Numbered from the stretch's first letter, positions 1 to 64,000 are shown. The stretch: DNA of 64,000 nucleotides from Trichoplax adhaerens (GCF_000150275.1 NW_002060949.1:3850449-3914448), one strand, 5' to 3'. Numbers and translations: made by a program. Notes: generated by a model not told the origin, from the sequence alone.

Positions 1-1531
1 CTATTTACAGAATTATTCAAATTACAATACAGTAGTAGTCTGATTGAATACACCGTACACAGATATCTACACCAAGTTGTATAATGTGTTAACGTTTTAG
101 GTTATTGTTTTGACAGTTGATGTTACTATTTAGTCGCATTGCTAAGTGCTATGTTTAATTAATTGGTTGAGTTAGATCTGGTCGATGTTGCCTTTCTACA
201 TTAATTTCTCTCTATTACATAATAATAAAAAAATATTTTGCACTGTACTTAATAATATAGTCGTTGGTCCTTGCAAGACTGCAGACAATGTACGGTACTG
301 CGCGTAAACACATTACTAGATTAGGTTAAGCAGTAGGGGGCACTAAAAGGATAGCAGGCATCGTACTATGGAAATTAATTTTGACCTAATCTGAGCAACC
401 TCAGAACGTCAATCAAGTCTTTGTTCAATCTCTGACCAATCAGCTTTATGGACGTACAGTACAGGACTGTGATTGTTAGTACAGTACTTTGTAGTTAGAT
501 TACGTAATGTAGCTTGTAAGTTGTAAACATAGTTGTCACCAATAAAATCATTTTGGTGTAAAATGAAGTAAAATAAATTTAATTTTTTGTTTTGCTCGAT
601 CTGTTTTGAGCGTACCGTTTACCTATCACTTGTTTGTCTAGTGTAGTAGGAAGAGTTAAGAACAAAGTAAAAAGGAAATATCAGTAATTTTATACAAATT
701 TCCAAGCACACACTTCAATTCAGTAGCGCTTGCTGAATTTACTCATGTATCAGCGCTGTAGGCTGCCTTGAAGGCTTGAGAAGACACCTGCTCATCCTAA
801 GGATTCATTTTTTTTAGATACTGTATTGATGTGAATGAATGAATTAATGAAATGACCTTCTCACTCTAGTCATATTAGAACTAATGTACTGGGCTCGGTG
901 CATACGTCCTGCACAGTACCAGATAATACAGTGCAGTCAGCACCGTACTACTTTATCATATACTGTATAGTAAAATAAAAAAAAACTAATTATTATTTTT
1001 ATATTCGTATTTATTATCTTTTATGTGTTTACTGCCAATTCTGAACTTGAACTCATGTGAAAATGAATCTTGTGTCAAATACTGTACTGTTATGGTTCGT
1101 ACTACGAATTTCGTAGTGTACATTGGCCATAGGGAAGGCGACATTTAAAGTTGTGCGTGGGTTCAACATTTTAACACCCATGTAGCCCTGGTTTCCACAG
1201 TGTTCCACGATAGTTCCCATGAAGAACAATATAGTATCCAGTACTGTCATGAATCACTAGATAACTTTATCAAGTATCTAGTGATCCTTGGTACTGTCTA
1301 CAGTGTCCAGTATTAATTCAAGAGCAGTTGATTATAATTACACGGAAATTGTAGTCTTTCAATGGATACTTTGCAGTGGTCTGCTGAGTCATTTTGCTGC
1401 ATTCATATTTATATATGCGCTGCTCGATGTACAAATTTGCAATTGAAATTTGTACTAAATGTACTACTTGTAAGATAATTTATAATTATAGAATGGAAAA
1501 TAAATGTTCATTTTATGATCATTGAATACAG

Positions 1532-2008
1532 AAAAATATTTCGTACTGCTTGTTGGGATGTTGCTGCATTCTATCCTTCGCTACTGGTATTGTGAGTGGA
1601 TTTAATGCCTTCCAAAATAGTATTGGTACATCAATCATTATCAACATTTTCATCTGCTTTTTCAATTTGATGTGCACTTGGGCCATCTATGCCGCTGGCT
1701 ATTCTATTCACCATAATAGAGTGGAAATCACTGTAAGTACTGTACATTGAAGTAAATTGGAGATATTGGTATGAGTGCTTTCCTTGATAGATACTATAGT
1801 TATTATTGATAATTAAGATATACTTAAATTGAACTGACAGAGAGCATCACGATGTGTGCAAAGTTCAACCTTACCTTCTCCACCAAGTTATGACTCCTGC
1901 TTGGCAACTACGGGCACTCCATCACAGACAAATTTGCCGATTTATGTTATAGAAACAGAGATCGTAAAGCTCCCTAACTACGATGAAGCATTGAAAATGA
2001 AAAAGTAA
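1532..2008 (+). CDS. Tetraspan PY-motif family member 1 (3' part: TM3-TM4 exon and tail; 5' exons unresolved)
   Basis: Exon 1532-1732 (atacag|AAA...ACT|gtaagt) encodes two hydrophobic helices, KNISYCLLGCCCILSFATGIVSGF...IIINIFICFFNLMCTWAIYAAGY. Exon 1841-2008 (gacag|AGA...TAA) encodes RASRCVQSSTLPSPPSYDSC...KLPNYDEALKMKK*. The intron is phase 0 and the layout matches the paralogs. An in-frame hydrophobic stretch at 1285-1428 with a weak donor may be the upstream exon. Confidence 0.75.
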
Positions 2009-4819
2009 CGACATTCGATTGCTATACGAGCATACTGTAATAACAAAATTGACCATATCATGAATTTACTTTTTTTAAAAAAGTAATATTAAATTTAACT
2101 TAAAAATTAGCTTTGTTATGATAACTACTTGTAGCTTGTCCGTATTATAATTATAATAATTAATTATAATTTATTGGTAGTAGAGAGTGTAAGTCTAGAT
2201 ATAAGATACCCAGGAAAAGATCTCATTTTTCTATAATATAGTTTAATTTTACTTTTCCGTTGTGGAATCACTTAATGCTAACTATAATGTATATGTATAA
2301 TAGTTTACGGACGTAGCGTAAATGTTCTGAAATATCCGGGTTGTTATTGTAACATAAAGGCTACTAGCTTGCTTAGCAAACTTAAATGAGATATGATTAA
2401 CCGGTCAAACGGAAGTCTTCAAGTACCCACATTATTTTATATTATACTGTATATGAATGCATAGCTTATCCATCTGCTGTTATGTGTATTATACGAGATA
2501 TTAACGCTCCTTCCAACTCGATATATCAAAAAAGATCTATACAACCGTGATTTAGGATATGGATAAGGTCCAATTTTTGTAAATATGCATCAAATAACGT
2601 ACAATCGTTTACCTGATTTAGCCGATTAATTCTATGATATTCTTATTCACATGTGCTAAGATCTGATAAATTTGTACTTCTTAAAATTTGTTTTTGTCGG
2701 CTGAAATGAAACGGTTCCTGTTTTACTACTCATTAATAATTACTGCCTACGATTAACTATTCATCACATATCTTTAAGATTGTGGATATTGTTATATCAA
2801 TACTATATAGATACGCATACTAATGCTGTTCCTGTTTTATGATCAAAAAATGAAAGATAAGTTAAAGCAATTTAAGGAAATTACATGGAGACACTAAATA
2901 GTAATTTGTAATTATAATGCGTTCGCTGAACTAGCCTATATCTGTGATCTACCAATTTAACTGAAATAATGATTGCAGTTTTTGCCAAAAATTTAGTGAA
3001 TTATCTTGTCTTCATTGCTTATCTATCTTTTATACGGTGTATTATCTATTTATTAAAGTTTTATTTTATTTTGCATTCTTAATTGCTGTTTTTATTGCTT
3101 TTTTCCTTGACGCAGGTCTCCTATTATATATACCGGTATATAATTGCGATATTATTACTGTCTATGCGGCGCTTTAAATCTAGGATGAGGTTATATTTAA
3201 TTCTGTACTTGAAAATTATGCTTCCAGCTAGACATTAGCACAACGACTATACTTTCAGAATCAACAACAGTCTTTGGTAGCCAGATAGAAAACTAATAAT
3301 GTAAAAGCATTATTCCTGTTAATACTAAATGAATCTACCTTTGTGCATTAAATATCATATTGCAGACTGCCATGAGCTGTTTTAAAGCAAAGTTGTAGAC
3401 ATGCATAGTTGTAAAGTTGTAGTTGTGTCTCGATGGTATTGATAAAAATGAAGCCCATGTACAAGTACGTAGAATAGGTATTTGGTGAAACACTGGCCTA
3501 CTGCTAAAGGTATACTATATCACCGCATAAATTTAACATCACAAAAATAAGTTTTTAACCCTTGCAATCACTACAGTTCACTGATGTTTCAAATTTACCA
3601 ATGTAATCTCTAGTAGGGACTACAGTGTAAAATAATGTTGAGCCTAGCATTTATTTGCTTGTCATTCTAGTATACGCTACCACTAAAACCATATACAACA
3701 CTGTACAAAACCAACTAAGCAGCTCATTTGGATGGCGATTGTAGACAGTATAGTATATCGTTTCAGATATACGCTTGAGTTGAAATGACCAGCAAACTGA
3801 TCAGGGTCTCTGCATTTTCAGTACATTGAACGACCGTTTTCTGTCCTTCTCTTTCTTTTTTCAGTATAGCACAAGTAGTGCCTGTCTCTCCTGTCTCTGA
3901 TACAGGTTTTAATTTAGAGAGAGATACGTAATCTCTCTGCACACCGGATAGAATTCTTTATGTACCATACAAATTGTAGATACAAATTGGCCAATCCACA
4001 CTCTCAACCATCTTGACTATTTCACCGTACTCCTTAATGAGCTTAAATGAGTAAAACGTCATCGAATACGTCATCGAATGCATTGATAACTATGTATAGT
4101 ATTTACTTGATATATATAACATCAATAACTATTTCCAAAGCTTCCTAGACAATAATTCATCAATTCATGACATTGTTTTTGCTGTGTACTACTGTATAAT
4201 TACAAATCACCAGGGTAAAAGGAAAACAACTGCTAACGGCATTGTCCCTGCGGTGCGGAAAACATGATTATCAATTAATTACATCGTTATGAGACAATTA
4301 GTGATATGTAGTTGCTAATGAGATTGAATTTATCATAGTAGAATATACTATAGATCAGCACTGTATGATACCTTCAATACAAGTTGATACAGTTTTTCCC
4401 TAGTTTTTTCTAGTCAATTAAAGTGATTAACGATAGAATAGCTAACCAAACTTAATCCATTTAATAACAGCAATCACTGTATCAGTGCGATATAGGATAC
4501 TTTTTTTTCACTTAGTAAACGGATGTTGGAATTGGAATATAAATTCCCTGCTTAAAATCTAGCATCAGATATCGATAAATTTACTTGGATTAATTATTAA
4601 CAAACACTTGTTAGCGCTACGTATACTGTATGATAGGATCGATGCCGGTGCTGTCATGATAGGGATGGCGTTATAACAGATTTTCTACTTCACGCTTCCG
4701 TAATCAATATGATTTTGGGAAAGAAATTTTAGAAAGGAAGATCTTCATCACTGCCAATATTCTTCAGTTAATAGAATACATGTTATACAGGATATCATCG
4801 ATAAAGATAACTGAAATCC

Positions 4820-7686
4820 ATGGACTTAGATAGAGACAATAGCGGATGTCCGCAATCACCGTCTTCAAACTTAGAATCATTCGATAGCCCTAATCAAAGA
4901 ATTACTAGCAATCGAATATTTCGATATGGTTGGATCCTTATGACTATTGGTATAGGGTGCTTCGTGACGAAATCACTTTACGTTGCTCTAACGCCTGGAA
5001 CAGATAACTTGACAATCATTTACTTAGCAGCGGGCTGTGTAAGTTGATTATATACAATTATAGATATTTGTGACAAGATGCAATAACATAAAAGTATTAA
5101 AACGCTAAAGGTAAACTTTACGTATTGCAGTTAATTGACGATACAGATATTGTGAGCATGTTATGTAAATATCTATTTTTAACTGATATACGAAGACCAG
5201 ATTACAAGTAAATGAAAATAAATTATCAATAAATCATTTCAAAATACTGTATTTTTGTACGCAATAAATTATTTATCCAGAAAAAATTAGTATTCCTGCC
5301 GTATTTTGACAATTAAAGCAGTCAACGTTTATTCACCTAACTCAAACCGAAGTTATAGCGTACTGTATAACAATATTAGTTTCGCGTTATATAAGTATAT
5401 AATGTAATCCATTTGTAATTAATAAAATTTAATCCCAAAGAAGATTAACTTCGAAAAATTCTCAAACATATATATATATATAACATATATATAAATCTTC
5501 TGTTTTCATTTGTAAAAGTATCTCAAAGCAAATTATCGAATTCCCATGCTAGCACTGTATCATCTCAAATGTACTTAATTGTTATGATGATATCAACAAG
5601 TTGTCGTACGATATAGATTCATAGATCAATTGTTATGAAATGGCTTGGATCTAAAAATTCATTTCATAACCAAATTAAAAAATGAATTATTGATACTGGT
5701 CGATTGTTATTACCAGGCTTACTAATCTTACGCTAGAGCATTTAATTAATCCGATGTGTGCTGCTTGTAGCACTGAGCTCCCATTCTACACGTAGCATCA
5801 ACTGGTGACGCTGTCTTCCTCATTGCAACCAGATTCAGTTTTTGACTCTTTTATGGCCTAGTATTACCATATGATGTTCCACAAGAAACCTCATCTCTTT
5901 AAATTTAGTCGAAAGTGACAGATCTTTATCGCATTTAATACAATTATAACTAGATGTGGTATAAGAAATTTGTTGGCCGCTAGGCTTGGTCTCAGAACTA
6001 GTCGAAGCTTATTTATTCCTATCTTATAAGATAGACTTTAAAACAAGGCTGTTTAATTAACTCACTTTAATGAAAATGATTTATCGATCAGATTGACGGA
6101 AATTAATCGATCTTAAATTTCAGCTTCGGATCTTATGTTGTGATTTCATTCACCACTAAGTATCAATTAGCTATATAACATAAGATGACATATTCGTCAT
6201 TTACTATGTGCCGCTTTTAATAAAAAAATTGGTCGATATTGCTCCATTGAAGTAAAATTTATTTCTTTTACCTACCCACAGATTATATTCAGTGGTTCCT
6301 TGATTATATTCGTATTTTGGAATACCTCACGCGCGATGTCATCAATAAAAAGCGTAAGTGAAATCCCATTTTTCTTGCATGAATATTTAGCTACTTTCTC
6401 ACTTTTGCATCTGGTAATTATGCGATAAGTCACAAATGAAGCTTTCCAAATAACTTGCTGCATATAGAATTAAGTAATTTAAGAAATCTCTTTATTACGT
6501 TAACTAGCGCTTTTCGTAATCAAGCAAATTGAGAGATTATTCCATAGTCGAGCTACTAGCATAGTATTAAGTAAATTTAAAAAAAGTTGAAGTAAATTAA
6601 ATTATTTATTGCTACTGGATTAATAAAATCCTTAATCTCTCTAATTATATTAAATGCACTCTAAAAACTTAATAACATTAATTGATTTATATTCGTTTTA
6701 GCCCTGCTATTATTATGGCATCTTAACACTGACAACAGTGTTACCGTTAATAAGTTTTGTTATATGTATCATAAATGCCGTGGCTGGAATTAATGTAGTG
6801 GCTAAAGCAACTAACATTGTATTGTCAATCCTATTTATGGCGGCTAGTGCGATTATTTGTATTTGTATGTACGAAGTTAGTCAGAACAGACGGGCAACAG
6901 TGAGTATTAACACCTGCAGTGCAAATAATAAAATCTAATAAATCTTCGATTTATTCAAACTAGCATTATTACGTATGATACTGTATCTACGGAGTTAAAA
7001 TCTTTACTTGGATTTGAGTTACTATTTCATCATGCCACTATACGTATACTCGTATAGCCAATACTGATTATTGCCGTGTATTATTTCGATGATATACCAT
7101 ATGCACGTCGTGCCACCAACAGTGCCATCTGTTAAATTATTACATCGATTTAACGTAGTTTTGTAAACTAACAAGATTAGGTCACAAAAATTAACTTAGA
7201 TAAATTTGTTAAAGTTAGTCAACAGACGGACATTTAGTGCTATTTAGAAGATAAAAGCAGATTGAATTTGTACTGGTAGTCATGCAAATGTTTCCTGTAT
7301 TTTATCTGACGCTACGCCACCACTTATAGTATCGATTATTGTCTACTTTTAAATGATCCATTATTTTAATTCGTTTTAATTGATAATAATCTCATAAACA
7401 CTATTACACACAGGAGCCTCATAGATCAGAAACAACGCAATCAAGGTCTTACATCATTCCAGTCGCTTGGGATAATCCACCACCTTATCATCCACCGCCA
7501 ACTTATCGTTCGAATCCACCCTCTGCAGTAGATTTAAGATCTACCAACGATAGCTCACAAATTAACGACAATGAGCTTGGTCGTTCTCATGTCATCGACA
7601 GTCGCAATGATCAGCAACCAAAAACTTATTTGGTAATTGCATCACCACCAAGCTATGATAATGCTAATGCCAATAGTGAACGATAG
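4820..7686 (+). CDS. Tetraspan (MS4A/CD20-like) membrane protein with three PPxY motifs, member 2, 253 aa
   Basis: Exons 4820-5038, 6282-6353, 6702-6899 and 7414-7686; canonical GT-AG sites, all phase 0, open frame. Four hydrophobic segments; the junction reads YLAAGC|IIFSGSLIIF, resembling the MS4A FIISGSL motif. Tail contains NPPPYHPPPTY and SPPSYDNA. Confidence 0.85.
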
Positions 7687-10600
7687 GATCATCGCTGAAG
7701 TAAACTACTGAATAGGTCTTTCAGTGAATGCCACACTTTAATGCAGATTGTACCCCTTCGAGAAAAAATTTACTGGTAATATCAGATAAATTTTTGTATT
7801 GATTTCGTTAATCATTCTATTTCCTTTGCTGATTATTAAGATGATAAACAGATCATTCAGTAATGCTGGCACTCCATTTGCTAGATAGATTTTATACTGC
7901 TATACATATATATAAGCACAAATACATCACGGTAGGGTTGTATATTGCGTAGTTTAATTTATTTATAAAGCCAATATATTAATCTAAACCAAATTATGTT
8001 TCATTTTAATTTTTGTTGGATTATTTTTATATCAACTGTAACTAAAAATAATGTTGTAGCATAATCGTCCGGAGGGATGAAGTTAGCAAAACAGGGTGAT
8101 TTTGCTTATAAGTTAATCAAATATTCCAATCTTACATTGGAAACATATTTTACATTCTTGGCTGATGCATAATTTACGATAGCGAAGTTACTATTATATT
8201 TCACACGATATGATTAAATCCAAATGGTAACTGCAACGGAATTGACAAGTGTAACAATATTATACATGTAAACAATTTTCTATCTTACCACTGTATCTAA
8301 TATTATTTTAAATGTTGTTTTACTGACTCATGGCAATGCATCCTATCGAGGATTATCATGTTTCATAAGTTTTATCCAAATTGAAGAATTTAAAATAATA
8401 TCTATTACTTACCTCATTCTGTTGCCGTAATTTCATGGCAATCTTTCAATATAAATTAATACAAATTTACAGTACTTCCAGTTACCACAACATAAACGAT
8501 ACGATGATAAGTGAATTACAAAAAGCAAACTATGAAATTAATGTGCTTGAACTCCATATCAAAGTCAAAAAACTTGATTATATTTATAAAATAAAAAAAT
8601 ATCATTTATTGAAAAATGTATCGTTGAATCAAGGTTGCAATTGTCACAAAAGAGAAGACAAATACAATGTATCTGCTTTCATAGTGATTAAAACTATAAC
8701 AAAGAATTTAAGCTGATCATAATTCTTTATAAAAATTTTTAGAGAAAAAGAATAAATATCAATAGTGATTCAGTGTCCATAATTAGAAGTATAAAATCTA
8801 GTATAGAATGATATCGCATATTAGGCCGGAAAATCTCACGGTAAACATGTATATTTTCGTTGTAAAGTCTTTTGCATTAGATTCATATATTAGTTTAATT
8901 ATGAAACTAGAATTATTTGGGAAGCAAATGATAATAAGATTTAGCAAGAATCTATTAACTACTGACCAATTCCTAATATTTAGTTATGCACTTCTACTGA
9001 GAAATCGTGTTATTTATTCTCAATGTTTATCTAACTGAGTCAGACTCAGATATGGTGATTTAATGGTGATAATGTTTATGAAATAAATATAATGAATACT
9101 TTAACCGCTTGATAGTATGCGACTAATCAGTCGGTGAATAGTTAGGCTGACAATATAAATAGGTGATTTACGTAAGTAGCATACCTCTACAAAATTTAAT
9201 GACGATAAAGAAATAGAAGTTGTTTTTAAAATACGGCCTGAGGGGCAGGCAAGTACAAACTCGTTTTCTTAGTTTAATACTATGTAACGTTATATAGAAT
9301 TCAAATACGGCATGTCGAAGGAATCATTGAATACCATTTTTCATCAATTTTTACTTTCGGTTAGGCCGTAACCTATATATCCGTATATAAAAGTTAACGA
9401 AAACAGAAGATATTACGATTTATTATCGACTGGTTGCTACGCTTAATTTACCAACTAGAAATGTGACTTCTTTTTGAACCTAAGTTATAACATCAGATTA
9501 AAAATGACCTATAGAAATATATACTAAGCCAGGAGGAGGCATATTTAGCATATGGAATTCTTATATTTTGATGTATTCTCTTAAAGCATATCCCAGTCTG
9601 ACTGCATTATTCTAGAGACATACGATTCTTATCCCACTATAAATACTTGTCAGATCATTTAAGAAGTAAATTCTGCATTGCTTATTGCATTAACTCACCG
9701 CAAAATGAAAGCTCAAGTGTCATCGTCGTGATGGGATTTTGCGACTCTCGACTCTAATCTTAGTTTTGAATATAGGACGGCTTGTCGAATGGCTTTAATT
9801 CAATAGCCGAGTTAAAATAGACAATTATACTTGCACGTCTGAAATTTACAAAATTACTAGAATGCTTGCATTTCTTTTAAATGTATATCACCTTAAATCG
9901 AAAAAGAGGTTAGCCCGTTATGCACTACCAATAGCAACGAAATTCATCTATTGGGTAGAATAAAATAGCTACATTTAATCGAAGTATTTCAATATTTTAT
10001 TTTACTATAAGTAAGATCCATGTTGCTCTTACAGCTAGAAAGAAAGAGACTAAACACATTGACGTTTGATTGCTGTCACTAAGTAAGCACAATGTTATCG
10101 TAGTATCAGGCTTAATACCAGAATGGGACAAAGTTTTAGTATGCGTTAACCGATAACTGAAAAACTTCAAACTAAGAATAAAAATATACCGATGTCCAAT
10201 TTTGGCATCTATGCCATGGAGTAATTTCAAAGTAAATTTCACTGATAATTATAATAGAATTCAACTTATGGTAATAATATTAGCTAATTATACTAGCGGT
10301 TTATTTATTAATATGACTATTTTATTAGTACTTCTTCAAGAATATCCTACAGTACATTCCGATGAATAAAAGTGCATAATCTCTTACATATTCTTTAAAA
10401 TATATGCTAGGGCTAAGCTATGCCATGCAAGCATAAAGCGCAATACTATTTACCGACAATTTTCTCTTCATAGAGGTGAATTATGTCAAAGGTTTTAATA
10501 CAAACAATATTGATTATTGCACTCAGTGAGCGAAGTCCAATCAGTTTGTAATTTATTTGAAGGAATTAAAAATAGTCGGCACGTGCTCACTCTACATTCC

Positions 10601-13506
10601 TAATACGTATTAAAATTTTCAGTACTTTAGCCACGCGAAGCAATTAGTATTTAATTCCTAGAAAGTGTATTATATTGTACAGAATTCTTATATAGTAAGT
10701 AAATTTTTTATTAAACAGGATGATAAAATAACTACTATGAATCGCATTATGTGTAAGATACACATCTCAAATATGTTATGACAATGTATGTAATGATGTC
10801 GAAATTCCTTGGTATTGCTCCGTTTTCTATAGCGAACTCAGATCGCTCTAAGTGTAATTATCAAATTAGAAAGCTGTAACAAATTAATAGAGTGCTTTTA
10901 TAAGTGTCAACCTCAACTCAAATGGAAGTTTTTACTTATTGATTGATTGATAAGGTTCTTGATCTCACGCTCATATCTGCTCCACTATAATTCAATACAC
11001 AAGTGGCTACTGATAATAATAAATTGATTTCAGGATCATAAAATAAGTATAGTAACCCATACGACTTAGTATAGGATGTTTTTACGATTACAAAGCTAAT
11101 GCAAATGCAGTAAAGTTTAAATAATTAATGAATACTCTAATCTATTCCTTAGAAGCGTATAACGGTGTTTTCTTTAGAGCCATCATCATTTATTAATTAA
11201 GATTCTGTATTTTATAATCATCAGTCCATAAGTTCAACTGTTAGACTACGGTATGGATCAGAGTATTTCAGGTGCCAAAGAAAGTTAATGCTAATAAGTT
11301 TAGAGTTCAGTAGTAATGCGCAACATGTAGTAATACTACATGTCATCAAAACTCTTATTATTCACACTCTAGAAGGTGAACTTTAGCATTGCTTTATTTA
11401 TCACCGTACGCGTATGTTCCTATGACCGTTGTACGACCCTTAATTTTTAGGCAAGCCAGCCGCATAAATGTCCTATATCTAAAGATAAATTTAAGATCAA
11501 AATCATTCGGACGGACAAATAATAATGATGAACAAGGTTAATCGTAGGGATCAAGGTTAAGGTTAGAGGAGATTTAAGTGTACGTCATCTTTACTGATAC
11601 TGCGTAAAATGAGGATCATAAATTCATCTCGTAGTCGATTAGTAGCTGCTATATAATGACCATTTGATCGTCATGTGAACTATGATCGCTGAATATTTCT
11701 TAAGAATTATACTTCTTACAGAAATTTATTAGATGTAAATGTACATGACCGTCAGCCATCCACTTAAAATTGAGTTCGGGTTGAAAGTCATAGTAACTGT
11801 TGTAAATATTTATTATAAAGATCATACTTTATGAAAATCAAATTAGTGACTGTCTCCAACTGATGCTAAATTCCGTTGACCAGTGATCAGTTTTGTTTAT
11901 TTATAGAAAACAGACTCTCCACAGGATAGCTTTACTGTCATTTTATTGTGGTTAAGGTGTTTCATATTATTTTTTAATAATTTAATTGTTTCTGGGAACA
12001 TAAAGAGTCAGAAATTTTATCGATAACATAAGTATGTATCTATTATTCTACGTGCCTTAATAGCGAAATAAGTAAATTAGAATTCATTATTTCAAGCTAT
12101 TACTCTTCATACTCGTTTTGGGAATATAGTGAAAGAACTGTTTGATTCAATATATGATTATAATAGGAAGCAATATTCGCTGCAGTTGCGTTCTTTATTT
12201 TGATTTGCCGGAAATCTAATCCTTCTAACACGAAATTCTGTTTCAGTGCGTGAATTTTTATTGCTAATTATTACTTTAATAGTTGAAAATTTACTAATAA
12301 AATATGAATACAAGTATATAATCATAATTTCTTCCGTCTGACAGTAAAATTTTATTGATGACATAATCAATGCATAAGAATGCTTAAATCTTAAACCTTA
12401 ATGTAGGACAAATGAATGCTACTACTATATTTTTTTGCATTTTGCTTTTCATGATATGACGGATTTAGTATTTTATTCACATATCAAACATTCTATATAC
12501 TGTACGTGTATATGAATATAGAATCAACTGTGGTCTATTGCTCGTAAAGATGCATTATTTTGTGAATTCAAAAACCTTCAAGAACAAAGAAAAGCACAAC
12601 AAACTATATAATGAATTACGATAGGGCACTCATATGCATTTGTGAATATTAATTTGAAGTCAATAAAAGTCGATCAAAAACTGATTATTGTAATACAGTC
12701 AGGAATAACTAAAATGATTATGGTAAAAGCTATCATTTTAATTATTGTTATGTGGAGTAATTTTTTGAACAGGTGATGGCAAATTCAGGCATAATCACGT
12801 ACAACTAAAATAAATAAATAAATAAATAAGCAGAAAGACATTTTATTTATTGGCAGCAAAGGTCCAAGTACAGTGCAGTGTTTAGCGTATCGGTATAATT
12901 AAAGTTATTAAGTCGCATAAACTCCCTATTAAGATATTTAAATTAGCTGAAAAAAATTTAGCTTCGTGTACAATGCATTTATTTGATAGGATACTTAGTG
13001 AAAGATTTCGCAATAGAAGTACTGTAGCATAGATCTACGTTAGTATAATACAATCACCTTCTACTTATACTATTACTGCTTCTGCAAGGCTAAGGTACTA
13101 TATCGAATCTGTCACTAACATCAGGTGGTCTATATTGGCATAATCACATAATATGGAAATAGCTCTTTCGTGGAAATATTACAAATAAAAATAACAAGAA
13201 ATGGTACTGATTAAAGTATCAGTATTATCGGAATTGAACTGTCAAATGTTTACGAGTATCATATAAGCGACAAGTTCAATCCCGGATATTCTCAGTTGCG
13301 ACTATTTCGGCCCTCTCATATTCAAGTTCATAATAGCCAAGCCAAAAGAAAATCGTTATTTGTTATAGTACCGGTAAGTAAATTGTAACACATACCCATA
13401 AATAGGCTAAACTACTTCAATCGCTCATTTTCCATTATAATATAAGCCTAATAAATAAGATAGAAATAACTACGTTATCTATTATTAATTTATACTTTAC
13501 TCAGAT

Positions 13507-16070
13507 ATGCACCGGATGAATCAGAATCGGAAAAGCAGACAACAAAAACGACATCTACAATTACAATTCCTTTTACAGTATACCATTTTCGTAATTAGTT
13601 TATTACACTGTCTGTTATGCCTAGTCGGAGCATTACAGCTACAATTTGGAAAAGGGAAAAATGTCACGTTTTTCATCTCAGTTCCATTGGTAAGTAGAAC
13701 TGTTTCAATTTAATTCAAGTCTACGAGAATACTTATGCATAATCGATATATTTGTTTTTTAAAATTACTTTTGGGCTTAAAGTGCATTATAGTATGGCCG
13801 TTAATTTAAAGATATAACTATTGTAAGAGATAAAACCTTTCAGCTTAGAATCTTTCTGTAATTTTTGATGTACGTAGAGTACAAGTTATAATCAGTGGGA
13901 GACAAGTTAGTAATGCTAAAGTATGGTATGTCTGCGAGTATGCCAAGATTTGCGCATAGTTATCTATCTAGAAACCACACCCACTAACTGCAAATATGTA
14001 TAACTCTAATTGCAATCTCAATTTACCGGTAACAAATCACTAAATAAGCATTTTATAATCACAGTTGTTCAGAAGATTTCATCTGTGATAAACATTTGTT
14101 TTATCAGGCCTGAACTCTAATCGTTCATTCGTCACAATCGTGACTTAGGTCTAGATGGTACCTTTTTTATCATCTAAGATAGAATGCTTCCTATGGGATT
14201 CTTTAACATAGTATCACATAAATAAGTAAATTTAGAATAGTAGGTTGTGCTGAATTAGTCTTAATCTGTGACACGAAAGAAAACCCAATATGAGGCTATC
14301 TATTTTTTGCTCATTATGTGCCTCGATCTTAACATTCTGTGGTGATATTTCAGTTCATTCTTAAATCCTTCATGATGCTGTATTTTGAACATATACACTG
14401 AATATTGATAGCATCCCCCAGTTACTAAATGAGTGCCTAAATAGAAATTTACAGATTAAGTAACGATATAACGTAATTTAAATATTTAATTACTAGAAAT
14501 AAGGTTATCATACAGTTATGGCTCTGCTTTTGCATTTTATTTAACCATACTTTTGTAATTAAGCAAAATATTTGCTTACTATTACTTAGTCAGTAAACAA
14601 AATCCGCACTAAGGCATATTATAAACTAATTTTCCTATCCGCGTTGCTAAAGCTCTAGCTTTGAAAATCTGTCTTGAAACATAATTTTATATCCGATTCC
14701 TGCTTATAAATAGCGTATTAAGTTGAAATATTCTTATAAGATCCAAGACTCACTTTATTATAAAATTCTTGTAAGAGAGAGACATAATAAGTAATAAATA
14801 ATAAAGGCTTAGGATATCTTACACGGGAAAAATGCTCTACATATTTTAAAATATCTTAGGAGATACATACTTATGTGCACTCACTAACGGATTCAGACGT
14901 TAGTTCTCATGGAATTTTTCTTTATCTAACAGTAGCTTGACTGCGTTCGTTTAAAGTCATATTACAAAAATTGTTGTCATGAATTTAGCACTGTAACTTG
15001 ATAATTTATAGTCTAATTTATTTTATTTCTAATAATGCTATTAATTTGTATTTTAGATTAATTTAATAAATATTATTGCCTTTGGTGGCTTAATTTTAAA
15101 TCGTTATTTTAATTATGGAGATAAAAACAGCGGAAGACTTTGTAAGGTAAATCAGTTCTATCATTTCTATTACCATCAATTTACTACATAAAATGAATGA
15201 AAGAGAAATAAACTGGAATTGAACTTAATTTCACCTGAAATCCTTATTATGTTATCGTGATAATTTATATCTAACGTTTCGTTGACTTTCTTTGTAGTCC
15301 TATCTTGTACGAGGACTGAGGTTTTTATCGATTGGAGGGACGGCTGCAATTACTACAATGAGTCTTATTACTGTCGCAGATAATAAAGCTAACACCCTCA
15401 TCTTTGCTGGTACTAGTAATGCATGTATGTTGATAGCAGTGTTACTACTCAGCATTGCAGATGCCTTTCTGGCGATCAGATATAATAAGGTTTGTGCAGT
15501 CTGTGATTTTAATTACCTAAGTTAATCTATCTTTAGTTGCAACCTAAAATTTGAATATATAGACTATTCTATATTGCTCTGTATTAAACGTATTGGTATA
15601 TTATAAAAAAATGAGTACAATGAAATGTTAAAATTATCGTTTAAAATGATAAATGATTTCAATTAGATTCGACACACTTTTACTAATGGTAAATACTACT
15701 AAAGAATTATAATACAGCCATTGCCGAACCTTATCTTCTTCAAAATTAATATTATATTTTCACCATTTTATAAAGAAATATTATTTATTATAATATAATT
15801 GATAATTTCTATACTAGTTAAAGGCTGTAGAAGTGAATTATTGAGATCGATTCATTTTAAATAACTTTGTATCTGTAGATAGATATTCTAAAGGTATGAA
15901 TTTTAACAATATCCATTTTTGCTATTTAGCTTTATCATGCTAGGAGTACGAAAAGAATTAAAGCGTTGCCACGTATTAGAGTAGGCGATCCTGACAAACT
16001 CGAAAATCGCTTGATAAGTCTAAACGTGTACAAGATGCCGAACGAAGTACTGAAAGTGTCGACTACATAG
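13507..16070 (+). CDS. Tetraspan family member 3 (no PY motif), about 201 aa
   Basis: Exons 13507-13689, 15057-15146, 15298-15489 and 15930-16070; GT-AG, phase 0, same exon-size pattern as the paralogs, four hydrophobic segments. Probable 5'UTR intron at 13374-13504. The last-exon acceptor is less certain. Confidence 0.75.
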
Positions 16071-19042
16071 ATTATACAATATCTATCGTTAATAATCTTT
16101 TCTATCTCACATGCAATAAGAATAATTGTACATACTGCGTTGTAAACTTATTATAATAAAAGGTATATAATGCAGTGCAATAGTATTTATCTTCACAATA
16201 TATTAGTTTTAAAGAGATTCGTATTTCAATATCTCATGTTGGTGAGCGTATTGACCATTATGAAAGGAATGTATTTGCAGTCAAACATACTGTAGTATTT
16301 TTATATTTGAGTCACTAATAGAACTTTAAAATATAGAATTTTAGCTACTGAAACTTCACTGAAGTTGTTATTGTTTATCCATGCCAATTATGATTTAATC
16401 TTATTTAATTTGTTGGTTATAGGCTGCTTGAACATTAGTTGTCTAATATTCTTGAGTACAATTTAAATTAATTCGATGACATTTATATTTAAAGGTAAAA
16501 CATCTTTGTATAAATATACTAGAATTAAAAGTATTAATATCGCTGCAAGTTTACAGGATAAGATAAACCAAATAATTTTATGAAGCATTTGGCATAGAAT
16601 TTTGTCTAAGTTGTTGCATTGTTGACATTTCAATCGATGGTATATATAAAGATATACTAAAAGCTTGCATTTTAATTTAGCCTAACCTGTAATTGTTACC
16701 GGTACCCAGCTGAGTTAAATTTCTACTTTATCTGCCTATTGAACTCTTGCAGCATTATTTGCTATCGGTTAGTCAGTGTTAGACCGAATGCATTGGCGAC
16801 TTAACTAAACCTTGTAGTCAAAATACCAATATCAACGAGGAGTTTTAAAAACGATAGCTAATACTGTACAAGATACCGTCGAACTGCAAATGTAAAATTC
16901 AAATACCGATTTTGCTAGTGTAAAGCTAGTTGAAAATAAATCAGTATGGAATTATTCATAGAATACAGTAGCTGTAGGATCAAATTCGTTAGCAATCTAT
17001 TTTTATGCTTTGATTTGAGTGTCAATACAACACACTAACTGCTGATTTCATCACATTTAGGCAGTATAATGATAGGTTGACGAATATGATGATCCAGAAC
17101 TTATAGTTATAGTTTTAGTCAACTGCAGAGTTATGCTGAGGCTTCCTTTGTGCATTCCAATCATAGGGTAAAAAAGGCGATATATTCTTTACTTAATGCA
17201 TAATGCTGTAGTTTTTCTTAATTCAAGATCTTGTTTGAAATGTTAGCAATTCCATTGGCTATCAAGAGGTAGTAAAATAATATAGAAATCATTATAACTC
17301 TGATGGTCTAAACAATACTTGAATATATACGGGATTACGTATCGAGTCGTTAATTCTGATCGATTTTAAATTGTTAAAGAATTTATGTTTTATTTGTTTT
17401 AAACTAAAGTTAGTTAGCAACGGATTTAAACCATGCATGAATATCGCGAATATCAAATATGTTTGTTAATTTAGTGAATGGTGCTAGGTACGAATTTAAT
17501 CAATTCTACAGTATAGTATAGTACTGCTGTTCCCAGGTATGGATTCATGCTCATCAGGCTTATAACCGTCTTAAATTCTTCATTCACAAAGATAGAAACT
17601 AGTTAATATAAATGAGAATACTGTATTAGAACTCGATTAAGAACAGTAATCATATCCTGGTTTCAATCAAAAAAGAGGAATTTACTTACAGAAATATAAA
17701 AATAAAGAATTTTAAATTTAGTCAGTAAAAAATAATTGATAGACCAATAGGATCCCGAACAATATTTAGACTAGGTTTAGAATAATAAACGCACTTTTCT
17801 TTTTATATTTGTCAATAATTCTGTTTTTGTAAGTCTTATGGGAGAACTCGATGTAGAATACTATATATTATCATGACTTTAAGTTACAAATGCACGGTGC
17901 AAGGTTTTATGAAATTTAAAAGCCAGTCCCAAAGTACGATTTACTTTTCAAAAAGTATATTATCGTTTATTTATGAAAGAAAAAATCAAGTTATTCTATA
18001 ATATTCAAATTATAAATTAGCAAATTCTAAAATGTTAGGTAGTCCCAGGATATAGCGATACCGATATAACCTAATTTTAAAATGCAAATATTCTAGTGCT
18101 TAATCATCATTTATCAAATTTAGGTTGTATTCTAGAATACCAAATTAGCTACAATCACTACTTAGCCATATGACTGGTGTAGAATGATTAACCTTTGAGA
18201 AATCAAAGGTGTAACCTTTTTCTTCAAATTCAGTAGACTACTAGACTATCGTAATGTTTGATCTCCGGAATAAATTTCAATATCGTAGGTTAGTGTTACA
18301 TTATAATTTCTAGAAAATTTTCTCGTACAATAAATTCTGATGGAAACGATAATAAATAATTATACGTAGCAATATGTTTTAATTTCATGTATACTAAAGT
18401 GGCTGCTTCTACCACGGATTTCTAGATATACCGTACCATCTAATGCATCTAGTAGTCCATACTTCTAGTGTTCCACTTTGTGCATTTTCCAAGTTTTCCT
18501 CGGCGTCTAACATAATCTAACTATCGAAAGGTCACATATGGCGCTACATATTTGCATGGACGGGTATTGGTAGTAGACCATAGCAAACATATAAATACCA
18601 GATTTGATTCTGTTTAGTAAAACTATTAATCATGCAGTGCAAAGTTTAAAAGTATTGTTACTAACTAAAGACATAGAGTAGTAACTAAAATGTTGCAACT
18701 TCCAGTTTGTCTCACCAAATCGTGGAATAGTTGTCAGTGCAGCATTGATTATCATAACAATCTGAGCAAAGATAATATGGTTCATAGTCGGCGGGCTCCA
18801 TTGAAGATGATGTTAATTAGGTCCTTTCCTATGATATAAATAGAACAGAGTAATAGTGCACTCTATTTTAAAAATATTAGGTCATACTTGGATCTCTAGA
18901 ATAACTACAATTTAATTAAGCAGTTTTAGAACTTCTATTAAACTAAAAGCAATCTGCCATTACTATCATTTTTGGCATTAATTAGTAACAGAAAGTAGCA
19001 AAGGCTTTACATAGAATTATATACCATTTCTAAAACTTTATC

Positions 19043-22000
19043 ATGTCTTCATCGCAAAAATCGTCAACTTACCCTTCGATAAGAAAAGGTAATCGTCCGA
19101 AAAGGAGTACAGTATGGCAATATTTTACATACGATGCTAATACTAAAAGAAGTATATGCCAAGTGATGGTCAAGAATCGAGCTAGCCGGAAATCGGGGAC
19201 TACTAGTCCTTCTTCTCATATGTGCGAACATAAAATAAAAGGTTAGTCAAGTACATAGAGTCTATCTTACCATACAAACTACGGCTTCCGCAGAGAAAAC
19301 AATTCTTTACTAGTAAAGTAGGTAAGCATCAATGTAAATGTCAATTAGTAAGCTTAGAAGTATAGTAGTACAGTATAAAGGAATTGAAAGCAAGATCACA
19401 AAGTTATAACTATAACCAAATAACCTTATACTTATGATATATATATATATATTGCTGTCAATAACCACTTTTAAGATACGACCAAAATCTGGCTACATCT
19501 ATCGAAATATCACCTTTGCAACTATCTAGCAATCATCTTGAATATGTACTGCTGCAGACAGGATTAGAGTGTTCGCAAAGTGTATCCCCGTAGTTGGGAA
19601 AGTTAGGCTTTTAGCCTTATTAAGTAGTATCAACAAAATTGGAGCATGTTTCATCTATGACCTATGAATATTCTAGTAGGCAGCTTGAACTTTCAAGTTC
19701 TATTGTAGTAGTTGCAATAAATAAATTAAATAATTCGTTCTGGTCTGTGTGTCTTCATGATAAATAAGTTTGCAATGAGAGAAATGCACAGAGAAAGACC
19801 TTCAACAGTTTATGGATATCATTAGCTCAGTTTCATCTTCTATTAAACTTGATATTACGAATACTGCATACTGTAATACAAGGTTCAGGAAAGTTTTTTA
19901 TTGCTGAGGCTCATCATATTAATAGACAGCAGATTCATACACGAATAGAAATGCCGCGGAAAAAAATGAAAAATAAATAGTACAATTTTTAATTACATAT
20001 AGTTTAGGCAAAAAATGAAAGCATTACTTTTAATTGCTGTTGTCTATTGGATCCCACCGATTGCCGCCGAAAAAAACGAAAAAGAAATAGTACAATTTTT
20101 AATTACATATAGTTTAGGCAAAAAATGAAAGCATTACTTTTAATTGCTGTTGTCTATTGGATATTAAGAAATGATGCAGTGAAATTATCAAAGTCTTGAT
20201 TCGGTTCGGGTTGAAGTTTGCATCAACTTTAAATTTTTTTAGGTAAATTCCCTACCAATTTAAAACAGCATTTGAAGGCCTATCATGAAGCGGAATATGA
20301 TGATGTTGTATCGAGAGAAGGACACTTTGGTTCGAGCTCGGCGCCAATTATCTCTAAGCGTCCTAAAATCAAAGCAATTGCTAGTAAGAAAGAAGCCCAA
20401 AGACGAAAATCCGTATTGCCCTGTTTAAATAGTGTAGATCAAGACGCTCATCGACATCATGTTATTAACGAAAAGTTAGCAATTTTTATTGGTTGCTCCA
20501 ATTTTGGCACTAACGTTATAGGAGACGCTCTTTTCCGATCGCTATTGCAGACCATCGACAAAACATATCGCATTCCTAATGAGATTCAACTTATTGAGCA
20601 AATTGAGCAACTTATTACACAAATGAGACTGAACATAGCAAAGCAAATGTCAGCAGCGAAGAAAGTTCATTTTAGTATCAATACTCGGGTTAAAAGAGGA
20701 ATGGCATCGCATTACTTGATTATCATTGCTCATTTCTTTTCTTGGCTGGATCGCCGTTGTCATCAAGCTGTGCTTGCAGTTAAATCATTTCCGAATTCTT
20801 GCAGCGCAGCTTCCTTTAGAGATGTGATAGAGTCTGTTTTTGAAGATTGGGGTATAAATCAAGAGAAAATAGGAGTACTGCTGACGGATAGTAACCGTAG
20901 TATTAGCAAGGCCATTGGCGAGAATGGTAAAAATTCAAAGATGAGAGAAATGGCAGATTCCGCTGAAAGATATAGAGGTAAGGAGATGGATGACCTCCAA
21001 CTTCGTATCAACACATTAGGCCATGATGAAGATAATCGCACTGATGATTTAAGGTTGGATCTGATGGCCAATGGTCATGGGAAACATTTGAATTGTTTCG
21101 CTGATACTCTTCAGCTTGCCATTTTAAAATTTACCACTGATCAATTCGTTCAACAATTATTAGAACAAGTATACGATTTAGTGAAGAGAGTCAATCGGTC
21201 GTCCAAAGCCGCAGATCAGCTATTTTCTCCAATCAATAAAAAGCTAGCAGAGAATTGCCCAACAAGATGGATCTCGACTTATTACTTGATACAGCATCTT
21301 TTGGAAATTAAGACACCGTTTAACTTAGTTTTAGAGAATTTAGGATGGAATACGTTAACGCCTCACTGCTGGAAAATGTTGGAAAATATTCGAGCTCTAC
21401 TGCAGCCCTTTGTACAACATATAGCTACCCTAATCGATCGAAAAGATAATCCAACCATTTCATGTATTCTACCCATTATTATGGAACTGGATTTGCATTT
21501 AGAAGCCATGAAAGAGGTAGCGGAAATAGCCAATGTATCAAGTATCTTGCAGTTAGAGTTAAAGCATAAATTTTCAAAATGGATTGATTGCAATAATTAT
21601 AATTATGAACCTATCTTTGCCGTGTCGACGCTGCTCGATCCTCGCTATAAATTTGTCCTAAATCCCAATCAAATTCAAGTTGCTTCGCAACAAATCGTCA
21701 AATACATGAAAGTAAAAGATGATGGCAGTAGCAATTCCGATGAAATGATGGCCACTTCTCCAACGGATAAAGAGGTGGCCGATATCGAATTACCAAGCAA
21801 ACGATTTCATCACCTATCTAAAATACTACAAGAAAGACTGTCTGAAACTGCTAAGCGAGCATCATCAGCCCAATGTGAGGTAGACAAGTATACACAAGAT
21901 TGCCATTCCATGATAACCCTGGATGATCCATTTCATTTTTGGATTTCAAGTAAATATTCACAATTATCATCCATTGCTGTGGATATTTTATCTATTCCTG

Positions 22001-22134
22001 CCGCTTTGGCCAATATTGAGACATCTTTTATCGCAATGGTGGAATTAATGAATGAAACTCATCACAAGGAAGTCATTTTGGATCAGGAATGTCGCATTCT
22101 TCTACGAGAAAATCAACAGTATTTTGTCCATTGA
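19043..22134 (+). CDS. ZBED-like protein: BED zinc finger plus hAT transposase-derived domain, 696 aa, probably domesticated
   Basis: Exons 19043-19241 (G|gttagt) and 20243-22134 (tttttag|GT). Splicing rebuilds a BED finger, STVWQYF...CQV-...-CEHKIKGKFPTNLKQHLKAYH. hAT motifs present: LLTDS, CPTRWISTY, TLLDPRYK, FWISS...LSSIAVDILSIPA...IETSF. Confidence 0.9.
19953..20162. repeat. Two-copy tandem duplication (period about 110 bp) in the ZBED intron
   Basis: gccgc...tacaatttttaattacatatagtttaggcaaaaaatgaaagcattacttttaattgctgttgtctattggat occurs at about 19953 and 20063, nearly identical. Confidence 0.9.
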
Positions 22135-22592
22135 TATTTTTTTAGCTATTTTTCATTTCTACTGATAATAACGAAGTAGTCTCGTTTCTACCATAATTGT
22201 AGTTGCAAGATGACTTCAAGTTGTGGTAATCTTCTAGTGTCTGATATACTTTAAACTCTATTCCGTTCAAATAATTTCAATTCATGATAGCCTTCAGCAA
22301 CCATTTCTAGCCATAGCATTCTCACAGTACACCATAGCTCTGTCGTGAGAAAGTTGCTTAATTTAATATCACTTTTACTCTTTTAAATTCATTTTTGGGG
22401 GGAGCCAATATACTAACTTGTACTAAAATCGGCTTAACTTTATTATATGAAGTGGTTTAACCTGTGGATGCTCTACATAGAAGTAGAGCAGATCTATTCC
22501 ATTGATCGAAGCATGATTGATGATGTTGTTATGTACTAGTAGTAGCAATACATGATGGCAAGCGGAAAGTTTGCGCACCAGATTTAACAACA

Positions 22593-22895
22593 TTCTAATT
22601 ACGGTGTTGTATATGCTAGTGTGATGGCTAATTTGATCTTTATATTGATTTCAAAATTATGAAATAGAATTACAGCATCAATTACTCCTATGTCCATCAT
22701 GGATCTATCAGGGTTAGCCATGAATGTGCTACTAAGGATTAACTTCTAATTACGGTGTTGTATATGCTAGTGTGATGGCTCATTTGATTGTTATATTGAT
22801 TTCCAAATTATGAAATAGAATCACAGCATCAATTACTCCTATATCCATCATGGATCTATCAGGGTTAGCCATGAATGTGCTACTAAGGATTAACT
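22593..22895. repeat. Two-copy tandem duplication (period about 151 bp)
   Basis: ttctaattacggtgttgtatatgctagtgtgatggct...tactaaggattaact repeated with few substitutions. Confidence 0.9.
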
Positions 22896-23189
22896 TAATT
22901 CATCCTATTGCCAAGGGAGTTTGACGATAGGATTTTTTGTTGTAAGTACCGAAGGAATAAAAAAAAATCCTTTCTATTAATTAAAATAACTCATACAAGG
23001 ACATTTGTTATTTTCTTACTCCATGCAAGGATAACTATATACCGCCTAAGGCAAGCTTTGACATTGCGTGGAAGTAGTTGAATGTATGTGATCAGACTTG
23101 GAACGATTAAACTGTATCTAATCTTAATTTAAGGTCTATCAATTCTTCTGAAATTAATAGGTATTAATGAATTATCAGTTATTGCATGA

Positions 23190-23545
23190 TTGAGGGAGTA
23201 ATGGTTCTTTCGCAATGAAAGTCTTTTCCTACCTACAAAATCAACCTGTATTAATGATCAAATATGGAATAACTGAGGGAGTAATTATTCTTTCAAAATG
23301 AAAGAATAATTAAAGTCTAATGATCTAATATGGAATGACTGAGGGAGTAATTATTCTTTCGAAATGAAAGTCTTTTCCTACCTACAAAATCAACCTGAAA
23401 TAATGATCTAATATGGAATGGTTGAGGGAGTAATTATTCTTTCGAAATGAAAGTCTTTTCCTACCTACAAAATCAATCTGAAATAATGATCTAATATGGA
23501 ATGACTGAGGGAGTAATTATTCTTTCGAAATGAAAGTCTTTTTGG
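23190..23545. repeat. Minisatellite, unit about 83 bp, about 5 copies (one shortened)
   Basis: Unit gagggagtaattattctttcgaaatgaaagtcttttcctacctacaaaatcaacctgaaataatgatctaatatggaatg; degenerate partial echoes near 23690 and 23795. Confidence 0.9.
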
Positions 23546-24129
23546 GGGAATTTTCAGCTTTGTCCTTGATTTCGATAGTTCCAACAGTATTGTCGATAGA
23601 TTTTAGTGATTCTCAATTATCGAATGATGGAGGGTATAAAATTACCTTGTACTACGAGTACGTTGATAGTTATTATTAGTTATTGGGTGATTGAGGGCAA
23701 TCATTCTTTCGAGACTTTTTATTCTGCAAAGTGTTTCTATCGATCAAATCGCCCTGCATCCTCAGTTATAGGATGATTTAGGCTAATCCTTGTTTGGAAA
23801 TGAAAGCCTTTTCCCTCTTTGCTGCAAAGTGAAGAAGACGAATGCATTCGTTCTTTAGCAATTGACTAAGGCACTGTTTTATGACTATAGCGATCGTTTA
23901 CAGTAGAGCAAGCAAGAGGACACTTACCATTTCTCTTTACTAGCTTGTAATACAAAGTAATTTCATCTATCTTGGAAGGACAAAAATATAGCGAGAAGTA
24001 CAGTAGATGAGGAGTTTAATTGCAAATTTTAGATTTTCAGAGTACCTGGTGATTGCTCAAGTTCCAACACAAATCATCCTGCTAGGATGATAGGGGGAGG
24101 TCTGACAATGAGGATTCTACCTTACTCGT

Positions 24130-25170
24130 ATGCCAACTATTTGGCCATTTTGTAAATTGGATTCAATGAACCATGGAAATATCTTGCACGATTTAGGGAT
24201 AGGATAGCTAGACTATCATGCATGGCATGCCATCCTTCAGTTGAGCAATGAGCTATGACTGGATGTGGCTGGAGCAAGTATTGCAAATGGAGATATTTTA
24301 CTGTCAGTGATGACTTTCGTTTCAACGTAAAATTACTTCTTGCACATAAGTCAGTCCGATATTACAGTTCAGCATTTTCACTGTCTCTACTTTGGAAAAA
24401 TGCTAAGGTCAGATGCTAGATGTATTTGCAGCATCATCGCCATGATAGATTGGCCATTAAAAGCGCCTTTAAAACCTATAAGCAGGGGGTCCTGGTCCTC
24501 GTGCAAGTAGCTCGAATTCGAGATGAATTTATCGCTACAGCTTGCTAAATGAACGATGCCTATGGAGATTTTGGACGCTAAATTGAAGAAGTGATGATAG
24601 AACCTCTTCTCTTCTACAGTAGAACTGCTCTTGCCTTGTCAATAATGGCACAGGCCAGGGGTACAATTTGCAGATTGCTATTCAATCCATCTACGAGGAC
24701 AAGTTGGATATTCATCACACCTCTCGCATGCAATGGACCTCTTCTCTTCTACAGTAGAACTGCTCTTGCCTTGTCAATAATGGCACAGGCCAGGGATACA
24801 ATTTGCAGATTGCTATTCAATCCATCCACGAGGACAAGTTGGATATTCATCACACCTCTCGCATGCAATGGACCTCTTCTCTTCTACAGTAGAACTGCTC
24901 TTGCCTTGTCAATAATGGCACAGGCCAGGGATACAATTTGCAGATTGCTATTCAATCCATCCACGAGGACAAGTTGGGATATTTATCACACCAATTTGCA
25001 GATTGCCATTCAATCAATCCACGACGACAAGTTGAATATTTATCACACCTCGTGCACGCAATGGATTACTTGCCAACTTCTTTCTGATATCGACCATCAG
25101 AGCCGATTGGCCAAGTATCATTCAAACCGAGGTACCATCTTCGGTTCTTTTTATTGTAGACGGTAAATTA
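24130..25170 (-). mobile_element. Probable decayed Mutator/MULE transposase remnant
   Basis: Minus-strand translation, broken by stops and frameshifts, gives QLVLVDGLNSNLQIVPLACAIIDK (resembles the MULE segment after the first catalytic Asp, D-x-N-x-q-i-v-P-l-A-x-A) and further downstream HCSTEGWHAM (resembles TNNxxEGWH). Recognised by motif memory only; no TIRs found. Confidence 0.4.
24602..25050. repeat. 135-bp tandem repeat, about 3 copies plus a degenerate partial copy
   Basis: acctcttctcttctacagtagaactgctcttgcc... repeats at 135-bp spacing and explains the repetitive ORF 24591-25166. Confidence 0.92.
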
Positions 25171-27003
25171 TCATGATTAGAAGGACCCTTCCAATAAAAA
25201 GTATCCATACTTGAACTCTTGTAATGACTAAAGAGAACTACAACAGCTGCATCTTCAACTGGAGCTTGCAGTGCTGTAAATCAATACCGTCAAAAGGGTG
25301 CCAAAAAAGGGAGAGATACATTTTTTTAGTCACGCCATCCTATCCTCGAAATGATAGGAAGTGGCTATAGAGAATTCTCCACTACGATCATTTAACCGTA
25401 GTCCCATCATGATCTACAGTCATAGGAATTGGGTGTAGAGAATGCGCCATGACTATCTCCTAAAAAGTAATCCTAGAACAGGAATTGGCCGCACAGAATG
25501 TGCTCACTCTTAAATAGTTTTTCTCCATTCGTTGTTATGATAAGTTATTGTTAGTGACCGAAAGTAAAGGGGACTGCACAGCACGCTAATTAATTCATCG
25601 TATCGTCGACGAAGACCGACTACGGTTCTCAACATTGTGTCCAAGAAGAAGAGAGATCAGCAGGATTTCAAGGGCAGGATCTTTTTTTTATTTTCTTCTT
25701 TTTTTTGCAGTACAGTAGTCGCTGATACTTGAATCAGTAAACGAATATTGCACTGCTGATCGTCGTCAACTAATCGAGCCAAGCGGCGGATTGCTATTTT
25801 TCAAAGTCATTGGAGCTGATCAAGAAGAGCAGAGAGGGAACGAAGGTTGGAGTAAAAGCGTAGTCGCTCTTTGCACTGGATATTGATGCTGCTGTCCTAG
25901 CAATAATCTCTTTTGATTGCCAATCCAAGACATTGAGAGATTGATCGTCAAAAAAGCTAACGAAGAAAGAGGCAACAAGCCCAAGGATTGATTGGTAGCA
26001 TTGCAGACCATCTGAGCTAATTTGTACAACCAACTGCCCTGAGGAAAAAAGAGTTGAGACAAAGAAATGACAGCAATGTTTCTTTCTTCCGCGGTGATTG
26101 TAGGCCTCTGAAATAGATCTAGGACGTCTTCGATACTGACGGAAAGAAAGCGAACTTAGACAGCAAGAACAGTGTACAAGAAGAGAAAGCATTTTCTTTT
26201 TTTTCCTTTTGAGCGAGAGAGAGACACACAGTTACTAAACTGTTGTCGACTTATTAAGCAATTGGACAACATTTTCTATCGTGGTCTAGTGGAATAGAGA
26301 CAGACAGTGAAGAACATCGGCGGCCATTTCAGGAAGGGAAAGTACACTGTAATATTCATCATTCTGGGATATCAATACAGGTAATGTTGCTTGTGATCAA
26401 ACAATCTTTCTTATTGATCCAAATTAATTCTGAACGGGTAATTAAAACACAGTTAATCTATCTATAAAGCAATGTAATAGAAGTGCCTATTAAATACTCT
26501 AGAATACGATCTCTCTCTTTTTAACGTAAATTCTACTTGTTATCCCTGTCAAGTTACTCAACTATCTCGTTCACTGGTGAAGACTATTTCAAGTAGTAAC
26601 TTTTGGGATATCAAGTATCAAGTTGTTGTAGGTAAAAGCAATTAATCGAAACTCTGCACTTACTCGGACCCATGGACTTGGAGTAGTCCATATCGGACCA
26701 TTTCTACTCCACGTGTCCAACTATCTGCAGTAAAATAACTCTGCCATAGTAAAGCTTCAGTTATTTTAAGTGGTTCTTTCCTTCCTATTTGAACTGCTAA
26801 TTTATAAGTTAGCTCATACAAACATTGATATCAGCCAACATAGCGAGTAGAGTAAATCAGTAAATTATCCATTTGCCAACAGGACAGTCATTTATAACTC
26901 GCAAATAGACAGATCATTTACTGCTCCCAATCACCAGTCCAATTAATTAATTATAATTGTGATTTATTTCGTTACTTAACAGCTAAAAATACAACCATTG
27001 ACT

Positions 27004-30000
27004 ATGTCACATAAGCCGCAAGATTACGATGGTAGTAAAAACTTACAGGATCTGCAACCACTCCAAGCTATACAAGAAGAAGTTGTAAAGCAATTTTCGT
27101 CCACCTTAAGCCTTACAGAAGATGAATTAGCACGGTGGAAAAATCTATGGGCTGCCGATCTACAAATTTCAAACTTTATCCAACTCAATACGCTGCCTTT
27201 ATCATTATCTTGCCTAAATTTACTTAACAGCATTATAACCGATTGCCATCAGGTTATTCAAGAAAAACTACAAGCACCATGGCTGGCAATGTTAACCAGA
27301 TATAATCAAATTAAAAAGAAAAAAAATATTACTGCCCATATTTCTGTCATTGCTGAAGAATTTGAAAAGAGACGTGCAGAAAAGTTGGCAATAAAATCAA
27401 GCATACTAGAGTTGATTATGCAAAAGAAATGCTTTGATACAGCTATTGTAGAATACTTAAAGGATATAATTAATATCGATCAGGAATGCACGGAAGAAGA
27501 AAGAAATAACATGAACGAGAATACTAATCAAGCTATACAAAAAGTGATGCAAAGAATTAAAGTAGAAATTAAAAGAGTTTCACTGAGGCTACCGATTTAT
27601 GCTCGTCGCTATGAAATTCAACAACTTGTCAACAGCAACCAAGTAATTGTTATTAAAGGAGAAACAGGTATACTCTTTGTATTTTAATCTCGTTTTAATT
27701 GCAGATTGAAATAGTTTAAATAGACTATAATTGAATTTAAAATCAATGCAAGATTAATCCAGTGTTTAGTCATTGCAATGGATTATGTGATAATATAATT
27801 CAATGTTCAATTAAAATATAGCAGATTGAAATAGTTTCAATAGGCTATCATTGAATTTAAAGTCAATGCAAGATTAATCCAGTGTTTGGAGATTGCAATG
27901 GATTATGTGTTGAATTAAAATAGCAGATTGAAATAGTTTCAATAGACTATCATTGAATTTAAAGTCAATGCAAGATTAATCTAGTGTTTAGAGATTGCAA
28001 TGGATTATGTGTTGAATTAAAATAGCAGATTGAAATAGTTTCAATAGACTATCATTGAATTTAAAGTCAATGCAAGATTAATCCAGTGTTTAGAGATTGC
28101 AATGGATTATGTGTTGAATTAAAATAGCAAATTGAAATAGTTTCATTAGACTATCATTGAATTTAAAGTCAATGCAAGATTAATCCAGTGTTTAGTCATT
28201 GCATCGGATTATGTGATAATGTAATTCAATGATATTCTTCAATAAGTAGCAAATAAATACCACTTTCTATTTTTTGGATCAGGTTCTGGTAAGAGTACAC
28301 AGATTGCTCAGTATATCGCTGAATTAAATATTGGCCGTGTTATTTGTACCCAGCCTAGGAAAGTAGCTGCTATTAGCCTTGCCAATCGTGTAGCTGACGA
28401 ATATGCTCTAAGTGATGCACGTATCGATTATGTAGTCAGCAGTTCTGATGACAAGAAATCATGTAACGACTCGACGATAACATTTGTAACGGATAAGGTA
28501 TTGCTAAATATGTTGGCTGATGATCCTATCTTAACCTCTTATGCCTGCATCATAGTTGATGAAGCTCACGAACGTAGTATATACACGGATGTATTGCTTG
28601 GCTTTTTAAAGAAAGCTTTAACCTATCGTCATGACTTAAAATTAATCATAACATCAGCAACGATTAATACTGAATTATTTTCCAATTATTTCAACACATG
28701 TCCAGTTCTAAGTGTATCTGGTAAGCTCTTTCCGGTCGATATTCACTGGTGTGACAATGATTTCGGTAGTAATTATTTTGATAAAGCGCTAGATACCGTG
28801 GTTGATATTCATCAGCGATGCGATCAAGGCGATATATTAGTCTTTTTAGTAACACCGGATGAAACAGAAAAAGCTTGCATAGAAATAAAGAAACGATTTG
28901 TTGATCCAAATTCAATTATTGCATTACCCTTACATGGTCGATTGCAAGCAGAAGATCAACAACGGGTTTTTACTCTTGATTCATCTCAGCCACGGAAAGT
29001 CATTTTTGCTACCAATTGCGCTGAAACATCGATTACTATACCAGGCATTCGTTATGTTGTCGATACTGGCTTGGTTAAGGAAAGGACTTACAATTGTAAA
29101 TCAAATTGTTACACTTTACGTATCCATCAAGTATCACAAAGTTCAGCGATACAACGTTGTGGACGTGCTGGACGAACACAATCAGGTGTATGCTATCGCT
29201 TGTATTCACAAGAAGTCTATAATAATATGCGTGTATCTACAGAACCGGAAATTAAGTGTGTCCATTTATCCTCAGTTATTCTTAAAATGATCCAATTAGG
29301 TGTAGCAGATATAATCAATTTTAATTTTATTGAGCCTCCATCACTACAAAGTATTTCTAACTCCTTGGATACGTTGTCTATGCTTGGAGCAATTAATACA
29401 TCACCTTTAAAGCTAACATCGGATGGTAAATTATTTTGCATGTTGCCGGTGGAACCTAGACTTGCAAAGCTTGTCTTAAGTAGTTGTCAACATAATCTAT
29501 TACCGGAAGGAATTATTATAGCATCGGCATTATCTATATCTTGTAATTTATATTGCCGTTATGGTTCTGATGAAGAAAAGCATTATTCAGATCTACTCAA
29601 GGTTCAATTTTGTTCTACCAGTGGAGATATTATTTCAGCAGCTGAAGTTTATCTTAAGTGGCGATCATTACGTTATGAACGAGAGCGAATGACATGGTGT
29701 GTCGAAAATAAAATTAACTCTAAACTATTAAAGCAATTCGATAACAACGTACGTGAACTGAAATACGTTTTAACAAACATGGGTAAGGTAAACTGTGCCA
29801 CTTTCAACATACCATTACGAATGGATGTCGCTGCGTGCACTAAGTTAAGACAATTTATATTTCAATCTTATCAAGATAAACTAGCATTATTTACCGGCTT
29901 TGACAAATTAGGCTATCTTATGAGATATTCTGATAAGGAATACTTAATTCATCCATCTTCAGTCTTGTTCCCTCTAGGAATCCATCCAAAATATATTGTT

Positions 30001-32568
30001 TGTCAGGAAATACTGACTACATCGGATGATTTCTTAATAAATACTACTCCTGTTGATGAAGAATGGGTACAAGCTATCGAGAATGACAACGAAATAAAAG
30101 CAATGTCATATAACTTGGCTACAACTGAAACGATAAAAAACTTAAGCTCTATTATATTATCGAAATTCGATCCAATGAAAGTTAATAAATTTCGTAAATA
30201 TTTATTACATAATGAAGGTATTCGTTGCCATATTACAAGCAACGTCAGGGCTGGTCTTTTAAAAGTGACAGCAATAAAGTCGAAACTGCCCAAATTACTT
30301 GGTATCGTAAACGAGTTGATCATGACTAAAAAGGAAAACTTATTGAAAGATATAAAGACAGTGCCTATTGCTGACCATATAGATGCGCCACGATTAATGA
30401 TTGGTAAAGGTATTATTGTCAAGAATATCGTATTGGCTGATGAATCAATTGAATTCAAGATTAAATTGTCTTACATTGGTAACGATGCTCCGAGTGAAGC
30501 TGTTGCTTCTGATGCAATTAATGAAATCTTAGCTATGATAAAATCATGTGGTGAACTGGCTTCTAGTCTAGATCATATCAATAAATCTAAAGATAATAAA
30601 TTTATTCAAATTGAAAAAGTAGTTTATCAATACCCTACTAGCCAGCCTTTAATAAATGGAATTGATATGAAAATTATTTCTAATTACGAAGTTCGTGTAC
30701 AAAGTGGCCTACTGATTAATTCGTGTACATCGCAAGATCGGACTAGAGTTCAAGTTCGTTGGCCACGAAGGCAACGTAATGGAAATTGCACAATCACATG
30801 TAAAAATTGTTTTGATGCAGTTACGGTGAAAGGTAACTTTCCACTAATTGTATATGGTCGTGCAATTCATGGATTGATCGATCGCAATTGCGCTAGCAAT
30901 TTATTTTTACGTAAGCTACCAAGCTATATTCGTGAAGAGGACATCTTAACAGCTTTAACGCCTGCTTGTCGGGCACTAATTACTGGATTTTGGTTTCATC
31001 GCTTGCCGGGTTTTGAAACTGCCTCAACTGAGCCTTCTCGAATAGCTTTATGTCAAGTATTAGATGAGGTTGGATATTCTGGAAAATATTCACAAGTCAC
31101 CATCAAGCCGATCTCAAAAAATAGTTCAATGGTAACTGCTAATGTTCTATTCCGGACAGACGCTGATGCTTTGTCAGCAGTACAAGCTTTAAATGGTCAA
31201 CGTTATGATGAATTGATGATTGGTGAGCCAATATCAGCTAGAATAAGCTACTCACGGACAATAAAATGCCCATCGGAAATCTATGATTTCGTAAGCACAG
31301 CCATAAATCGGCTACGAGAATCACTTACGTATAAAAATGATAAAGAGCGAATTGTTTATATCGATGTTTATCCGTCTAATGAGAAATATCGTTCAACATC
31401 GATCTTTACTAGAAGCTGGAATTTATTGAATTTAAATCAAGTAAGCTTACAAATAGCCGAAATAATTGCACCAGCAAAAGTGATGATTGAAAATACTGAA
31501 ATTTTAAATTATTTTGATAGTGATGACGGTAAAAAATTCTTTGTAACTTTAACGGATCGTTTTAGTGTGCACGTTAAATTAGATTGGAGATCTCAATGTA
31601 TATTAATCTATGGTGACAAATATTTGAAAGAACAAGCAGTAAATTCGTGCCAGAAAGCTATCGAATTATTACTATCCAAGCGGAATAGCATTGAACTGGT
31701 TGCTGATGACAAACCGAAAGGTCTTATTAAAGTCATCATTAAACGATATGGCATTCAATTGAATAAGTTACGAGAATTATCAGGTGCGGATATAATCCAG
31801 CTTAATATGAAAAATAAGAGTTTAATCGTTGTAGGTGATCAAAATTCGTTCAAGACTGTACTGAGCGAAATCAATATGTGCTGTAATGCGCTCAACATTT
31901 CCAAAGAGAAATGGAATGATCAGGTACTTGAAAGTGAGTGCGTTGCGTGTTTTGGTGATGTTGGTAACGATAGGTATCGTTTACAGTTCTGTGGACATTT
32001 ATACTGCAAGGAATGCATCACTAATCAAATGAATGTTGCGTTACGTACATCAAAATTTCCAGTAAACTGTGCTTACTGTAATGAAGAATTTGTTGTACAA
32101 GATTTAGAACATCAAATAGTGGAATTACCAGAAAAACGACTGTTTAACGTACTACTGTCAGAATTTGTGCGTCGTAATGCCGACCAGTGGCGTTTTTGCC
32201 CAACTCCAAGATGTCAATCAATTTATAAGAAATCGGAAAGTAGTGAGATATTTACTTGCTATTTATGTCAGAAAAAGACCTGTCGTGGATGTGATACAGG
32301 TGATCATGCTGGATTTGATTGTAATGCAATAAGATTATATCGAGAAAATCCTGATGCTTCTTTTATGGAATGGTTTGAAAAAAAATCAAACAATGTAAAG
32401 AGGTGCCCTGGAAAGAATTGTAGTGCTGCTATTGAGAAATCAGCTGGTTGCAACCATATGGAATGTAATTTCTGTCATACTCATTTTTGTTGGATTTGCT
32501 TAGCTGCATTTATAACTTCCTCAGAATGCTATTACCATTTAGAGCAAATGCATGGAAGTTATGTCTAG
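27004..32568 (+). CDS. DEAH-box RNA helicase-RBR (RING-IBR-RING) E3 ubiquitin ligase fusion, DEAH11/DEAH12-like, about 1649 aa
   Basis: Exons 27004-27667 and 28283-32568 (phase 1 intron inside GETG|SGKSTQ). Helicase motifs TQPRKVAA, DEAH, SAT, TNCAETSITIPG, QRCGRAGR, followed by HA2/OB-like region. RING1 CVAC..CGHLYCKEC..CAYC, IBR CPTPRC..CYLC..CRGC..H..C, RING2 CPGKNC..GCNHMEC..CHTHFCWIC. The frame is open back to the acceptor at 26982, so the start could lie further upstream. Confidence 0.93.
27701..28230. repeat. Intronic satellite, 102-bp unit (first unit 120 bp), 5 copies
   Basis: Units start at 27701, 27821, 27923, 28025 and 28127: gcagattgaaatagtttcaatagactatcattgaatttaaagtcaatgcaagattaatccagtgtttagagattgcaatggattatgtg... 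Confidence 0.95.
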
Positions 32569-35500
32569 TATATTACAGTGGTACCTACTTGTTAATGGAT
32601 GATAATTGGCTAAGGTTTATGAATTGCTGTTCTGTTTAACTTGTTTGATAATTCATTAATATGATAATGTAATACAATAATTTACGATTTTTCGGCTAAA
32701 GTATTGCGTTTCTTTTAAAAAGAATCATGCTGTTATTTCGTCCGTATGCGAATTTTTGCTGTTTAACGCTGCAGGAATTTGTTGTTTGTCAGCCCTTAAA
32801 CTAATCATGACCAGCAAACTAAATTTTATTTTTATGTATGAACGCTCGTTATTTGATAAATAAATGTAAGCATAGTGAATACAAAATTAACAACAATCCG
32901 ATAGTTTAAGCAGTCAGTTGACAGTCTTGGCATAAATAGAAATTCTATAATTAATGGATGTTTTAATTTTGCTTAAGAAAATGTTACATGTGTGTATTAG
33001 CCAACTATGATGAAAAATTTATTGAAAAGTGGGCGTCAGTACCGGTACTGTCTGTTACGCTTTCATCGATGATCTTTCGGTTGCCCATTAGTAAAAGTAT
33101 GCTATCCTATACAAACAAGTGTAATAACGAATTGTCTATATATATTGAACGACCAGGATGAGCGTGTAATATGCTAGGACCCTGTTCCTTTAATATTCAA
33201 ACGAGGGGGGGGGGGCGATTCAGTAGCTATAACGAGCTATTGCTGTCTTATGATTGCTGAGGAATAATATCATTGGTAGTTAAAGCAGAGACGAAATTTT
33301 AAAAGGGTTAAAATTGTATCAATCCCAAGGGATCGTAAAATAATGAAACAATCATGGATTAAGCTACATTGATTGAATATATAATCATATACGACTATAT
33401 CAATTAACATTTGATATAAATTCACAATTTTTTTTGTATGCAGACACAAGTGTGAGATTATAACATTCACCCTACTATTATTAACATCCTAACATTTCTT
33501 ACAAGAGAACAAATTATATGCGTTAGTGGAATGCATCATATCTTTTTATCGAATTTTGCAAATAAACATGAACAACCATTTTTATTAATACATCATAGTT
33601 ATTGTTGAAGAGGCATCGTTATATCCAATAAATAACTATTTCCATTCACTTAAAAGTACAATTTTTATAAAGTTAATGATAGCTTCAAGGGGATCATTAA
33701 AAATCGTATTTATTAAACAATTCTACTTAATTAATAAATTAGCAACTTTTATTGTTTGTTTCATTTGGAGAACTTTTAACTGGTAGTTTTGACTGTATAG
33801 GAGATGGCAGAAGCCTTCGTCAATATTCTCATATCGCAAAAAAAGACATCAGTTACAATTTTGTTTGCAAATTGGCTAATAGATATTCAAATGAGCAAGA
33901 TTCGCCTATATTAATTTTATAAAAATAATTTTGATGCAGTAACAAAATTATTAAAGTTACCGTACGTATGAACGGAAAGTAATTGGAAAGATAAATTTCA
34001 ATTAGATCTCCGACAAATTATATTATATAATTAGAGATCGATAAATATGAAGCATTAGGTGCAGATCCCGTAAATCATACATTGTTAATTAGTAAATTCT
34101 TTAATTTCAATTCAGAAGACTCTTCTAATAGGATCATTTTAACGACATAACAGATACCATTCTATGACACTTAACTACGTAACAAAGATTATTTCTGATA
34201 TAGTAATACTGCAATGCATCAGTGTATTTCCTTGCTTATCCATCCGAATGCACAACAGATAGTAATCGTCTATTACTTTATTTTTGTGAAACAACATGCA
34301 TAACTTTCATCTAATGTTAATAACAATTATTAAACTTTACACCGTTGAGGTAATTTGAAAGGTAGAAATTATGGCCTGATGTATGTGTATTCACGTTATC
34401 ATATTAGATCGGTATATTATCTGCGTTGAATGATTAAGCATAATTTATTTATTAGCGTAGTTGCAGCTTGGTGCGTTTAAATTAATTTTTAATAAATATC
34501 CAATGCAACTAAAATGGTGTTGATAATTATAATGAATCGTAAGGATACATCTTAGTCACAAAATCAAAGTTACAGATGCAGTATAGAGTAATAGAGTTAT
34601 GACTCATCTTATTCAGGATAAGCATTGATAAAGGATTCAGGTGTCATAGCATGGATAATATTTTGAGTTTTTAGGTAATAGCATTATAATAACTGTAACT
34701 GTTATTGCGTATCTAGGTGATGAATACCTAATGGGGTATTACAAATTAACCCCATTTAGTTAAAGGTTAATTTATTCTATAAGAAAAAGGTACTAAAATA
34801 AATAAAAATGAAGAAATGAGTTGATTCCAAAGAAATTACTCATACAGACATTAATTTGACCTTTTGAAGATTATCTACGTTATTAGTAATTGAGTTGAAA
34901 GATGTCGCTCATTTTTTTTGTTCGATTTTACTGAACGGAGATCAATGAATTAACTAAGTTTTATGCTAAATATACGTTGATGATAATAAGATGAAATTTA
35001 TTCATTGATACTCACTTATTTAGAAGTTAAATGCGAATAGAGTGGGAGATGAGAACATAAATTACAAAATAAATAGATTTTAAAGCAACTCATATTCAGA
35101 TTTAAGAAAGTACTGTTTTATACTAAGCATAAGCGTGGCGTATTCAATTTTCTATCTTTTATTCGTTATTAAGGGTCAGGAATTGTTTGTTGGTCGAGAG
35201 ACAGGTGTTACGGATTTAATTCATAACACTGATTATTAAATTAAATTCTTACCATAGATTTAAATCTGTGTATTGGTCTAGTCATAAAATATTAAAAAGC
35301 GATATTAATGCTCTCTATATATTATATTATTATATTATATAGATGATATTCTCTTACGATTTTTTATACCGGAGCGAAATCAGATAGAAACAATAACTCT
35401 TCATCACCGAATTCCAATATGATAACCTTTAGATTCAAATCTATGAGGATACTGATATCATCAATCAAAGTAACATTAAGTTGATGTATCATATGTAACG

Positions 35501-37436
35501 AGTGTATTTCATATACTGCATTAATCAAGCTGCTATATTTCCTTAAATATGGATAATTAATTTAGACGAAATACAGATTGAATATTAAATTTCGATGCAT
35601 TAATGTAAATATTGAAACTGGCAGTAAAAAAATGATGATAGCATCATCGATTCATGCAACATTATGCAAACATATCGTGCATAATCGATATCTTTATACT
35701 TTATTAAGCTAATAGCGTCATTTCTTAACAAAAGCAATTATCTCGAAAATAATTAACTTTTGGATATCTAATTCTAATGCCACGGTAATTAGTATGATGA
35801 AAATAATGCTAATCAAGCCGATATCATTTTACGTTAAGACTGTACTCAACCGATACGGCATGTAGTCACGCTATATTGACAAGATTTTTTTAATTAAGGT
35901 AACCATTTAGATCAAATAATTTTTAAACATTTGATTTCATGATGATAATATTTAAATTGAAATTCATAAAAATAATAATAACATTGCTGTTCGAAACAAT
36001 ATTATATTCATCGAAACTGATGCAATAATAATTCCAGTAAAGGAATTATTACTTGAATCTTATCAATGCGATATGCTATGATAAGTAAGTAGTGATCAGT
36101 ATAAGTCAAATATATTTCACTTTGGTTTTGATATCGATTACAAGATAATTATTTAATCGTCTCAGGAAAAGTCGCAGGTAGTGATGATCAGTTATTCATA
36201 TAATTATTATTTAGCACTAATGATAATAGATTTAGGTAGCCTGTTCCATAAAGGGCCTAGATGGAAGCAAAATAAATTCATTCTTAACCTGATCAAATGG
36301 CATCTATAACATAAAATTGTTCTAGTAAACGAGTACTCATTTTATAGCAGTTTTGCATATATGTTATTCCATCATCAAAAACATTACCTACCTATATGAT
36401 TAATCATACATAGTTGATAGACAGAAATATACGTAACAATTTGATCAAAGTGATCTATTAATCACCTATTCCTAGAATATTGTATTGATCAAACAGTAAA
36501 ATTCATATTTTTTGTTATAAAACCACATTATTACTGACAGTTTGCACTCTACTCTGAGCATTAGCGTCTTATTTTGTTCTTTTCTAACTACAATAAAAAA
36601 CACTGAAGGACTCTATTGGGCAGTGAAATATTTATTATACGAGTATATTTCTATAATTTTCACTTCAATTTTGATCTTGATTGATTGATTATAATTATCG
36701 GCAGTATATTGTATTACTAAAATAATGGATTAATGATGATCAAGAGATACGGTATCAATATATTTTATTTGAATTAGTCAAGTTTAAATAATTTATTGAT
36801 AATATAGATAATAAGTAGAGTCGAAAGAGACTGTAAGTAAATGATTTGATTTATCAATATTAATATTGTAATGATTTATTAATAATCTATTTTTATTTCA
36901 ATAAATGCATTGATATAATTACAATCGGCTACTCCCTATCTTGACTCAAGCTGCTAATCAAGCCAGCGATACAATAGCGATGTAAATATTCGCTTTTACT
37001 ATCCTTTTAGGCTAATAACAATAATCAATAACGATAGAATAAATGATTGTTTTGTAGTTATATTGCTTCAATTATTTTGATACAATTATATCCCTAAGTC
37101 CATATGCATATCAAATGACGTCGGTTTGCAATATAATTCAGTTAAGAATTCATAATTTATGCAGTAATTAATTATTAATATAGCTGTATCCGTGTTAGTA
37201 ATTATTATGATTGGCAATTGCTGTTATTTTTATTGAAATAGCATGCTATCCGTAACATAGAATTGTATAGCACGAAGACTATTTTCCTCTCATTTACAAT
37301 CTGTATACCGCATAAACAACTCATTATCGATTCAAAGCTAAGCTAAGTAAGCTGTTGGGAGAGTTTTTCATCACTATTATGTATTAATGTTAGAGTGTGA
37401 ATATTAGAACGAAAAAGGAAACTTTCAACTGCCAAC

Positions 37437-40400
37437 ATGAACATAATGATGAGAAATAGGATGCTATTTCTACCAAAAATATTGCATTTGATAACGATAT
37501 CCTTAATCTGCCTCTATTTAATTCATTTAAACGATTGTAATGCTACTGCGACTAAAGATTTACATATTATTGGATTTCATCGAACTGATATCAATGACAG
37601 CTTTGCTCATTTATATATACCGGTGCTTTATGGCGCCATGATGGCCATTAATGATATTAATAATAGGACAGACTTACTGCCTGGTTACAATTTTAAAGTT
37701 CAATATCATGACGATATGGTAATTTTTTACAAATGTAACAATTTTTTTATATTCTTTCTCACTTCAAATATAATCTCTACTACAAGTATTTTTTGTTCAA
37801 TGCCGAAAAATAACTAAGCTGGTAGCGATCGTTATAGATATTATGTTCTAGTCATTAAATATGATACCTATGATGGCTAGATTTTATACCTAAGCTGCTT
37901 CTAGAAGTTTCGCCGAAATAAAGTCCTATTTAAAGCATATATAGATTTCTAATATACATTCATCATCTTCAAGAAAATTAAAAAATAAACTACAATAGTA
38001 TTTTGATATCATTCTCAAACTGCTGATTGAACTAATATCAAAATCGACAACTTCTATGCTATTAAATTAAGAATTCAGTAGCTTGCTAATTGACTAAAAT
38101 TCATTTTTTCTTAAAAGCGTACACCAGCAATAGCAGGGAAGTTATTTGTTGAAGCTGTTTTACGGACACCCATTAAAGTTGGTATTCTTGGCCCATTTTC
38201 TTCAAGTGTTTCGGAAGCAATCGCATCAATGGCAAGATATTGGCATTTACTAGAGGTAATGTTATGTAAGTTATATTAGCTAGGCTTTAAGATTACCACA
38301 TGACGATAGATAGTACTTAAACTCCATTGCGTTATTGATTTATAGCGGAAACAAAAATTTAAATATTTCACTATCGTTGACATGATCGAATATTAGGTTT
38401 ACTACATTATCATTTATTCATAACCAATTTTTCATATTATAGATGATTCTAATCTTAACTACGTTATTCAGGCATGTCTTAGTGATAATTAAAGTCTAGT
38501 AGAATTGATCAACTTTACTTATTTTTACTATAATTAACCCTAAATTTCATACTTAAATTGGTACATTAGTTACGTCTGAGAGAGTGATTGTCTATCTTGA
38601 ATGGACAAAGTAGCAGAAAATATTTCGAAATTTTTATTTTCCCATTTAGTAAAATATCAGCAGCGAAAATTCAAGCTATGATTCAGACACAATAAGAATC
38701 GCTAGTCCTTTACTATGTTAATTGTACATCACAGCCTCATTTGTTGGTCTATAAGCCCTTCCATAACTGCCATACTTTGGGCTCAGATTTTAGATAGAAA
38801 TTGAAACTAGATTTAGAAGCTTAGGACATCATACCATCATAAATTATTTGATCACAAGAATCTATAAAATACACCTTGATTTTGCAGCTGTAGTATTTTT
38901 AGATATCAATCGATATTACTGCCTTGCAATCAGGATTGTATTTGATTTCGTAGTGTGCTGCATCTCTTTGCTAATGAAATACCGATATCTTCGGTATGTA
39001 ATTAATATAAGGCGGTTCTAAATGTCTATAATTGCAAACCTGACCAGCTTAAACTAAGTAAATGGGCAGCAATACTTTAAGATTTCTTAATGGAATTTCG
39101 TAAAGTATCAAGAAGAAAATTAGGTTTATCTATCGTTGTTATCATTTCAAATTTGACTAACAGTTTTTATTTACTCAGCCCAATTTGGCATTGAGTAACC
39201 TCCAAATACAGGAAAAATGATACAGTATCTAATAAATTGAACTTAGATAATAGAATTATTCTATTGCCGTTCACGTGAGACTTTGATAAAACGGTAATAG
39301 CTCAGTACTAGTAGTAGATAAATACCACTAAACTGTTTCAATTTACTTTCTAGTAGCGCACTAAAAATTCGGTATAGATCTAGTAAGGAAGATAATTTTA
39401 ATATTCCAATTTAATTATATAATTATCAATAAAGCTGAGCGATTTTTCTGTCTTCTTAAATATAACAATATCGGAAAGATTGAGAGAAAGCTGCTAGGCT
39501 ATTTAATTACTGAGAATTATTTTACCCGTGCTCTTTCTTAAATTTAGCAGGGTAGGAGAAAAGTTCTGGCATCTAATTTTCATTAATAATTAACATCGTA
39601 CTTAACTTCATAACCAATATACATATTACCTGAGTTCACTTAGAAACGAAATTAGATTCCTATTTCAAGATGAAGATAAAATTTGAATAGGTTTAATAAA
39701 ATACAAATTGTATCTAGGTGATTTTATAGTAAGGGTTATGCACCTGTATTGGGGCAAGGGAATATTCTAAAAGCCAAGCCTGCACCATTCCTTGTTATAA
39801 TCATTGCAATTAGAAGTATATGCTGCTAGTTTAGAATTTCAAACTGAGCTAAAGCTTGATTTAATTATCTTATTACACTAACATATATAAATTGATTGCA
39901 TTACAGCAATGATGATGACTCTTCAATCGATATGATTATTAAAGTAATTATTTATCATTGACATTCTCAAAATAAGATAATTGGTACTTATCTAATCCTT
40001 ATCCAATCTGTATCTCACGATACATCGCCGAAGATAACTGATACTATTAATTGAAGCAGTCATAATTTAAAATTACAACCAGAGGCTTGACTATTACTCA
40101 ATCTAATTATTGGTAGGGATAAACTATCGAATCTACCCGTATGCTATCCAATAGGCAGTTCAGCTATTCTACTTGAAATAAGTACTATATAAATATATCA
40201 AAAAGAACTAACCTAAACTGCCGTGTGAGAATTTATTTGGTAAAATTATTATTGATACACATTAAGCAGACAGAAATACTTATTTAATGAAGACCCTAGT
40301 AACTTTAATATGATTATAAACTAGCTATTATTACAGATTAAATCAGGTTGAAAGACATTAAGAAAAAGTATTATATACTAATACTCGCATTTGCTAAAAA

Positions 40401-43400
40401 GAGAATGTAGCTGTTAGCTAAATACAAGATTAATCCTACCGTATCTACTTTCTCAGCCATCGCTTAAATGAATAGTAAATAATATTTATGATCGTAGATA
40501 GTGTTACTTTGGCAATTGGTTATAGTAGAATTTTTGATCTAATTTGGATAAAATTTTTCAGTGAAGGTTATGCGGTAGTACCAGTGCTATTATACCTGAG
40601 ATCAGATCAATTCAGTTCTCGATCTTCGCTTCAATTGAAAGCAAATTATTATTAGATCAAATTTAATAATTGATCGAAAATAAGTTACCATGTTATCTCT
40701 GTCGTATTAAATAAATTATATCACTTCGATTTTAGTGAAATTCAAGTCTTATAGTCACTATTTCGAATATCGGCAGTTGTCACGAACTGAAGTTTATCTT
40801 TATTCCAGTTTTTAATTCTTGAAGGAATCGAATATAATCGCATCTTATTTGATTTTTTTGTCCAGGAATTTCAATCCAACTGTTTAATTAGTTCTGTTTT
40901 ATTGATAATATTGAATTTTGCCACCTATCGGTGTCGTAAGAACCCGAAGTTTTACTAGATGAATAACTAGAAAAGTAGTCTGCTGGATTTCCTAAATTCA
41001 TAGCCTTATTGATATCATATCATACCTAACTCTTTCCACTTACACTTATACCCTTATTTTAATACCCATAAGTGAAGCTCTCATAAAATTCATTCTAAAA
41101 TTATAAATTTGTATGCTTCATTTCAAACTGTAATCAATTGTCCTTATGATGAACTACCCTTAAATTATTATAGAATTTCATAAATTTACGGACAATTTCA
41201 CATGTAATTCTTGGTATAAGCTGATCATAGTCTGGTTTCAATCAATGAAATGATCACAAAATCTAAACTCAAAATTTATTGACATTATTTCAAACTGTAA
41301 CTAATGACCCTTAAAATGAACTATCGTTAAATTATGACGGAATTTTAGACGTTCACGGACCATATTTCATATAATCCTACGTAAAAGTCGGTCATGACCT
41401 GGTTTCCATCGATGAAATGATCATAAAATCTAAATTTCAATTTTAGATTTACAACCTTTATTTTTACGCGATACTCAATTCCTAAATATATCAGCCATAT
41501 CATATTTTAATGGCAATACCATCGGTAATCCATATAAAATATTTAAAATGTATATTAAACTCTTTTTGTTCTATCACCCAAAGCCGCGTTTGTATCCTTA
41601 GTGGATGAGTGTAGCAAAATCTGAAGACAATTTTAAACTTATTGGGTATTGTTATATTTCTCCAATTCTTTGTCATCTACTCGTGGTATTTCTATATTTA
41701 TGAATAGCTGATGGTGGAATTTATATTTAAGTATGCACATATGTATCCGATTGAATTGAAATTGTAGCAACACATCCACGTACCTTATTAGCGATACAAT
41801 ATTGATTTATATTTTAAGTTATTTGAGCTTCTGAGTGATTAATTTTTCATCATCAAATCACTATGGTCAAGATTAAAAATTATGAATGACTGATGGGCGG
41901 AATCTATGCTCAAATATTCGCATATGTATCCAATTTAATTGAGATTGTAGCATAACATCTATATGTTTTATTTGCGATACGATATGGATTTATATTTCAA
42001 ATTATTAGAATTGTCAAGCGATTAATTTCTAATCAACAAATCGCTATGATAAAGATTGAAAAAGAAGCATATATGGATATTCTAAAAATAAGTTGAAATC
42101 TTTCCATTCTTTATTGGGGAACAAAGTAGGGATTTATTCAGTTATTGTACTTGATTTCAATAATATAATTAATCTTTATTCGTCCCATTCCTGCTATAAT
42201 TAGCAAGGTATATGCCAGGATTTTCAATATTGACATCTCTCAGTTTATTTCTATTCTACTTCATATTGATACATTATGGATTCCATGTTTTTTGCTTATT
42301 AGAATTTTTTCGATATCTTCTATAGAGCATAGTATTGATGATGAGAACGAGGATGTATTGATTTACACTACGAGTACATATGAATAATTTAATATCATGT
42401 ATACTTTCTATTTCATCTAAAATACGCCTATAGAAATATCAGTCTGGTCTAAACTGTAAAAGCTAAAGCCAACTTGCTACTTTTTATCCATCTAAAGCTC
42501 GTATGTCAATGAAAGCAAAACTCGAGTAATAAACTCTAACATGCATAACTACCAAATTAAAAGGTCAACACACTGATCTAAAATCATCAAGAAATGACGA
42601 GAAAAAAATAATTATTAATCTTGATCAAACGATGTAGATTACTGTGTTAGTGTAAGTTTTACATAAAGATAGCCAATGTTACTTTTTTACTATAAGAATT
42701 AATACCAACAATTATATTGACTAATGGTTCTACTTGATTAATTTTTCCCCGTATTAATAATGAAAATACATGTATAAATGCATCTATGTCATAGCCATGT
42801 AGCTTGTCGTCAACTAATTTACTTTATACCATTTGTGTTGAAGATGCCTTTTCTATCTTCATTTAAATTGACTTGAGATTGATTGGCGCTTATTTATGAT
42901 AACAAAAGTTTCCATTAAGAAATTGCAATTTCTAGTAACATCAATTATCAGTGGGCTGTAATTGTTACATGCCTTACTGTTTCAATAGTAAAAATGCTTG
43001 AATTTCCGGCTTGTTTATATCATACGGCTATAGGAAGTAAGGCAGTATAAAATTCTCTTTTCTTATACGATTTTAACAGTATGCGAGTGTTAGACTATCT
43101 TTGTAACATGATTAGCAATAAGTACCTTATTGCTGACCATTAATTTAGCCATCTTGTCGTGTTAATAATCGCTAGTAAGAATTGAGTCGTGCTTTAATTA
43201 GGGAATATTAATTGCTGATATTTAACGTTGTTTTGGTAGTAGTAAGCATGCAATTACAATAATAAAGGTGCTACAAATTCTCTATAAGTACTTACAGGTT
43301 ATGTAGTATGAAACATATGAAACTGCGATTGCTCCTAAATTCGCCTTAAGGCAATGTAGTACTATAATGATGGCTATATTTGCTTTTATTAATAAATAGT

Positions 43401-46400
43401 AAACGTTACGTAATATTAAGATTTAGCACGGTATGAATTACTTCGAAAATTTTGACAGTTTCGTTAATAAGAGAATCTCAACTACAATTTGCTGAGGTAC
43501 TGTAGGACCTTCTCCACTGAATTTTAAAGTGTATCAACGCTTCTTTATTAATATTGAAAGAGCCCAAGATTGAATTGATACAGTATTTCCTTTTCCTTCG
43601 AGTCCGCACAAATGTTATTGTTATTAAAATATTTATAATTAAATTGTTGACAAAATTTTGTCATTGATTGCTATTTGCTAAGCCACAATGGATTTGTACT
43701 TAGATATCTTGCGTCCGTTAGTGTGAGCAAATGACATTAAATGAAGTTAACATGACTAACTAATGACTAACTTTAAGTATTACTTCTTTTCAAGTTTACT
43801 GATCCACTTACCAGTACTGCTACTAAGGGTTATTCGTAAACGAGTGTGAGCAGCGTAAAATAGAATTTGAGTTATTATAAATTTATTCGATGATACGTAA
43901 CGGATTGTGACGTTAAGTATTATTTATGAGACCTTTTATCTTACTCATTGATTTAAAGAGAAAATAGAGTTCAATATTCAGCGGAATTAATAAATAAATC
44001 ATTTCATAACACCCTTGAATGTATGATTCTTATAAAAATATTACGCTATTTCCATATAAAATTAAATTTATGAAATTCCTAAGGTGACTAGAGCAACATA
44101 ATTATTTTTTTTAAAATACCTCCTCCCCCAAAATTAAGCAGGTAGTATAAAATGGAATTATATCTTACTGTTGCAAAAGAAATCTGATAAATGAGGTATT
44201 GCAAGAGGAAAAATTTGCCAATTATTAGCAATAAAGCAATAGAAGATGGAGAAAATATGTAAAATTATGTAATTTTATAAAAAGAATCATTTATTATTTA
44301 AAAAGCCATTAAATTTAGAGAATCTGATTGGCTGAAATTGATAGAAAGCTAAGTAGCATAAAATTTTTTGCGATACCAATTTTCTCTTAATAAATAATAT
44401 TTATACAACCAAATTGAGACAGCAGATGCAAATACTTGTAAAAATGAGCCTACAGAGCAGTAAGGCATATTATTTCTATTTAAATTAGTCAACATACAAT
44501 AACTAGATTTTTCATATTCATCAATTTAGGAAAAACTCATAGACACTAAAAATATACCGATATTGCCGTTCATTTTTGTAAGCGATTTAAATAGCTGCAA
44601 GTTTCTGCTGATCAATAATTATTTATATAGATTTATGTATGTATTTAATAATTCATGTACTACCTTCAATGATGCCGATGGCCTTTTTAATGTTAGTTGG
44701 AGATTTGTATTACCAAATATGCGGGCAATTCGCTACTAAATGAAATTATGGTTAAATTTACCATTTATAATGTGAGCGTTCTCTCTCAAAAAAGACATGA
44801 ATTCCAGCATAAGTGCGATTGGCCATTGTTGGGTTGCAACTAAATTTACTTTCTCTTATCTTTGTTAAGGGAAATATTAATCCAATTCAGCTTATTTAAT
44901 AGAGTAATAGACTAATATCCGGTACAACAATTTGTAAACTCCATCACCACTAGTGATAACCTACCAACATCTAAGCGTAAAGTTTAAGCAAGAATCCAAC
45001 TAAACTTGTATTTCAATCCTTAATTAACCGGAAATTTATCTCCTGTTAATGTTATGCTCTTTAGGAAAGAATTTCAATTTAAATACGTTATTTCCTAACA
45101 AAATAAATTTAGAGATAACATACGAAATAGTATACCTATCGAGAGCATAATCATTATATGATCTTTAAGGTACTGTTGGAATAAAGATATTGCTTATATA
45201 CATGTATAAGGTAAATGAACTAAAAGAATACCTTTGATAAGTAAATATTACTAATGCTAACATCAACCATACTGTTCTTCCAAATTATAGGTCTGCTTCT
45301 GTTTAATATAGATTAAGCTACATTTAGATTACCGGCATATGTGAAATTTATGACCTATTCAAATAATCATGTGATAAAATTCATCAATATATATATATAT
45401 ATCTGAGCATAATTTGAGAGCTACATTTTAACATTCAGTTTTATAAATCGACGGTTGCAATGAGATAAAACTGGACGATATATAAGCTGATTATTAGCAT
45501 CTAAGTAAAGTAATAATCATGCAGTTTCTAAGTTAATTACTACAATCTATAGAGCAGCTTACAAATTGAAAAATCTATATCTTAGCTACATAAAATAGTT
45601 TTGGGGGACGGAAAATTATATTATTGTCATTAAACTATTGCTTTAATGGATCCTTACATCAGCGTCTATTTTCATCAATTCTAAAAAATGATAGCAATAT
45701 GAGTATTCAACTTTACCCATTAAAATAAAATTAATTTCAATGAAAATCTTTCGAGCAGATTAAAAATGAGAAAGTCTGCATCTTAGCTGTATAAAACAGT
45801 TTCTTAGGACAGAAAATCATATTTTTTGCGATTGAGCTATTGCTTTAATGGATTTTTATCCAGCATATATTTTTTCATTTATTCTACGACCATGAAATGA
45901 TAGCAACATCAGTACTTAACTTTGCTCATTAAAGTGAGTTTTATTTTAATTTAGATATCTGGTGGAGCAACAGCAGCTAATTTAGTTACAGGAAGTAATT
46001 TTCCTTACTTTTTCTCTTCCAACATCAACGATGTTTCCCTCAACATTGTACGATTAGAATTCATTCAAAGATATCAATGGCAAAGAATTGCTGTTATTAT
46101 GCAAACAACTAGCAGTTTATATCTTTCGGTAAGACCGCCTTATTACTTTTAATAATGCAAGTTTTGCTAAAAGATTGCTAAATTAATAGTAGCCTAAGTG
46201 TTAATGAATTCAAATAACCCAATTCGACCTATTATACTCATCTTCTACAGGGAGGCCAAGATTTCGTTAAAGGACTACATGATAAAAATTTTACAGTCGT
46301 AGCTGAAGAATCATTTGCCACAAATCCAGAGCGTTCTGTTGAATCACTGCAGGTAACTATAATGATACAAATACTTAACTTTAACTTGTTATTCCCATAA

Positions 46401-49400
46401 CTACGCTATTCTACTGTATTGCTAGAAACTTCTATTTTGAAAGATAGTTATGGCGACATTTAATTTAGTAAACGATTAGATAGAGAAGACCTCTTCTCTA
46501 TCTACGATTTATAATCAATCGCTAAAGAAATGCTCTACAGAATGTAGATATCCGATAACTTATTTTTCAAGTCATAAGTCTAGTTTTACGCTTTTAAATT
46601 ATCGCTAGCGAAGAGACTATAAAGCCATATGGCAAAGGCATAATCAGTCGCTGTTTTATAGGATTATATGTGTGTAATGAGCACATCTCATATCAGCTAT
46701 CTAAAAAGTTATTCCGATATTAATTCTATCAAACGTTTCATTTCTTGAGAGCATATAACTAAGTAAACAATTTTATTGAAAACACTTCTGTTTCACTTAA
46801 GAGAATTTACTTCGATAAACTTATATGCGATCCAATTATACTTGTTAGTAAGCAAACATTAAAAAATTTTACCCTACTTATGCATATGATTTTTAGTAAT
46901 GAAATGTAATATTAATGTTAAGATTGTCCTACTTATATAGATTGATACTAATACGAGTTCTACTTTATTAATTTCATTGAACTAGAATAAAGACGCAAGA
47001 ATTGTATTCATATTTTCTGATGTACGCAATGCTGCTAACATCCTATGTAAGGTAGGGCTACACGCGGTTTTCATTTAATATATCATATACACAGGAGTTT
47101 AATACAAAAAAAGTGGATTATCATAGTTAATGCTGAGAAATATAAAACGAAATCAGCTATTAGCAGTATAATAGCCGTTTAATTACAATATACACAATTA
47201 TCACGATGACTGTCAAATAACTTAAGAACTTTTAATACGTTTAACACAATTAATCTAAGCCGATGATAATTTCTTGATTTAACCGGATGTTAACCAGTTA
47301 CTATGATTATTCCTTCTAGGCTTATAAATTGGGAATGTATGGAGAAAATTATGCGTACCTCCTGCTTAATATTTACTTCCCTAGCTGGATTGATATTTCT
47401 GCTAGCCTGACGAATTGTACGAGTGATCAGCTATGGACAGTAGCTAGAAATTATTTCACATTTGCACCTTTCTTTGGATATCGTTCTAATCCTACCATAG
47501 TTTCGGGACGTGTAAGTTAAATACTAACTATCTACCGGTATATTTCCTATCAGTTAGAAATGGTGCATGCAACTTCTGTTTCAATCTACGCCAATTACAA
47601 ATCAGTGAATAATTATATAATCTATCGTTTTTGTTGTTATTCAGCAGCACTTTGCTTCATATAAATCTTGTGTAATATAGTCTTAAATGTCCTAGCATAA
47701 GAGTTATATTTATATTGAAATGCGCATACAGCACCCAACTGATCGCAAACTTAAGATCAATATAATATTGCATCGATTCTACCATAGCTTAGTTTAATAT
47801 TCACAAGCTAAGCAATTATCCAGTGTATATTGCGAATATTTAATGATTGATCTCATTCAATGTAGACATATAAACAACATCTTGAAGATTATAGAAAATT
47901 TACTGCACAATATGATCCTGTCGATGGCTATAACAGGGCTGTCTATGACTCTGTTTATGCACTTGCCCTGGCACTAAATAAGACAGAAGAGCGGCTACGA
48001 TCATATAATATGAGCTTAAGCGACTTTCATTATAATAATACCTTCATATTCAATATTTTATTTAAGGCATTGAAGGAAACACAATTTCTTGGTGCTAGTG
48101 TAAGTTCATGATAATGCCTCTGAATAGGACAATTTTAAAATTCTTAGATATGATCAATTAAGTTTAGTTATGCTTAATTTATGGCATTTCAGTTTATTAC
48201 TATATTTTTACTATTGAATTATCTGCTAAGTTCATGATGACGACTCTGAATAGGATAATTTTAGAATTCTTGGATATGGTTAAATAAATTTATTTAAGCT
48301 TAATTTATGACATTTTAGTTTATTAATATATTTTTACTGACGAATTACCTACTAGCTATATGTTACATGGTAAATCTTTCCATGTGCTAATTTTGACATC
48401 GCCATTGTAATCCATTAGGGGCCATTTCGATTCTATTCACGATCGAGAATTGGGAATGTCGATATTATCCAATATCAAAGTAGGTCAAATATGAAAACAT
48501 TCAGTAGCATACCAACAAGTTTCTCGCAATTTTGTTTTCCATTTCGACCGATTAAACCCTTCTAGTGAAATAATGCTAGAAATTTATTTCGCGATAATTT
48601 TAACGTTACTTCTCGTCTATAAAGTGTATGGATAACAAATTATTGCTCATTATTTCATGGTCTATATACACTTTCTATTAGATATCTCAGGCAGCTTTAA
48701 AGAAGTTACTATTGGTAACTACCTAGGGGCGAATAGTAACATCGTTCTCATGAAAGAGAAAATAATCTGGCCAGGTAAATAGGCAGAGAGAGGAAAAATA
48801 TCTTGTTCTATTTTAATTTTTCAGTATTCTATTTTACTAATATCGCATGTATCGTATGGGAGATTAAAAACACAATTTATTGACTTAGTAAATATATGTA
48901 ATTAAGAATTTCTAATAATACTACCATTACTTTTGATAAATACCCTATTTATCTAAACGTGTCATCTTATTTAATATTCTTAGGAGGAAAAATACCTAGT
49001 GACCATGTAGAAATTAAAACTGAAAAAGTTCCCATTTCCTATCAAACTTTTTTGATTTTCCTAATATTATCCGTTATTGGAATTGCAGTTACTGTAACAT
49101 TTCTATTATTCAATATTGCTTTCCGACTTGAAAGGTATAATTTGAAATATTGCCGTTGTCTACCACTTTCTGGTGTTCAGTATTAGGATATAGAGTAATA
49201 TTCATTAAATAAGACATGGAAAATTTAGATTTCGGTCTTTACAGAGATACATATTGATTCCGAGACGATAGAATTTTTATGTTGATCATGTAATATAGAA
49301 TCTGGTAGTATTAACATTTGGCAATTTATCCGCTGCTTTTAGAGTCATTAAAATGTCAAGCCCTAAGATTAATAACCTGTTCCTGCTTGGCTGCATATTA

Positions 49401-51222
49401 TGCTATGTCTCGGTTGTCATCCATGGCAGCGAAGCCATTAATTATCAATCTTTACCAGCGTTACAAGTAATTTGCACTGCTCGCATATGGACATTGATAA
49501 TTGGTTTTACTCTTGCTTTTGGCTCGTTATTCTCCAAAATGTGGCGAGTGTATAAGATTTTTACGAATAAAACTGCAAAGTCTGTGGTAAGAGTTTCTTC
49601 CTTTCTACAATTGGCGATAACTTGAATAACTATCTTCCATTAGCTGATGTAATCCATAGTTTTATAAATCCTTCATTAATAGTAGAAGTCCACCTTTTCA
49701 TCAGATCAGCCATCATACAATTACTTTATTCAGCATAGGAGACTATTTTACTTTCCTAGTCTTGCCACGTTACTGCTGTAAATAGCTGAAATCACTACAG
49801 CTGAATATTGCCCCGTATAAAATCTTTTATTTATTGATTAAGCTATCTAAGTCATTACTACTGTAAAGGAAAAGATCAGCCTTGACAATAATTATCAATA
49901 GTTATTTCTCCAATTTGTCTGGTGTTATCATCTGCTCGAATATGATACGGTCAATGATAGATTTTCGTTCAATATAGTAATGATATACTAGTAGTAAATG
50001 GCTACAATATCGCATCCACGATCAAAAGCCTTAAAGTTACCCTATTTCAATGCAACGGCTGTAGCAATGTCTATTACTTATACTTTTTATTTTTACTCAT
50101 TTACAGATTATCAGAGATAGGCAATTGTTTTCCATTACGGTTATTCTAGCTCTAATCGACCTAGTTTTGCTAACATTATGGCAAATTATTGATCCGCTAG
50201 TTCCAACTTGGCAGGTCGTTAACCTTACGGTAAGTTTGGAAGCCATAAATTAAGGTCATCGTTCAATGTAAAATCTAGCATGGTAGATAGTAACTTTACT
50301 CACGACATAAAAGTATCTTTTGCATTCTCGTAATAAAATGAGTATCCAAGGTTTACTTTTCATGGACCCAAGGTATTTCAAAACAGATTAGCCAAATTAG
50401 AACAGAATAACATTATGTTCTAATCTTGATTTCGTATGTACAGTACACGTAAAATGATATTCTGTACAAATATCGTTACGATCGGTAGTTATCTAATCGT
50501 CTTCATTAGAATTATTTTCCCGTAAGTAGTTGGTCGAACATTTCTAATTTAAGAACAGACCAATCTAATTATCATAGAAGTATCATTATACTTCAATTTC
50601 GATTTCTGATACAAAAATCCATTCTTGCACTTGTATAACTTGGGGATCTACGATTATTCACTCGTACTCATTTCTTTCTAATAGACTATGCGTACGCAGT
50701 CGAATATTCTAATTCGAGAAAGCTACCTGATTTGTACCTGCAGCAATATCACCATCTGGATTGGAATCACTTTGGCTTACAAATTTGTAGTCTTAATATT
50801 TGGTGCTTTCTTGTCGTGGGAAACACGGAGCGTCAACATTCCAGCTTTAAACGATTCCTATCACGTTGGCTTATCTATTTATAATGTAGTTATAATTTGC
50901 ACGATCGGATTTTTAATCAATATCCTTGTTCCAGTTACACCGCAGACTGCTTTTGTTGTTACTGGTACTTTTATTATATTTTGCACAACATCCATTGTCT
51001 GTTTCATATTTTTTCCTAAGGTAAAACCAGTGCGTACTTAAGCCATATTGTACCAAATATTTGAGATATTTAAATGTTAATTAATGATGTAATGATTGAT
51101 TACTATCTTAGGTTAAATCCAAGCTCAATCCCACCGTTACTTATGGCTTATCGCGAAGGATCTACCCTGAAGCAGCGGGTGAAATACGCAGTAAGATTCC
51201 TGAAACTTTGGGTTCGGAATAA
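37437..51222 (+). CDS. GABA-B receptor-like class C GPCR (Venus flytrap + 7TM), 14 exons, 768 aa
   Basis: Exons 37437-37718, 38118-38255, 45955-46128, 46251-46352, 46986-47051, 47320-47511, 47866-48099, 48419-48479, 48682-48774, 48984-49134, 49343-49586, 50107-50229, 50685-51020 and 51112-51222 join in frame (2307 nt). Signal peptide, AINDINNRTDLLPGY, DARIV, YDSVYALALAL, WPGGKIP, IKMSSPKINN, GSLFSKMWRVYKIF, WQIIDP, WETRSVNIPALNDS, FFPK. No cysteine-rich domain, as in the GABA-B type. Confidence 0.93.
41120..41440. repeat. Diverged two-copy tandem duplication (period about 167 bp) in GPCR intron 2
   Basis: atttcaaactgtaa...tgaacta...ctggttt...atgaaatgatca.aaaatctaaa at about 41120 and 41287. 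Confidence 0.8.
41701..42062. repeat. Diverged two-copy tandem duplication (period about 182 bp) in GPCR intron 2
   Basis: tgaat..ctgatgg...catatgtatcc...attgtagca...gcgatac...gatttatattt...aagatt.aaaa at about 41701 and 41883. Confidence 0.8.
45580..45954. repeat. Diverged two-copy tandem duplication (period about 200 bp) ending at the exon 3 acceptor
   Basis: tcttagct...ctattgctttaatggat...aaatgatagcaa...cattaaa at about 45580 and 45781. Confidence 0.75.
48101..48352. repeat. Two-copy tandem duplication (period about 127 bp) in GPCR intron 7
   Basis: taagttcatgat...ctctgaatagga.aatttta.aattctt.gatatg...gcttaatttatg.cattt.agtttatta repeated. Confidence 0.85.
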
Positions 51223-52647
51223 TTCTAAATGATTGAAAATGCAGTGTTGAAGATAATCAAGTGTTACTAGTCAAATGAACAGCTGTCTCCTCAGCTAAGC
51301 TGTGACCTCGAAAAATTATCATTTTAAAATACTCCGTGCAGTGATTGGGAAAAGCATACATGCAGTAGAAAACTATGTTGGTCAAGCGTTTCCTACATCC
51401 TAATTTTGCTATTGTGAATTCGTTATGATATTAAATACAGGGTATACATGTTGAAGTTTTAATTACATTATTATTTTAAAATCGTTCATAGGGCTAAATT
51501 TTTATAGTTTTCATCTGATTTTAGTCAATCTACAAAGTTAACTCATGTAGCTAAATACTTTTAAAAAGTTCTATGTTGCCATAAATTCAATACAAATTGT
51601 AAAAATATCTATTGAGAATTGCAATTGCTATTTAATTTATCAAGCAACATTGTAGTTATAAATATTTATTCAAACTATGCTTACTATACACTGATGACGC
51701 ACTTGATGTCGATTTTATTTCATTTACTATTCCATAATTAACTTCTTTGATTTAACTGTAAAGCTCTGCTAGATTTAATAAGTTGATAACGTTAAAACCA
51801 ATCAATTGGGTTGGAATTAGTACCTGTTAGCTATTTATGGATGTTTAAAGCTACCTTTCATATCTTTAAAATAAACATCTGTATAGAAGATGAACATAAA
51901 GCTGCATGCGTGCCTTTGTTACGTATGTGTCTTTTTAATGCAAAGTGATATTATTATTCGCGGAAGTAGGAGCCTAAATTAGAAGATCATTTTTGGCAAA
52001 CGTACCCGTGTACTATTACAAATTTGGGTGATTATATTGGCCTAAATAGTGATAGGTAGGTGCTATGGTAGTAACAACATCCACTGAAAACTACCATAGC
52101 GTACATCTTGATATTAGACTTTAGAGATTAAAAATACTACACGTCGGCTAAGACTGAAAATATTATTTCATAAGATCAAATCATTGTGGATCTTCGAATC
52201 AGCATAGTATTTTATTGTAAGAATCAATAGTTGCAGAGAATGCACTAGCACACATCACTGCAGTAGTGCAACAGTTCCAGGTATCAATCAAAAATTGTAA
52301 TTACAGTAGCCAGAGTCTCATCAAAGGAAGAAAGAAATGTCAAATCATTATAAACTGAACAAGAGAAATTTTACTATAAAAATGAACATTATCCAACGTC
52401 TTTTACGTCTGATATTGGTATATATATAATTCAAGCAATGAGGTAGAAACGATACATGTGGCTATCATTATATATATATACTGTATTTCATTATAATTGA
52501 TTGATCGATAAATCGAAATTTCAGGCGTTGTATATATTAATATCGTAGCGGTAGCAGCTTCAGATAAAAACCAGTTCTGTAGAAATACAGGAGACCGACG
52601 TCCGATATTAGAATAATACAGTAAAAGAAGTAGGTAACCATTATATC

Positions 52648-55600
52648 TCAGTATATATCATTATAGGCTGGGAGATCACCGGGACCAGCAGGGGCAGAAG
52701 GTTGTGCACTATAGGGAGGCATCGGACTGGTTTGTGCATTCAGTCTAAAATCAATAGTTCCATGGGCTGCGACTGGAGAAGTGGCCCTAGCAGTATTTTG
52801 AGTTGGTGGAGATGGATTCGATGGAGGAGGATTAGTAATTTCGGATGTTTCGTCAGTAGGGCGGGCAATGGCATGCGTTATGGTATCAATTCTCTAGCAA
52901 AATTGTAATTGAATGGATAATAGTATACAAATTGTTAATTTGATTTCGATTGTGGAGTAGCATTTAGTGGGTACATAAGTTTACATATACAATTATGGCA
53001 ATAATCGTATGAAGCTTTATGTAGCTATGATTTCTTACCGATGTTACACTCCATAATTGTCCAGACATGAGAATACCTAACAAACTGAGAATAGCTGAAA
53101 TACAGTAGACTACAGCTAGACCGGCATTTATAATAAATATGTCGGTTATTATTTTACTATGCGTAGTCACGGCATAATACGTCGATATCAAACATCCAAC
53201 GGCAGCCATTGTAGACGATAGCATAGGTAATAAAATGGTAAAACAATTCTGCAAGAAAAGAATAACCCGATTGGACTTAGATATTGACTAGTATAGAAGC
53301 CACAGTATAAAAACACGAAACGATTGCAAAGCGTTTTAAAATGATACCGCAATGTACTATAATTCTACTGATAGTTAATTCAATTCGCTTACTAGGACTA
53401 TACAAGCGCGTTCATCAAGAATTTTATCGATTGACTTTGTTTACGAAAGATCAAGGTAGTTTGATAGGCTAAATTTCTACATTGCATTGCATATTATGCA
53501 TTAGTATCACATATCTCTTTTTTATTGTTTAACTCTGCTGAAAGTTAGTGTAATCCAGTCTACTGTAAGAAGAAGTGAAATATTTTAAATCGTGTGCAAG
53601 TAGGAAGCAACGGAAGCTTAGATGACATTTTTCAATCATGACATGTCATGAAATTATCATTAACTAAATGAATACCAAACACTATCCTAGTCTATATAGA
53701 ATTTTATTTGCAAATGACAGATTCTTTTTTATTAAATTACGCTTTCGGAGAAAGGCTATTTATAAGCCAGACTTACAAATTTTCTGCCATCTGATGAGGC
53801 TCTTTTATAAATATAAAGCAGTACCACCGCAGCAACTCCATCAAAAATAACCTACAATTTTAAAATAATATTAGTCTATTTGCCGAATGGAACACAGGTT
53901 AATATCAGTTATTGGCGTACGTTCGATAATTACTTGAAGAAATGAACGCTGGCACATTTTATTTTTTTTACCATCTTAACATGGAATCTAGCTTTTAACT
54001 AATTCATACGATTGTCTTTTAGTCCGTTGATGCTCTATTGGTATAACTTATTGTAGCGTAAATTGTGGTGTCTCAGCTAGACGGTAAGGTGTATAATTTA
54101 TTTATATGGCACAGGCACGGGCAAAGACTGAAATGACGAGTATTGAAAGAAAAGTTATGGCGCTACACTTGAGTTTAATATACTGAAATACTGAACCTCT
54201 TGTAATTATCTGTACTACTGAATAAAAATAATGTCCCAATTTTCAATTTTACCACGTAGATGTGTAGGAAGACATCGGATTAACTAATCTTGGGGCTAAA
54301 TACTGGATTTGATATGAAGTGCAAGACAGTACTTTCCTTTGCAGTAGCCGAAGCTACTTCATTCTTAGGATTAAAGTTCTGTACTACCAGTTTACTCGTG
54401 TACGCAAAAGAAATATGACGCTCCACTGTACACCTCGTATTCTACAGAATGATATTCTGTATCGACTCTTTCATATCATTTTTACTATAGGGTTAAGACT
54501 AGAAATTCTAGAATTATACCTCGAATAATTATAGTCATAAAAGTACAGTAGAAGGAATCAAGAGTACAAGTATAGATTGAATCAATACTGTGAACTATAC
54601 CTTCATCAATAGAATACAGTAGTACTATCCCGAATACGCGTATGTCATTTCCAATAGAATGACTTGCTGTCATCAGGAAAATACTTGAATGGGAATAAAA
54701 GTGTGACAGAAGATTCTTAGACAGTAAAAGATGGTATTCAAAGATGAGAATCTACCGTCTATCCCATCTGCAATGGATGACTGTCATAGTGAAAAAAAAT
54801 GCCTTAGGGTCAGCGATATCTTGTTATTGAGTAATGCTTACGTGGTCAAGATTAATTGATTGCGGGCTAATTGCTGTGAAGAATAACTGCAAGTGATCGG
54901 TGGAACATACATGGCACTAGGTCTAGTTGAAAGATTGTAGCTTGCGTGTTTCTATTCTAAGCGTACACGAAGAAATGCACACAAGTCTATATTCTATCAA
55001 TCTGCTAGTTTCGGATAAGCTTAAAGTTGGACTATCTAGAGATGTTCCATTATATTCATTACCGAATCCACGCAATGAAATGGATAGCTAATGATGCAAT
55101 GTAGTACACAGATTTACACTCATTCGTTCACCTTTTTTTACTATCGAATAGGAAGAAAATAGAACATTGAACCTCAAATTCATTCAAAGTACGTAAAGAA
55201 TTTGTAATGAATCGATGGATTTTCCTAATAAAACATTCGATTATACCATTACACCTGCAAAAGTGCATTATTCTAGCCTTGGTTATTTTTTTTTCACGAA
55301 ATGACAAAGAACATGAATGTAGAAAAGCACTGCCAACACCATACTTACGCGTATACTGTATCAGCAATAAACAATAAACTATTGGCAATGACTCGCTTCT
55401 CTGTGTGATTTCTCATTTTCAATTAATTGGTGGAATAGGGGAAAATTCTTATTCAATGAGTAAGGCGGTAGGGGCAAACAGACATTGTTCGAGGCAGTAC
55501 TGCCTTAAGATAGCTAGTGTAAATTGTATCGACGTTGAAATTGAACGAAAAATTAAAAGTAATGACTTATTTCTCGATGTTATTGCCATATCGAATTAAT

Positions 55601-56896
55601 TGGTGGAATAGGGGAAAATCCATATTCAATGGGTAAGGCGGTAAAATTAAAGCTTAATTGGCTTTATTCAAGGCAGTGCTACCTTTTCCCCCCTCGTCCC
55701 TTGCTAGAGTAAATTGTATAGACATTGAAATAGAATAAAAAAGATAGTTTGGCCGTATTCCACACGATATACTTCCATACTCTGGTATTATGAAAATGGA
55801 TTTTTACAGACGGCGCTCTCTATCAAGTCCGCAGTATCGACTGTTATCGTTAACGAACGAAAATTAGAAAGATTGCAAACAGTTTGAGCGGTACTGTATC
55901 ACCATAGTACCAGTATCGATCATGGATTCTTTTATTTTCAGGAATCAACTTTAGTATCTATGACTGGCTAATGCAAGTCCATTTCTAAAGTACTTTTGAA
56001 GTGGAGAAACGAGAGGACATTACTATACTACACTTATGAAGACGACTCTTGATATAGAGAGGCGGGCGGAGGGGACTTATTGAAGATATTATTGGCTACA
56101 CTTTGAAGTCGACACAGTATTGTAGTGCTAGTTGTGTCGAACAGCAAATTTGAACTAATGACTTATTAATCCAATCGGAATGATATCGACAACAACTAAT
56201 CGAAAGTTAGAGTCCGTAATTTGATCGAGTAGAGTACAAGATGATCCCTTTTTAATGTACAGTATTCCACAGTAACATTCATTTATAAGAATAGTTACTA
56301 ACGTCAGTACAGTACAGAGACCTAATCTTGATTGTGTTAAAGTCAACAACCTTATCTAACAAGGTAATCACTAATGTGTAATACGCAATGTGTAGTGCCA
56401 ATCATTAATGCATAAGATCGTTGTATGGATAATCTATAAGCCAAGTTTTTACTTATTATAGTCGAGTTCCTCAATCTCTAGTTTTGACACTGATCTCTCA
56501 ACCAAAGTAATACAATAGCCTATTATTATCTAACAACGTTTAGATTACTGTGAATTTTATTACATCCACTCGATCATGATCGACATGATGCATTTGCACA
56601 AGCGATAAGAAAGAGCAAGCTAAGGAGTCAAAAATGAATCATTAATCAATCCATTTGGTACTTACTTGTCCACTGATAGAATAATATAAAATTCGGTAGG
56701 CCAATTGGTATTTTTGCAAGACTGAACTCACGATGTTGACGGCCATGGTGACCAAACCAAGTACTGAGGAAATGGAAAGTAGAGCTACTGCGGCGATAAA
56801 GTAGCGTCGTTGATTGATAAGCAATGACCTCTTTCTGGCGTCGTTAGCAGGCGAATTAGACGGTCGTGAATTTTCTCGTTGTCGTTCAATGGCCAT
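52648..56896 (-). CDS. Tetraspan family member 4 with PSAP and LPxY motifs, 253 aa
   Basis: Minus-strand exons 56896-56666, 53851-53777 (VIFDGVAAVVLLYIYKRASSDGRKF), 53248-53039 and 52893-52648; canonical sites, phase 0. Tail ends SPMPPYSAQPSAPAGPGDLPAYNDIY*. Confidence 0.87.
55421..55735. repeat. Two-copy tandem duplication (period about 173 bp), intronic
   Basis: aattaattggtggaataggggaaaat...tattcaatg.gtaaggcggta...gctag.gtaaattgtat.gac.ttgaaat at about 55421 and 55594. Confidence 0.8.
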
Positions 56897-57569
56897 CGCT
56901 GACGTTGATGAAGGAAAGGGTGTTACAAGGACTGGAGTCTTGACTCACTAATTTGTTATTTGGGTTGTAATCCAATCCAATTCCCTGGTGGTGTCGACAC
57001 CAACAGAGTAATATCAATTGATCCTAGAAGGAATTGATTTGAAATGGCAAAAAGTCTATCGACAAACACCAACTACAAGGTGGAATGATTGCAATCGTCC
57101 AGTGGATTGTTCGCTTGCACTTTGACAACAATCGATGATTAATTCAAAATGGTTGATTTTTATTCCATCAACATTCTACATACTGCCCTTGTAAGCAGCA
57201 ATCTTCCTCACCTATCAATGACTACCGATTCACGAAATGAGAGGCGAATTCAGTCGCGATCTTGTACATGGACCATTCACTTTCTTCTCGATCAATGATG
57301 GCAAGGAGTTGCCGAAACCTTTATAGCAACAAGCTCGAAAGTAAAGCAATCAATAAAATAAAATAAATACTGTAAATAAATACTGCAATGCAAATAGAAG
57401 AGAGCTTGTGCAGTACCGGTACCAACTCGCTGTTAACTGTACACTGTACAGTAGTACTATCAAAAGAGTTAGGAACGTACAGTACTGCACTCGTAGAGTA
57501 GGAACGGAGCCGCTATACAGTACTACGGACTGCTAAATTAAACAGCATACTGTACTGTAGTTATCCATG

Positions 57570-59032
57570 GCCGTACCGGACTGTTACCGTACATTGGACA
57601 GTACGGTCCGGTACGGCACGGCTCGGCACGGTACTGGTTGGGTAATTTACAGACTGAAAGTGCTGATGGAAATGAAAATAAATTAGCTACTGCACAGTAC
57701 ATGACTGCACTGGTAATACAACACTGTACAATAGACCCATCATGGTTAACATCCACTACAGTAGTGGACACTGGACAGATGTACTGACTGGGACCCAACT
57801 AGTCCAACAGCATTGTTCGTAATGATGTCATCCATCTCCAACTTTTTTCTTTCGCAGTGGCACAGTACACTATATGTCCAAGTCGGGCTGAAAAGAGCGA
57901 CCGGAAATGGTCGTTAGGGTAGATTATTTTGCTGGCTAAATTGCATTGGACCTGATGTGTACGGTACAATAGACGCATAATGATAAACATCCACCAGTAG
58001 ACAGGTGTACTGACTGCGACCCGACTGGTCCCAATGACAGTGTTGGTTATGACGTCATCCTTGTCCAACTTTTTGCTTTTGGGAATGCCACAGTACTGTA
58101 CCAGTCGGGCTGAAGAGAGCGAACGGAAATGGTCTTTAAGGTAGACCATTTTGCTGGCTAAATTCAACAGGACCTGATGTACGGCACAGTACTGGTTGGG
58201 TAATTACAAACTGTAAAAGAGTGGATGGAAAAGAAATACAAAATGTGATGAGTCTGGAAATGAAAATAAATTAGCTATTGTACAGTACAATGTACAGTAC
58301 TGTACAGTACAATACTGCACAATAAAGACCTTAGACTGTAGACTGTACACTGTACAGGTGTACTCTACTCACTGGGTCCCAACTAGTCCCAGCGACAGGG
58401 TTCGTTATGATCTCATCCATGTCCAAAGTTTTTTCTTTTGAGAATGGCACAGTACAAATTGGGCTGAAGACAGCGACCGAAAATGTCCAAGTCGGGCTGA
58501 AAAGAGCGACCGGAAATGGTCGTTAACAGTGTTGGTTATGACGTCATCCTTGTCCAACTTTTTGCTTTTGGGAATGCCACAGTACTGTACCAGTCGGGCT
58601 GAAGAGAGCGAACTGAAATGGTCTCTAGGCTAAGTACAGTAGACCATTTTGCTGGCTAAATTCAACAGGACCTGATGTACGGCACAGTACTGGTTGGGTA
58701 ATTACAAACTGTAAGAATGGATGGAAAAGAAATACAAAATGTGATGAGTCTGGAAATGAAAATAAATTAGCTATTGTACAGTACAATGTACAGTACTGTA
58801 CAGTACAATACTGCACAATAAAGACCTTAGACTGTAGACTGTACACTGTACAGGTGTACTATACTTCACTGGGTCCAAACTAGTCCCAGCGACAGGGTTC
58901 GTTATGATCTCATCCATGTCCAAAGTTTTTTCTTTTGAGAATGGCACAGTACAAATTGGGCTGAAGACAGCGACCGAAAATGGTCGTTAGGGTAGACTAT
59001 TTTACTGGCTAAATTCAACTGGACTTGATGTC
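57570..59032. repeat. Complex higher-order tandem repeat (two alternating modules; recent duplication of about 490 bp)
   Basis: Module A (...tcatcc.tgtccaa...gggctgaa.a.agcga.cggaaatggtc...ctggctaaatt...ggac.tgatgt) at about 57787, 58013, 58371, 58526 and 58868. Module B (cggcac.gtactggttgggtaatt...ggaaatgaaaataaattagcta) at about 57625, 58182 and 58680. Confidence 0.88.
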
Positions 59033-59228
59033 TGCAAATGCGTTCACGATACGATAGACTCCTAAAATACGAGCATCGTCTTCAAGCTTTTACTTTCATT
59101 TCTATAGGCGTAGAGTAGAGTGGAATGGCTGAAATTCAAATTAACTGACTGTAAATGTGTACAAAATAAATGGACTGGTGGAACTGGTCAACTACCTTGG
59201 TTGACCAGAGTCTACTGGGATCAACTCA

Positions 59229-60271
59229 TCAAAGTGAAAATGTTGCCGTCTTGGAATCCAAAAATTCAATTTTTGGATTATTATAAGAGCAAGGGGGCAA
59301 AAATGCCTTAATTAAGATATTAAGACAATATTTAGTGGAGGGCAGAGGAGAAATTTTAATTGAGTAATCTCTGTGAGTGCTGTACAGTACATTGTACAGG
59401 TGAGGAGAAACAACAAGAATAAGAGACAGACCCAAAATAAAAGCAAAAATAATCATCTACAAAAAGGAATGATGCAGTGTAATAATATATCTACATATAC
59501 TGGTATATACGCGTATAGAATGAAAATAAAGGGGAAATGGCGATTGGATATTGCTGTCTATAGAATTGTTTATCTTTTTTTAGAGATACGCATGTATAAA
59601 AACAGTCAAGTTCACATAAGTATTTCTTTCTTTCCTTCTAATCCCTGGTTACAATCATCACTTGCTAATGGCTAGGCATTCTTTCACCCAGTCTATTTGT
59701 TTATCATTGATCAAAGTAAAATATTGATTATAATTATTTCTTTTTCTAGTCTGCTGAAAAATTGCGTTGGCAATCATACACGTATCGACAGACCATTGTG
59801 TCGTGGAGAGATATCTTCGTATGCTAGTGCGCCATTGAAAAGCGACCACAATAAGAATGCCCATATTGTCATTATGATCGAGATGGAGTCTCGCTGATGA
59901 TCAACCGATAGTACCGTCCCAGTTATTGATGAGACCAAATTTCTCATAGCATGCAAAGGAATAGCAGCCATAGCAAACAAGTAGATCAAATATTGTGAAA
60001 GCGAGTGGAGGTCCTGTTTTATACGAGATGAAAAAAGTAGGACTGGCACAGTCACTATCGTGAACAAGAGTAATTAGCCTTCTGTATGATTGCGATACCA
60101 GTGTATTGGATGACGATATAGTTACCTTACCAATACACTGCCGTTCAAAATAGACAAAATTGCTGGCAATTTAGATCGTCCAACTCTACTTTCTTCGGTT
60201 ATTATTCCATTCCTGCCCAAATCCCTGAATAACAGTGACCTATATTCGTATATATACTTATATACGAGATG
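59229..60271 (-). CDS. Possible multi-pass membrane protein gene or pseudogene fragment (5' end not found)
   Basis: Candidate phase-0 exons 60271-60131 (donor gtaagg), 60013-59780 (good acceptor; two hydrophobic helices QYLIYLFAMAAIPL and ISIIMTIWAFLLWSLF) and 59456-59229 (cctttttgtag|ATG; IIFAFILGLSLILVV). No start exon identified. Confidence 0.4.
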
Positions 60272-61247
60272 CTATCCGCAAAGCATGTTATTGAGTGGAG
60301 TAGCTATCGAAACTTTCACTACACAGTACACATAGGACAATACGAATTTAATAGCAACATCAGGTCTTGCAATGATCGGCATAGCTAGCACTTGTCATAC
60401 AATTTCCACACTCACTCTACAGTACTCCAAGCTCTGTTGTAGTACTGATAGTTGATAAATACATGAAGAATGAGAAATTCATGATTTACCTACAACTCTA
60501 TCAATGACTAGAGTTAAAACACTTCAACAACTGCCAAAGTCATGCAAAGGATTGCCTACAAAGGATCTTACATCTAGCCCAAATTATCAAAAAGTAATTT
60601 GTACAATTATAATTAAGCTACATTATAATTATCACCATTACTAACCATCTAATACTCTACCACACCGAAGTTTAGCTAAGCCGATACTACACCCGTCTGC
60701 GGAACAAACCAAGTCTATTTAACTTGTTACTATAGAAACTTATTCTTATGATCATGGAAAGAATTGTACCAGTGTTATTAGCCAATAGTCATGGCTTTGT
60801 AATGTATAGTATTGTGATAGTGTATCTTATTAAAGTAATGAAATCCGTATGAGCGAGAGTAAATACAATAAGGAAGCGAAACTGCATCTTTTATTTGTCC
60901 CAGATGTTGCCTCTCGGCTATTACTGTAGTATTACTCATCGTTGAATCAAAAATACAGTATTTAGAAATAGTATTAATTTTATCATCGTGTGGCTTGTAA
61001 GTTCTATATGATTGACTAAATAAAGTTGTCAATTAATCATTATGTTTAAGAAAGACAAATCGTAGTGAATGATATTAACGTAGCGCTGATGAAATAATTG
61101 CCTACAGAAATACGCGTATTCTCAATTTTCCCCCTACTAGGAAAGTGTAATGTCGTCTTCATGTATCTCATATTTCGTCACATAAAGTGATCTTCCAAAG
61201 CAGTAATTGCATGCTGTTATAAAAATACTTCAAGTTGCAGTCTACCG

Positions 61248-62903
61248 ATGGCGATCTCAATGGCCCCTACAACGAGACAGCAAGCTTTAACAGCTGTAAG
61301 GCCAGTTGTACGCAGAATTTTTTTGTGCTGGACTTTCGAATTAATTGTTGGCTTTATTCACATTGGCCTTGCTCTACCAACATATTACCAAATCAATTAT
61401 GACGTTCGTTATCTAGTCATATTTATTACTACGGGCGGCTTGGTAAGTAAAAGTCGTTAAGAAAAGATTTAATCTCATTATGATGAATAATTCTAAGAAT
61501 CAATTTGTTAATGTGAAAGCTAGCACTGTATAACCAAACATTAATATTAAATGGAGGTGACGTAATTTAATACTGATAGTATCAATTTACCCCGGCGTCG
61601 CCATTCAACTTGATTCGACAGATGAAAGAATAAGATAAAATTGATTTTTGTTTACTAAAATCTTGGAACGAAACTATAACTATTATCAACCAACTTTATA
61701 ATTTCCTATCCATCAATATCCTATAAATATGTGTATTGCTTTATCAAATTAATTTCTCTAGACAATTTTTTTCAACATCCATTTTATCTGGAAGCTTAAG
61801 AATCATCGTGATCAACAAAGTCTACATGACATGGTAGGTCATCGTTAAAATCATATATCCAAGAAACACACAAATTAATTAAACTGATAACAATCGAATA
61901 TCAGAATTGAGCCTTAATATTGATTTTCAACAATTTTTACAGTCATGGATATCCTATTTTCTACCGGCTTTAACAGCTTCTATGGCTGGTGTCTCAGCCC
62001 TATTAACCATTTTCCTTATGGCTAATTCAAATACTCAACTCTCCGTAATACTATTTATATCGCAATCCGCTTCATTTGCTATTAATGTAGCGTTAAATTT
62101 TGCTGGACTATATGGATTAGCGAAAATTTATACAAAATTGAATCCCCAGGTAACTACTACTTTTGAGACAATATCTTCTTTCTAGCCAATACTTAGACGG
62201 ATTATCAATAAAACTAATATTTACAGTAAAGCTTTAGTACCAAGACAAATGTCTTGCATCTTAGTCTAAATTGACTGCAACATGTAATCTACATTTTAAA
62301 ATACTGTATGGAGATGTATAATTAATTTATCGTCAAAATTATTTTATAGAAAAACAACACTCAGAGGGCGATTGCACCAGCTACTGCTGATGAAGATATA
62401 CAACTTTTAACGCAAAATCCTCATCTTAATCAGATAATCGAGTACGGAACCCAACAAGGTTTCGACAACGATAATACAGTTAGTGATGCTGAGAAACTTC
62501 GATTCAACCGTATCGAAGAGATAATGGCAGAGTACAAGCCGTAGTTTCCATAACCCGTGAAACTAATATTATTCATCATCATCATCGATATGAAGGAAAT
62601 GCTACTAGACCCGATGTTCCACGTAGCAGAAATACACTACCCCGAATTACTCATTCTACCGTTGACGCTACCGCACCGGAATTACCTTCTGAAGAGGAGC
62701 ATTACGGAACAAATTATGCCATCGAAAGGCACGATCCACAATCATCGGATATATCAAGGGAACCTTTACAAAAACCCGTTCTACCAAATATTACGCAACA
62801 GGCACATGCATTGAATGCACCCTCTGATAATGTAAATAAGAACGAGGACGGAGTTGGACTACCGTCATATAATGAAATATTTTCATCTCAAGAGAAACAG
62901 TGA
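61248..62903 (+). CDS. Tetraspan family member 5; last exon appears frameshifted before the LPSY tail
   Basis: Exons 61248-61442, 61762-61833, 61943-62149 and 62350 onward; phase 0. The entry frame stops at 62542-62544. The -1 frame is open 62493-62903 and ends GLPSYNEIFSSQEKQ*, matching the family's terminal motif. Confidence 0.8.
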
Positions 62904-64000
62904 TCAAGGGATGCCGTAGTAGTTGTTCTTGACAATACCGTAACTTAATAAATTATTTTCAAGTATATAATAAACATTTCTTCATCTTAAGACGAAAACG
63001 TTCAAAGATTATGCCATTTTATTATGAAAAATACTGCTTGCTACCTTAAATGACGGGAATCCGTTACTTCAATTGATGATTATTGAGGACATTGCATTCC
63101 AAATTAATTTAGAACAGCATTCTAATTTCAGTATTTTGTGCAAGCGAAGCTTACCTAACAATTTAAATCTTATTTATGTCTAAAATATATTTATTTCTAA
63201 TAAATAGGATAAAATATCAAGCTATTGCAGATACGTATATTGATATGGATTGTTTAACAAATGACGTTAGATCACCAAATTTAATGGAATGATTACGTAT
63301 CTCCGATTCATATAAATTAACTTTGTACACCTGTCCGCATATATTGTTGACATTAGTTGTATAGTGCTTGCATTATTGTCAAAATCGGACATCACGTTCG
63401 AATTACGGCAGTCAACACTTGACCTTTAAAGAATCCCTGTTTAATTTTGCTTTATTTATGGCGTAGAAACCTTTATTGAAAATTCTTAACATCACCAACT
63501 TAGCAATTGCTTAAATGATGCATAAGAGGACACCCTTGAGGTGGTGCTAAATTTAGCGATATACGAAATATTACAGTGATTGCTATTTAATCGAGGTAAT
63601 CATTGCATCATAAATGATACCAGTAGAATAGAATTGGCTCAGTGCTGATATCATAGTGGTTTGCAATATCATAAAACATAGTTGTTACAGGTAATACAAA
63701 TGAAATGAAATCACAGTGCAAACAAGACCGAGGTAAACAGTTATTAATTAACGAATAATGTCTTTACTACACCGTGACCAATGTTACACCCTGTCGAATA
63801 TTTTAACTTGCATGCAGTTCTGCACGGGCTTTCTGCTATCATTTACAACTCTCTAGTTCGTAAAACAACTTTTAGCTTTTGTCCTATTTATCAATATACA
63901 TATTCATATATGAATATATTGGACGCTAAGCAACATCAGCCAGTTGAGATTCTCTTCATATCATACTACAGCACAATGTTATTTTGTTGCGTATTTGATT

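What the first reader, a model, noticed from the sequence alone, without database searches (positions are those of the whole stretch)
1532..62903. Hidden family of at least five divergent four-TM proteins with PPxY/LPxY tails: a candidate Nedd4-adaptor repertoire
Seen: genes at about 1.5, 4.8, 13.5, 52.6-56.9 and 61.2 kb share one design (only the last two exons resolved for member 1). Exon 1 holds the N-terminus, TM1 and half of TM2; exon 2 is 72-90 nt; exon 3 is 192-210 nt with TM3-TM4; exon 4 is a polar tail; all introns are phase 0. Sequence identity is very low, yet four tails keep a near-terminal motif: LPNYDEA, PPSYDNA, LPAYNDI, LPSYNEI. Known: PPxY/LPxY motifs bind WW domains of Nedd4-family HECT ligases, and multi-pass PY proteins (LAPTM4/5, TMEM127, ENTREP/FAM189, NDFIP) route membrane cargo for ubiquitin-dependent degradation. 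The IIFSGSL segment recalls MS4A/CD20. Inference: a lineage-specific expansion of adaptors with variable membrane faces and a constant ligase-recruiting tail.
Basis: partly seen in the sequence, partly recalled or inferred. Interest (0 to 1): 0.82.

Follow-up and report, generated by a model that had tools for sequence, protein, structure and literature searches.

The report
Clustered four-pass PY-tail membrane genes
The placozoan Trichoplax adhaerens has a tandem array of at least seven very diverged small four-helix membrane-protein genes (five in this window, three of them unannotated). They share one exon plan, and six have cytosolic L/PPxY tails that probably dock Nedd4-type ubiquitin ligases. 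The genes are real and conserved, but they are a variation on a known theme rather than a new kind of system.

Summary
The window is Trichoplax adhaerens scaffold C1408. All five genes exist with one plan:
- Exon 1 holds the N-terminus, TM1 and half of TM2.
- Exon 2 is 72-90 nt.
- Exon 3 is 192-210 nt and holds TM3-TM4.
- Exon 4 is a polar tail.
- Introns are GT-AG and phase 0.

I located member 1's missing exons just upstream of the window, and two more members further upstream, giving at least seven genes.

Only members 3 and 5 are in protein databases (B3S174, B3S177). Members 1, 2 and 4 are unannotated. All three have orthologues on contigs from other placozoans, with the same splice sites, saturated dS and dN/dS of about 0.05-0.25. 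Those orthologues keep member 4's C-terminal PSAP...LPxY block and member 1's N-terminal PPSY.

Six of seven tails carry [LP]PxY (chance 0.02-0.11 per tail). Charge bias puts both termini in the cytosol. The genome encodes at least three WW-HECT ligases.

There is no Pfam hit and no relative outside Placozoa. Genuine CD20-like genes of the same genome share the exon plan, and one of them is ENTREP-like with PPxY motifs. Sequence, profile and structure tests of that link are inconclusive.

Ligase docking and adaptor function are inferred, not shown.

The scan had already noted similar tetraspan arrays elsewhere in this genome (s1-739343, s1-744557, s1-744603).

The parts
1532..1732 (+). Member 1, exon 3 (TM3-TM4, 201 nt, phase 0). 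E1 and E2 lie upstream of the window at G000:C1408:3848945-3849193 and 3850371-3850442.
   Evidence: the orthologue's E1 and E2 on L039 are
1841..2008 (+). Member 1, exon 4: polar tail with PPSYDSC, LPIYVIE and the near-terminal LPNYDEA
4820..5038 (+). Member 2, exon 1 (N-terminus, TM1, first half of TM2)
   Evidence: orthologues P0004-P0006 are 75% identical and the TM part is nearly identical
6282..6353 (+). Member 2, exon 2 (72 nt; IIFSGSLIIFVFW plus a basic loop)
   Evidence: the orthologue exon on L025:1715-1786 is 88% identical
6702..6899 (+). Member 2, exon 3 (TM3-TM4, 198 nt)
   Evidence: BLASTP to mB exon 3 gives E = 1e-3
7414..7686 (+). Member 2, exon 4: tail with PPPY, PPTY and the near-terminal PPSYDNA
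13507..13689 (+). Member 3, exon 1 (annotated protein B3S174 / XP_002114102)
15057..15146 (+). Member 3, exon 2 (90 nt)
15298..15489 (+). Member 3, exon 3 (TM3-TM4, 192 nt)
15930..16070 (+). Member 3, exon 4: basic tail without a PY motif
56666..56896 (-). Member 4, exon 1
   Evidence: the orthologue on L016:1800-2036 is 62% identical
53777..53851 (-). Member 4, exon 2 (75 nt)
   Evidence: the orthologue on L016:3737-3811 is also 75 nt
53039..53248 (-). Member 4, exon 3 (TM3-TM4, 210 nt)
   Evidence: (P0003); BLASTP to member 5 gives E = 6e-5
52648..52893 (-). Member 4, exon 4: tail with MPPY, PSAP and the terminal LPAYNDIY. The block Y..QPSAPA..PGDLPxY..I is conserved in the orthologue.
61248..61442 (+). 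Member 5, exon 1 (annotated protein B3S177 / TRIADDRAFT_58227, which starts at the second ATG)
61762..61833 (+). Member 5, exon 2 (72 nt, in frame)
61943..62149 (+). Member 5, exon 3 (TM3-TM4, 207 nt)
62350..62903 (+). Member 5 tail region. The exon-4 frame stops at 62543-62545. The PY-bearing ORF (62493-62903, LPSYNEI) is in another frame. The public model joins the two by a 137-nt intron at 62459-62595.

Best explanation
The window holds the core of an old tandem array in Trichoplax adhaerens. At least seven genes lie within about 78 kb, and five of them are in the window. Each encodes a small (about 150-300 aa) four-pass membrane protein with both termini in the cytosol.

The genes descend from one ancestor. 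This is shown by a shared four-exon, phase-0 plan and by chains of exon-level similarity.

They are probably very diverged relatives of the CD20-like tetraspans (the PF04103 superfamily, which includes ENTREP/FAM189). This is inferred from the identical exon plan of bona fide CD20-like genes in the same genome, and is not proven.

Six of the seven have cytosolic tails with one to three L/PPxY motifs, often as [LP]PxY[DN][DENQ][AIV] near the C-terminus. m4 also has PSAP.

The most likely mechanism is inferred from the established L/PPxY-WW interaction. The motifs dock the WW domains of the Nedd4-family HECT ligases that the genome encodes. The tetraspans, and membrane proteins associated with their diverged transmembrane faces, are then ubiquitinated and routed through the endosomal/ESCRT pathway. 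This is how ENTREP, LAPTM4/5 and NDFIP act in other animals.
For: Identity and reality of the genes:
- P0001 and P0002 are T. adhaerens B3S177 and B3S174.
- Orthologues of the unannotated m4, m2 and m1 sit on ENA/Logan contigs. They have the same exon sizes and gtaagt donors, 56-88% amino-acid identity, saturated dS and dN/dS of about 0.05-0.25.

One family:
- The exon plan is identical in seven genes.
- BLASTP gives mB-m2 E1 3e-4 and E3 1e-3, and m4-m5 E3 6e-5.
- Shuffle z-scores are m1-m2 3.8 (E1) and 2.4 (E2), and m2-m4 3.7 (E2).

PY motifs:
- They occur in 6 of 7 tails, against a chance of 0.02-0.11 per tail.
- The orthologues conserve Y..QPSAPA..PGDLPxY..I (m4) and RSPPSYS (m1), while flanking residues diverge.

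Topology:
- There are 65 K+R in the predicted cytosolic segments against 12 in the exoplasmic loops.
- Single-sequence AF2 models show four long helices at the expected places.

Ligases:
- WW x4 + HECT at C1411:5476394-5479059.
- WW x3 + HECT at C1412:3178520-3181793.
- WW + HECT at C1413:5706394-5708835.

CD20 link:
- Three genes with PF04103 hits on exon 1 (E = 2e-4 to 2e-3) have E1 ending in mid-TM2 at phase 0, a 57-nt E2, and TM3-TM4 in E3.
- One of them has a long tail with PPVYNPPAY, which is ENTREP/FAM189-like.
- The ESM Atlas model of P0002 is structurally nearest, by query-normalised TM-score (0.68), to an MS4A3/CD20 cluster.
- ENTREP's PPxY motifs bind the WW domains of ITCH (PMC8811627).
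Against: - There is no experimental or RNA evidence here for expression, splicing, ligase binding or cargo.
- Pfam found nothing on exons or on the full-length P0001 and P0002.
- hhalign against the genome's own CD20-like exons was not significant: P = 0.04, 0.25 and 0.055.
- BLASTP of m4 E3 against ENTREP-like E3 gave only E = 0.12.
- The AF2 models are low confidence (pLDDT 53-56), and Foldseek and VIA returned only generic helical bundles.
- m3 has no PY motif. m3 and mA join the family only through architecture and position.
- m5 reaches its PY motif only through a weak intron or a frameshift.
- PY motifs also bind WW proteins that are not ligases.
Confidence: 0.55

Rival explanations
1. 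The proteins are primarily receptor, channel or scaffold-type CD20/MS4A-like tetraspans, for example chemosensory or signalling subunits. Their PY motifs only control their own endocytosis and turnover. On this reading they are ligase substrates, not adaptors that bring other cargo to the ligase.
For: - The transmembrane parts are strongly conserved within each orthologue pair; m2's TM1-TM2 is nearly identical.
- The paralogues are extremely different from each other, which is typical of diversified ligand-facing or partner-facing families.
- The exon plan is CD20-like.
- m3 lacks a PY motif yet is conserved; it is identical in Trichoplax sp. H2.
Against: - The extracellular loops are very short (4-20 residues), which leaves little surface for ligand binding.
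- Multiple PY motifs per tail, plus PSAP in m4, resemble dedicated adaptors such as NDFIP, ENTREP and ARRDC1.
- Nothing here distinguishes a substrate from an adaptor.
Confidence: 0.25
2. The L/PPxY tails recruit WW-domain proteins other than Nedd4-type ligases, for example YAP/Yorkie, WWOX, or MAGI/Kibra-type scaffolds. On this reading the family tethers or sequesters signalling proteins at membranes.
For: The genome has at least 19 WW-domain exon hits, and many of them are not next to a HECT domain. It is established knowledge that PPxY is the generic group-I WW ligand.
Against: - The LPxY variants and the [LP]PxY[DN][DE][AIV] context resemble, from memory and untested here, the Nedd4-binding motifs of NDFIP and LAPTM4B.
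- The conserved PSAP next to the PY motif in m4 points to ESCRT-linked sorting.
- The closest known multi-pass PY proteins act through Nedd4-family ligases (PMC8811627).
Confidence: 0.1
3. The genes are not one family. Several unrelated small membrane-protein genes merely share hydrophobic architecture, and the PY motifs arose by convergence. At minimum, m3 and mA would be unrelated to the rest.
For: - Most paralogue pairs show no significant sequence similarity.
- Profiles built from five or eight members find no further member in the genome. The five-member profile did not even find mA or mB.
Against: - The four-exon plan, with 21 of 21 phase-0 introns and tightly matching exon sizes, is identical in seven neighbouring genes.
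- Significant links exist for mB-m2 and m4-m5.
- Five of seven members share a proline-containing [LIM]P motif early in TM3 (read directly).
- Five of the genes lie head to tail at 5-8 kb spacing.
Confidence: 0.07

Closest known systems
ENTREP/FAM189 (CD20-like domain proteins with PPxY tails)
   Same: - A membrane protein of the CD20-like superfamily with cytosolic PPxY motifs that bind WW domains of the Nedd4-family ligase ITCH and promote receptor ubiquitination (PMC8811627).
- Trichoplax has its own ENTREP-like gene 230 kb away, with the same E1/E2/E3 exon plan and a PPVYNPPAY motif.
   Different: - The array members give no PF04103 hit.
- Their tails are short (31-136 aa).
- Exon 2 is 72-90 nt rather than 57 nt.
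- They lack the W-x-G signature in TM2.
- No relative was detected outside Placozoa.
LAPTM4A/4B/5 (Mtp family, PF03821)
   Same: Small four-pass endolysosomal proteins with C-terminal L/PPxY motifs that recruit Nedd4 (established knowledge). The LPSY-type near-terminal motifs are similar.
   Different: There is no PF03821 match on the proteins or on the locus. The exon plan was not compared.
NDFIP1/2 and yeast Bsd2
   Same: Multi-pass PY-motif adaptors and activators of Nedd4-family ligases. The LPxYDEA-like motif context is similar (from memory, untested here).
   Different: NDFIP has three TMs and N-terminal PY motifs. Here there are four TMs and mostly C-terminal motifs. No sequence similarity was found.
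MS4A/CD20 proper
   Same: - Four-pass N-in/C-in topology.
- m2's IIFSGSL resembles the TM2 motif.
- The ESM Atlas structural neighbour is an MS4A3 cluster, TM 0.68.
- The intron falls in mid-TM2, as in the genome's own CD20-like genes.
   Different: - The Pfam model is not matched.
- The TM3-TM4 loop is very short.
- Zuccolo et al. 2010 (PMC2826416) concluded that invertebrates lack MS4A-like genes.
- PY tails are not an MS4A feature.
ARRDC1 (PSAP plus PPxY)
   Same: m4 and its orthologue conserve PSAP immediately upstream of the terminal LPxY. That is the TSG101 plus Nedd4-ligase motif pair used for ESCRT-dependent sorting and budding (established knowledge).
   Different: ARRDC1 is a soluble arrestin-fold protein, not a tetraspan.

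Membership tests
CD20-like family (Pfam PF04103: MS4A, TMEM176, sarcospan, ENTREP/FAM189) | Match to the PF04103 profile at or above the gathering score | tested here: not met
   There was no PF04103 hit at E <= 10 on the exon translations tested (E1, E3 and one tail) or on full-length P0001 and P0002. A genome-wide PF04103 scan hits other loci only.
CD20-like family (Pfam PF04103: MS4A, TMEM176, sarcospan, ENTREP/FAM189) | Four TM helices with cytosolic N- and C-termini | tested here: met
   Hydropathy and K+R bias give 65 inside against 12 outside over seven members. The AF2 models show four long helices.
CD20-like family (Pfam PF04103: MS4A, TMEM176, sarcospan, ENTREP/FAM189) | The exon plan of the genome's own CD20-like genes: a phase-0 intron in mid-TM2, a short exon 2, and TM3-TM4 in exon 3 | tested here: met
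   Genes A, B and C (L022, L023) compared with the seven members. Exon 2 is 57 nt in the CD20-like genes against 72-90 nt here. Whether vertebrate MS4A genes share these positions was not tested.
CD20-like family (Pfam PF04103: MS4A, TMEM176, sarcospan, ENTREP/FAM189) | Significant sequence or profile similarity to bona fide members | tested here: inconclusive
   hhalign gave P = 0.04-0.25; the partial alignments it did produce were colinear or in register, and one comparison aligned a single column. BLASTP of m4 E3 against gene C E3 gave E = 0.12 with 31% identity over 48 aa. Shuffle z was 4.7, which is not significant after multiple testing.
CD20-like family (Pfam PF04103: MS4A, TMEM176, sarcospan, ENTREP/FAM189) | Fold similarity to solved CD20 | tested here: inconclusive
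   An ESM Atlas model neighbour is an MS4A3 cluster at TM 0.68. My AF2 models have pLDDT 53-56, and Foldseek and VIA list only generic helical bundles.
LAPTM (Mtp, PF03821) | Match to the PF03821 profile | tested here: not met
   There was no hit on P0001 or P0002. The genome scan gave one weak hit elsewhere.
LAPTM (Mtp, PF03821) | C-terminal L/PPxY motifs on a four-pass protein | tested here: met
NDFIP/Bsd2 Nedd4 adaptors | Three TM helices with N-terminal PY motifs | tested here: not met
   Members have four TMs, and the motifs are C-terminal except for the extra N-terminal PPSY of m1.
Functional class: PY-motif adaptors or substrates of Nedd4-family ligases | A cytosolic L/PPxY motif conserved in orthologues | tested here: met
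   The m4 tail block and the m1 N-terminal PPSY are conserved on contigs from other placozoans. This could not be tested for the tails of m2, m5 and mB.
Functional class: PY-motif adaptors or substrates of Nedd4-family ligases | Physical, PY-dependent binding to WW domains of a HECT ligase | not testable with these tools
   Only the presence of at least three WW-HECT genes in the genome was shown.

The most novel reading that the evidence does not exclude
Placozoans carry an ancient, genome-wide repertoire of extremely diverged CD20-like tetraspans. It comprises this array together with the neighbouring and distant arrays already noted by the scan. Most members are invisible to sequence search and partly unannotated. 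Their constant PY (and PSAP) tails and variable membrane faces would form a combinatorial system of cargo-selective adaptors that feeds different membrane proteins to Nedd4-type ligases and ESCRT. That would be an early-animal solution to selective surface-protein turnover.
Probability: 0.2. Interest if true: 0.7.

Novelty: new variant of a known kind. Interest (0 to 1): 0.5.

Why it matters
- Three conserved genes in this window (m1, m2, m4) are missing from the public protein sets searched here, including T. adhaerens and Trichoplax sp. H2. mA and mB, upstream, were not checked. Exon-plan and orthologue evidence recovered what sequence search could not.
- If the tails do dock Nedd4-type ligases, one of the earliest-branching animals has a large, old, clustered set of tetraspan PY proteins. 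That bears on how ubiquitin-dependent sorting of surface proteins was organised at the origin of animals.
- The shared exon plan with bona fide CD20-like genes offers a testable route to extend the CD20/ENTREP superfamily well beyond what profiles detect. A 2010 study (PMC2826416) concluded that invertebrates have no MS4A-like genes.
- The kind of protein, a multi-pass PY-motif ligase partner, is already well known. This is an extension rather than a new principle.

Tried and rejected
- **Pfam.** Run on single exons and on full-length P0001 and P0002. Only sub-threshold noise came back.
- **PDB sequence searches.** phmmer and hmmsearch gave nothing relevant.
- **Whole-library HMM search.** An exon-3 profile against 1.84 billion representatives found only the two annotated members and one orthologue fragment.
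- **Own-genome profile searches.** They recovered only the training members, so a census by sequence is not possible.
- **hhalign.** Family exon profiles against the genome's CD20-like exon profiles were not significant.
- **ESM Atlas feature search.** Only unnamed clusters came back. The top hit scored 0.90 for P0002 and 0.82 for P0001, within the range that shuffled sequences can reach.
- **AF2 single-sequence models.** pLDDT was 55.6 and 53.0. Foldseek against the PDB had no hit at E <= 0.001. VIA wide listed only designed or generic four-helix bundles. The fold question is left open.
- **Mixed alignments for AF2.** Alignments of full-length proteins with exon fragments misplaced the fragments, so they were not used.
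- **Word search with m2's tail.** No candidates were found.
- **SGSL-like reading of m5 exon 2.** Rejected, because it needs two compensating frame changes, while the in-frame reading gives a normal TM2 and matches B3S177.
- The intron coordinates were read instead.
- **Joined models.** m1, m2, m4, mA and mB were analysed exon by exon only, so no full-length Pfam, HHpred-type or structure test exists for them.

Full report
**What the window is.** The sequence is about 32% G+C with spliced genes. It is G000:C1408:3850449-3914448 of a 105.6-Mb assembly in 1414 contigs. Two proteins retrieved from it are T. adhaerens B3S177/TRIADDRAFT_58227 and B3S174/XP_002114102. Nothing here is human. Between the family members lie a hAT transposase-like ORF, a DEAH11-like helicase-RBR gene and a class C GPCR.

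**Checking the observation.** I rebuilt each gene from the DNA.
- E1 holds a basic N-terminus, TM1, a short loop and the first half of TM2.
- E2 (72, 72, 90, 75 and 72 nt) holds the second half of TM2 and a basic loop.
- E3 (201, 198, 192, 210 and 207 nt) holds TM3, a short loop and TM4.
- E4 is a polar tail.

All E1-E2, E2-E3 and E3-E4 introns are GT-AG and phase 0, and donors are mostly gtaagt. The quoted motifs LPNYDEA, PPSYDNA, LPAYNDI and LPSYNEI are exact. m1 and m2 each carry two further [LP]PxY motifs, m4 has MPPY and PSAP, and m3 has none.

- m1's E1 and E2 lie just upstream of the window, at L014:8497-8745 and 9923-9994. E1 has an N-terminal PPSY.
- m4's E2 is 53777-53851.
- m5's E2 reads in frame as a normal TM2 half.
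- m5's PY-bearing ORF is out of frame with the start of exon 4. The public model bridges the two with a 137-nt phase-1 intron that has weak sites. Both frames stay open well into that 'intron', so a frameshift or base error looks at least as likely. This is unresolved.

**The array is larger.** A structural scan for E3-like exons over the window and 40 kb of flanks recovered the five members and two more upstream. The scan looked for AG...GT exons of 183-219 nt, phase 0, with two hydrophobic segments.
- mB (L014:2086-3958) has exons of 186/72/201/312 nt and a tail with LPSYNQA, LPCYEDV and PPSYDEV.
- mA (L012:5443-7395) has exons of 198/72/198/96 nt and a tail with PPGY.
- The other candidates in that scan were GPCR exons and a few evident chance ORFs.

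Five genes (mA, mB, m1, m2, m3) lie head to tail at 5-8 kb spacing. After about 36 kb of unrelated genes come m4 (minus strand) and m5. Further extension could not be examined.

**Are they real genes?** A profile of the five E3 exons, searched against 1.84 billion representative proteins, found only m5, m3 and a 93-aa ORF from an ENA metagenome. So m1, m2 and m4 are absent from public protein sets.

The contigs behind that ORF, and behind word-search hits to m2 E1 and m1 E1, come from other placozoan lineages (G+C 33%). They carry the same exons with the same boundaries.

| Member | Locus | Exon sizes or exons seen | Amino-acid identity |
|---|---|---|---|
| m4 orthologue | L016 | 237/75/210 nt plus tail | 62 / 56 / 66 / 47% |
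| m2 orthologue | L025 | E1, E2 | 75 / 88% |
| m1 orthologue | L039 | E1, E2 | 76 / 75% |

Synonymous sites are saturated (dS > 1). dN/dS is about 0.2-0.25 for m4's membrane exons, higher in its tail, and 0.05-0.12 for m1 and m2. m3 is identical in Trichoplax sp. H2. These are therefore conserved, selected genes, and the paralogues predate the split of these placozoan lineages. There is no transcript evidence in the tools.

**Are they one family?** Pairwise identity is 10-25%, and most pairs are not significant.

Significant or suggestive links:
- mB-m2: BLASTP E1 3e-4 and E3 1e-3, both gapless and colinear to the exon ends.
- m4-m5 E3: 6e-5.
- m1-m2: z = 3.8 (E1) and 2.4 (E2). TM2 reads SAGL|IVFCSSVLIY against AAGC|IIFSGSLIIF.
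- m2-m4 E2: z = 3.7.

m3 and mA are tied in only by the exon plan, position and architecture. Five of seven members share a [LIM]P motif early in TM3, and all have an [IL]F/Y at the start of TM4. Taken with 21 of 21 phase-0 introns and matching exon sizes in adjacent genes, common descent by old tandem duplication is the only economical reading.

**Topology and motifs.** K+R counts are 65 in the N-terminus, the TM2-TM3 loop and the tail start, against 12 in the two short loops. This gives N-in/C-in for all seven, which places the PY motifs in the cytosol. [LP]PxY occurs in six of seven tails, and shuffles give 0.02-0.11 per tail. The m4 orthologue keeps Y..QPSAPA..PGDLPxY..I at the very C-terminus although the rest of the tail has diverged and differs by more than 50 residues in length. 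Both m1 orthologues keep RSPPSYS. The genome encodes at least three WW-HECT ligases.

**What family?**
- Pfam gives nothing, even on the full-length P0001 and P0002.
- LAPTM (PF03821) and CD20 (PF04103) scans of the genome hit other loci.
- The PF04103 hits are informative. Two tandem genes on C1409 and one on C1408 have E1 ending in mid-TM2 at phase 0 (APIWSGIF|, APIWMGLL|). Each has a 57-nt E2 (YLMAGIFAIVSRKTRNIHL, YFISGVLCVYTTSKKTYCM), and an E3 with TM3-TM4. This is the same plan as the array.
- After the intron, both sets read x-hydrophobic-hydrophobic-x-G/S: YFISG against IIFSG (m2), VIFDG (m4) and IVFCS (m1).
- The C1408 gene, 230 kb upstream of the window, has a long tail with PPVYNPPAY. 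That resembles the FAM189 PPPYYPPEY motif described in PMC8811627, so Trichoplax already links a CD20-like domain to PPxY.
- Against this, hhalign of exon profiles is not significant, although the partial alignments it produces are colinear or in register. BLASTP of m4 E3 against the ENTREP-like E3 gives E = 0.12. The ESM Atlas neighbour (MS4A3 cluster, TM 0.68) is only a lead. My AF2 models were too poor to discriminate.

I therefore do not file the genes as CD20-family members. I rate remote homology as likely, at about 60%.

**Mechanism.**
- Shown: cytosolic, conserved L/PPxY motifs, with PSAP in one member, on conserved four-pass proteins, and WW-HECT ligases in the genome.
- Established elsewhere: L/PPxY binds the WW domains of Nedd4-family ligases. 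ENTREP, LAPTM and NDFIP use this to activate ligases and route membrane proteins to endosomes (PMC8811627, plus general knowledge).
- Inferred: the Trichoplax proteins do the same.

Whether they are adaptors or only substrates, and which WW proteins they bind, is open.

**Limits.** Only the two database proteins (m3, m5) could be tested at full length.

Noticed in passing
L014:2086-3958 and L012:5443-7395 (G000:C1408:3842534-3844406 and 3835891-3837843): Two further family members lie upstream of the window. mB has three PY motifs and mA has PPGY. Both have the same four-exon, phase-0 plan.
   Followed up: yes
L012:3462-5196 versus 5297-6860: A direct duplication of about 1.7 kb at 96-100% identity covers mA's exons 1-2 and ends at a run of N. 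It is either an assembly or haplotype artefact or a very recent partial duplication.
   Followed up: partly
L023 (G000:C1408:3611001-3621000, minus strand): E1 7841-7984, E2 5016-5072, E3 3653-3892, tail 2937-3566: A bona fide CD20-like gene (PF04103 hit on exon 1) has a tail of more than 200 aa containing PPVYNPPAY. It is an ENTREP/FAM189-like gene on the same scaffold, 230 kb from the array.
   Followed up: partly
L022 (G000:C1409:5088001-5098000): 2390-3272 and 6687-8890: A tandem pair of CD20-like genes has identical exon plans, each with a 57-nt exon 2. Their tails have no PPxY.
   Followed up: partly
window 62459-62595: Member 5's public model (B3S177) needs a 137-nt phase-1 intron with a weak donor (gtttcg). 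Both reading frames stay open well inside it, which fits a frameshift or base error better than an intron.
   Followed up: partly
window 20272-22134 (+): A 620-aa intact ORF has hAT dimerisation and hAT-like RNase-H domains. It is flanked by short tandem duplications at 19952-20162, 22593-22896 and 23318-23542.
   Followed up: partly
window 26998-32568 (+): A DEAH-type helicase is fused to a KH_DEAH11 domain and a RING-IBR-IBR (RBR) module in a 1355-aa ORF. A separate upstream ORF and a 102-nt x4 tandem repeat (27804-28215) lie in front of it.
   Followed up: partly
window 24602-24992: A 135-nt tandem repeat (2.9 copies, 98% identical) forms a 191-aa repetitive ORF. Its meaning is unknown.
   Followed up: no
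window 37437-51041 (+): A multi-exon class C (7tm_3) GPCR gene lies between members 3 and 4.
   Followed up: partly
G000:C1411:5476394-5479059; C1412:3178520-3181793; C1413:5706394-5708835: Three loci have WW-domain exons directly upstream of HECT exons. These are the candidate Nedd4-family ligases of this genome.
   Followed up: partly
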